Assembly (NCBI RefSeq): GCF_004010195.1
Contig: NC_057719.1
Coordinates: 48,267,071 to 48,331,070, forward strand
Source of the DNA: Chiloscyllium plagiosum
Lineage: Eukaryota
DNA length: 64,000 nt
Reading direction: 5' to 3'
In this document: positions 1 through 64,000 of the stretch, piece after piece
Position numbering within the stretch: position 1 is the stretch's first letter
How the letters are laid out: the number at the start of each line of letters is the position of its first letter
Notes under the pieces: generated by a model
Databases searched by the model: none
What the model was told of the DNA's origin: nothing
Seen by the model: the letters and a program-made list of their open reading frames with translations, nothing else
Program-made: the position numbers and the translations under genes

Positions 1-479
1 ACAGTCCTTTCTCAATGCCCCATTATCAGAGCAAGAAGTGCAGGAAGCTGTGAGGCAGCATCAGAGTGGAAAGGCGCCCGGTCCTGATGGACTTCCCAGT
101 GAATTCTATAAGGAATTTATAAATATACTGTCAGGCCCGATGCTGAATATGTTTAATGATTCATACAGTCATGTTTGTCTCCCACCATCTCTGAGAGAGG
201 CCAATATTTACTTATCCTTAAAAAAGGGAAGGATCCGGAAGACTGTGCTTCATACAGGCCCATCTCGCTCTTAAATGTGGACTTAAGATCCTTTCTAAGG
301 CTCTTGCGTTAAGGCCGGAGACTGTGTCACCTTCTATTATTAAAGAGGATCAGACGGGCTTCATAAAGGATCGCAGATCCTCCAATAACGTTAGGAGGCT
401 GTTTAACGTAATTCAAGCATGTCAACAGCAGTCAATACAGGGATTGGTGATTTCTTTAGATGCAGAGAAGGCATTTGAC

Positions 480-641
480 NNNNNNNNNNNNNNNNNNNNN
501 NNNNNNNNNNNNNNNNNNNNNNNNNNNNNNNNNNNNNNNNNNNNNNNNNNNNNNNNNNNNNNNNNNNNNNNNNNNNNNNNNNNNNNNNNNNNNNNNNNNN
601 NNNNNNNNNNNNNNNNNNNNNNNNNNNNNNNNNNNNNNNNN
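480..641. other. assembly gap (N run)
   Basis: Run of N. Confidence 1.
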
Positions 642-2090
642 GCTTTTTCAGGGTATAAGATTAATTTTGCTAAATCAGAGGCTATGCCTATGGGTGGTCT
701 TATGAAAGAGTTGGCTCTTGAGAGTGGCTATAGATTCCCATTTAGGTGGTCACAGGGGGGTTTTGTGTATTTGGGCATATTCATTACTCCAGTTCTGGAT
801 TGGCTGTTCAAAGCCAATTTTACTCAACTATTTGAAAAAATTAAACAAGATCTCCAAAGATGGGAGGCAGTTCCAGTCTCATGGTTGGGTCGGATAGCGC
901 TTATTAAGATGAATATTCTCCCTCGTTTGCTATATCCTATACGGATGCTCTCCCTGATTTCAATAAACAAACACTCAGGAGACTGAACAGTTGGTTCAGC
1001 TCCTTTATCTGGCACCATAAACGGCCCCTCATTAAATTAGCCAAACTGCAGTTGCCTCACAGATCGGGGGGAGTAGACCTTCCGGACATCAAAAATGACC
1101 AATTAAGCTTGCTTTTGACCTATGTAAGTGATTGGGTTTGTAGGGACCCTCTTTCAATATGGCTAGATATCAAAGTCTCCCAGGCAAGGTGCCCCCTTAC
1201 CAGTTTGCTGTTTTTGGACAAGGTGAGGACAGTTAGGGAATATTGCCATAACCCAATAGTCATCAATACTGTTAAAGGGTAATTCGGCAGAGGGAAGGTA
1301 ATATTGGCAAAACATCTTTGTTTACACCTTTAGTGGGTATGCCGAGTTTTCAACCAGGTATGATAGATTCAGGATTTAAACGTTGGGCTGCTAGGGGTAT
1401 ATCTTGCATGGGTGATTTATTTGAGGGAGATGTAATGATGTCCTTCAATCAGTTAGTACGGAAGTATGAGTTACCTAAATGAGACCTCTTTCGTTTTTTT
1501 CAAGTTAGGGATTTCATTCAAAAAAGGACCACACTTTTGACTACAAATCTGACATAGAAAGAGGGGTACTAAGGGCTAAGAGCTAAGAGTACACTCTCTG
1601 TCAGTACTCTATATCACCAATTGGGGGGTGCCACCTCAGATGAGTCTGATTGACTCTGCAAGATGTGGGAAAGAGAGCTGGGTGTTGAAGTTTCTTCAGA
1701 GGCATTGTGGCTATTTGGGAGAATGCAAGGAAGATATCAATTTGCAATAGGACCCATGCTTTACAGTTGAAGATTCTCCACAGGGTCCACTTAGCCCCAG
1801 ACCATTTGTCAAAATTTAAACCAGGGGTATCTTCAGCATGCCCCAAGTGCAAGGTCTGTACGGGTACTCTTACCCATTGTCTTTGGTCTTGTGACAGCCT
1901 TCAAACATATTGGAACGCTGTGGTGGGTGCAATGGAGAGGAATTTAGGTGTAGGGGTGGAGAAGGACCCCATTTCGCTCCTTTTGGGCCTACCCATTGTA
2001 TTTCCTGCAGAAGCGAATAAGAAAAAAAACTTTCAATATTCTTACATTCTGTGTAAGGAAGAATATCTTGCTAGGTTGGATATCAGAAAA

Positions 2091-2741
2091 NNNNNNNNNN
2101 NNNNNNNNNNNNNNNNNNNNNNNNNNNNNNNNNNNNNNNNNNNNNNNNNNNNNNNNNNNNNNNNNNNNNNNNNNNNNNNNNNNNNNNNNNNNNNNNNNNN
2201 NNNNNNNNNNNNNNNNNNNNNNNNNNNNNNNNNNNNNNNNNNNNNNNNNNNNNNNNNNNNNNNNNNNNNNNNNNNNNNNNNNNNNNNNNNNNNNNNNNNN
2301 NNNNNNNNNNNNNNNNNNNNNNNNNNNNNNNNNNNNNNNNNNNNNNNNNNNNNNNNNNNNNNNNNNNNNNNNNNNNNNNNNNNNNNNNNNNNNNNNNNNN
2401 NNNNNNNNNNNNNNNNNNNNNNNNNNNNNNNNNNNNNNNNNNNNNNNNNNNNNNNNNNNNNNNNNNNNNNNNNNNNNNNNNNNNNNNNNNNNNNNNNNNN
2501 NNNNNNNNNNNNNNNNNNNNNNNNNNNNNNNNNNNNNNNNNNNNNNNNNNNNNNNNNNNNNNNNNNNNNNNNNNNNNNNNNNNNNNNNNNNNNNNNNNNN
2601 NNNNNNNNNNNNNNNNNNNNNNNNNNNNNNNNNNNNNNNNNNNNNNNNNNNNNNNNNNNNNNNNNNNNNNNNNNNNNNNNNNNNNNNNNNNNNNNNNNNN
2701 NNNNNNNNNNNNNNNNNNNNNNNNNNNNNNNNNNNNNNNNN
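2091..2741. other. assembly gap (N run) flanked by a 13-bp direct repeat
   Basis: Run of N with ggatatcagaaaa at 2078-2090 and 2742-2754. Confidence 1.
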
Positions 2742-3259
2742 GGATATCAGAAAACCCCCCAGGCCTGTCGGGTTGGCGGAAGATTGTTATGGAGCATATT
2801 CCCCTGGATTTTCTCACAAATATGGTACACCACAAAACTGAGAATTTTTACAAGATATGGCAACCCTTTTTGAAATACCTGGACACAGATTTATCTGTCA
2901 AACTAACAAGGGCCTTTATATAGCCGCAATGATTGTGTTTCATGAGTCCAATATCCAGGGAGGAGGAACTGTGAATGTATGAGTGTTTTGTTTGGCTGGG
3001 CTGAGTTATGACAATTTATTTGTTTGTTGTTAGGTATTTATTTAGTTAAATAGCTAGTTCAGGTTATTTTTTAATTTTATACTTCTCTATATATGTTTAT
3101 ACATTCATATAGGAAGGTGGGTTGGGGAATTTATTTTTTATTATTTGGGTTTAGTTTTGTACTATTTTTGTACTGTTTTGAATTGCATTGTTTTGTATTT
3201 GTCGTAATATTTAAAAATCTATTTTTTCTTAATAAAAATATATTATAAAAAAACAAACA

Positions 3260-3840
3260 ATCCAGAGAGGTTTTAGGTTGCAGTACATTACAGAAATGGG
3301 AACACAACCACAAGGATAAGGATTTTAAATTTGATGTGCTAGGAGACCAAGAGTCAACGTAGGTCAGGAAGTAGTAACGTGAGAGCAGTGTAGGATAGAT
3401 ATAGGCAGCACAGATTTTGTTGAGTAGAAGTTATGGAGAGTAGTGAGTAGGAGATCATCAAAATGAGCATTGAAACGGTCAGGTCTGGAAGTAATAAAGC
3501 AGCAGATGAACTAATGTATGGGCAGAGACAGGTGATGGTGGGAGTTGGAGGAAATAATATAGTGTTAAAACTTGTTTTTGGGTGAAATAGGACTCTGAGG
3601 TGAGAAGGATCTGATTCAGGCAGGGATGCATTTGATGGCTCTGAGAACATAGAGTTTGTGACAGGGGCTGAAGATGATGGTTTTATTCCTCCCAATGTTT
3701 AACTAGAACAAATAATTGTTTATCTTGATTGGATATTGGACAAGTAGGTTGACAATACAAAGCAAACAAGCTGACAATGCAAAGGTGATGCAGGAGCTGA
3801 AACAGGTGGTACAGAGATAGAAATGAATTATTATCAACAC
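3260..3840 (-). mobile_element. old LINE remnant (L2-like)
   Basis: Purine-rich + strand texture resembling antisense L2 ORF2. No intact motif was recovered. Confidence 0.35.
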
Positions 3841-4679
3841 TCATTTAAAAGCAGAATTTTACACCTAACTCACCAGGGTGAAATGACAGGCCATAATATT
3901 GGGTGCCATGTCAGTGATGCTGTTCCTGCCACCTTCATCATTCTACTTACACCTGCTAAATATTTACCAGCAGCAAAAGAGTTGAGCAGACTGTTCACCC
4001 ATGGGATAACTGAGGGACTGAACTGAAGTCACTTAAGGTCCCCCCCCCTGAGATTTCTATTCTGGCAGAGAAAAACACTGCTGCCACTCTAATTGGTTGG
4101 CAGTTATCTGAAGTGAGGGGCAGACATCCCATCTCAAAGTAAATAAAAGATCAATAGTTGTTTAATGTTGTGGGGTGAGCTGGCCAATCCATGACAGACT
4201 CACACCAAACTTGTGCATAAGGGGCTGAACCACAGGCCCTGTTAAAGCCTGCAAATGATGTTATCAACCGGCATTTAGATCCTAGGGGCAAGATTCAAAA
4301 ATACAACAGATCTCCTTTTCTGTTACAATGACTTTAAAAAGAAAGTGATCTAATATTTTACAAGAAAGTCTGATTAAAAAAACGTTCAGTCACAAAGCCA
4401 GTACATATCCTTTGAATGAGGTAGATTAAAATATATTCAAAAACTCCCACCGAAAATTAGATAGCAGATCATAACACTGTGTCCCAACATCCTGGAATTT
4501 ACTGTGGTAATGACAGTGAAACTGTCAGCATGCATTATCACCACTCCCCTGAAACTGACAGCAAAATTGGGAACTCACATATGTGCAAAATAATGCAGAA
4601 ATCCAGAAGTTGCTGGTGATTCTATGCTCCTACTATGCTGTGGTTCCTTCAAATAAAAGCAAAATGCTAGTGAATGCTA

Positions 4680-4885
4680 GTAAACACAGTAAATGCTGGA
4701 GAAACTCAGTAGGTCTAGCAGCATTTGCGGAGATAAAAACAGAGCTAATGTTTCAAGTTCGGTGTGACTACTTCAGTTCCTGAAGAACAGTCATAATGTA
4801 CTCAAATTGTTAACTTTGTTTCTTTCTCCAAAGATGCTGCCAGACCTGTTGAGTATCTCCAGCATTCTCTGTGCTTGTTTCTGAT
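4680..4885. mobile_element. old palindromic PLE-type element with degenerate hammerhead
   Basis: Inverted arms (aatgctggagaaactcagtaggtctagcagcat / atgctgccagacctgttgagtatctccagcatt) centred on cttcag-ttc-ctgaaga. Confidence 0.65.
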
Positions 4886-7014
4886 GTCTTCTCAGCCTGC
4901 AGTTTTAACGGAATACTAATTTAATGATTACTACTAAACATATTACTCATCCCGAGTTGCTGATTTTATATTTGTAGAATGTCAGTTTTCTCAATTCAAA
5001 AAAAATGTGCATTTTAATTTTTTAATGGTTATGTTGATATCTTAACTTCTGACGGAATTGAAGAATGAATCTTTATTTCAATATATGAAAGCTTAATTTA
5101 AAAGTGAATGATAAAGTTATTTTAACTTGCTGCTTTGCCATCTAAGAGAATACTTTAATGTGATTAGCTGCTTACTCTGCTTGCTGATAGCATTACTGTT
5201 GGATGCTTGGAGATCATCTTGAATTGGTGCCACATTTAAAATGGCAACAGGAAAATGGAAATCCATGCCACAGAGATTGCAACTTACTTTAAGGCCAGGA
5301 ACAAGTGTCATTCATTTTGCCACTTTTCAAAATCTAAGTCATTTTACTCAGTGGGTTAATGGTATGGCTGTTATCATCTTTTAATGAATGGATAAATAAT
5401 ATACTGTTCTTCTAGTTAGCAATTTTGAAAATTGCTTGGTGGATCATAAAATGTTTGAAAACTGATGGTATATTTTAAAAGTTTTAACAGCAACAGACTA
5501 ACTTTTGCATCAGAGAAGGAATGATCTTAATTGTTTTGCAGAGTTGCAGTCTCGAATGTTCAGACACTAATATCTTTGTATGAGCCTTGGACATCATCCA
5601 TGCAGATCACAATGCATGACATGAGTAGAATGGAAAAAAACACAGTAAAATGGGGAGAGATCTTGTAGTGAAGGACATACGTCAGCGATTTTAGTAAAGC
5701 CAGACTTTCTTCAAGGGCATCAAATTAATTTGGCAACACAGTAGATTAGGAAGTAGGAATTCCTCCTTATGGCATTTCCAAGTAACACAACATGTTTGTG
5801 TGCCTGTTTTCTTTTGTGAAGAATTTAGAAACTGAACAAAGAAAAAACATATATTTATGAAGGTTAAAGGTTTTCTAAAATAATATTTTGAGGTTTGCTA
5901 TGCAATCGTGTTTCACAATGAATTTGCTTTGAGAAATTAATGTTGCCAATATATTTCTGCATTTTTGATTTATAGCTTGTTTAAATGCTTATGTAGCTCT
6001 TCATTCTTTTTAAATTGTAGATTGGAGGAAGGGATGGATATGAGAATACTGACACATTTTCTCATCTATACTGAGTCAATTATTTCCCTGAAGGCTCAGC
6101 AGTAACTAAATAACTGATGTTAAAATGATTTGTCTTGTTCTGGATCCACATGGAAAACAGCCCCAGCTAAAATGTTCTCACATATAAAATATATTTTATA
6201 CTTTGGTTCTTGTCCAGTGATGTAGTAGCCACATTTATGTAAAGTGCTTTTTAAAATTTTATACAGCTTTATTCCTCATTTAGCTTTATGTTGTTATTCT
6301 TTATTGATCTTAAGAACATGATGATCAGGAATAACTTGTATCAGAGCACAACTTTTTTTTTAACCATTTTCCTCTTATTTTCATTGCCTTTTCTTCACAC
6401 TGATATTGTTCATTTTGATTTCTTAAATATATCATTCTTTGAGATGTGGCATCACTGACATGTTTAGCATTTTCTATCTCTCGTGATCTTGACTATATGA
6501 GTGATGATATGCCACACTCTTGAACTGCTAAAGTTCATGTAATAAGTATAGTTCTACAATGCTGCTAGGTTGAATTTTTGACACAAGAACTGTGGAAAAA
6601 ATGACTATTTTACTAGGTAAGATGTGCAATCCTAGTACACTGGATGAATAAGGAACACACATTAAGCACCTTTTCATCCTTTGACCTGACTCTTCTGATA
6701 CTAATTTTACTTATCTCTCTGACCTGAATTAGTTTGGAAAATTTGGACTTCCAGTCAGGAAATATGCCAGTGTACTGTGTACTCCAATAGCATGACCATT
6801 TTATTTATCATAAAAGCAAAATTTAAGTCCCAGTATGAAAGTTGTACACGTCATATTACTTTTTAAAATATAGAATAAAAAGCATTTATAAGATATGTTT
6901 TTGTAACACTGTAACCAAAAATCTGAGGCATAGCAAGTTTAGCTATTTGTTATTATTTTCAAATAGATGAATAGGCTGATTGTCTTACTCTCACATGACA
7001 GGTTACAGTATGAT

Positions 7015-7146
7015 GATTCCTGATAAAGGGCTCCTGCCCAAAACGTCAATTTTCCTGCTCCTCGGTTGCTGCCTGACCTGCTGTGCTTTTCCACCATCAC
7101 TAATCTTGACTCTAATCTCTGGCATTTGCTGTCCTCACTTTCACCT
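7015..7146 (+). mobile_element. short PLE-derived element, family A (degenerate hammerhead)
   Basis: 15-bp TSD aggttacagtatgat at 7000-7014 and 7147-7161. Starts gattcctgataaagggctcctgcccaaaacgtc and ends ctcactttcacct. Confidence 0.85.
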
Positions 7147-8773
7147 AGGTTACAGTATGATACAACTCTCAATCTTTACTCAGTGTACTTGCTGTCTCAG
7201 TTATAACTACTCTCTCCAAGGTTAACACTGTACTCTTTTTTTTCTGTTCTAAATCCTTTAAATTACTTTTGGTCATATTGTCAAATATTAACTGAGGAGT
7301 TGTCATGACTTCAAAAGTTTTTTTTTCTCAGTTTTGATTTATTGTGTTGCCTCCTGGATCACATCTTCTCCAGTCTGTGGTTGGAATAGGCAAGCTAAGC
7401 TTTTTATCACTTCAAATAAACTAATACTTCTCTGGTCTTTGCTATTCATTTTATCAGCTTCTTGTTGATATTTTTAATTGAAAACATTTGGGAATGGACA
7501 TTTAAATTGCACAATTGTTTTAACATTCAAGAATGTGTGTCTGTACTTCCTTATATATAGGCAATACACCTCTTTTAATTTTTTTTTAAAAGAAAATGTA
7601 AAATAATTGAATGCTAAAAAACAAAGTATCACCAGCCAAACTATTCTTTTAGCTTACTTGATAATCATGTCAGCAAGCACCAAAGTCTGAATCTTCTCAA
7701 AGATGAAAGGATTCTGTACCTTAGCTAAAATGGTGACAGAACCCTGCATATGGAATGTCTGCCCCAATATTCATCACCCATTGTTTTTATCACAGAAGGG
7801 GAATGCATTTCATGGAGGCGCTGGCACCTTTCAAAATGCATCTGCCTTAAATCAGAAACCATTTCTGTTACTAGGATTTCTAAAGCAGGGCGCGTATTTA
7901 CAAATTGGAAGAAAAAGATCGAAAGCTACCAGAATTCCTTGGAGAGATCAAATGGCCTTTTGGACAAGTTACATTTCTCTTTGGGATTGTTAAGAGTCAA
8001 CATTAATGCACATAAAAAGTAATTAAGGTCTATAGAGCTACCAAATTGTTGAGTTATTTTTATCACCTGCTGTCTAAATTTCAAAACAAACACCAGCAAT
8101 TGAAAAAAACAGTTGTGCAATCTCACTCTTTCAGTAAAACATTTATTCCAAATTCCTTGTCTAATTTTTTTGAGACTACTCTATATTGATGTTCATTACT
8201 TAAATTCTTCTCCACAAGGGGAAGATTCCCCCTCTATTCAATCTTTCAAATCCTTCCTTAATTTTAAAGATTTCCAGTAAGTCACCTCTCAACTATCATT
8301 TTTCATGAGCGATCAGAGAGCCAATCCTTTTCTGATACGTATATTCATGCATTTCTAGTATCACTGTTTGAATTGTTATGTTTTCTCCAGTTCATTGATA
8401 TCCTTGTTCTGTTCATAATATTATACAGTCTCCAGTATGGTCTTGCCCAGGGTGGGGAAGCTTTTTACATTGGAAGGCCACGTTTCATTTAACTGAGATC
8501 CTATTCGGCAGCATGCTGAGAATTCAATATATACAACAAAATGTCCCATTTTTGTTAACATATTTACTAATTTTAACCAAAGCCTGCTATTATATGAGGA
8601 CTTTAAACAAAATAAAAATTCAGCCGACACATTTCTTTGTTTGTCAGAGTTGAACTAATAATAAGTGAAAAACTTAGACAACAAACCATTTAATGACTTG
8701 TTTGTGAGATAGGAATCAGGTATGTGGTTCCAACATCATTGACCGTAGCTTTAATTGTTCCTCTAGGTGAATA

Positions 8774-8886
8774 GTTGAAACTTTATTGCTGGAACAGCAC
8801 AGCAGGTCAGATGCTGCCTGACCTGCTGTGCTTTTCCAGCAATAAAGTTTCAACTTTGATCTCCAGCATCTGCAGACCTCACTTTC
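8774..8886. mobile_element. palindromic family A element nested in the hAT
   Basis: 15-bp TSD tcctctaggtgaata at 8759-8773 and 8887-8901. Inverted arms gttgaaactttattgctgga.../...tccagcaataaagtttcaac. It has no hammerhead core. Confidence 0.9.
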
Positions 8887-10324
8887 TCCTCTAGGTGAAT
8901 ATCCATCATCTGAGATCTCAAGTGGGTTTTAATTTGTGACACATATGAAAATGTTGATTCACAACAGTAGGTTGTGCCAAAACAAGACAGCATTAAGCAA
9001 GCATGTTTACGTAGACATGGGTATTCAATGGCATGTTTCCATATTTCAGTGGGATCCTTCTTAGCGTCAATTGGAGACTTCAGAATATTATCTTCTGAGA
9101 GCTCAATCAATTCCATCTGGAAGTCATCAGGTGCTTTGCAAACATCAACCAGGTGTGGTTGAAAGCTAGTTTCAGTCTGAGATCATGTTTCTCAAAATCT
9201 GCAAACCTTTCATTGTATTCTTCAGCCAGGGAGTCTAGAACAGCTGTGCATTGTTTCACGTTGCATTTCCTTAATGATTTGCGTATATCCTGTTCATTAA
9301 TTACCTTTGCCGGTTCAGGAAAGTGTTCAGCTGAAAGTTCCGATCTGGTAAGGAGAGTTTTGGATTTGCCTGGATTTTCAGCCACATATCATATATAGAT
9401 TTAGTTTTGCCTTGCAAAAACATATTCAGATCATTTTGCTTGGACATCATATCACAAAAAAATGCAGCATTTCTGCAGAAATCCTCTTTTGACAATTCAC
9501 ATGGTTCATTCACTTCCTCAAAAAAATCTTGTGATTTGCTTTCACAAAAAGTTTTACAAGTATTTGTCCTTGTGCCAACCAGTGCACTTTAGAATGATAT
9601 AGCAGATCCACACTGAATATTTCATTATCAAATTGAATCATGTTGCGAAATTGGTGATGCCATGAGGCATTTATTTGAATGCAGTTTGCAATACCTATAA
9701 GTTTCTTTAATGTGTAACTTAAAACAGTAGATTTGGCACAGATTATTTTGATACAAAAAACATTGAAAGGAAATCAAAATACCTGGATCTGGCAATTCTC
9801 TTTGGAGCAATGCAATAAATCCTTCACATTTTCCTCTCATGGGAGATGTGCTGTCTGTGCATTTCCTAAATTACATAAATTCAGCTTTGCTTCACACCAT
9901 TTTTCTTTGAAGGCAGTGAAGATGTCAATTCCACTTGACCTCGCCATTAAATTATCCAAAGCGAGTAACTCCTCATGGCAATGAAACTTCACAGTTGGAA
10001 CACAAATAAAAAATAACACCTGTGCTGAGTCAGTAATGACATTGGATTCATCCAACACAATTGAATAATAAGTACCTTTGCTTTGGCATATTGTATGAAG
10101 TTGTTCTGTTACATTGTGGGCTAATTCATGTTGCTGATCAGTTATGGTCCTTCTTGAAAGAAGTAGTTGTTTGTATTTATTAAACTTATTTGAATCTAAA
10201 CATCTTATAACTTCAACAATGCATTCTTTTATGATTTCCATAATGGCTTATCTCTTTTTCCAAGTATATATGCAACTTTATAATTTGCTTCAGTGATGTC
10301 AGTCCCTTGTCCTGACATTTTAAA

Positions 10325-10512
10325 GGAGAAAGTGAGGTCTGCAGATGCTGGAGATCAGAGCTGGAAATGTGTTGCTGGAAAAGCGCAGCAGGTCAGGCAG
10401 CATCCAGGGAACAGGAGAATCGACGTTTCGGGCTTATGCCCGAAACGTCGATTCTCCTGTTCCCTGGATGCTGCCTGACCTGCTGCGCTTTTCCAGCAAC
10501 ACCTTTCCAGCT
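10325..10512. mobile_element. palindromic family A element nested in the hAT
   Basis: 13-bp TSD ctgacattttaaa at 10312-10324 and 10513-10525. Near-perfect inverted repeat centred on cgggc-ttat-gcccg (loop 10434-10437). Confidence 0.92.
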
Positions 10513-10999
10513 CTGACATTTTAAATACTTGCTGCTGTTGCTGTTTTTGATCTTTAATTTTCTGAAGACTTTTGGAGCTCTTCCAGTTTAGCATATTTGT
10601 GGTCCTTATGAGTTGTATAATGTTAATATGCATTGTATTTCTTCACTGTTGTAATTATGGTGTCGCAGAGCAAACGTAATTTTATTTTCACAGCAACTAC
10701 GTAATACTGCAATTCCCATTCTTCATTGATTACTCTCTTCTCTTCCTTTAATGTTTTTTTTTAGTTTTTGACATGACTGGTGCCCAGATTTAAAAATGTG
10801 GATTTAGTATATGCAGACAAATAGGCAGAAGGTTGCAATTGGTAACCCCAAAAGGCTGCATGCGGCCTTAAGGCCACAGGATCCCCCTGCCTGGTCTAGC
10901 CAAAGTTCAGTACAGTTTTAGAGCAATTTTCTTATTTTCAAATGCATTCTTGCCAAACTAAAACACGCAGTTTCACAGGTTAAGCTGCTTTTTTTTGTT

Positions 11000-11300
11000 T
11001 TTCTGCTGGAATTAGAATTCAGTTAATAAATCTGGCATCTAAAATAAGTCTCAGTAAAGGTGACTAAGACAATTATCATTGATTATTGTAAAAATACTAT
11101 TTTATTTCACAAGTACCCATTAAGCAAGGAGATCTGCCATCCTTATCTGGTTTGGTTTGGTCTACATTTGACTCCAGCTCCACAACAATGTGGTTGACTC
11201 TTAACTACCCTCTGAAATACCTAAACACCTGGTTGAAGGCAATTAGGGCAACAAATGCTATCTTTACCAGAGACACCACATTTCATTAAAATATAAAAAT
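11000..11300 (+). mobile_element. SacSINE1/DeuSINE-like SINE, old and 5'-truncated
   Basis: Similar to the copy at 37603-37957 (ctgccatcctta...tgactccag...aatgtggttgactcttaact...gggcaacaaatgct). Confidence 0.6.
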
Positions 11301-11361
11301 ATAAACCTCCTCCGAGCACTGCATCATAATCATCAGGACTAGATTTCTGCCATTTTTTTTA

Positions 11362-11715
11362 TTTCATAGAATCCCTACCGTGTGGAAGCAGGCCATTCGG
11401 CTCACTGAGTCTACATCAGTCCTTCGAACAGCATCCCACTCAGACCCACACCTCCCCAACCGTATCGCTGTAATCCTGCCATGGTTAACCCACCTAGCCT
11501 GCACACTATGTGAAATTTGCATGGCCTAACTTGCACATCTTTGGACTGTGGGAGGAAACTGGAGCACCTATAGGAAACCCATTCAAATACAGGGATAATG
11601 TGCAAAGTCCACACAGACAGTTGTCCGAGGGTGGAATCGAACCCAGGTCCCTGCTGCTGTGAGGCAGCAGGGCTAACCGCTGAGCATGCATGCTGCCTGA
11701 TTCTATGATTCTATT
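11362..11715 (-). mobile_element. HE1-type tRNA-derived SINE
   Basis: Minus strand has A-box-like gctcagcggttag and B box ggttcgattcc, a body with tgtgtggactttgcaca, and a CR1-like tail ending gggattctatga. Confidence 0.85.
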
Positions 11716-11739
11716 CTATATAATTTTATTTTATATGAA

Positions 11740-13050
11740 CATCTGAAACAAGGAACAAAGGTGGGTCACTTGGCTCTTTAACCTGCTTTCCATTCAATAA
11801 TATCATGGCTGATTTGATTTTAATCTCACTGTAAATTCCTGCATATTCCTGATAATCTTTTGTCTCCTTGATAATCAACAATCTATCGATCTTTGCCTTA
11901 AAAATATTTAAAGATTATGCACCCACTGCCTTTTGAAGAAGGGAATTCAACCCTCTGAGAGAAAAAAATAATGTTTCCTTATTCCAGTTTTTAATGGGAG
12001 ACCCCTTACTTTAAACTATGACAACTGGTTTTAGATTCTCCCACAAGGGAAAATGTTCTTTCAACATCCACCTGGTCAATTCTTGTCAGGATCTTACCTG
12101 TTTCAATTAAATCATCTTTGACTACAGAAAGCTACCCTGTCTGGACTCTCCTCATAATGCAATCTGCTCTTCCAGTCCCGCAAAACTGTTCTGAACTACT
12201 TCCAATGCATTATCATCCTTCCACAACAACAGTGTCCATTACTGTACACCATACCCCAGATATGGTATCAGCCATGCCCTGTATAACTGAAGCATAACTT
12301 CATTATTCTTACATTCAATTCCTATTGCAATGAAATGACATTCTCTTATCTTTCCTGATTACTTGTTGTACCTGCAAGATTACCTGTACTCATTCTTTGC
12401 AATTCATGCACTTGAACACCCAGGTCTCTCTGCATTTCAGAACTCTGTAACCTCTCACCACGTAGTTTTTTTTTAGTTCTTTCTGCCAAAATGAACAATT
12501 TCATACTTTTCAACATTGTACTTTATTTTCCAGAAATTTGCCAATTTGCTTGACCTATCTATATCCCTTTGTAGGCTTTTTAATTCCGCTTCACCACTCG
12601 CTTTCTTATCTTTGTGTCACCAGCAAATTTAACTGACATAACTTTATCAAATTATTTATATAACTTGTAGACTTGAGGCTCCAGCATTAACTCCTGTGGC
12701 ACACCACAGTGACATCCAATCAGTTTGAAAAAGACCCATCAATTCCTAATCTTTACTTTGTATTAGCCAGTCAATCTTCTATCCAAAATAATTAGTTACT
12801 CTATATACCATGAGCTTTTAATTTCTGCAATAACCTTTATTGTAGTTCTTTATCAAATTCCTTCTGGAAATCTAAATACATTATATTCACTGGTTCTCCT
12901 TTGTCTATAACATAAGTTACTTTCTCAAAAAACTCTAATAAATTGGTTAAACATGATTTCCCTTTGACAAAACTGTATTGATTCTTTCTGATTACCTTGA
13001 ACTTATCCAAATGTCCTGTTATAACATCTTTACTAACAGCTTCTAACATA
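11740..13050 (-). mobile_element. CR1 LINE ORF2/3' fragment, decayed
   Basis: Minus-strand ORF FVKGKSCLTNLLEFFEKVT...YLDFQKEFDK. Confidence 0.85.
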
Positions 13051-13258
13051 TTCTAACATATTAAGATAACCTTTCCATAGACATGCAGTCACTTGCAATG
13101 CAAGTATTACTGACTGTATGTACGTACAAATAAGCAGGCAGCCCCAAGCTTAGAAAATGCTGACATTAGAAACAACAGTTACTACATAACTGGACCTTGT
13201 AATCCAAAGGTGATTTTTGGGCCCTGTCAGATTTTGAATTTTCAGTTTTCATAGACTA

Positions 13259-15526
13259 CAGGTAGTTCTGGGATAACGTGTGTTTCAGCAGTGAGACTTG
13301 GCTATAATGTTGCTGAGGAATTAGGAATGGTATTTTCGATAACGCTTACCTCTGTTCCCAATAGCGTCATTCCAGCTATTGTTTCATATGCTTCGTTCTT
13401 CGCATGCACCAATGTCCACACTGAAGTCTCCGTGCCATTCTGCGCATGTGTCGGCCTCCGTGCCATTTTGCACATGTGCCAGTGTCAGCTGCTGAAAGCT
13501 ACCTCTGTGAGAGGTACATTGAGCAGCTTCCTGTGATATGCATACTACTTCTAAATTATCTCATCTTTTGAAAGAAATGAGGGGCAGAGTGACAAGAATG
13601 TTAGTAAACATCCTGGTGATAAAAGTGTAGGTGGTGAACACAAGAAAGGCTATAACACGGGAAGAGAAGTAGATATTATAAACCGTTTTGAGCCTAAGGA
13701 GAGAATATATGACATAGTTTCGCTTAACAGGATTGAGGGAAGCTACCTTTCACACCTTGAGAGGCAACACTAAAAAGATTAAAGCAAGCTGTATTGCTGG
13801 AACAAGTTTGAGTGCTAGCAAATCAGTGAGGTCATGGCCAAACGAACTTGAGGAGATGGAGAGGCTTCTAAGTGTTGGGATAAAAGATCAAACAAAAATG
13901 TGATCTGGGACGACCTTTCTCAGTGTAAAAGAGAAAGCCTTACTCATTTATGAAGCTCTAAAGAAAAATGCTCAAATTCTTGCAAGTGTGCCTGCCTTCA
14001 GTGCTAGCAATGGGTGGTTTGCTGGTTTTAAGAACCACTATGCATTCCATAACATAAAGTTAATTGGTGAATCTGCCTGTGTAGATGAGGACCGTTCGCT
14101 GGCATTTCCTCCCAAAAATTGATGAAGAAGGCTACACCTTAGATCAACTCTTCAATTTGAATGAAACAGATTTATACTGCAAGTGAATGCCAGCAAGTGT
14201 CTAAGGATGAAGCACATTGCTCTGGGCTTTAAGGTGGCAAAGGATCGTATAACTGTGTTGCTCAGTGCCAATGTGGTGTACCACTCTGCCAGTGCACGAA
14301 CCTTAAGTCTACTCTAAGCATCTACTTCAGGTCAAGCAAAAACGGTTGGATGACAGGGCAAATTTCTTCTGACCACATTGTTGGTGTTTTGGAAGATGTT
14401 TTTCGGCAGGCTAAATATTTGGATTTCAAGGTTCCCCTTATCCTGGATAATGTGTCAAGCCATCCTGCCACCATTGGTGAGCTTTCTGAAAACATCAAAG
14501 TGCTATTTCTATCTCCACACACAACCTCTCTCATTCAACCCATGGACCAGGGTGAAATATCAGCCTTTAAAGCTTATTATTTAAGATACACATTCAAGAG
14601 GTTGATTGCAGCTACTGATGGGGATAACAAGGATAATGTTCTTCAATTTTGGAAGAGCTTTAACATCAAGAATGCTATTGAAATTATTGTGGAGGCCTGG
14701 GGTGATATCAATAAGGACTACCAGCATGCAGTTAGGTGGCAGCTTCTCCTGGATTTGTTTCAAGATTTTAAAGGATGTGAACCATCAGTGGAGTTCCCAA
14801 AAATCAAAGAGCAACGTGTTGCCATTACAAAGCAGGTTGGCTTTGGACAAGTGTAAAGAGAGGATATTGAAGAGCTGCTTGAGCCCCACTGTGAAGTCCT
14901 CTCTGCAGCTGATCTACAATAGCTTGTTGCTGAAGGGTAAGTGGAAGCTGGAGATGAAAAGGATAAAGTCCAGTAAGCAGCACCACAGGCTTTCCATGGC
15001 TCTTTTGTCTTCTATTCTCAGGGAAATTAAGAAGCAGTTACACCTCTTAGAGGACAACAATTACAATGCAGAATGCAGCAGAATAGCAGTTCGTTCAATA
15101 AGATATCATCTGGCACCCTGTGAACAGCTTCTTCAAGACAGAAGAAAAAGGGCAAAGCAGCAAAAACTAAATGTCTTTTTTAACCCAATCCCCAAGAAAC
15201 CGAAGATAATCGACTACAGCCATCCATTTCTGCCAACACAACTACATCTGAAGCTGGTGATGATGATGACACTGTGTCCCTGCATTAACAATATTTTTTC
15301 AATGCAATGTGTTCAATTTACTTTTGGTTCATTAATAAATGTGATTTAAAACTTCATTCGGACTGTTCTATACTCTGTTAGGCTTTTGGGTGATTTTTGA
15401 GCAATCTTTTTTTTGGTGGCTTGCCCCTAACCCCACTTTTCCCATAGGCCCCATTATTTACATTATGTGATTTTCTATTAAGACAAGTTTCGCTGGAATG
15501 CAACTACGCCATTATAGGAGAACCTG
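13259..15526 (+). mobile_element. Tigger/pogo (Tc1-mariner superfamily) DNA transposon, decayed
   Basis: TA|CAGGT...ACCTG|TA termini. CENP-B-type FSASNGWFAGFKN. DDE-domain motifs LFNLNETDLY, LILDN and PHTTSLIQPMDQG. Multiple stops. Confidence 0.9.
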
Positions 15527-16379
15527 TATTGAGCTATAATTGTTCCATCTATACTCATGAAAGTGATCTCCTGTTAACGCTAACACAATTAATTTTAGAA
15601 TGAAAGGCCCAATCCCATAATGCCGTTCTTACATAAGGTAGCACATTGAAAATATTCATGATATATGTTCTCGTAAGGAAAGTAACGGTGACCCATTAGT
15701 CCATTAATAAAGCCATAACATTCCATGTTGTCTACAAATTAGAAAATTTAACCTACTCTATCATTCACTGATTCTTAATAAAGATGAAGAGCCATCTGCC
15801 TTCGATGCTTTCGCCTTCTTGCACTAGCTCAGACATGAGATGGTTAGCTTCTTTCATCTGCTAAATTGCGATTCTTTACATAAAATAAAGAATGGTCCCA
15901 TAATGAATCATAGATGAAAGATCTTTAAGTGGGTTTGAGATATTCAGCTTGGGTAGAAAATTGTTGCTATTAAAAACGATTTGACCATATTTGATCGACA
16001 TTGGTGGAGCTCATTCTGCTAAAAGGCTATTTCACATTAAGTTTTATCAACTTCAAACCACTTTTTGGAAAACAAAAGAGAAGTATTAAGAATAAGAACA
16101 TAAGTAACCACTGACAATAGTCCTTTGGTTATGTGTGTGTGATTGAGAGGACATGAAACATATAAGCCCATTTCGCCTGTTCAAACCTCTCTCTTTTGAT
16201 CTTATAATACACTTCGCATCGACCCCGTAATTACAGATTGAACACACATTACATTTCAGAAAAAAACCAAAACCGGTTATAAAAATACCACAATTACCAG
16301 TAACAATTTCTAGTTGTAGATAACCCATTTTAATACCCGACATAAGCAAGCTGTTTCTTAAGTGAGCAACCCTACACAA

Positions 16380-16900
16380 AAGACTTCAATTGTCAAAGAG
16401 CAAATGAAGTTGTTCCTGAATTTTACTCTCGTTACCAGACCCGACCTATTCAAACATAGGCTGGCCAATCAGTGCTGAGCGTGCAGTTTGACGCGCCTGT
16501 GTTGACTTGAGAGGCTCTTTCTCCGGCAGGATTTCCTGCATTGTCGCTGACAATGTTAGTTTCTAGGTGACTAGACTGAGCTGCTCCAGTTTTCTGATCG
16601 TCTGTGGCCTGAAGCGGTAAACTTTCACCACGCCGACACCAGCACCAACGCGTTCCAGCCGAAAAGTTAACCAGCGGCTTTGCAGCTGCACTCAGAATAG
16701 TAGAGCTTCCCCTTGTTGGAAAGGCCTTCGGTAAGTACAGTTTCTGTAAACAACATTCAGGGCAGAGAGCTCGCTCAGATGTTAGAGAGCAAAAAACTTT
16801 GTATATCAACCCTCTCGATCTGTTTTACTTCCGTTGTTTGTTCTGTGACAGATCACTGCCTGCGTAGCACAGCTTTGTTTAAATGAACAGCTATAATTTC
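16380..16900 (+). promoter_or_regulatory. CpG-enriched putative promoter with NF-Y CCAAT box
   Basis: Local CpG excess in a CpG-depleted background, GGCCAATCAG (CCAAT 16465-16469), an ETS-like acttccg near 16827, and non-repeat sequence. Confidence 0.6.
16490..16730 (+). other. putative non-coding first exon ending at a splice donor
   Basis: TTCG|GTAAGT donor with GTAAGT at 16731-16736, downstream of the CCAAT box. The TSS position is a guess. Confidence 0.5.
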
Positions 16901-18015
16901 GCGATGTTTCCTTGCTTGTTACAAGCAAGATTATTTGGAGAATGCAGACATATTTTGAGCATTTAAGCTGTATATTTACTACGATAATAATAGTGGAAAC
17001 AATATCGATTTTTATTTCTTATGAATTTGCAAACCATTCCAGCTGTAGCGATTAAATGATCCAGTCAATGTCGACATTTATCAATTTAATGTTTATAAAA
17101 TACGCAGTTTCAGTTTGCGAGATAAATCGTGCTAAATTTCAAACAAACGAATTCAATATCTTTGAACAAAATATAACACACAGTTAACGTAGATTCTTGA
17201 CAAAACGATCGATTTCAGTATTTCACAAATTATACAAATAGATATAACATTACGAGTAGTGTACAGGCAGCTAAATATGGAAAATCGCAGTTCCTGGAAT
17301 GGGATAGGATGCTGTGACGCTTCCTGATAAGTTGCTCAATTTTCTCCAGTTTCGAAAGGAAGCTGTGCATTTCCGTGTCTATTATTCGTGTTTTCTTTGA
17401 GCATGCATTTCTTTCTGCTTTTCCTGAAACCTCTGCCTGGGTTCCTCAGCGGTTTTATGTGAATCTGAATGGACTATGTTCTCAAGCTACTCTACGGTGG
17501 ATTGCATCATAAAAGAATTTGATCCAATTCCAGTTCAGTATGCACATACACACAGTACAGCAGGGCCAATGGATAACAATTTGTACACAGAATGCTGCCT
17601 GATTTTTCTGTCTCCTTGAGAAGGGGTACTGACGCCAGTTGTAGTACTACATTTGATCAGCAAAAGCGGAAATTGTAATTGAGGGATACTGTCAGGTCAT
17701 TACTTGACAGGGTAAAGGGTAAAATTAACTTTTTTTTGTGACATTCTACAACTGACTTTTGAGAGTTGAGAGATGCATGTACACTTTTACATTAAAGCAG
17801 ATGCACATGCAGTAATGTGAGGGGAGTTTACAATGACTTCATTTACAAGTTTGGTTCATCCTCATGGTATTGTTTGTAGCAGGCTGAATGTATTCTGCAG
17901 TTATTTAGCATCTAGTTTTGCAAATGATCAACTGACTGGCCACCATCCATCACTTTTACTGACCATAGTCATTCTGCAATATAAATGTTTATTATCAAAT
18001 GTTTTGGCAATCCCT

Positions 18016-19190
18016 CAGGGTACTGGATGAGTTTCTTCGACTCTGAGAGGCAGGTTGGTCCCACGGACTTTGCCACAGGTGGAGCAGGTGGTGTTTGAGG
18101 AGATGGCTGGGATTTTCTTGGCTTCTGTGTGCTTATTCCACTGCTTATGCTTGGCCTCCACATGCTCCACTTGGTGATGTGAGGTAGTTGGCACTTTCAC
18201 AGAAGCTTCTTCTCCAGTTTGTGCATTCTCGGACAAGTGATTCCCACATGTCAGTGGGAAAGATGTGTTTGTTCAGGGAGGTTTTCAGGGCATCCTTGTA
18301 GCATTTCATGGTTGACAGAGTCAAAGGTGAGAGATCAAAGATGGCCAGATTTAGAGGTTGATGTTGTTTCCTGCAGTTTTCTTTGATTTGTCACTCACTG
18401 AAAATCATGTCCATTTTACTTCTTGATGGGCAGAAGCTACATTGAGATATGGGGAAAAGCTGTTCAGCCATCAGGAGGAGGACTCTCACGATGATCTTTC
18501 CTATGTCAGACAGTGGTGAAATCCGTCTGTAATTTCCACAGTTGTACCTGTGACTTTAGGTCAAAAGTTACAATGTTCTTAGATCTCCTGGCATGCTGTC
18601 TTCTTTCCAGACAAAGGTGAGGTCAAGAGTGTGTCTCCACTGTAATTTAGTATTTGGGGCAGCATGGTGACTCAATGATTTAGTTCTGCTGCCACATGGC
18701 TCCAGGAACCCCAGGTTCAATTCCTCCTTAGGTACCTGTCTGTGTGGAGTTTGCATGTTTGCCTGATGTCTGCATGTCAGTGGGAAAGATGTGTTTGTTC
18801 AGGGAGGTTTTCAGGGCATTCAGGGTTTCTACTGGAAGCTCTGGTTTCCTCCAAAGATGTGCAGGTTAGTTGGATTAGCCATACTGAATAGTCCATAGTC
18901 TCTAGGGATTTGCAGGTTAGGTGGGTTGGCCAATGTAAATACAGGGTTATGGGGATAGGGTAGGGTGCTGTGCTTTTTGGAGGGTCGGTGCCGATTGAAT
19001 GGCCTCTTTTTGCACTGCAGCAATTCTACAATTATATGATTCAATGGGAAATCTACTTGTGTTGGAGGCCTTTCTGTCTTTCAGCTGTCGGGTGGCTTTT
19101 TTGATCTCGTGTTGGAGGTCTGCTGAGATGGGGCTGGGGACTGTGTTGCAGGATTGTGTCGAGAGCACTTGCAACAGAGGCTCTGTCTTG
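18016..19190 (-). mobile_element. RTE-clade LINE fragments, interrupted by a SINE
   Basis: Minus-strand translation gives EIKKATRQLKDRKAS, CGNYRRISPLSDIGK and a C-terminal CSTCGKV. Confidence 0.7.
18658..19043 (+). mobile_element. HE1-type SINE
   Basis: ggcagcatggtgactcaatg...ggttcaattcc (A and B boxes), ctgtgtggagtttgcatg body, CR1-like tail. Confidence 0.85.
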
Positions 19191-19194
19191 GTTG

Positions 19195-21245
19195 AAGATT
19201 GATTTATTTATTGTTATCACGTACTGAGACACAGTGAAAAGTGTTGTTTTGCAAACTGTACAGGCAGTTCACACCATACAAAGTGCATCAGGCTAGCAGA
19301 ACAGGGTGCAGAATACAGTGTTACAGCTGCAGAGAGGGTACAGAGAGAGAGTTCAGAATTAACATTTGAGAGGTCTGTTCAAAAGTCTGAAAACAGGGTA
19401 AGAAGCCTTTCTTGAATCGATCCGTACATATATTCAAACTTTTACATCTCTGCCTGACCAAAGAGGATGGAAGAGAATATAACTGGGTAGGAGGGGTCTT
19501 TGATTATGTTGGTTGCTTTTCCGAGGCAGCTGGAAGCATAGATAGAGTCAATGGATAGAGGGCTGGTTTGCTTGATAGACTGGGCTATGTTCACAACTCT
19601 CTATAGTTTCTTGCAGTCTTGGAAAGAGCAGTTGCCATATCAGCTGTGATGTATCCAGATGGATGCTTTCTAAGCTGTATCTATAAAAATTGCAAGAGGT
19701 CTTGTGGACATTCCAAATTTCCTTAGTTTTCTGAGGAAATAGAGATATTGTTGTGCTTTGTTGACCTTTCTGTTGATGTGGATGGACAAGGACCAATGCC
19801 TTGATCAGCTCCACCTCAGCATCATTGATGCAGACAGGGGTGTGCCCTCCACTTCCTGAAGTCACTGATCACCTCCTTCATTTTGTTGACGTTAATGCAG
19901 AGATTGTTGGCTTTACACCATGTCTCTCAGGACTCAATATCTTTCCTGTGTTCTGATTTGTCGTTGTTTGAGATACAATCTGGTAGTCTGTCAGCAAACT
20001 TGTAAATGGAGTTTTGGCAACATAGTTGTGAGTGTGTAAGGAGCACAGAAGGGGGCTGAGTACACAACCGTATGGGGCACCGGGTGTTGAGGATTATCAT
20101 GGAGGAGGTGTTGTCACCTGTTCTTATTGATTGCAGTGTAGGGTTCAGGAAGTTGAGGATTCAGTTACAGAGAGGGAAAGCCAAGAACTAAATTTCAGAT
20201 GAGTCTGCTTGGAATTATGGTGTTGAAGGTGGAATTGTAGTCAATATGTAGGAGCCTGACATAGGTATCCTTGTTATCTAGATTTTCCAGTGATGATTGT
20301 AGGGCCAGGGAGAAACTTGAAACCAGACCAGAAAGTGAGGGTGCAGATGCTGGAGATCACAGTCGAGAGTGTGGTGCTAGAAAAGCACAGCAGGTCAGGC
20401 AGCATCCGAGGAGCAGGAGAATCGACGTATCAGGCATAAGCCCTTTATCTGGAAGATTCCTGATGAAAGGCTTATACCTGAAGCATCAATTCTCCTGCTC
20501 CTCGGATGCTGCCTGACCTGCTGTGCTTTTCCAGCATCTCACTCTTGACTGTGATGTCCAGCATCTGCACCCTCACTTTCTCTTCCTTGAGACCAGACCA
20601 ACCACATGGACATCCAGCTTTGTGGCAAGGTTTACATGTCATAACAGGCTACAAAGCAACAGTGGGCAACAGAATCGTGGGCAACAGTACATCCCTACCC
20701 AATGAGCTCAATGCATTTTACACTCGCTTTGAACAGAGAGTCAGTGAAGCTATATTACCTATCACAACAGCCTTGAAAGTGGATCTTTTGCGCCTGTAGG
20801 TGAATTGCAGAGGATCAAGGCTATTTGGTAGGCTGGAGTTGATGTGAGCCATGACTATCTTTTTGAAGCACTTCATAGTTATGGATGTCACAGCCATTGG
20901 GTGGTAGTTATTGAGGCATGCCACATGATGTTTCTTTGGTACTGGAATGATGGTAGTCTTCTTGAAGCAGGTGGGAACTTCAAGGCGTAGTAAAGAGAGG
21001 TTAAAGATGTCTCCGGGATACTCCCATCAACCGGTCCACACAGGATCTGAGTGCATGGCCAGGGATTCAGTCTGGGCCAGTTGATTTCCATAGGTTCACA
21101 CTCAAAAAGGCTGGTCTAATATCTACAGCAGTGACCGTGGGTACAGGTACATCCACGGCTGTTGTGATTGGTGACATAGCTTCACTGACTTTCTGTTCAA
21201 AGCGAGTGTAAAATGCATTGAACTCATTGGGTAGAGATGTACTGC
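19195..21245 (-). mobile_element. Rex1/Babar-type LINE fragment with an internal inverted segment
   Basis: ACLNNYHPMAVTSITMKCF and LDPLQFTYR on the minus strand. LWQGL..ITGYK and LPNELNAFY on the + strand at about 20311-20775. Confidence 0.8.
20331..20585. mobile_element. palindromic family A element with two opposed degenerate hammerheads
   Basis: TSD cttgaaaccagacca (20316-20330) / cttgagaccagacca (20586-20600). Full inverted arms meeting at ...ctggaa-gattcctgatgaaagg. Confidence 0.9.
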
Positions 21246-22184
21246 ATGGAGTTGAACAGTAGTTTTAAAGTTTGCAGGTGCACAGACAGCACCCAAACTG
21301 AAACATTTATATCGAGAGGTAGTGCAGTTAGCAGGCCAAGCAGCAGTTTTATCAAGACGACAGGTTTTTAATTTAGCCAAGCAATTTAAACCAGGCGCTT
21401 AGATGCTAAAGATCTATTAATTTAAATCTGATGGTTTTGACAACATAGAACAATCCTAATGTAAGAAATTGATGTGTCATCAAGGGTACAAAAGAAGTGG
21501 GCAGATGGGCAAAGACCCCAGAGCTAACTGCGATCAACCAGACAACAGCTCTCAATTCTCGAGAGAGAATTGCTGGCTCTCCCAGTCATCTATATCTTAG
21601 AGAAAGCACCATCTAAATCACTTCAGTACCAATGGCAAAGAAGACAGTCTTGACAGAAAATACCAATGGAGAAGATGTTCCTAACAGATGAAATGATAAA
21701 GAAGACACAGAACATTCTGGAAGACATGTAAGCTGACTGTAATTTTGAGAGACTAAATTCTGTATTTTTGTTATATGAGGGGGGCATTGTATTTATTGGA
21801 ACTGCATACCATTAGGATCTTGTTCACTTTGGGAATAGTTAGTAGTCAGAAGGAATTTATTCAGTTTGTTAATAGTTTAGTTAATTTTCCCACTGTTAGA
21901 GTTTGATAAGTAAATTGTTACTTGTTAATTTTAAAGTGAGTGTCAGGGAATTATTTTTATTTAACCACTAGAAATTGTTGAGAAGCAGGTTACACCACTT
22001 TTCAAACTCTTTTTATAGATTATAGGGTGAGGCGCTCCTCTTTAGATTTTTTGGTTTTAATTCTTAGATTGGGGTCAACTTCCACTTTATAATACTACCT
22101 TATATAGTTGATGCATGACTTCTACACTATTCCTCTCAATACAAATGCTGAATTCGATTAATCTTTCTGATTGTTTCCTGTACA

Positions 22185-23070
22185 TGTTCATGCGCTGCTT
22201 CATCAATGATGTCCCTTCAACATAAAGTCAGAAGTGGTGATGTTCATTGCTAATTCCACTGTTAAGCACCATTCACAACTCATCAGATATGGAAGTAGTC
22301 TATTCCAAATGAATCCTGACATGGTCATTATCCAAGTTATGGCTGACAAATGGAAAGTAACATTCATGCCACACAGGTGCCAGGTATGACCATCTCTAAC
22401 AAGAGAGAAATTAACCAGTGCTTCTCGATATTCAATGGCAATACCATTACTGAATCCTGTAGAAACAATATACAAGGGTTACCATTGACCTGGACTAACC
22501 ATTTAATCACGGTGGTGACAACAGCAGGTCAGAAGGTGCAGTGAGTAACTCACTTTCTGATTTACTCACTGCCTTATCATTATTTACAAGGCACATGTCA
22601 GGAATGTGATCCAGTTGTCTGGATGAGTACAGCTTCAATAACACACAAACTTGACATCATCCAAAGGCGCCGACTTGACTGGCACCACTTCTGCAGTCAC
22701 TTCCTTAACCACTAAGTAGCCACATTGTGTACCATCTACAAGATGCACTGCAGAAATTCACCAAGGCTGCTTAGACAACACCTTCCAAACCCATGACTAC
22801 TACCATCGAGAAGGACAAGGGCAGCAGATTCATGGCAAGTTCTCCTTCAAACTGCTCGCCATCCTTACTTGGAAATATGTCACTGTTCCTCAGTATCACT
22901 GAGTCAAAATGCCAGAAATTCCTCCCAATAACATTGTAGGCGTGCCAACATCACATGGGCTGCAGCAGTTCAAAAAGGCAGCTTACCACCTTTTCAATGA
23001 CAATTATGAATGGGCAATAAATGCTGGCCCAGCTACTGTTCTTCACATCCTATGAATGAATTCAAAATAA
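22185..23070 (+). mobile_element. CR1/L2-group LINE 3' fragment (candidate partner of SacSINE1-like SINEs)
   Basis: WADKW-type RT-end sequence. 3' tail gggcaataaatgctggcc...cacatcctatgaatgaa. Paralogous to 39570-40400, 48385-49530 and 59455-59940. Confidence 0.75.
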
Positions 23071-25279
23071 AATTCACTTTAAAAATCTGTTAAGTCCCCT
23101 GAATGTCCTATGGCCTCACTGATTCTAGTTTTATATTATTCAGTAAGTACAATGTACTATCATTTTTGGGTCCAATGTGGGTAACCTAAATTTTTAAGTC
23201 AATTCATCACAGATTTGTCTCGTCATTTAATGTACTAATATCTCTTTGTAACTTTTTACTTCTCTTTATTCTACTTAGAACACCACCTCTCATTGTTTCA
23301 AAGAGACATTTAGATTTGTGTTTTTCTATTCCTCCATCTGGTACATCAGTCAATTATTATGCAGAGGTCCTGCTTTGAGAATTCCATTCTAATGCTGTTC
23401 ACTGAAAGAAGATGATTTGTGTTTCATTTTTACCCTTTGCAGTTTTTTTTGGGGTAACTGTTATTTAACCAAAGGATTCACTCAATGTTGCAAGTTGCCG
23501 TATTGAGAAATTATTCTGGATAGACAATTTACCAGAGGACAAAGTAATCTTTTAAGATTGCTAGCAGACACCGTCTCTCTTGAGATCCTTTCCCCGAGTT
23601 TGCAGATACTGGTTAAATATGAATACTTCATCTCATTGTCTAAAACTGCTGCAGTGATACATGGATATTAAATTAATTAAGTGAAAGCTATTATTGGAAT
23701 AGCATCTGATTTGTTTAAACTGCTGATTCATATATTTTTTACGGTAGCTTTTCAGTATATGTTTTTCTCTGATTTTCTTTGACTACAGAGATTCTGCATG
23801 ATTGTTGTTTCAAACTGATGTGGATTTTCTCCACACTTGTAATGTTCCCAAAAGAATTACTTTGTGATTATTAGGACATTAAGCAATGAATCATTGTTGA
23901 TGTAACATGAACTCCAGCTGTGAGAAACATTATCATTGTCAACAGCTGCATTTTCCACCATGTGTCATCGTTCTGTCTACTAATTTCATATGTACCCTTC
24001 TGGAAGTTTATTACCCACTTTTTAACTTTCATTCCTTCTTCTCTGTGGCATCTTTGACGAAGTGATAGCCTTCCTATACCAAGGCCACATTCATTGCTAG
24101 ATTTTAACACGTTATGAAGAATTGTATCAAAATGAATGTGGTCTGATTCTTTCACATTTTTTCATTTTGGAACATTCTTAATTTCTTGAGCCCTGATATA
24201 ACAGATTGTATTGGAAGTCACCTTCATGGAGCTTTGTGAGAACAAATCCATGTGGTACTACTGAAAAGTTTCTGACTGATGCCGTTTTATATGGAGGAAT
24301 TTTTGGTTTTGAGCTTCAGGAGTTATTTCAGTGTTTTGCAAAGCTGATGAGTACTGAGTGTGATAAATCTCACTTCATGAAAGGAAAGCCTCATAGCAAT
24401 ATTTTCTGTTGAAAGTACTCTATCTCTGCAAAATAAAATATTAATAGAATATAGATATTTTGTACTATATATCTTGCTATTACATGACATTCCTAACATG
24501 CTTGAAAGCAACCTTTTGTGTATCCATTTCTCTAGAGTTGCATTGTGATTTTGGTCTAGTGACTGTTAATCAGTGCTTCAAAGTGGCTCCATTAACCTGA
24601 ATGGTAGATGGCATTTAATTAGACTCCACAGCTGATCTGAGCTACCCAGCTCCTATAATCCCTCCAGTGGCTGTATGTGGCACAATATTAACTGTTTGTG
24701 CATTTTGCCTGGCTTAATATTTACTCTTTAATGCTGAGTTTTCCGAAAGGCTGAATACTGCAGGGTGTGTAGGAACAGCTCCCATAAATATTTTACTGAA
24801 GACACTCTGGGGGCACATGTGGGAGGAGCAGAGTCCTAATGTTGCTTTGTATGAGCTAACTTTAATAGGGTGAAAACAATTCTGCTGGGCTTTTTGTAAT
24901 GCAGGAATCTTGAGAAATCTTGATCAGAAAGTACTCCTGCCCACTCTGCTAGCATAAGGATTTCCTTCATCTTTAATTATAATTTGTTTAGTTGATTATA
25001 GTTTGGTTATAGAAATACATGGACAAATAGAATTATCAATATTTTGCTTTAGCTTTACAAAGCTGTTAACAATGATGAACTTATCTGGTTTTGTGATAAA
25101 CCGTTTAGATCATTATAAGCCAGGGAAAATATGGTATTTTTATGTAGCTACCTGCTTACTATCTCAATCTATTAAAATAGAGCAAGTGGAAAAGACCTCT
25201 GACACCATGATGATGTTGGTCATTCAGTTAGAGTAGTTACTGACAGTAAGGAAAATAAATTGACTGGAATGTCTTTTAA

Positions 25280-26040
25280 ACCATAAGGCCATAAGATAGG
25301 ATCAGGAATAGGCTATTCACTGAGTTTGCTCTGTCATTCAGTAAGATTCTGGCTGGTCTATTAATTCTCAACTCCACTTCCCTGCCTTTTAGCTATAACC
25401 CTCAATTCCCTGAATGATTAAAAATCTGTCTATCTCAGTCTTGAGTATATTTAATCATCCAGCCTCAACACTGTCTGTGGTTAAAAAAATCCAGATCCAT
25501 TGCCCTTTGAGATACAAAATTTCCCCTCATCTCTCTCTTGAGTGTGCAACCCCCTATTCTGAGATCATACCCTCTGGTGCTAGACTCTCCCACAAGGGGA
25601 AACAATCTCTTTGCATCTACCCTGTCAAGTCCTCTAAGGGTCTTGTATGTTTCAATAAGATTGCCTCTCATTCTTCTATATTTCAGTGGGTGCAGATCCA
25701 ATTTACTCAATCCCTCCTCATAAGACAGTCATTCCATATCTGGTATCAACTTAGTGAATCTTCTCTGGACTGTCTTCAGTGACATGTGTTTCCTTTGACA
25801 AGGGGCCCAAAACTGTAATTCCAGCCATGGTCTGAGTTTTAGCAAAATCCCTCTACTTTTATACTCCATTCCTTCTAAAATAAAGGCCAACATTCTGTTT
25901 TCCTTCCCTTTACCTGCTGCTCGTTTCTTTGCGGTTCATGGATGAATACACCCAAGTTGCTCTGTTCCACAAATTTCTATGTCTTTCTCCATTTAAAAAC
26001 TGTTCAGCCCTTCTATTCTTCCTGTCAAAGTGCATAATCC
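25280..26040 (-). mobile_element. CR1 LINE 3' fragment
   Basis: RRMRGNLIETYKTLRGLDRVD on the minus strand. Confidence 0.85.
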
Positions 26041-26712
26041 TTTTTGAATGATCTGGCACAGGGAATGTGGCATCTTACTTGGCTGTCTCCAGATAATTCT
26101 TCCTGTCAGCACACTTTTCAAATGAGCAACCTCAAGAACTGGAATTGGAAGATTATGGTGAAGCAGATACAGATTGACTGGGTGAATAAGCAAGAGGTGG
26201 AAAACTGAGTCAAATATGGAAAGGTCAAATGGAGTAAAATGTTAGGAAATACGAGGTTATTCATTTGGCAACAAGAATAGAAAAATAGATGTGGTTTTTA
26301 AACAGTAAGCATCTATGAAATGCAATTTTACAGGACTTTGAGATCATATCTGGAATATTTAGTGAAGTATGTCTGTACATGAGGACATACGTACTTACCT
26401 TAGAGGTTTAATTAATTGATTTCTGGGTGGGAGAATTTCCAATGAGGACAGATTGAGTAGAATAAAACCATGTTCTCTTAAATTCAGAAAATGAAAGTTA
26501 GTCTCATTAAAATATGCAGATCCTTAGAGGTCTTCACAGCAAAGCTCTCGGGTTGCTTCCCGTGGCTGCTTGCATTTACCTGTTGTGGTTGCTTTACTGA
26601 TGAACCCAACATTTTCACTTCCTCAGTCATGCTATTTGAGGATTGCTGATTACTTAGTATGATCTATGCCACTCGTACTGATGAATTGAAGAATTGAAAT
26701 GTTCCCCTTGAA

Positions 26713-27640
26713 GTTTTGAAGATTTGGAGCTCAAGTTGAGGTTCTGGATGTAGGTTTGCTCGTTGAGCTGGAAGGTTCATTCCCAGATGTTTTGTCACCC
26801 TACTAGGTAACATCTTCAGTTAGCAATCATCCCAACGTCCACAAACGAAGCTGCATCAGAACATTATTTCAATAAGCCAATACACACTGCAGCACAGAGG
26901 AACTACGCAGAGCAGAGGAAAATCATCTATACCGTGTATTCAAAAAGAATGGGCACCCAATGAACACAGTCTGCCGATTTCTCAACAACAAACCCAAACA
27001 AGCAGACAAAACACATCCATAAACCCTAGCCACTCTCCCCTACATCAAAGACATCTCGGAAATGACTGCCAGACTGCTCAGACCCTTTGACATTATGGTA
27101 GCCCACAAGCCCACCAAAACACTAAAACAGCAGCTAATGAACTTGAAAGACCCTATACAGACAACAAACAAAACTAATGTCATTTATAAAATACCGTGCA
27201 AGAACTGTAACAAACTCTACATTGGACAAACAGGCAGGAAGCTAGCCACCAGGATACATGAACATCAACTAGCCACAAAATGACATGACCCTCTCTTACT
27301 AGTATCCTTACATACAGATAAAGAAGGACACCACTTCGACTGGGACAACACATCCTAGGACAAGCCAAACAGAGACATGCACGAGAATTCCTAGAAGCAT
27401 GGCATTCCAACCACAACTGTAACAACAAACAAATCAAGTTAGTCCCCATGTACCACCCCCTGAGAAAAAGAACCGGAAATGGCATCACCACAGGAAATGA
27501 CATCACCAACCCAACTATATAAATAGAAAGCAGGAATTATCAGCAATGCTTCACCCAGAGGCCAACCGAAGATGTTACCTAATAGGGTGACGAAACATCT
27601 GGAAATGAACCTTTCAGCTCAGCAAGCAAACCTACATCCA
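26713..27640 (+). mobile_element. 5'-truncated Penelope-like element with inverted pLTR
   Basis: GIY-YIG motif NVIYKIPCKNCNKLYIGQTGRKLATRIHEH. Inverted terminal copy at 26713-26820. 12-bp TSD gttccccttgaa (26701-26712) / gttcctcttgaa (27641-27652). Degenerate hammerheads at about 27565-27602 (+) and about 26783-26820 (-). Confidence 0.92.
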
Positions 27641-27754
27641 GTTCCTCTTGAACTTGCGTTGTATCATCAATGTTGAATCCACTCTTACAATTTGTTTGCC
27701 AGGTTGTGTTCCTTTATGAAAAACTTCAGTTAAAATAAAAATCAATGAGATCAA

Positions 27755-27910
27755 GCTTTCCTTTGTTGATATTCGCTGTCTGTGGTGCTTATAATAATGA
27801 CTTAATTATCTTATAATTTTAATAAACATTCCTGTTTATTTTCATGGTTTTTCCAAACAAATCTGGTTTTTGCAATCTAATAAATTCTTAATGCCTTAAG
27901 CATAGTTCCG
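27755..27910 (+). repeat. about 155-bp dispersed duplication, copy 1 (copy 2 at about 30288-30442)
   Basis: agctttcctttgttgatattcgctgtctgtggtgctt...gcatagttcc versus agctttcctttattgatatctgctgtctgtggtgctt...gcacagttcc. Confidence 0.9.
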
Positions 27911-30900
27911 CATTCTTTATCTCATCATTTCTGTCTTCTTACAAACTTTGCTGATTTTGTTGACTGTGTTTTCTTAAATGATCATGGGAATAGAAAGTAT
28001 TTCTGCTAACTCCATGTGGATTCAGATCTCTATCTTGTTGACTGTGTGAAAGAATGTTCTTATGTCAACATTGTTAATTTCAATAGATTTTATCTTCTTT
28101 TTGGATTCTGCCATGATCTAGGAAGCCCAGTGAAATCTTTTACCAGTTCTTCCTTGCCCAGTTTTTCAACAGCTGTTTCTTAAAAATTAATATTTTCTTG
28201 ACCTGTGGTTCCATATCTAGCCACTCCTTGATCAGTAGTTGCCTAATTGGTGTATTTTTGAGCAGGCTTGGGATACCTCGTTGTCTTCTGACCATAATTG
28301 TTGATTGTTACTAGTTTAGTTCCTTTTGCTACTTAAGTAAGGTTGAGGTCAAGACACACATTCATGCTGAAGTATAGAATTTTTGACTATGAATGTATAA
28401 ATATTTATGCTTCTCAATACCCCCCCTTACACTCACACACCAATTAAAGAAAAAGCTTTCTCTGCAAAAATTAATTTTGAGAAACAAACATTTTGACCTT
28501 TCTTCATGCAAGGTAAAAAGGATAAAGTATGAAAAGTTCAATGTTGCTTTTATTCAGTGTTCTGCATAACTAAACACAGGACATTGTCAGTGGGATCTTC
28601 AAGCATAGTAGGCTCCAAGATGCCAACAAATGTTCTAAAGAAATTCTCAGAAGTGGCAAGAGTTCGGCTCAGAGTTTTATCTCTTTATCAGCTACACTCC
28701 TTTTGAATTTACAACAATATGTCAATAGTCACAGCTTTTGATTGCCATAAATCTAAGCCTGTGATTTCCACGAAATACAACAGCAACAAACTTTGGCTGT
28801 TTCCATAGCTTAAATCATGGGATTTCCATTAAGTGATTTGAAGAAGGTGTCCCACTGACCTTTTCAAATGAATCACTATGTTCAGTCATTCAATCTGAAT
28901 GCTCAGAAAAATGCAGTGTCTTCGTAACTGCTGCTCTGTAACTGTCATATTTCTGATTATCTTCTATAATTTACCTATTGTTTTGCAAATGCAGCCTATT
29001 TAAAGAGCTGGACAATGCTTGTGGCTATGAAACTTTCTTGTTCCATAGTGCTGACAATGCATTTTAATATCTGCTGGCTGTCCTACTCTTTGTGTTGACT
29101 TGTCACATGTGTCTTTCGTTTCTTTGTACTTTATCATAGGAGATCTGCAGTGTACAATTTATAATGTAGATCTTCTCAGTTTAGGATCATTTTGTTGTTA
29201 CTTTCAGACTTCTACTTTGGCAATTTCATGAATTTGATTGGAAGTTCCATAGTTACACCCACTAATCTGTGGAGATCATTCAAATCTGTGCCAAATTGTC
29301 TGGATTTCCTTGGATTTTGAACTTTTCTGTTACATCTTGTTTCAAGGATTGTATTTGTTTTGAGATTGAAGAAATTGTTAAAAGCCTGTAGATCAAAAAT
29401 ATCTGTGTCTTTCTTATGTCTTGATGAGCTGTAATATCAGCTCAATTATCTCATAGTCTGAATTGAATACATAACTGTGTTTAATTCTTCAGTTTTCAAC
29501 TGCTTCTATGGTTTGAATGCATTCTGTATCTTAAGCACAATTTTCGCCAAAATGTCTGAATGTGTGTTCTATTTGGCACACCTCAGAAATTAAATCTTTC
29601 TGGCAGTATTATTTCTCCTGCTGTTTCTGTCTAATGTGATTACTTATTCTTCTTACTTCAAAAGTTTTCTATTCAGAATGTTGCAATGCTGCTTTACTCT
29701 TCTTGTTAATAGTTAATGGTTAATAGTCCTTTAGTGTGTGAATATTGCTGTATCCTGTTTGCCTGAAAAATCTAAATCTGTTGTAAGCTAATGGTGTTTA
29801 TTTTCCTTGTGTTGAAGGCTTTAAATTGTGCAATACAGTAATGCTGCTTCCCTATACTTTGTACAGGGTGATTTTATAGATTCATAGAGACCATTCATCC
29901 CATTGTGTCAATCTGGCTCTAAAAAGAGCTACCCAGCTAGTCCCATTCTCCAAGCCCTTCTCCAAAACCCTGTAAATTCATCATTTTTAAATATATGCCC
30001 AGCTCTCTTTTGAAACTTCCACTTCAACCACTCTAATGCATTTGAAATCTTAATAACTGTCTGAGTAGCGACGTTTCTCCTCATTTCACTTGTAGTTCTC
30101 TTTTCCTTAACTTTTGCAGCCATAATAGAAATTTCTCACCTCTGAGGCCAAAATGAGTTTCCTGCCTTTTAATGAGTATACTGGATGAATTAATACCTTT
30201 CACAGTGTAATAAATAGTTCTCATCCTTTTCTCCAATTTTACCAAATGATTCTTGCAGGATTAAAAAATAATCCTGTTTGCTTAATAGCTTTCCTTTATT
30301 GATATCTGCTGTCTGTGGTGCTTCGAATAATGTCTCAATTACCTTATAATTTTAATAAACTTCCTGTTTCTTTTCATGGCTTCTCCAAACAAATCTGGAT
30401 TTTGCAATCTAATAAATTTTTAATGTCTTAAGCACAGTTCCAATTACGGATTTTCCACTTTTATTGTATCTTCAATAGTTTCTTTACTTTGTTCTATTAG
30501 ACTCTGTCAGCCTGGAGTTCTAAATTGCACCTTTATCCCATTAATTCTGGCTTTGTGATGTTCTTGGTGCTGTAACCTTGATTTAAGTTACTTCTATGGC
30601 TCTTGATTTCCGTACCATAGTTGTGCCTCATGGTTTCTGCCTGCGATGGTGGCAGTGCATGCTCTGAGCTCTAGGTGCTTCTTCTTTTTTACATCTAGCC
30701 TTTTCAGCTGTAAAGGTTTACCCTTGCAGACCAGAAATTTTAACTTTACTTACAGAGCCACCAATGTGCTTGACCTCTGTGTCTGATCTTCTAATCAGGG
30801 CTGCTCCTAAAGTGCACTTGAGTACCATTGAAATCTGTAACTTACGGGTGTAACTAACGTGCCAGCTCCATTTAGTTTCTCGATAATTTTTGCTTCTGTG

Positions 30901-31254
30901 GTTCCCTAACCAGATCTGAAGTGCATTTTATTTTGATTGTAGATTCTGCCTCCTGCTGCTGACTGTCAACCTGAGTCACCTTTAAATCTGTAACTGGAAA
31001 TTTCTTCGGATTCATTGGAATTCACTCTGTATAATTAAATTACCATGTTATATCAGCATATGATGCCAACCATTGGCAATATGGTTGGATAAGTAGTTGA
31101 CTCAATCCCTTTTTCTGACTAGGGTCTGCATGGTTGAGAAGAGGCTTTTGTCTTAAACAAGGTTTAGTTTATTGCTTGGTAGCAATCAGGTACAAGTTAC
31201 ATTATTGTATTAGACATTGTTATTTAGATTATTAGGAGACCTAGGATGAAAGAT

Positions 31255-31622
31255 CACCCTACAGTGTGGAGGTAGACCATTCAGCCCATTGAGTCCACAT
31301 CCCCCCCAACCAAAGAGCATTCCTCTCAGATCCACCCACATACCCTATCCCTGTAACTCTGCATTTCCCATGGCTAATCCACCTAGCTGCCTACTCCACC
31401 TAGCCTGCATATCCCTGGACACTATGGGCAACTTAGCATGGCCAATCTACCTAATCTGCACATTTTTGGATTGTGGGAGGAAACTGGAGCACCCAGACAT
31501 AACCAACGCAAACACAGGGAGAATGTGCAAACTCTTCTCAGACAGGTGTCTGAGAGTGGAATCAAATCTGGGTTCCTGGGGCTGTGAAGCAGCAGTGCTA
31601 ACCTCATGCTGACATGCTGCCC
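31255..31622 (-). mobile_element. HE1-type SINE
   Basis: Colinear with the 11362-11715 and 62555-62850 copies. Confidence 0.85.
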
Positions 31623-32329
31623 TCTTCCAGATCCTAAGGTGTTCTGTCTTTCCCTGCCCAAGTCCTTCTGCCATCCTTTCAGAACCAATACCTTATAAAC
31701 AATACATTATTGAGGTGTGAAAAGATTTCTTAAAATTTGTGAACCTTTGGAATTCTGTAGCCCAATGGACTACAAATCTGTCGCTGTGTTATATATAAGG
31801 CTGAGATTGTTATGTTTTTGAACACTAAGGGGATTGGGCAGGAAAGTGGAGTTGAGTTTAAAGATTTGCCATGACTTTTAGCAGAGCAGGAATTGCCAGT
31901 GATTATTGTTCAAACTGTTATCGGTGTTGTGACTGTTTATGGTTGAATATTTGCATAAACTGGAAGATGTGGTGAGTTGTTTGCGTCATTGTTGTATGTA
32001 AGAGTGAAGTGTGATATATGAATGTTAGATATCTGCCTTGTTTGATAGAGATTTTGCTGATAGGTGGGTGTTGGAGGGTAGAGAGTTGAAAATTGTCTGA
32101 GGCTACTGAAGTAATTGATTGGATATTGTACTTGAAAACATATCCACTGAACTTGTCCATTCATTTGGGATTGTTGAAAGTCTCATAGCATTGCATTCAG
32201 ATCTTTGGCTGGATTTCCGGTATCAAGCTCCATGATTTGTCTGTTCCCACTGCATTTTTTACACGTCAGGAGGGACTCTGACCATTTGTTGATGCAAGTT
32301 ATTTTCTGCCTCTTCTATTAATGTGGCTG

Positions 32330-33745
32330 GAGAATTGGTTGACTAAGAGTAAACAGAGGGTTGGGATATAGGGGCGCATTTTCAGGATGAATAAGGTGTG
32401 GCGCTGGAAAAGCACAGCAGATCAGGCAGCATCCGAGGAGCAGGAGAGTCGACAGTTCAGGCATAAGCCCTTCATCAGGAATGTGGGGGAAAGGGGGTTG
32501 AGAGATAAATAGGAGGGTGGGGGTCAGGCTTGGAGGAAAGATAGCTGGGAAGGCAATAGGTGGATGCAGGTGGTGGGTGATTGTGATAGGTAGGTGGGGA
32601 AGGTGGAACAGATAGGTGGGAAGGAAGATGAACAGGTGGGACAAGTAAAGAAGGTGATAACGAGTTGGAGGGTTGGACCTGGGATGAGGTGAAGGGAGGG
32701 GAGGTCTGCATTCCTCACTTTCTCTCAGGCATTTTCAGGATGGCAACGAATAACTATGGAGTTCCACAGGGATCAGTGCTAGAGCCACAGTTATTTACAA
32801 AATACTTTAAAGCCTCGATGAGGAAAGTGAATGCACTATAGTCAAGTTTGTGGATTACGCAAAAGTAGGTGGAAAGGCAGGTGAGGGTGACACAAAGAAT
32901 CTGCAGAGTGGTATTAGCAGGTTCAGCACATGAGCATAACTTGACAGAAAAATATGCAATGTGGAAAAATGGGAGGCAATGCAAAAGAAAATGCAGGAGC
33001 TAAACATTATTTAAGTGGAGAAAGAATGAAGAAATCTACAGCACCCAGGGATTTAGGCATTCTCAGGCATAAATCACAAAATATTAGCATCCAGTAAAAT
33101 CTATAAGTTCAGCAGGTAATAAGAAAGAAAAGTAGAATGTTAGTCTTTACTTCAAAGAGAATGGAGAATAGGGAAACCTTGTTAAAATAATACAAGGCAT
33201 TAGATCTGGAATACTGTGAAAAGTTTTGGTTCACTTAGCTCAGAAAAGAGATTCTGACATGGGAGGCAGTTCAGAGAAGGTTCACTAGGTTGATCCCTGG
33301 TATGGAGGCATTGTCTTATGAGGAGAGGTTAAATCAATAGGATCTATACTCATTGGAGTTTAAAAGAATGGGAGGTGATTTGTTGAAACATGCAGGATTC
33401 TTAGGGGACTTGGTCGGGTAGATGCAGAGAAGTTGATTTGCCTTGTGAGAGAATTGAGGAACAGAGAGAATATCTTGAGGTAAGGGGTACCCCAGTGAAA
33501 ACAGAGACAAGGAGGATTTTCTTCTCTCAGAGGGTAATGAATCTATGGAATTTGTCTACAGAAGGCTAAAGTAACTGGGATGTTAAGTACATTCATGGTG
33601 AGATAGACATTTTTAATAAGTAAGGTGTTCAAAGATTATCAGGAAAAGGTATCTAAGTGGATTTGGAGTATCAGGTTGGCCATGATCTCAATAAATGGCA
33701 AGACAGACTCAATGGGCTGAATGGCTTACTGCTGTCTTATGGTCT
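32330..33745 (+). mobile_element. CR1 LINE ORF2/3' fragment, decayed
   Basis: [16 protein letters not shown] ggagttccacagggatcagtgcta and downstream CR1 3' end. Interrupted by a family A insertion. Confidence 0.8.
32390..32728 (-). mobile_element. family A PLE 3' end with pyrimidine-rich UTR and hammerhead remnant
   Basis: 14-bp TSD gcattttcaggatg at 32376-32389 and 32729-32742. Minus strand reads ...attcctgatgaagggcttatgcctgaactgtcgac. A short terminal piece is inverted. Confidence 0.85.
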
Positions 33746-33746
33746 C

Positions 33747-33945
33747 TTAGTGGTAAATGGTTATGTCACTAGATTTGTAATCCAGAGTCTCAGATGAAAG
33801 TTCTGGGAAAATGTATTCAAATTCCACCATCTGCTCTGGTGAAATTTGAATATTCAATAAAAAAAAACTGGAATTAAAAGCTCGTCTAATTGTGACCATA
33901 TAACCATTGCTGATTGTTGTAAAACAGAAATCATCTAGTTCACTC
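33747..33945 (+). mobile_element. SacSINE1/DeuSINE-like SINE, 5' part
   Basis: Colinear with the head of the 37603-37957 copy. Confidence 0.6.
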
Positions 33946-33947
33946 AC

Positions 33948-34021
33948 ATCTCTGGAGTGAAATTAGTTGGGACATTTGGCTGTTAACCAAAAGGTCGAAG
34001 GTTCAAGACCATCCAGAAACA
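33948..34021 (+). pseudogene. tRNA-Asn(GTT)-like pseudogene or SINE head
   Basis: atctctggagtgaaattagttgggacatttggctgttaaccaaaaggtcgaaggttcaagaccatccagaaac aligns by eye to vertebrate tRNA-Asn (TTCGGCTGTTAACCGAAAGGT..GGTTCGA). Anticodon GTT at 33982-33984. The D arm and acceptor stem are degraded. Confidence 0.75.
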
Positions 34022-34079
34022 AAGCCTTGGCTATTATGGAGGTCAGTAACCTCAGTTAGCTCGATGACTGGCTTACAGT

Positions 34080-35215
34080 CATACAACATAGAAACAGGCT
34101 CCACAACCCAACGCTGACGAGGTTTTCTAAACTGAACTGGTTCCATTTGCCTGTGTTTGGACTATATCAATCTACACCTTTCCTATTCATGTACCTGTCC
34201 AAATGTGTTTTAAATGTTGCAATTGTACCCGCTTCCATCTGGCAGCCCATTCCAAATACACACCACCCTCTGTATGAAAATGTTGTCCCTCAGGTCCCTT
34301 TCAAATCTTTCCCTTCTCAACTTAAATTGATGCCCTCTAGATTAGATTATATTGTATTAGATTCCCTACACTGTGGAAACAGGCCCTTCAGCCCAACAAG
34401 TCCACACTGACCACAAGTCCACCTCCTTCATCACCCTGTCTACCTGTGATGCCACTTTGACGGAACTATGTACCTGCAACCCTGAGTCTTTCTGTTTGAC
34501 AGTACTCCCCATGGCCTTTTCATTAACTGTGTAAGCCTTGCCCTGGTTTCTCTTACCAAAATGAAAACATAGCATTTATCTAAATTAAACTTCACCTGCC
34601 TTTCCTCGGCTACTGGCCAAATTGATCAAGATCTCATTATACTCTTAGATAATCTTCTTCATTGTCCACTATACCACCAATTTTGGTGTCATCCGCATAC
34701 CTACTAATCATGCCTCCTATATTCAAATTGTTTATATGAATGACAAACATCAGTGGACCCAGCACCGATCCTTGTGGTACACCCTGGTCACTGGCCTCTA
34801 GTCTAAAAAACTAACCTTCACCACCCCTGTCTTTTACTGTCAAGCCAGTTTTGTATCTAGTTGGCTAGCTCTCCTTGGATACTAAGTGATCTAACCTTAC
34901 TTGACCAGTCTTCGTTGAGGAACCTTGTTGAACGCCTTGCTAAAGTCCATGTAGACTACGTCTATTGCCTTGTTTTCATCTATTTTCTTAGTCAAAAATC
35001 TCAATCACATTTGTGAGACACAACTTCCCTTTCTTAAAGCCATTCTGACTATCTCTAATTAGTCCTTGCCTTTCCAAATGCATGTAGATCCTGTCTCAGA
35101 GTCCCCTCCAACAACTTACCCACCACTGATATTAGGCACACCAGTTCACTGGCCTTTCCTTGCAACATTTCTTAAATAATGGCACAATATTAGCCACCCT
35201 CCAGTCTTCCAATAG
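34080..35215 (-). mobile_element. CR1 LINE fragment with a nested SINE-tail piece
   Basis: CFHFGKRN...VHSSVKVASQVDRV on the minus strand, plus GVPQGSV-encoding sequence near 34770. Confidence 0.8.
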
Positions 35216-35685
35216 ATCATCCTATGCTCACTGTTAGAATTTCAAATATTGTTTCAGCTGTCATGCCTGGGGCCATTTTTGTTGAAGGGTCTCAATTCCT
35301 TAAACCTCCTGATGATGAGATGCAGGTAGGTTTTCAGTAAGAAGTTCAGAATAATTATGTGAAAATGCAGTAATGTAATTACTCATAGACTACTGCAATT
35401 TTGTCTCCTTAGAATCTCTTTTTAGTCTTTGAAATATCCACAGTAACTCAAGGAAGAATACTGAAGCTTTAAGAGTGGTACAGTATACGAACAATCAACT
35501 AGATATTGATACAGACTTGAAAAATTGAAACTTTTCCATTAGACCAAGAAGTGTGCAAAATAATATGTTTAAGATTATGGATGTATTGGACAATGTGGTT
35601 AAAAGCAATCTTTTTAGCAGTTGATGGTGTATGAGAAGACATAGATACAAGGTTAAGATTTAGCTGAAGCACAATAAAAAGTTAT

Positions 35686-35880
35686 GATTTGGAGATGCCG
35701 GTGTTGGACTGGGGTGTACAAAGTTAAAAATCACACAACACCAGGTTATAGTCCAACAGGTTTAATTGGAAGCGCTAGCTTTCGGAGCTATCACCTGATG
35801 AAGGAGCGTCGCTCCGAAAGCTAGTATGCTTCCAATTAAACCTGTTGGACTATAGCCTGGTGTTGTGTGATATTTAACTA
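35686..35880. mobile_element. palindromic family B PLE-derived element
   Basis: 13-bp TSD aataaaaagttat at 35673-35685 and 35881-35893. Inverted arms agttaaaaatcacacaacaccagg...gctagctttcggagc / gctccgaaagctag...cctggtgttgtgtgatatttaact. Confidence 0.92.
35792..35826 (+). ncRNA. minimal type I hammerhead ribozyme motif (family B)
   Basis: cac CUGAUGA (35795-35801) a GGAGC-guc-GCUCC GAAA GC UA gua. The core is intact and stem I has one mismatch. Confidence 0.75.
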
Positions 35881-37108
35881 AATAAAAAGTTATTTACACA
35901 AAGAGGTGTGGTGCTGAGGAATTTATTCACAGGATTAGTGGCTGAGGCAGAAACTGTATCAACATTCATGACTAAATTGGATAAGTAGTTGAAGGAAAAG
36001 GGAGATAAAAGAACAGGATTGGTAAATACAATCACAACTGTTTTCTATGTGCAGGGTAGATGCTGACATCGACTGGTTTGGCAAAGAAGCATGCTTCTAT
36101 GCTATAATTTCGGTATTTTTCCATGACCGATGAATTATGCAGAAATCTGTTTTTATTACTGGTCATTTCCATGACTTGTGGAATAATAATGTATAGCAGA
36201 AAACATGTTTGTAAACCTAGCATTGATTAATATTTTGCCAAACCATATGACGGTTTTAGAAAAAGTACACGAATCAGAGTTAGAAGGAAGTAGTTGCTAG
36301 ATCTAAGAATTTACATTGTTTCAGAATTTTTAATACCAACCTTTGGTTATTTCAGATTTCTCAATTGTTTAAACTTTATAGTTTAGAAAATTAATAAACT
36401 AAAAGATCCTTATTTAAATGTGGGTTATAGGTGAACCACTGATTTTCTGATCCTCAAGTTTGACCCTTGCCCCTGCATCATGTAATGAAAAAATAAATAC
36501 AGGTATATTATTTGGCTTTTATAAACTGATGTTTGGAGACACTAGAATTGTGTAACAAAGCACGTTTTTTAAAATGGAAAGTACATACGTATATGTAAAT
36601 TTGAAGTGTGTATACTGTGTAGTGTAGTTAAATATAAATTCAAAATTGTGCAATAAATAAATGGCATTGACTGAAAATGTATACTATACATGTATAGTAT
36701 ACATAGTAAGACAGCTCTGTCGATTTCAGTAAGCTAGTATTTAGGAAATTTTGTATGGTAATAATTTTGAGCAGATTACCAATGCACGATTACATACTCT
36801 TTTAGTCCTTTAACAGCTCAAAGCGTGCACAATTTAAATATGAAACACTAGCATTATGATTCATTTGGGAAAATGTAAACCAAAATAACCCAGTTTACCA
36901 AATAAGCTCCAAACAAGAAATTACCAAGGAGATTTCACTTTTTATATCTTTTTACTTTAGTATTTTCCAAAGCAATATAAATAAAATGTAATTGAACTAG
37001 CAAATGATGCTGTGAATAAAATGGTAAATTTCAGTTTAAATAGTAGATAGAACGAAGGTACATCTTACACAACTACAGGCACTTAAAACGCTTCTGGCAT
37101 AAATGTTG

Positions 37109-37159
37109 CACAATGTAGCTACATATTTCCACAATGTCGCTACATATTTCCACAATGTC
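37109..37159 (+). repeat. 21-bp tandem repeat, about 2.4 copies
   Basis: cacaatgtagctacatatttc / cacaatgtcgctacatatttc / cacaatgtc. Confidence 0.9.
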
Positions 37160-37602
37160 CTGTTCTTGAACTGTACAGAGTGGCTCTGCATCCTATCCAA
37201 CAATAGCTTTCACCTTTGAGTTTTGTGGATACGACCGTCATCAGTAAGACTCACTTCTATGAAAATTCTGTCCCTCAGAACATGTAGCTTACCTGTGTTC
37301 CTTTTGAATTGACCAACTAACAATACTCTTCCTCCAAGTTTGGGCATTTCTAGGAAAATAAGAAGCTCCTTAGCATCTCTGAACTATTCACATAGATTTC
37401 CACACCTCAGATCCTTTTGGCCTACTTTTAAGTACCTCTGTAGCTCCTGCATCTATTTTTCTCAAAGAGAGAAATAAGAGAGTGATTTGTTCTTCACACA
37501 AGAAAGAAATGAACATTGGCTTTTTATGGCTAAGTTGAATGGGTGGTAGCAATAACCACAAAACCCTTATTCCTCATTCACCAGCAATTTCACACCTTAA
37601 TG

Positions 37603-37957
37603 GAGGCGATGGTCTCGTGGTATTATTTCTGGACTGTTAGTCTAGAGACTCCAGGTAATGTCCTGGGAACCTGGGTGCAAATCCTGCCATGGCAGATGGT
37701 GAAATGTGAATTCAACAAAAAAAACGTCTGGAGTTAAGAGTCTAATGATGACCACGAATCCATTGTTGATTGTCAAAAAAATCCCATCTCGTTCACTAAT
37801 GTCCTTTAGGGAAAGAAATTGCCATCCTTACGTGGTCTGGTCCACATATGACTCCAGCCTGAAGCAATGTGGTTGACTCTTAACTGCCCTCTCGGATGGG
37901 CAATAAATGCTGACCCAGCTAGTGACACCCTCATCCTGTGAATAAACAAATAAAAAA
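37603..37957 (+). mobile_element. SacSINE1/DeuSINE-like SINE, near full length
   Basis: tRNA-like head, central ttcactaatgtcctttagggaaagaaattgccatccttac block, and a 3' tail gggcaataaatgctg...gtgaataaacaaataaaaaa shared with the LINE copies. Confidence 0.75.
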
Positions 37958-38705
37958 GTCCTGTTTCACTGAGCATCATAGCATAGTGACATACTGTATT
38001 ATGATTCTTTTTACTAACTCACAAGCACTCTATGTTTACTATGCTGTGTTTCCATTTATTCATTCATAAAACTGCATTTCTGTGGTACATTTTACCCTTA
38101 CAAGATAAACTAAATTAAACATACCTTCCTAGGCTGCCAACCCATTACTGTTTCTTTACACCTTTCAATTCTTATTGGCCCCATGCTGCAAGCAGTGTTT
38201 ATACTTGTTTCTGTATCAAATACTACCCTGAATAAGTAATAATACAGTATACCACACAGAACACTTCCAGCCCCGCCATCATGTCTCCATAACGCACTCA
38301 AAACTATGGAAATATAATATTAATTAGCTCTTAGCAACCATTTCTCAGGACCTGAATAGGCTGCAGGACATCAAAATGTTTCCTCCACCAGCATGTCCGT
38401 ATGGTCTACTGCTTTATTATCTCTTTGAAATTTCCTTGTACACCACCTATTTCTATCACACTGTACTACCTATTTCTAACTTTCATTTAGGACTACCATC
38501 TTGTGGTAATGTTTGGATTTATACTTTATAAATACATATTAAATAGGGCTGCTACCACCTTTAAGAAACTCTCTATCAAAGCAGTCCTTCTGTGAAACGT
38601 CACGAATGAATGTGTAGGAACTACTAAAAACTGGCAATAGTAAATGAAATCTCACGACTCAGCTGCAGAAGATCTGTTTAATATCCTCTATGCGTTTATT
38701 TAGTA

Positions 38706-38933
38706 CAGGTCATTTTGCTATGAAGTGCATTTCATCAGCGCAAATTGGTTATAACTTGATTGACGAATTGTGGACATTGTTTGGATAATGCAAACTTTCT
38801 ATTGAATGGGTATAGTGATTTTCTATTAGCGATCTTCAACAGCACGATTTTCTACAGCAGTTTTCCAGAGCACAATTTTCTACAGTGTGAGGTACAGAGG
38901 AACACAACTGTTGCATAATAGCAGAACGAGCTG
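38706..38933 (+). mobile_element. Tigger-derived MITE
   Basis: TA|CAGGTC...GCTG|TA termini. Both ends resemble the ends of the 13259-15526 element. Confidence 0.65.
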
Positions 38934-39569
38934 TACATGCATAATTTCTCACTTGTTTTGATCATATAGGTCTAGTATTTTTACAGACATTAACTTTAAG
39001 ACAAAAGGACTAATACCTTGTAATTATGCAAACTCAGACCAGACAAACATTCTAATCCCATCAGGAGCAACATCCAGCATTTAGCAAGTGCCTAAACTAT
39101 CTTCTGCTTCCCGAGGACAGTTGTCAACGCAAACTTGTGTACAACAGATACAACTATATGACACCATAGTGCTAAAATTTTAATGTATGTAAAAACTGTG
39201 TATTAGAAAAGGCTACTGTAAAACTGTACTTTGGATTCCATTGCTGCCATGAATTATGCCCAATGAAGAGGCTGTTTTAGCCACTCACTGATCTTGGTCG
39301 CTATTTAACATGATCCCACAGCATTAAATTGGCTTCATAGATAAAAACCAAAACCAAATTTATACATAAAATCTTGCCATATTTCAATTAGATAACTATT
39401 AATCATCCTTTTTATTCCATTAGTGCCTGTCCCTTTCCCTGTTCCAATGCATGGATGGTGAAAGACTACTGAATTTTAGTGAAAAATACCCTGGGGGCCT
39501 TGCTGAATTCCTTTTTGTACCTTTAGGCCAGATTTGAAAGCACCATCTCAGCTTAGGTCTGAGCAATTC

Positions 39570-40400
39570 ATGCTCAAATGGAAGAAGACACAGAGAATAT
39601 CGAGGCTGTGCTGACAAGTGTCGGGTAACATTCATGCCACACGAGTGCCAGACAATGACCATTTCCATCAAAAAAGAATCTAACCATTGCTCCATGACAT
39701 TTAATGGTGTCATCATCACTGAATCTCTACTATCAATATTCTGGGGATTACTAGAATCTATTGACTAGAATCTGTACTAAACTAGCCATACTGTGGTTAC
39801 AAGGGGCAGGTCAGAGATGAGGAATTATGCAGTGAGTAACTCACCTCCTGACTCCCCGTATTCTGGTCATCATCTACAAGACACAAGTCAGGAGTAGGGT
39901 GAAATATTGCGTACTTGCCTAGATAGGTGCAGCTCTCACAACACTCATGAAACATGTTACCATTCAGGCCAAAGCTGCTTGTTTGATTGGCACCACATTC
40001 ACAATTCTCTCCCTCCATCATTGACACTCAGTAGTAGCAGTGTATATCATCTACAAGATATATCGAGAAATTCATCATGGCTCCGTGAACTGCATCTTCC
40101 AAACACATGACTCCCACCACCTAGAAGGACAAGGGCAGCAGACAAATGAGAACATCACTCCCTGTGAGCTCCTGGTCCAACTACTCACCATCCTGACTTG
40201 GAAGTATATCATCCTTCATTCAATGTCACTTGGTCAAAATCCTGGAACTTCATCCCTCATAGCATTATGGTCTGTCTACATTAAATGAACTGCAGCCGTT
40301 CAAGACAGGAACTCAGCACTTCCATCTCAAAGGCAACCAGGGATGAATAATAAATGCTGGCCCACCTAAATGTGTACATCCCATGAGTGAATTAAAAAAA
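39570..40400 (+). mobile_element. CR1/L2-group LINE 3' fragment
   Basis: Paralogous to 22185-23070. Ends taaatgctggcc...catcccatgagtgaattaaaaaaa. Confidence 0.75.
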
Positions 40401-41247
40401 TTCGAAACATTTAAGAATCCATCATATTGCTATAGACCTGTAAGTCAGGTAAGGATAGTACAATTCCTCCTCTAAAGGATGTTAGTAAACTAGTGAACTA
40501 TAGTGAATGTAGTAGAGAAAGGAAATAGACCCCTCTGGAGCAGACCATCTTGCCAGCCATGTACTAAGAGATGATTCCTGACACTTCACTAGACCAAATC
40601 TCTTCCATTCTCAGTGGCCATATACTGCACAGAAGTTTAATTCAAATGTTTTTACACAGGCACGTTTCCAGCAATGCGCTGACTAGCATTGAGCAGGGTG
40701 TTTCTCTTCTTTCATCTTCTTTATCTCATGTGCTTCAGTCTCTCTGAGTGAACAGCAAGCTTTTGTAAAACATACAGCATTATCTAGTCTTTAATCTGCT
40801 GAATGGAACATTCTGATTATGTAAAGTGAGTGGAGAAAGATTTGGTAAATATTCTTGCTCACCAACTCAAATCCCAGCTGTCAGATATCTTGTAATCAAA
40901 AAATCTACTTTGGCTTATGGCTGACTACTGTATATGTAGAAGTAATGAAATGTAATTTATTTTACTTTCAAGGCCGTTGTATGTCAATGCAAATAACTTT
41001 TGGTTTGTTGATTATTGATATTATTTGATATTGAGTTGAAGGATATTGGAGAATATGTATTGTGAATATATCTAAACTGTCAAACACCCAATGTTAGATA
41101 CAGAGAAAGGCTTCCATCAGTCCAGAATGGCAAAATGCCTCAATGCAATCTTCCTATTTCAATGAGAGTTTCCTATTCCTGGTCCAATTAGTCTCATGAC
41201 TAAATTAAATGAAAAACATTCAATACTGATTACTGACAGTTTGGAGA

Positions 41248-43592
41248 TAGAACATACATAGAACATAGAACATTACAGCGCAGTACAGGCCGTTCGCCCC
41301 TCGATGTTGCGCTGACCTGTCATACCAATCTGAAGCCCATCTAACCTACACTATTCCATGTACATCCATATGCTTGTCCAATGACGACTTAAATGTACTT
41401 AAAGTTGGCGAATCTACTACCATTGCAGGCAAAGCATTCCATACCCTTACTACTCTCTGAGTAAAGAAACTATCTCTGACATCTGTCCTATATCTATCAC
41501 CCCTCAATTTAAAGCTATGCCCCCTCGTGCTCGCCGTCACCATACTTGGAAAAAGGCTCTCCCTGTCCACCCTATCTAACCCTCTGATTATCTTATATGT
41601 CTCTATTAAGTCACCTCTCAATCTTCTTCTCTCTAACGAAAGCAGCCCCGAGTCCCTCAGCCTTTCCTCATAAGACCTTCCCTCCATACCAGGCAACATC
41701 CTCGTAAATCTCGTCTGCACCCTTTCCAAAGCTTCCACATCCTTCTTATAATGCGGTGACCAGAACTGTACACAATACTCCAAGTGCGGCCACAGCAGAG
41801 TTTTGTACAGCTGTAGCATAACCTCATGGTTCCGGAACTCGATCCCTCTGTTAATAAAAGCTAAAACACTGTATGCCTTCTTAACAACCCTGTCAACCTG
41901 GGTGGCAACTTTCAAGGATCTGTGTACCTGGACACCGAGATCTTGCTGCTCATCTACACTACCAAAAATCTTACCATTAGTCCAAAGTGAATCACCTCAC
42001 ACTTGTCCTCATTAAACTCCATTTGCCACCTCTCAGCACAGCTCTGCAGCTTATCTATGTCTCTCTGTAACCTACAACATCCTTCGTCACTATCCACAAC
42101 TCCACCGACCTTAGTGTCGTCTGCAAATTTACTAACCCACCCTTCTGCGCCCTCATCCAGGTCGTTTATAAAAATGACGAACAGCAGTGGACCCAACACT
42201 GGCCCTTGCGGTACACCACTGGTAACTGGACTCCAGGATGACCATTTCCCATCAACCACCACCTTCTGTCTTCTTTCAGCAAGCCAATTACTGATCCACA
42301 TTGCTATATCTCCCACAATCCCATTCCTCTGAATTTTGTACAATAGCCTGCTGTGGGGAACCTTATCGAACGCCTTGCTGAAATCCATATACACCTCATC
42401 AACCGGTTTACTCTCATCTACCTGTTTGGTCACCGTCTCAAAGAACTCAACAAGATTTGTGAGGCACGACCTATCTTTCACAAAACCGTGCTGACTATCC
42501 ATAATCAAATTATTCTTTACTAGATGATTATAAATCCTATCTCTTATAACCTTTTCCAACACTTTACCAACAACTGAAGTAAGGCTCACTGGTCTATAAT
42601 TACCAGGATTGTCTCTACTCCCCTTCTTGAACAGGGGAACCACATTTGCTATCCTCCAGTCTTTTGCCACTATTCCTGTAGACAATGATGATTTAAAGAT
42701 CAATGCCAAATGCTTGGCAATCTCCACCCTGGCTTCCCAGAGGATCCTAGGATAAATCCCATCCGGCCCAGGGGACCTATCTATTTTCACACTCTGCAGG
42801 ATTCCTAATACCTCCTCCTTGTGAACCTCAATCACACCTAGTCTAGTAGCCTGTATCTCTGTAATCTCCTCGTCAACATTGTCATCTTCTAGAGTGAATA
42901 CTGTTGAAAAATATTCATTTAGTGCTTCCCCTATCTCCTCTGACTCCACACACAATTTCCCACTACTATCCTTGATTGGCCTTAATCTTACCCTCATCAT
43001 TCTTTTATTCCTTAAATACCTATAGAAAGCCTTAGGGTTTACCCTGATCCTATCCGCCAACAACTTCTCATGTCTCCTCCTGGCTCTTCTGAGCTCTCTC
43101 TTTAGGTCTTACCTGGCTACTTTGTAACCCTCAAGCGCCCCCCTAACTGAGCCTTCACATCTCATCCTTCTCCACATAAGCCTTCTTCTTCCTCTTGACC
43201 AGAGATTCCACTTCCTTCTTAAACCACGGCTCCCGCACTCTACAGCTTCCCCCCTGCCTGACAGTTACATACTTATCTAGGACACACAGTAGCTTTTCAT
43301 TGAATAAGCTCCACATTTCTAATGTGCCTATCCCCTGCAGTTTCCTTATCCATCCTATGCTTCCTAAATCTTGCCAAATCACATTGTAATTGCCTTTCCC
43401 CCAGCTGTAAATTTTGCCCAATGGTATACACCTATCCCTTTCTATCACTAAAGTAAACATAACAGAATTGTGATCGCTATCACCAAAGTGCTCACCTACT
43501 TCCAAGTCTAACACCTGGCCGGGCTCATTACCCAGTATCAAATCTAATGTGGCTTCGCCTCTTGTTGGCCTGTCTACAAACTGTGTCAGGAA
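41248..43592 (-). mobile_element. young CR1 LINE, 5'-truncated ORF2 (EN end + RT)
   Basis: 369-aa and 189-aa ORFs with [37 protein letters not shown] and KFADD. 3' microsatellite tail (atagaac)n. Confidence 0.95.
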
Positions 43593-44814
43593 GTTTTGAC
43601 TTGAAGACATATGCTCCTGAATAGTTCATACAGGGTCTTTACAGCTTACAAGGAAACAGGACTCTGTGAGCACATCAGTCTTAGTTAAGTTCAAAACACA
43701 TCTAATAGGTGAAAAAGACTGAACTGCCAAACCATTCTATTCTGAGGGAATAATGATTAAAAGCAAAAAGAAGTTCACTGTAAAATCAATATAGAGGAAT
43801 TTAAGGGGTTATTAATATATAATTTAATGAATCAGAGATGTTTGGAATATAAATTTCAAAGGGAAATTAAATTTGTAGCTGTAAATTGATTGAAACTTTG
43901 GACTTCAGAAGTTGCCAGAATACACAATTAATTTACACGTCCAAAGTCTTTCCATGTATTCATACAAAGACAGATTTAGGAAAGTGAGAACTATAAAATG
44001 ACATATGGGCCCGTTTAGTTGGGGAATAGAAGGCAGCAAATGTGAGGAGAATTGCTCTGTCTTCATTAGAGATATGAATTATTCATTGTATTTCCCCAGA
44101 TCAAAGAAAAGTTTAAAAAGGCTGATAAACAAGGGAAGTACTTAAAGTATCTAATATACTGTACTTAGCACATCAAAGAAGAAGCTTTACAAATGTGGAT
44201 GATTGGTTTTACTCTGTATCCGGGACATCCCAGGCGTGCCAGTGCCATGAGGCTAAATTTTAGAGGATTTTGAATTGGGTTTATCTGTGTATTTTCTCGC
44301 AGAGAGAGAGAGAGAGAGAAAGCTGGCAACATTTGGGTGCATGCAAACAGATAAGATCAGTAGAAAAGCACTATCAGAAACAAGGGTTCTTTAAATGCTG
44401 GAATCATTAAAAAGAACACAATTAATCTTTTTGCTTGAGGTGCTTAAAAAGTCTTGAAAAATCACTGGCTAAATCTTGCCTAGTGAAAGGACCTTAAGAC
44501 ATCTCATATCTTGGAAAAAGCAGCAATACTGAGTAGAATTAAAAGTAAATTCCTATGAGGTGAGGCACAACTTAATTTGGTTGGAAGAAGTCAAGGAATT
44601 CCTGAGTTCCAGTAACGTAATGGATGGAAATATAAACAGAGCAGAAAGTGATTTTTTGAGATTGTTGACTTTAACATCTAAGTGTTTACAAAATGTGTAA
44701 GTGTTAATAGTATTTGCTTTGCTTAACTCCTATGCAATAAACGTTTTTGCTTGAAATATGAAATTTTGTGTTATAATTTTATGAATGAATATTTGAAATT
44801 ATTTGAATGAATAT

Positions 44815-45705
44815 TAGGCAAGCTGAGCAGGAGTGGACATGGGACTGCTGGGTAAGTGAGGCTGTATATTTGGGTGGTTGCTTTACCCGAAACACTATTC
44901 GGATAGTGTCTCCCACCCGTCCTCTTCCTCTAACCAAAAAAAGGTTCTGTGTGCTGGATTGAAAAGGTGACTAGTCTTTTATTTCCTCTCTTTTAGTTTT
45001 TGGTAGGCTTACTGGGAATTTAGAATAGTTGGAATGGAGGTTAGGGTGGTTTGAAGTTCCTCCTGCAGAATGTGGAAGGTAAGGGTCACTACAAGGTCCC
45101 TGTTGACTGTATCTGCGGGAAGTGCACCCACCTTCAGCTCCTCGAAAACTGCATTAGGGAACTGGAGCTGGAGCTAGATGAACTTTGGATCATTCAGGAG
45201 GTGGAGGGGGTGATTGAAAGGAGGTAGTCACACCTCAGGTAAAAGAAGAAGGTAGATGGGTTACCGTCAGGGAACAGAAAGGGAACCGCGGGCATTGCAG
45301 AGATCCCCTGTGGCGTTCCCCTCAATACTGTTTGGATACTGTTGGGGGGGGGGGGAATGACTTACCAGGGGTGAGCAATGTTGCGCAGGTCTCTGGCACA
45401 GAGTCTGTCCCTGTTGCTCAGAGGGAAGGGGGAAGAGGAGCAGACAATTAGTCATTGGGGACTCCATAGTTAAGGGTACAGACAGGAGGTTCTGTGGGAA
45501 TGAGAGAGATTCACGGTTGGAGTGTTGCCTCCCAGGTGCCACGATTCATGATGTCTCTGATCGTGTTTTTGGGATCCTTGTGGGGGTGGAGGGAGCAGCC
45601 CCAAGTCATTGTTCACATAGACACCAATGACACAGGTAGGAAGAGAGATGGGGATTTAAAGCTGAGTTATTATCTCTGGTTTGTTACCCATGCCACATGC
45701 TAGCG

Positions 45706-45754
<49 letters not shown>

Positions 45755-48006
45755 GGACGGGGTTGGGGGAAATGGGTGGGAGGGTGGCCTCGGACGGGGT
45801 TTGGGAGGTGGGCTGTGGGATGATTTTGGGGGCGGGCGAGGGCTTGCGCGCACTGTGCTGCTGCTAGTCTCCTGAACGGGGAGCAGACTTAATAGATAAC
45901 TCCAAGCCCTAGAGGAATTGATTAACCGAATAATCGATGATCCGAATGAAATTGTGCCTGCCCATTTTGTTTAGATGATCGAGGTTCCCCTGTACCTGTC
46001 AGACAGGAGGAATTTGTCGAGCACAGGAGCCGTAGTTTACTAAGGAAGTTGAATCTTTTGTCAAGAGGAAGAAGAAGGCTTATGTTAGGAGGAGATGTGA
46101 AGGCTTAGGGTGTTTGAAAGCTACAAGGTAACCAGGAACAAACAAAAAAAGAGCTAAGACGAGTAAGGTGGGGGGGGGGGGGGGGCACATGAGGAGTTGT
46201 TGGCGGATGTGATCAGGGAAAACCCGAAAGCTTTCTACAGGTATATAAGGAATAAAAGAATGACTACAGTAAGATTAGAGCCAATCAAGGACAGTAGTGG
46301 GAAGTTGTGCATAGAGTCAGAGGAGATGGGGAAGCGTTAAATGAATATTTTTTGTCAGTATTCACACTGGAAAAAGACAATGTTGTCGAGGGGAATACTG
46401 AGCAACAGGCTACTAGACTAGATGGGACTGAAGTTCACGAGGAGGTGTTAGAAATTCTTGAAAGTGTGAAAAGAGATAAATCCCTTGGGCCAGATGGGAT
46501 TTATCCTAGGATTCTCAGTGAAGCCAGGAAGGAGATTGCCGAGCCTTTGTTGTTGATCTTTATGTTGTCATTGTCTACAGGAATAGTACCAGAAGACTGG
46601 GGGATAACAAATGTTGTTCCCTTATTCAAGAAGGGGAGTAGAGACAACCCTGATAATTATAGACCAGTGAGTCTTACTTTGGTTTTCTGTAAAGTGTTAG
46701 AAAAGGTATAAGAGATAGGATATTTAATCATCTCGATAGGAATAAGTTGATTAGGGATAACATAGTTTTGTGAAGAGTAGGTCGTACCTCACAAACCTTA
46801 TTGAGTTGTTTGAGAAGGTGACCAAAGAGGTGGATGAGGGTAAAGCTGTTGATGTGGTGTATATGGATTTCAGTAAGGCGTTTGATAAGGTTCCCCATGG
46901 TAGGCTACTGCACAAAACATGGAGGCATGGGACTGAGGGCGATTTTGTGGTTTGGATCAGAAACTGGCTAGCTGAAAGAAGACAGAGAGTGGTGGTTGAT
47001 GGGAAATGTTCATCCTGGAGTTCAGTTAATAGTGGTGTACCGCAAGGATCTGTTTTGGGTCTACTGCTGTTTGTCATTTTTATAAATGATCTGGATGAGG
47101 GCGCAGAAGGATGGGTTAGTAAATTTGCAGACAATACTAAGGCCAGTACAGTTGTGGATAGTGCCGAAGGATGTTGTAGGTTAGAGCGCAACATAGATAA
47201 GCTGCAGAGCTGGGTGGAGAGGTGGCAAATGGAGGTTTATAGAAAAGTGTGAGGTGATTCACTTTGGAAGGAGTAACAGGAATGCAAAATACTGGGCAAA
47301 TGGTAAACTTCTGGTAGCGTAGATGAGCAGAGAGATCTCAGTGTCCATGTACATAGATCCCTCAAAGTTGCCACCCAGGTTGATAGAGCTGTTCAGGTGT
47401 GTTAGCTTTTATTAGTAGAGGGATTCAGTTTTGGAACCATGAGGTCATGCTGCAACTGTACAAAACTTTGCATTTGGAGTATTGCATGAGTTCTAGTCAA
47501 CGCATTATAGGAAGGATATAGAAGCTTTTGCAAGAGTTCAGAGGAGATTTAATCGGATGTTGCCTGGTATGGAGGGAAGGTCTTACGAGGAAAGGTTGAG
47601 GGACTTGAGGCTGTTTTTGTTGGAGAGAAGAAGATTGAGAGGTGACTTAATTGAGACATATAAGGTAATCAGAGGATTAGATCTCATGGACAGTGACAGC
47701 CTTTTTCCGAGGATGATGATGGCTAGCACAAGGGGGCATAGCTTTAAATTGAGGGGTTATAGATATAGGATAGATGTCAGAGGTAGTTTCTTTACTCAGA
47801 GTAGTAGTAGGGGCATGGGACGCACTGCCTGCAACAGTCGTAGACTTGCTAACTTACGGGCATTTAAATGGTCATTGGATAGGCATATGGACAAGAGTGG
47901 AATAATGTAGGTTAGATCGGCTTCAGATTGGTTTCACGGGGTGGCACAACATTGAGGGCCGAATGGCCTGTACTGCACTGCAATGTTCTATGTTCTATGT
48001 TCTATG
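44815..48006 (+). mobile_element. CR1 LINE with ORF1 (Zn finger + SGNH esterase) and ORF2 RT, with internal deletion/replacement
   Basis: ORF1 pieces CICGKC, LVIGDSIVKGTDRRFCG and VIVHIDTND. ORF2 [13 protein letters not shown] and GVPQGSVLG. Tail (ttctatg)n. Same subfamily as 41248-43592. Confidence 0.92.
45709..45748 (+). repeat. (TG)n microsatellite
   Basis: About 20 TG units. Confidence 0.95.
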
Positions 48007-48384
48007 AAAGTTAATGGTCTCCCTTGAGATCATAATGTTGCTTTCTTATGCAGAGTCTTGAACCTGCTAATTGATTTTGAGAGAAGGAAGCTGGGATTAC
48101 CATGGGTGATTCCAATAAAGTTAGAAAAGAAAATAAATTAAAATGCACTAAATATCATCATTTGTGACAATGGGAAGAATCTTGTGCTGCTTGCAAAGGC
48201 AAGAAGCAAGGTGGGCAGGGGAAATTAACTACGCAGTTGGTCAAAAATCAGCTAACTGATGAAGGGATGAAACTTAACTATTTAGTTCAAATGTGCTTGA
48301 AGGAAGGTAAAGTTTCCAAGTGACAAATAACTGGAAGCACTTTCGAGTTAAGTTATTTCATTCAGGAAAACTGATGCTCAATTT

Positions 48385-49530
48385 GAATTCGACCAGGCCC
48401 ACTCAGCTTCAACCTCATTACAGCCTTGGTCCAAATATAGTCAAAACCTGAATTCCAGAAGTGTGGTGACAGTAACTGCCTTTGACATAAAGGCAGCATT
48501 TGATGGGATATAATATAATATCAACGAGCCCAAGCAAAATTGGAATAATTGGGAATCAGGGAAAGCTTTCCACTGGCTAAAGAAATACCTGGTGCATCTC
48601 AACTGCAGGACATCACTGCAGTGATTTCTCAGGGTAGTGTCCTAGGCCCAACCATCTTAACTGCTTCATCAATGATTCTTTTATCTTTCATAAGTTTACA
48701 GGTGGGGATATTCAGAGATGATAGGACTATGTTCAACATCAATTGTGATTCCTCAGATACTCAAGCAGTCCATGTTCACGTGTAGCAGGTCACAGACAAT
48801 ACCCAGACGTGACCTAAGTGGCAAATAACATTTACTGCACACAATTGCCGGTAATGACTATCTCCAAGAGAGAATCTAACTGTCACCTCTTGATGTTCAG
48901 TGGCATTATCACTGATTAATCCTCACAATGAACATCCTGGGATATATCCCATTGACGATAAACTGAATGGGACCAGTCATGTGGCTGTGGCTACAAGACC
49001 AGATCAGAGGCAATTCTGTGCAAAGTAGCTTGCTTTCTGTATCTGAAATGTCTGTCCACCATCGACAAAGTAAAGTTAGGAGTTTGATGCAATATTCTTC
49101 ATTTGCCTGGATGACTAGCTCCAACAGTATTCAAGAAGCTCAATACATCCATGACAAAATAGCTTGCTAGGTTCATTTTTCATCTGTTCCACCACCAATG
49201 CTCAGTGGCAGTTATGTGTACCATCTACAAGATGCACTTCAATTCACCAGTGGTATTTTGACTGCAACTTCCAATCTGATAACCTTAACCACTTAGGAGG
49301 ATAAGATAGTTGATTCAGGGGAACACCACCACCAAATTCTTCTCCAAGCCACATGCTATCCACACTTTACTGTTGCTGGTTTAAAATCCTCAAACATTGT
49401 TCCTAACAGCAGTATGAATGTTCCTAAGACATGAATGGTTAAAGAGAGCAGCTCACCATTGCCTTCTCAAGATCATTAAGGATACAAACTAAATTCTGCC
49501 CTAGTCAGGGACCTGCACTTATCCCAGATA
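48385..49530 (+). mobile_element. CR1/L2-group LINE RT/3' fragment
   Basis: FDIKAAFD- and SQGSVLGP-encoding sequence. Paralogous to 22185-23070. Confidence 0.75.
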
Positions 49531-50525
49531 ACCCCAAACAGACGTGGTGATTGAAAAAGTCCACCCAGCACTGCTGGTAGCAGCGTTGCATTTGTGGAGT
49601 AATTGGTGCTTGGTGGTCCAGGGCCAAGTAGAGCAGCTGCCAGAATGTTAACAGGGAAAGACACAAGCAATACAGGATGCTGGCCACCAGGGTCCTGTAC
49701 AGTGATGAGAACTGGCACACAATCAATTCTGTATCCTACAGATGCTGAAGCTACCTGCAGATTTTTTTTTATTTCATGGGATGTAGGTATCATTTTCAAA
49801 GCCAGCATTTATTGCCCAGAAGCAATATGGGATCTGCTGCAATCATAGGATGCCCACAAGTATAAGGGGCAATTGATAGCTCCATGGTATCAGACAGTTG
49901 CATTCATTAATAGAACGAGATTTCACTTTCTGTGCTGCCAGTATGTATTGCAAAAAATATATCTTCAGTTGTGTGTTCTCATGAGAGTTCTCATGATGCC
50001 TACATCTAAACAACTTATAGCTGTAATAAGTGTTTGCTCATTGACTGTAGAGCTGGGTCATTGCTGACAGGAAATTACCACAGAGAACAGATTGATAACA
50101 CCAGTACAGAACCCATAATATTCCAACAAGCAAGGGTACAATTCCATCATGCAATAACAAGAGAGAGGATGGCACTGCTGTTAAAATAAAGTTTCACTCC
50201 TTGCGACCACTCAACAGACAGCACTTTGGGACTCAGCATCAGAAAGACTGTATGTCATTGTGTTCTGTTATGTTGTCCACAACCTTGCTTAGCAAAGAGG
50301 AGATTATTTTGCAGAGAGAGAGAGAGAGATATGTCAAGGAGTCAGTTGTGTCCTATGACAGAAAAATGGGAAAATGATGCTCCAATTAGGGAGGGGATGT
50401 GTGGCAGAAACCAAGGCGATGTTACAATACAGTAAATGGATCTGTGACAATCCTTTTGCTATTGGATTCAAGGCTGAATGAGATGCCAATACAACGGTAT
50501 GACGTTGTGGATTATAATCTGCAAT

Positions 50526-50605
50526 AGGGCTTTTGCCCGAAACGTCGATTTTGCCTGTCCTCGGATGCTGCCTGAATTGCTGTGCTCTTCCAGCACCACT
50601 GATCC
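50526..50605 (+). mobile_element. 80-bp family A element starting at hammerhead stem II
   Basis: 12-bp TSD ataatctgcaat at 50514-50525 and 50606-50617. Begins agggcttttgcccgaaacgtcg. Confidence 0.88.
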
Positions 50606-51969
50606 ATAATCTGCAATTGTCTGGGAGGCTGGGTTTCCCTTGAGGGCACAAATGTTTTATTTTGTTTTATTTCATTGCTCTTATGTTTTGTTAGCTGCAA
50701 TATTTTTTACATTTTCATATTAAACTGCTGGTATCGTGATCCTTGCGTGGGTCATTCTGAAACACCCCTTGCTTGTTCAACATGTACTGCTCAGACAATG
50801 TTGCAGATTCAATGCCAAGAGGAACACATCACGACCTGCATATTCCTGTGACCTCTGGCAGCAGGATGGAAAAATTATGCAGGCCCTTGGAACTAGCAAG
50901 TCCATATGCATACAACATTGGGAGCCACGTGAACCTTAAATTTGGCAGGGCTACACTCATTATTCATTGGCACATTTGCCAAATGGGGACAATGCCTTGC
51001 AAAGAATTAATCCAGACACCAGTAAGACATATAATGACCCCAGTTGCAGATGTTGCTGTGATAACAGTTTCAGTTGTTTAACAATCAGGTGAACACTACA
51101 AGTTGGGTTGCCAGCTGTCCTCCAAGACCTCAACTTTATACATAATGCCCAAGGTTCTATCCTACATATATCAGAATACTCAAGGATGCCACTGTTGATA
51201 ATGTAACATGATAAATGGTATAACCATGACCATTTATCCAAGACTGACTGGGAATGAAGTGCAACACCCTTACGTGCATATGACAACTGCAGCAGTATCA
51301 TGAAAATTAACATACATGAATAAAGTGAAATGAAACATAGCAATAATTTGAATATGTGAAACTCAAATAATGCTACACATTATTCGTTGCCACCTTCATT
51401 CCTTTATAAGTTTTAAATTTATTTTTTCTATTTCCATTGCTATGTTTAGTTGCTGGCTCAACATCGACAATTGCAGTGGTAACAGCTGCTAAGTGATATA
51501 CCCGTTGTTGATGAATTTGGTGGTTGTTGTCAGGTGGTCTGAGATCTAGAGGGCTGCAGCCTGAGGATGGTCTGATGCAGAGATGTAGATAATGCTCCTC
51601 AGCTGGAATTGCTTGTAGGGCTGTGGTCACTGTCAGAGGGCAGATGGAGTGTCTGAGAATTCCTGGCACTTCTCCTCTATGACAGTGCACCTGGCACTTC
51701 TGTGACTGCTTGAGGAGAAGGTGCTCTTGGACTGAACTACAGGGGCTTCATCCCGATCTCACTTAGCCTTTGATACTCTGTGCCAAACTTAGTGTGATGG
51801 AATGCAGGTCTGAATACATATGACAGCCACTGAGCATTCTGCTCTACCATGTCTTGCATGGTGGTTCCAATTTCCCCGTGGGAATTCCGTGTACCAAAGT
51901 CATGACTCTATGGATAAAGTGAACAGACTTCTGGATGTAAGTTTGCTCCCTGAGTTGGAAGATTCGTTT

Positions 51970-52009
51970 TCAAACGTTTCGTCACCATACTAGGTAACAT
52001 CATCAGTGA
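51970..52009 (-). ncRNA. minimal type I hammerhead ribozyme motif in the Penelope pLTR (family C)
   Basis: Minus strand: uca CUGAUGA u GUUACC-uaguau-GGUGAC GAAA CG UU uga. Stem I UCA/UGA, intact core, GUU triplet. Confidence 0.8.
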
Positions 52010-52705
52010 GCCTTTCGTGAAGCATTGGTGTTAGTGACCCCCTTTCTATTTATGTGTTTAGGTTTCCTTGGGTTGGTGATGTCATTTGCTGTTCTTTTGC
52101 TCAGAGGGTGGTAAACGGGGTCCATGTCGATGTGTTTGTTGATAGAGTTCTGGTTGGAATGTTGGTGCGACTAAATACAACCGGGAAATTTCGCACCAAA
52201 TAAGTTTACTCACTAAATTAACAGAATATGAATGGACAGACACAGTACAACGAACCATAGACATTAGACAGTGACAAACACAGAAAGTGAAAAAATTAGA
52301 CCTGCAGAGAAAACTAGACAAACTCACACAAAATAACAACACAGACAATGCAGAAGTATGGATAAAAAAACTTATCTGACCGAACCTTAACAAACGGAAA
52401 AATCCATCTTAGTAAGAGGATTAAATTACAACTTCCAGGATGCGGACAAGAAAGATTTCTTTGCAGCATTAGAAACAGCGCTGAAAGACAATGAACTCAG
52501 AAGGAACCCAGCAAACCATTAGATAGTCGGTCGACCAACATTAAGCAGGAAAAAGGAAGGAAACACACTCAATACACCAAAAAGGAAAGCACTAGAAGGA
52601 CTCAAAAAACATAAAAACATTGTTATCCTACCTGCAGATAAAGGACGCTTGACAGTCATTTTAAACCAAACAGACCACATTGAGAAAGTAAACACACTGC
52701 TTGCA

Positions 52706-53140
52706 TGATTCGGAGATGCCGGTGTTGGACTGGGATGTGTAAATCACAAAACCCTTTTTTTTAAAGTTGCATTCTCAGGTTAGCTGTTAATAATGGTGAT
52801 AGCTAGACAATATGTTGAAGGTGTTAGCCCCCTGTGTTCTCTGTCTATGACCTGATGTTTAGATTGATTCCAATCTAAAAAGTGAAATAACAGAGTTTTA
52901 CATAGTTTCACTTCTTTCATGAATTTATCACTGTATTCTAACAGATGAAAGGCTTAACAGACAATCAATTCTTCAATGTATAATTTTAGTTACATCACAC
53001 TGCAAATTTTTGCTATAAATTCTGTGTTACGATCGAGCCCTCCACAATCACCTGATGAAGGAGCGTCACTCCGAAAGCTAGTGTGCTTCCAATTAAACCT
53101 GTTGGACTATAACCTGGTGTTGTGTGATTTTTAACTTTGT
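52706..53140 (+). mobile_element. family B PLE 3' end nested in the Penelope ORF
   Basis: 12-bp TSD acactgcttgca at 52694-52705 and 53141-53152. A short inverted terminus is followed by about 300 bp of UTR and the hammerhead. Confidence 0.9.
53049..53083 (+). ncRNA. minimal type I hammerhead ribozyme motif (family B)
   Basis: CAC CUGAUGA (53052-53058) a GGAG-cguca-CUCC GAAA GC UA GUG. Stem I CAC/GUG and palindromic stem III AGCU. Confidence 0.8.
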
Positions 53141-56100
53141 ACACTGCTTGCAGATACTGACACTTACCAACTGGTGGCGATAGACCAACCCACAACTAGA
53201 GAACTAAATTACAGCCCTACTCAAAAAAAATTTCAGAAATCTTGAGAATTAAATAAGACAGACTTCCAAAAAATGAAACCAGATGGATCCAACACACCGC
53301 ACTTCTACGGATTACCCAAAATTCATAAACCAGGAGCCCTCCCTCAGACCATTAGTCTTGGTACCTAGAACAGCAATGTATAGATTAGCTAAGGAGCTAC
53401 ACCAAAGACTAAAACTTTGTAGAAGACTCACATCACTCCATCCACTCCACCCAAGAATTCCTGAACAACATCAAAGACACCAAGATAGAAGAGGATGAAA
53501 TGATGGTCTACTTTGACGTAACAGCCCTGTTCACATCCGTCAACATCAACCTGGCCAAAGAAATACTGACTACACTATTAGAACCAAAGACACATACACC
53601 AAACACCACCAACTTCATCAGCAAGGACAATATCATCAAGCTAGTGGACCTATGCCTTACTACCCACTTCACTTTCAATAACAAAACCTACAGACAAACC
53701 AATGGGACGCCCATGGGATATCTGCACTTAGCAGAGGCAGTAGTGTAGCAATTCAAACAAACAGCTCTGCCAACCATCCAACCCATACTTTGAGTCCGCT
53801 ACGTGAATGGCACTTTTGTCATCACTAAAGAAAACGAATTAGAGGATACCTTCAACACCATTAATAATTTCCTTACTGGCATAAAATTCACTAATGAGGA
53901 GGAAAACAACAACAAACTGCCATTCCTAGATGTCACAGTAGATCGAACAGCCAATGGGGAACTTAAAACCAGTGTCTACAGGAAAACAATACATCCGGAC
54001 CAAATACTGAACTACAGAAGCAATCATCCAAACACCCACAAACAAAGCTGCATTAGAACATTATTTCAATGAGCCATCACACACTGCAGCATAGAGGAAC
54101 TATGAAGAGCAGAGGAAAATCACGTATACAGTGTATTCAAAAAGAATGGGTACCCAATGAAAACGGTCCGCCGATTTCTCAGCACCAAACCCAAACAAGC
54201 AGACAAAATACATCCAGAAACCTTAGCCACTCTCTCCTACATCAAAGACATCTCGGAAATGACTGCCAGACTACTCAGACCTCTTGGCATCATGGTAGCC
54301 CACAAACCCACCAACACACTAAAACAGCAGCTAATGAACTTGAAAGACCCCATACAGACAAAAAGCTAAACTAATGTCATTTACAAAATATCTTGCAAGA
54401 ACTGTAACAAACACTACATTGGACAAACTGGCAGAAAACTAACCACCAAGATACATGAACATCAACTAGCCACAAAAAGACATGGCGCACTATCACTAGT
54501 ATCCTTACATATGGATGAGGAAGGACACCACTTCGACTGGGACAACACATTCAACTTAGGATAAGCCAGAGACACACACAAGAAATACTAGAAGCATGGC
54601 ATTCCAACTGGAACTCTATCAACAAATACATCATCGTGGGCTCTGTTTATCAACCTCTGAGAAAAAGAACAGAAAATGACATCACCACCACAAATGACAT
54701 CACCAATCCAAGGAAACCTAAACACATAAATAGATAGCGGATCACTAACACCAGTGCTTCACCAGAGTCTCACTAATGAAGTTACCTAGTATAGTGACGA
54801 AACATCTGAAAATGAATCTTCCAGCTGAGTGAGCAAATTTACATCCAGAACCACAACCTAAACTACAAACTTCTCAAAACTGCTGAACAGACTTCTCCAG
54901 CCTTCAATCAAGTCTGTGCGCTACCTCTGGTATTTCTATCTTATGTCTCCCTGACTGTTTATTCACTTCTATCAGGTTTCTAATGGACAAGCTTAAAGGC
55001 TTGTCATCTGCGTGGACTCAGTAGGTGTTGGTCACTAGCAATCATTTGAATATCAAAGGCCTCGGTTATCATACATTTCATCAACTGTGGACACGTGTCT
55101 GCATTGAGCTTATCAGGCTGTGACTCTTCAGCTAACCTACAGTGACTACCCATCGAGCTGAATATCATTACGGTTGACAGTACAGGCATCCTCAGCTGTG
55201 CTGGTGGTGGCAAAAAATGGAATAAATTCGTTTAGCCTTTTTTTCATGGTCTCCATTCCCAAACCAGCAGTAAAGAACAAAACCAATTAGCTCATGGTTA
55301 AAAAAAATGCCTTTGCCCACCAACTTTTCTTGTATTATGTCACAGCACAAGACTGGAGGTATCCTCTTGGGACATTATGGATACGTGAGCCTCTCCATTC
55401 TATGCACTCTTGGCCACGGTCTTCCCTCATCACTTCCTCAGTTGGAGTGAGGAGTCTGAGATTAGAGAACTGTCCTCCAGTTTTCTCTCTCTCATTGATT
55501 GAGTTCCTTTGTCTTGCACAAAAACAGAAGGGTTTAGTGTTAGACAGAAGAGTCTATCATTGATAAATGAGCATGCATTTTATGACATGCGACCTCCTAT
55601 TCCTACCCTAGTAAGTGATCCACACATACATACTGTTCTGCAGCTGGTTACATTGCAGAGCATTAAATGGCCTTCAGATTCAATCCACTTTTCCCATCTG
55701 ATGCACATGTCCACAACCTTAGATCCTGTCTTCCACATCTCTGCACTTGCATGTCCACATTGATTGTTACCCTATGGCTGCCAACTTGTTGTCCAGATAA
55801 TTTACCTTATTCTTTACCTTATCCTCACCCAGGTTCTTCAGTGGGCCTTCTTTTAATCCTGCGACCAAACACAATGCAAGATTCTGCTTCTGCAATATAA
55901 TGATGGTACAATAGATGTTTTATCGCACAGAAGTAATTTTTGCTCAGGTACTTTATGCTGACAGGTCAATTAATTGATATCATGTAACATTTACTGACCT
56001 TCCTTAGTGGCAGCAAGAGACCCTGAGTTAATTAAATAAACCATTTAAGTGGTGGTGATCTGTATATGGAGAAAGCAACGATTACCGTCTGTTCTCACTT

Positions 56101-57812
56101 AGGTTTATGATTAGATTATGTTAGATTACTTACAGTGTGGAAATAATTATGCATTTCCTGGGATGGCAGGGTTGGATTGGCTAGGACTGGAGTTCACTGG
56201 AGTTCAGAAGAATGAAGGGGATTGCATATAAACCTATGAAATTCTAAAAGCGCTAGACAGAGTAAACATTGGAAGGATGTTCCTGATGACTGGAGTCCAG
56301 AATCAGGGGCCACCATTTGAAGAAATAGGATAGGCCATTTAGAAGTGAGGTGACGTCTTCTCGGCACTGCAAGTGTTTAAGGCCAAAACATTAAACATTT
56401 TCAAGAAGGAATTAGGTATAGTTCTTAGGAATACAGGGATCAATGGATATTGGGAGAAAACAACAACAGCCATGATCAGTTGCATGGTGGAACAGACTTG
56501 AAGGGCCAAATGCTCTACTCCTGCTTCTGTCTATGTTTTTATACTATCAGACAAAACAGGATATCTCTAAACACAGACTATCCCCATAAATAGGTACAGC
56601 CAATAGACAACTAGATAATCCTTTCATGGCTAATTTTGTCTCTCTTTCATGTACAAAAAAGCCCTCCATTCTAGCCTACAGGCATATTGAAGAGGAACTA
56701 TCTGTGTGTAGAAAGAGAAAAATAGCACCCATATGTCACCATGATGGTGTCTGATACAGATGATTTAGTGAGAAGACAGTATGACTATAAGACGTGTAGC
56801 TTGTTAAGTCTACTCCACATTCATTGAGATCATGGCTGATCTGATAACTCTCAACTCCATTCTCCTGCCGTTTCCCCATAACTCTTGATTCCTTTATGGA
56901 TTTAAAATCTCAATTTCAGCCTTGAATATACATAATGATCTATAGCTCTGTATAGGAAAGAATTCCACAGATTATGCCCTCTGGTCCAAGACTCTTCTGC
57001 AAGGGGAAACAACCTTTCTGCATCTACCCTGACAAGTCCCCAAAGAATCTTGTATGTTTCAGGAGGGTTGCTTCTCATTCTTCTAAATTTCAATGAGTAT
57101 AGGGCCAACCTACTCAAGCTTTCTTCATAAGATAGCCCATACATATCTGGTATTAGCTTGGTGAACCTACTCTGGACCACTACCTCTCTCGGAATGGCAG
57201 GCAGTGACCAGTGGGGTACCGCAGGGATCAGTACTGGGAACGCAGCTTTTTACAATATATGTTAATTATATAGAAGACGGTATGAGCAATAACATTAGCA
57301 AATTTGCTGATGATACTAAGCTGGGTGGCAAGGTGAAATGTGATGAGGATGTTAGGAGATTACAGGGTGACCTGGACAAGTTAGGTGAGTGGTCAGATGC
57401 ATGGCAGATGCAGTTTAATGTGGATAAATGTATGGTTATCCACTTTGGTGGCAAGAACAGGAAGGCAGATTACTACCTAAATGGAATCAATTTAGGTAAA
57501 AGAGCAGTACAGAGAACTCTGGGTATTCTTGTACACCAGTCAATGAAGGTAAGCATGCAGGTACAGCAGGTAGTGAAGAAGGCTAATAGCATGCTGGCCT
57601 TCATAACAAGAGGGATTGAGTACAGAAGCAAAGAGGTTCTTCTGCAGCTGTACAGGGCCCTGGTGAGACCACACCTGGAGTACTGCATGCAGTTCTGGTC
57701 TCCAAATTTGAGGAAAGACATTCTGGCTATTGAGGGAGTGCAGCGTAGGTTCACGAGGTCAATTCCTGGAATGGCGGGATTACTTTACGCTGAAAGGCTG
57801 GAGCGACTGGGC

Positions 57813-57846
57813 TTCCTGATGAAGGGCTTTTGCCCGAAACGTCGAT
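57813..57846 (+). ncRNA. minimal type I hammerhead ribozyme motif (family A)
   Basis: uuc CUGAUGA (57816-57822) a GGGC-uuuu-GCCC GAAA CG UC gau. Intact core, GUC triplet, very short stem I. Confidence 0.72.
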
Positions 57847-57940
57847 TTCGAAGCTCCTTGGATGCTGCCTGAACTGCTCTGCTCTTCCAGCACCACTAAT
57901 CCAGAATCTGGTTGCCAGCATCTGCCGTCATTGTTTTTAC
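57813..57940 (+). mobile_element. family A element inserted in CR1 ORF2
   Basis: Interrupts CR1 between LERLG and TLEFRR. No TSD seen. Confidence 0.85.
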
Positions 57941-58461
57941 TCTTGAGTTTAGAAGACTGAGAGGGGATTTGATTGAGACATATAAGATTATTAAAGGATT
58001 GGACACTCTGGCGGCAGGAAACATGTTTTCGCTGATGGGTGAGTGCCGAACCAGAAGACACAGCTTAAAAATACGGGGTAGACCATTTAGGACAGAAATG
58101 AGGAGAAACTTCTTCACTCAGAGAGTGGTGGCTGTGTGGAATGCTCTGCCCAGTCTCTGGATTCATTTAAGAAAGAGTTGGATAGACCTCTCAAGTATAG
58201 TGGAATCAAGGGTTATGGAGATAAGGCAGGAACAGGATACTCATTAAGGATGATCAGCCATGATCATATTGAATGGTGGTGCAGGCTGAAAGGGCAGAAT
58301 GGCCTACTCATGCACTTATTGTCTATTGTCCTTTGATAAGGGACCCAAACTATTTATAGTACTCCAGCTTGGTTTGACTAGTGCCTAGTATAGTTTCAGC
58401 AAAATCTCCCTACTTTAATGCTCTGTTCCCTTTTCAGTAAAGTCAACATTCCATTTACTTT

Positions 58462-58593
58462 AGGCAAAAGTGGATACTGCAGATACTGGAGATTAGAGTC
58501 AAGATTAAATGGCGCTGGAAAAGCACACCAGGTCAGACAGCATCCAAGGAACAGGAAAATCGACATTTCAGGCAAAAACTCTTCATCAGGAAT
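58462..58593 (-). mobile_element. family A element (degenerate hammerhead)
   Basis: Minus strand starts attcctgatgaagagtttttgcctgaaatgtcg. Colinear with 7015-7146. Confidence 0.82.
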
Positions 58594-59454
58594 ACTTTCC
58601 CTATTACCTGCCTAATTGGATGCTAGCTTTTTGTGATTCATGGGCAAGAACTTCCAAATCTGTTATGTAGCTTTCTGCAGTCTTTCACTATTTAAATAAT
58701 ATTCAGTTCCTTTATTCTTCCTGCCAAAGTGTAAAACCTCAATTTTCCCTGCATTATATTCTATCTGCCAAGATTTTGCCTAGTGCATAACCTGTCTATA
58801 TCCCTCCACAGACTCTTTGTGTCATTCACGCCACTTATGTTCCCATCTTTTTTTTTGTTATCTGTAAATTTGGCTATAATACATTCACTTTCCTCATCCA
58901 AGTTGTAATATATATTGTAAATAATTGTGGCCCAAGCACTGATCCCTGTGGCACTCCACTAGTTTCAGGTGAAAATGATCCCCTTATCCCAACTCTCTAT
59001 CTTCTCTTAGTTAGCCAATTCTTTATCCATGCTAACATACTGCCTCAAGCATCACAAGCTCTTATTAAGTAGCCTATTGTGTGTTAACTTATCAAACACT
59101 TTCTGAAAATCCAAACAAATTACATCCACTGCTTCATCTTTATCTATCTTATTTGTTACCTCCTGAAAGAATTCTAGTAAATTTGTAAGACAGAATTTTC
59201 CCTTCATGAAGTCATGCTGACTCTGCTCGATCATATTATGCATTTTTAAATATTCAGCTATTATATCCTTTATAATAGACATTAAGCTAACTGGCCTATA
59301 GTTACCTGTTTTTGTTGTCTCCTTCACTTTTTAACATAAAGTTGATAAATTGGCAGTTTTCCAATCCTCTGGGACTTTTCCAGAATCTAAGGATTTCTGG
59401 AAGATTATTACCATTGCATTTACTCTCTATCACTACTTCCTTTAATGTCTTAGT

Positions 59455-59940
59455 TTGCCTGAATCCCGTTTGCTTGGATTGGTACAGCTCCAACAACACT
59501 AAAGAAGCTTGATGCTATTCAGGCCAAAGCACTGGTGTGATTGGCACCAAATCCACAAGCAAATACTCCTTTTACCACCAAGGCTCAGTTGTAACATTGT
59601 GTATTATCTACAAGATATCTGCAGAAATTTACCAAAGATCCTCAGATTGCACCTTCCAAACCCACAACTCCTTCCATCTGGAAGGACAAGGGTAACAGAT
59701 ACGTCGGAACACCATCACCTACACATTCTCCTCCAAGCCACTCAGCCACTGAGTTCCTTCACTGTCGCTGGGTGAAAATCTTGAAATTCCCTTTCTAAGG
59801 GCATTGTGGGTCAACCTACAGCATATGGACTGCAGCAGTTCAAGAAGGCAGCTCACTACCACCTTCTCATGTGCAACTAGGGACTGGCTATAAATGTTGG
59901 ACAACCAGCAATACTCATGTCCCACAAGTAAATAAAAAAT
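59455..59940 (+). mobile_element. CR1/L2-group LINE 3' fragment
   Basis: Paralogous to the 3' half of 22185-23070. A-rich tail. Confidence 0.75.
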
Positions 59941-61247
59941 CTGCATCCATCAGGTCTAGTGGACTTCTTTAGCCCAATTAGTTTTGTGAGCTCTTTTTCT
60001 CTAGTGATAGTTGTGGCACTTATTTCCTCTCCTTTTGCCCCTTGATACTTTAATAATTTTGGAATGCTAATAACGTCTTCTAATGTGAATGCTGATGGAA
60101 CTCCTCTGCCATGTACTAATTTCCCAGCCTCAGTCTCTTAGGGGTCTATGTTCACTTTGGCTTCTCTCTTCCTTTCTACATATTTAAAGCTCTTGCAGTC
60201 GGTCTTGATATTACTTACAAGTTTCCCTTTAATGTTTATCTTCTCCCCTTTTATTAGCTTTTGGTCATCCTTTGTTGGATTCTAACACTTTTCCAATCCT
60301 CTGGCTTACCACTAATCTTTGCCAATTTGCCATTGTATGTTTTTCTTTCAATTTGATACTATCCATGTTTTTCTGAGTTTGGTGTGAATTGTGTCATTAC
60401 TTCTTAGTTTTCTAAACACCAAGAAAATGGATTTTACAAAAGCCATTTGCGTTAACATTGTACCTATATTTCTAAGACTTCTGAAATGTTTTTTTCAGAT
60501 CACTATCTTTCTTCATAGTTACTGTATTTTTTTCTGTGTAGGAGGAATGTGTGCAATTTACCAATTTTGGTGCTTGAAAATTGCTATCAGTGACACTTAT
60601 GGTGGTTGGGGATAAATCTAAGAGAATGAAGGTGTGAAAGATCTATGATAATTATGTTATGGGAGGGATGAGAGACGTGGGGGAGAGAGCATTTGGGAAG
60701 GGGTGAAAGATCTTGGATTGTAGGGTTGGTGTAGGGTTGTAGGGTTGGTGTAGGTGACAAGTTGATAGACCGCTAAGAGTAGAGGAGATGCGAAAATGAG
60801 TTATTCTATAGTTTTTTTTTTGAGTAAAAAACACTTACCTTTCCACTGGATTTTGCAAAACAGAAATCAAGACTCAAAGGTGAAGCAATTAGGTAATGCC
60901 CATTATTAAAAAAAGCTGTGGTGGAGCAGTTGTTAGCGTTATGTTACAGCTCCAAGGGAGATATTGTAGCAGGACTCCAAAATCTCAGTTGGAGGCCTCA
61001 CAGTTTGGGAAGTCTTGCTTTAGGATGAATGTGATTCATTGAACTTATTAGGAAGCATGAAGCTCATTATTCAGTCTGGTTCAGTGCGAGAACAAATCAT
61101 TTCTTGATGACCTGGACCTTTTGCATCATATTTCTAAAACATTGATTAAAGCAGTTAATAAGCCATTACTAAAATCAAGCCTCTGCTTGAACAATTTGTG
61201 TCTTCTGTTTTTGACTGTATGGTATATAGAATTACATCATATACTTA

Positions 61248-61437
61248 TGATTTGGAGTTGCCGGTGTTGGACTGGGGTGTACAAAGTTAAAAATCACACA
61301 CCACCAGGTTATAGTCCAACAGGTTTAATTGGAAGCACTAGCTTTTGGAGTGCTGCCTGATGAAGGAGTAGCGCTTTGAAAGCTAGTGCTTCCAATTAAA
61401 CCTGTTGGACTATAACCTGGTGTTGTGTGATTTTTAA
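61248..61437. mobile_element. palindromic family B element with hammerhead core
   Basis: TSD catcatatactta (61235-61247) / cattatatattta (61438-61450). CTGATGA at 61357-61363 followed by GAAAGCTAGTG. Confidence 0.9.
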
Positions 61438-62554
61438 CATTATATATTTAAGTCACATGAATAGAGCTATTATGTGTCACATGATGTTTATGCGATACAA
61501 GGGCTCCCCACTATCTTACTTCATTTCACCTTATGAACATCTATGTTAATCACTTCAGCCACTCTATTTCTAAATTATACATTCTGATCACTCAGTGAAG
61601 AAGTTCCTCTTTAATTCCTTATTTGACTTATTAATGACAATCTTACACTTAGGGTACCTATTTTCAGATGCCCACAAGTGAAAACATATCTGTCTAACAT
61701 ATTGATCCCTTTCAAACTTCAAAGACCTATTATATAACCACTCAGTTTTCTCTTTTTTATAGAACAAAGAACTCCAGCATGTTTAATCTTTACTGATGGT
61801 TGTGTCTACTTAATTGTAGATTCATTGTTAAACCTTTTCTCCAGTGCTTCTATATCCTTTCTTTAATAGGTAAACCAGTGTCGAAGATTTTTTTGCTCTG
61901 ACAAAACAGTAAATCAGTTTAACCCTTAACATGTTAAAGTGTTGCGCTTTAAAAATTAACTGAACATTTTAAAAGCAAGAAGATAGTCATGATTGAATAA
62001 TTTATCACATTCTTTTCTGTGTTTTATTTGTACCACATTATCCACTTCATTGTCAGGGTCATTTTAACACAGAAGAAATATTGACGAATCTGCTTTTTTC
62101 CCTGTAATGGTTTTGTTGTGAAATCAAACTGTTGGCCTGCTCTCAGGTTTTTGTTAGAGAATGAAAGGGACTTCATATTGCTTTTAATATTGCTTTTCAT
62201 ATTGTTGATGGGGTATCAACATGAGAGACAGATTGTTGACTTATTTAAATTGATCTCTTTGTATCAAGGCATGATATTCATTTGGTAGCATGAAGATCAA
62301 ATCTACATCTTGTTATTTTGTGGTTTAATGTTTTGAAGTTCCAAATGCCACAAATGACAGAGTAGTCATTTTATTTGTGACATATTGACATTGAGTTGCA
62401 AAGACACATTGGATTCAAAATGTTTTCTTTCTTGCTCCCTTCAAAGATGCTGCCAGACCTGTTGTGCTCTTCACTTTCTGCTAGTATTACACATTGACTA
62501 GGATGTTCACACTGACAAACGGATACTAGACCTTGCGAGGAATTTCACATCCGG

Positions 62555-62850
62555 AATCATAGAATCCCTACAGTGTGGAAACAGGCCATTTGGCCCAACA
62601 AGTCCACACCGACCCTCTGAAGAGTATCCCAACCAGACCCATTCCCCTACCCCATTGCTCTACATTTCCCCTGACTAATGCACCTAATCTATACATCCCT
62701 GAACACTATGGGCAATTTAGCATGGGCAATCTACCTAACCTGAACATCTTTGGACAGTGGGAGGAAACCCATCCAGACACAGGGAGAATGTGCAAAATGA
62801 ACCCGGGTCCCTGGTGCTGTGAGGCAGCAGTGCTAACCACTGAGCCACTA
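62555..62850 (-). mobile_element. HE1-type SINE
   Basis: Minus strand tggctcagtggttagcactgctgcctcacagcaccagggacccgggttc (A and B boxes) and tail gggattctatgattc. Confidence 0.88.
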
Positions 62851-64000
62851 ACCTATAAAGATTTCCTTCAGTCCTAAAGCCATTTGATAGCTATCTTAAT
62901 GTAATTGGCATGAAATAATTAGATCAGGATCATTCTAAGCAAAAGCCACATCCATACTTTCATGTTATCTTAATTTAGTTCAGCTGCATAAGTGCATCTG
63001 TATCTGGACATATTGCAGTACATATTCAAACCAATATAATTAAATCATTCCTTTTATTGGTAAGATTTACAAGACTAAATAAAACATAAGCTCACTTGCT
63101 GACTTAATGATCTTAAGCACATGTTCATTCAGTTCGTAATGTACAGCTCTGTTTAATTAATCTTATTAATGCTTTTGTGTGTTACATTTGCAAACTGTGA
63201 TTGGTGATTAAAAAAGCTTTCCAGCTTTAAACTTCCAGGACAGAGATCTCAAGTTGCAACAATTTCACTGTAGGAGTTGAGTGGTGGGTTTGAGAATGCA
63301 GAGAATTTGACAGGATTCCGAACAAAAGAGACTCTTTGATTAGATCAGAATGGCTTTTGTTTCTTCTCTCTGTTTGAGCTTTGGATCTGTCAAATAAAAT
63401 GTCTGGCATAAGGAATGTTGCACATTTGGCAGTTTTCCATTTTATTGAACTGTATCCTGCTTTCATGCAGACAATTGGCAAACACTATATGGCTTTCAAA
63501 TGCAGATTAACACATTGTGGGTGTATTGCGCTGTGTATCCCATTGTTGATGTTCCAAACTCAACACACATATGTTATCAAAATTAGTTTTTGTGATCGCT
63601 GCATGGAGATGTCGAGACAAAGTGGTCAAAAGAATAGCACCATGCCTTAAAACACAGGCAGTTGACTAAAAGAAAGCATTACTGGCACGGGCTTCATACA
63701 TATATTGCAATTATATTTTTAAAAATTAAATTACAGCCAAACCTATCAGAGTGAATATTATGACAAATGCTTTTATGACTGATCTGGGAACTGAGATCAG
63801 CTGCAGAATTGCTCAGCTCATTGATAAGAGCTTTGGACAAAAAAATTTCAGAGAATTTGTACAAGTTATGATAACTGATACATTCTCAGGCTAATATTTT
63901 GTCAATTGGAGAACACCTCAGCCATGATGGAAATGCTGGAAAAAGTTGGGAACCTCAAGTCCGAACCTGACATCTCTCATTGTTGTGGTGACAGACTTGA

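Follow-up and report, generated by a model that had tools for sequence, protein, structure and literature searches.

Minimal hammerhead motifs in the pLTRs of three Penelope-like element families in a 64-kb stretch of the Chiloscyllium plagiosum genome

Introduction

Minimal hammerhead ribozymes in the pLTRs of metazoan Penelope-like elements (PLEs) were described by Cervera and de la Pena (2014, PMC4209133), whose text gives per-genome counts of about 4,000 for the coelacanth and 9,000 for Xenopus, and reports that monomers of this kind did not cleave in vitro; their cleavage as dimers is treated in a review (PMC6765202). For the PAc element of Anolis, Frangieh et al. (2024, PMC11167929) describe cleavage that is protein-assisted and unneeded for insertion in vitro, and they propose a multi-copy read-through mRNA. 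Non-LTR retrozymes have been reported in one chondrichthyan (Li et al. 2026, 10.64898/2026.07.22.740005). As stated in a study of Drosophila virilis Penelope (Schostak et al. 2008, PMC2377424), no mechanism of pLTR regeneration is evident.

Here we describe 64,000 nucleotides of C. plagiosum DNA (the window), which hold this known arrangement at a density that is unusually high.

Results

Hammerhead motifs

A descriptor composed of CUGANGA, an optional extra nucleotide, stem II of at least 4 bp, GAAA, UH and stem I of at least 2 bp matched exactly five motifs in the window, the same five that the original prediction had named (C3 positions in Table 1), while 60 first-order Markov sequences gave a mean of 0.083 matches and a maximum of 1. 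The claim of minimal hammerheads in three families is thus upheld, as is that of an extra nucleotide between A9 and stem II and of a loop-less palindromic stem III (AGCU or ACGU), both of which were seen in all five. One or the other palindrome was present in 27 of the 37 motifs of a blind sample, most of the remainder being products of CpG decay. Stem covariation, which had also been claimed, is limited to the comparison among the three families. Inside A and inside B, most differences in stem II are of the CpG-decay type, and the subfamily variants sit in loop 2 and N7.

Stem I of the window motifs has only 2-3 bp and stem II of families A and B is short (4-5 bp), being weakened to three G-U pairs in the copy at 61357. 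At 35795 and 61357 the motif lies within a fold-back and is partly paired by the antisense arm. An Rfam search of the window returned no hammerhead family at E<=5, and its matches to mir-302, MIR845 and mir-680, all scoring under the gathering thresholds, were rejected as fold-back artefacts. A forced hammerhead dimer had an energy of -17.7 kcal/mol versus a cofold minimum of -39.3, so the active dimer is not favoured by folding energy. No RNA ends at the UH site were listed in a poly(A) single-cell library, which is a weak test for them. Judged by their sequence, the window motifs are real minimal hammerhead-ribozyme sequences of a kind already described (PMC4209133). In the sampled DNA of the genome, descriptor-passing motifs occur at about 64 per Mb.

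Insertions in the window

A blastn census with natural copies as references identified 13 insertions in 64 kb, 8 of family A, 3 of family B and 2 of family C (Table 1). Two older relics bring the total to 15, which agrees with the predicted dense population of about 14. Target duplications of the window insertions measure 9-15 bp. The window holds no tandem arrays of hammerhead units, and the genome loci examined showed partial tandems only (L159 and L034). No element gave a tRNA-like (Pol III) match, and no host exon was evident among the window's ORFs of 120 aa or more. The description of the elements as ORF-less fails for family C, both copies of which contain coding relics; the motif that had stood for this family belongs to a decayed PLE of about 3 kb, of which it forms the inverted end.

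Table 1. Elements and hammerhead motifs of the window
Feature	Position	Strand	Description
Older A-like fold-back	about 4690..4860	no strand	diverged, decayed core; recognized by eye, no blastn reference match
Family A solo pLTR	7015..7146	+	starts at -4 A; core decayed; one extra G between -4 A and 15-bp target duplication
Family A fold-back stub	8773..8898	no strand	without hammerhead; 13-bp target duplication
Family A near-perfect fold-back	10325..10516	no strand	both arms begin in stem II, hence CUGANGA absent
Family A fold-back	20330..20582	no strand	arms both run from about -4 and have decayed cores; 9-bp target duplication
Family C 5'-truncated copy	26712..27651	+	pLTR with tail in inverted orientation, then linker and relic of GIY-YIG, then a pLTR whose core has decayed
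Family A copy	32398..32730	-	about 230 nt of 3' UTR; 14-bp target duplication
Family B fold-back stub	35684..35879	+	inverted pLTR with tail plus sense pLTR from -7; C3 35795 (+), 3' part of motif paired by antisense arm in predicted fold; 13-bp target duplication
Family A stub	50526..50613	+	begins within stem II; 12-bp target duplication
Family C near full-length copy	51929..54883	+	decayed, assigned to Poseidon-type PLEs; inverted 5' pLTR 51929-52161 with intact minus-strand hammerhead (C3 52006), broken RT about 52520-54070, GIY-YIG 54370-54561, mutated core and tail in 3' pLTR; 13-bp target duplication
Family B insertion	52705..53140	+	tail and 3' UTR piece in inverted orientation, followed by 3' UTR piece and pLTR in sense; C3 53052 (+), hammerhead intact; 12-bp target duplication; family C RT interrupted by it
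Family A solo pLTR with 3' tail	57813..57940	+	assigned to Neptune-type PLEs; inside CR1 RT frame
Intact hammerhead of 57813..57940	C3 57816	+	predicted cleavage after 57843
Family A solo pLTR	58476..58594	-	from -5; stem II decayed
Family B fold-back stub	61247..61438	+	hammerhead C3 61357 (+), stem II weakened
Older relic	62446..62472		fragment

Linkage to PLE coding sequence

Genome copies of the B repeat were gathered by pattern search, and at 25 of 30 loci the repeat was located 0.8-1.4 kb downstream of the C-terminus of a PLE RT. The A-type repeat followed GIY-YIG at 27 of 30 loci, in 20 cases at 188-189 nt, and the C repeat lay 168-215 nt behind GIY-YIG at 11 of 20 loci; cross-family controls gave 5/30 and 1/30. 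Pfam RVT_1 was matched in four of four ORFs (E 1e-8 to 3e-6, three at or above the cut-off), and Pfam GIY-YIG in both A ORFs and in the C piece of the window, with E values of 2e-4 to 9e-4 that are below the cut-off. The GIY-YIG of the B ORFs gave no Pfam match and was found by alignment to A; four of the five C ORF pieces of the window, RT pieces included, were likewise without a Pfam match. The coding unit is a single ORF with RT and, at its C-terminus, GIY-YIG, broken or partial in all copies seen. In a near-complete B element (locus L161) the order is an inverted pLTR with tail, the tail abutting the ATG, then RT and the 3' pLTR. Candidate full-length copies, recognized as inverted pairs 1.4-2.9 kb apart, mostly spanned assembly gaps.

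Between RT and EN, families A and B have a CX4CxxC linker, which C lacks. By the criterion given in PMC8557442, here taken as a CX2-5CxxC linker for Neptune and no Zn-finger linker for Penelope/Poseidon, families A and B are therefore assigned to the Neptune type and C to the Poseidon type. As read from these sequences, the three families are the pLTRs of PLEs with RT and GIY-YIG. The original prediction is supported in naming PLE RT/GIY-YIG as the mobilising enzyme and in calling the motifs PLE-type minimal hammerheads.

Short and long copies

About 110 copies per family were compared over 60 nt, which gives low power for small lineages. Short A copies were closer to other short copies in 7 cases, closer to long ones in 9 and equally close to both in 35, the respective numbers for B being 6, 4 and 30. 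Subfamily keys with at least three members mixed short and long copies in 9 of 9 cases in A and in most cases in B. Private changes were as frequent in the core as in the flank, both in A (15/510 versus 77/1939, p 0.36) and in B (9/170 versus 40/663, p 0.86). Shared changes were absent from the core of A (0/510 versus 116/1939 in the flank, p 2e-12) and of B (0/170 versus 9/663, p 0.22, not significant). Core and stem II were both kept in 29 of 51 A copies and 6 of 22 B copies. Single copies decay neutrally, and the core is free of subfamily changes.

Ends of the copies

About 40% of intact copies begin within some 10 nt upstream of the hammerhead core (A, 30/75 within 9 nt; B, 29/67 within 11 nt). 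The pile-up falls on an initiator-like A, which lies 4 nt upstream of the core in family A and 8 nt upstream in family B and fits the initiator (Inr) consensus. Before this A, a G accounted for 1856 of 2557 non-reference bases in family B (background 26%); in the control, one base downstream, a hand count over the first 100 listed gave 32 (background 29%). In family A, G made up 7645 of 12526 purines at this position (background 41%), the neighbouring-base control having been made for B only. The two families that show this excess are unrelated, and each shows it in both of its variants. An extra G derived from the cap is known from L1. Among loci not selected for that base, copies starting with G are a minority (B 7/73, A 8/94). 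Those of B are mostly fold-backs (25/30), whose inverted arm can supply the G, and most solo A copies with a clear duplication have the G within that duplication. A splice acceptor behind the pile-up was excluded, since the element has no AG at the start position; there is also no common upstream exon. The common start point likely marks the beginning of the element's RNA.

The 3' ends of genomic copies form two clusters about 40 nt apart (the PLE 'tail'), in B at +84 and +122, the latter abutting the start codon of the ORF. In one RNA run, possibly of another species, poly(A) tails of family B occurred at +57 and +60 (354 and 421 of 2523 reads), i.e. 12-15 nt past ATTAAA and upstream of both genomic ends. 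No genomic B copy carries an A-run at the poly(A) site, and priming from the poly(A) tail was therefore rejected for B; the signal in the reads may reflect host read-through RNA. For family A, no poly(A) tails were present among the six loose ends listed, and the A1 reference lacks AATAAA and ATTAAA. Reads aligned to the A2 reference showed no pile-up of starts or ends. One RNA joint that goes back (three reads) fits a partial tandem equally well.

Discussion

Based on coding linkage, target duplications, inverted 5' arms, two 3' end positions and neutral decay, we suggest that the motifs are very probably minimal type I hammerheads in the pLTRs of three PLE families with RT and GIY-YIG, and that the elements' own enzymes likely produced the short ORF-less pieces, as insertions that are dead, 5'-short or of the fold-back type. 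The pLTR would start a capped RNA at the initiator-like A upstream of the core, the endonuclease would nick the target, and reverse transcription would have two alternative internal start sites (+84 and +122 in B). By running off at the capped end it would yield the very common stub of 95-130 bp. This stub would often carry a G copied from the cap, which either is additional or pairs with a G in the target or in the inverted arm. As the B poly(A) site lies upstream of both RT start sites, a polyadenylated unit transcript would hold these sites only in its 5' pLTR. To make longer B copies, RT would then have to jump to the 3' repeat, or copy a circle made by the hammerhead or a tandem RNA from read-through, three models that can be distinguished. 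The hammerhead would likely matter only in source elements, where a two-copy transcript could pair via the palindrome, probably with protein help.

The 5' pile-up might instead be a truncation hot spot, caused by RT stalling or fold-back joining, with long copies arising from read-through tandem transcripts of the sort suggested for the anole element. This seems rather unlikely to us, even though fold-back junctions dominate the G-start set of B, many junctions have no G, and partial tandems exist (as at L159). Stalling at the hammerhead should halt RT on its 3' side (+30 to +35), not past the whole motif, the neighbouring position shows no G excess in the same fold-back context, and the Inr-like start base speaks against it. 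It is quite improbable, in turn, that the short units propagate themselves as non-autonomous elements of a SINE- or retrozyme-like kind, being transcribed and then copied by PLE protein acting in trans. The sharing of subfamily keys and the unbiased neighbours argue against such units, as does the G excess in unrelated families and their variants, although a templated G in a short master could mimic that of the cap. In favour of such units, stubs are very numerous and cover the stretch between the inferred start and the sites of RT initiation. No separate source lineage was found among the about 110 copies compared per family, nor a tRNA-type Pol III head on any element. PLE derivatives of this sort are known, as described for MRC1 (PMC8557442) and vertebrate retrozymes (10.64898/2026.07.22.740005), and pLTRs can act in trans (PMC3846280); however, in the anole, RT initiation needed ORF sequence past the start sites (PMC11167929), which the stubs lack. 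The separate ORF-less retrozyme/SINE partner system of the original prediction is not supported: the repeats are PLE-linked, their subfamilies are common to short and long copies, and the window has no tandems.

That individual window copies are functional ribozymes kept for the host is extremely improbable. Five motifs do retain an intact core, and poly(A) RNA reads from a related run contain the repeats, but private changes affect core and flank at equal rates, only part of the copies keep core and stem II, no host exon is evident among ORFs of at least 120 aa, and the window offers no close co-oriented dimer partner, the nearest B pair being 8.3 kb apart, while such monomers did not cleave in vitro (PMC4209133).

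Returning to insertion by the elements' own enzymes, we tentatively propose, as a possibility we take seriously without favouring it, that the pLTR of Neptune has the layout of a true LTR. A terminally redundant 'R' region of about 70 nt would comprise the cap site, the hammerhead and the poly(A) site, and the RT start sites would lie downstream in a 'U5'-like stretch, only at the 5' end of the RNA, so that reverse transcription would begin close to the cap. Hammerhead stubs, which number hundreds of thousands, would be integrated strong-stop cDNAs, and full-length copying would need strand transfer through R or a circle closed by paired hammerheads. If true, this layout would account for pLTR regeneration and for the position of the hammerhead. 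The likely cap site, predicted cleavage site, poly(A) site and both RT start sites are placed within 130 nt. Our literature search did not find the start pile-up with its G excess or the poly(A) position of B described; subscription papers, supplements, Repbase and Dfam may bear on it. In addition, the B repeat may provide many poly(A) signals to host transcripts.

Compared with the minimal hammerheads of PMC4209133, the number here is far higher (about 64 per Mb) and stem II of A and B has 4-5 bp; the accessible parts of that paper give no cartilaginous fish data and no 5' end map. In PAc (PMC11167929), as here, two RT start sites about 40 nt apart define a tail at the pLTR-ORF junction and the hammerhead lies upstream of them, but the PAc ORF begins in stem II, whereas that of family B begins at the tail end; the PAc text maps no cap, poly(A) site or 5' stub pile-up. 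The non-LTR retrozymes of Li et al. share type I hammerheads related to PLE pLTRs and many monomers, but are described as tandem units each with a hammerhead, whereas the window has scattered monomers or head-to-head fold-backs that are linked to coding PLEs. The EN+ units of Neptune, Penelope and Poseidon (Craig et al. 2021, PMC8557442; Arkhipova et al. 2013, PMC3846280), as described there, show no difference in kind from the window families, sharing 5' truncation, an inverted 5' copy, a tail of 30-40 bp on one end, target duplications, a C-terminal GIY-YIG and, in Neptune, the Zn-finger linker. Finally, D. virilis Penelope (PMC2377424) likewise has an internal TATA-less Inr promoter in the pLTR with a start upstream of the hammerhead, the two being separated there by an intron, whereas the inferred start of our families lies only 4-8 nt before the core.

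Hammerhead motifs and their abundance

The structural descriptor returned exactly the five hammerhead motifs originally predicted in the window (0.083 expected), and all five carry the predicted extra nucleotide after A9 and the ACGU/AGCU palindrome, with a stem I of 2-3 bp. The proposed dense population of about 14 insertions was likewise borne out, as the window holds eight insertions of family A, three of B and two of C, plus two older relics; at most of these insertions there are target duplications of 9-15 bp. In the 3.56 Gb genome, exact patterns matched 14,530 A and 13,810 B copies, the C variant seen in the window matched 105 times, and the reversed-pattern controls gave 0 matches. A blind sample of 60 stretches chosen at round coordinates (582,393 bases) yielded 37 descriptor matches and repeat arms of A (87), B (30) and C (3), from which we extrapolate to some 10^5 motifs genome-wide.

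Carrier elements

The C feature at 51929-54883 is a single decayed Penelope-like element (PLE) whose GIY-YIG domain matched Pfam at E 9e-4. PLE families are nested in one another, B within the C RT and A within a B pLTR (pseudo-LTR). A B RT C-terminal query gave 28,979 candidates, and in 25 of the best 30 loci a co-oriented B repeat lay 0.8-1.4 kb downstream; the five misses were the query locus itself, two contig ends and two gaps. With a GIY-YIG query (182,644 candidates), an A-type repeat of the young A2 subfamily was found downstream in 27 of 30 loci examined, and at least 4 of the 30 loci matched by the A1 pattern, the subfamily present in the window, have GIY-YIG sequence ahead of the repeat. 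ORFs of up to 893 aa were observed, and RVT_1 was present in all four scanned. Identity between A and B is 32-34%, and both have a CX4CxxC linker, which is absent from family C; the linker criterion of PMC8557442 therefore makes A and B putatively Neptune-type and C Poseidon-type. In a near-complete B element (L161) the tail adjoins the ATG of the ORF. Assembly gaps often fall within young copies, between inverted pLTRs (L101, L102, L031, L116), so intact copies are probably under-assembled.

Features of the window and of related loci (signed positions, here and in the text, are relative to C3 of the hammerhead core)
Sequence	Position	Feature
Window	51929-54883	Family C PLE: inverted pLTR, broken RT, GIY-YIG, 3' pLTR, tail, 13-bp duplication
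Window	52705-53140	B insertion in the C RT
L161	2676-2886	Nested PLE families
L001		Nested PLE families
B repeat	-8; 0-28; +29; +57 to +60; +84, +122	Inferred cap; core; predicted cleavage; poly(A); genomic 3' ends; then ATG
L015 (B pLTR)	1542-1562	ATTAAA/AATAAA signal, used for polyadenylation in related RNA run
Window	near 35837, 53094, 61397	Equivalents of this signal
Window	222-2923	Presumably L1-like ORF2 relic; contains two assembly gaps
Window	9837-10247; 14233-15349	Apparent DNA-transposon relics, presumably hAT-like and Tigger/DDE-like
Window	33948-34021	Scored as tRNA-like by Rfam at 32.1 bits (cut-off 29), with no ARAGORN call; probably SINE head or pseudogene
Window	41256-48000	Multi-kb inverted repeat: two CR1-like copies in opposite orientation, 82-88% complementary

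The window is a repeat-rich stretch of an animal genome of shark-like character; its ORFs of at least 120 aa were read by eye as relics of L1-like and CR1-like elements or as pieces resembling DNA transposons, the remainder being uninformative.

Origin of the short copies

The original prediction assigned the short copies (stubs) to an ORF-less, retrozyme/SINE-like partner system. Subfamily keys are common to short and long copies of A and B, and the nearest neighbours of short copies are not preferentially short (closer to short/equal/closer to long: 7/35/9 in A, 6/30/4 in B); at this sample size, a minor non-autonomous lineage may still be present among them. The window contained no tandem array of units, and none of the elements carried a tRNA head; a system of its own was not supported. 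The 3' ends fall into two clusters about 40 nt apart, corresponding to the known PLE tail, which in an anole element equals its two RT start sites (PMC11167929). On these grounds the stubs are best read as PLE insertion products.

With CpG sites omitted, private changes affected core and flank equally in A and in B. Shared changes in A avoided the core (0/510 core versus 116/1939 flank), an avoidance that was not significant in B, and an intact core together with an intact stem II was retained by just 29 of the 51 A copies and 6 of the 22 B copies. On this evidence the ribozyme is maintained in source elements and decays in copies. Fold-back copies (inverted plus sense arm) pair with part of the motif, and the active hammerhead dimer is not the predicted minimum, which fits the low, protein-assisted activity reported for PLE hammerheads (PMC4209133, PMC11167929).

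5' ends, RNA and copying routes

The 5' ends are concentrated just upstream of the core (30/75 A copies within 9 nt, 29/67 B copies within 11 nt), and 26 of 87 A and 11 of 30 B blind-sample arms start between -9 and +5. The start base is A, in what we take to be an initiator-like context. In B, the preceding base was G in 1856 of 2557 non-reference bases (background 26%), but one base further in G numbered only 32 among the first 100 listed, counted by hand (background 29%). In A it was G in 7645 of 12,526 purines (background 41%), the neighbouring-base control being in B alone. As a caution, loci unselected for that base gave G-starts in 7/73 B and 8/94 A copies; among G-start loci, 25/30 B and 16/30 A were fold-backs. 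The junction G is usually common to the target duplication or inverted arm. In L318 and in the copy at 7015 of the window, a solo A pLTR, it is plainly an additional base. L1 is known to copy the m7G cap, and by analogy the G may be read as a copied cap. Family C (L081-L100) has an initiator-like TCATCC at about -14, with a TATA-like A/T box lying about 30 nt further upstream; the 5' junction falls close to -14 in 4 of 20 copies, with G not evident.

In one poly(A) single-cell run, perhaps of another species, A-tails were present at +57 or +60 in 775 of 2523 reads aligned to B, at a distance of 12-15 nt from the preceding ATTAAA. These reads were mostly sense-strand and of several sequence variants, and no genomic copy has an A-run there. 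Read depth continues across the UH site, which shows that these RNAs had not been cleaved at that point. No such tail occurred among the 6 loose ends listed (of 79) for A2. With more than 10^5 arms in the genome, the B signal may end host transcripts.

A polyadenylated B unit RNA would have both 3' end positions only in its 5' repeat. In that case stubs would arise by run-off, and making a long copy would require a jump, a circle (as PMC4209133 proposes) or a read-through RNA (as PMC11167929 proposes); all three are compatible with the data and none is favoured.

Relation to known elements

The interest of the case rests on the concentration of 5' ends with a putative cap G and on the poly(A) site inside the repeat, neither of which had a prior description in the literature searched. 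As far as checked, A, B and C are previously undescribed families of a known element type. A 2014 paper (PMC4209133) had already described the motif, together with its features and its frequent occurrence as single truncated copies, and a 2026 preprint (10.64898/2026.07.22.740005) describes vertebrate retrozymes as PLE derivatives.
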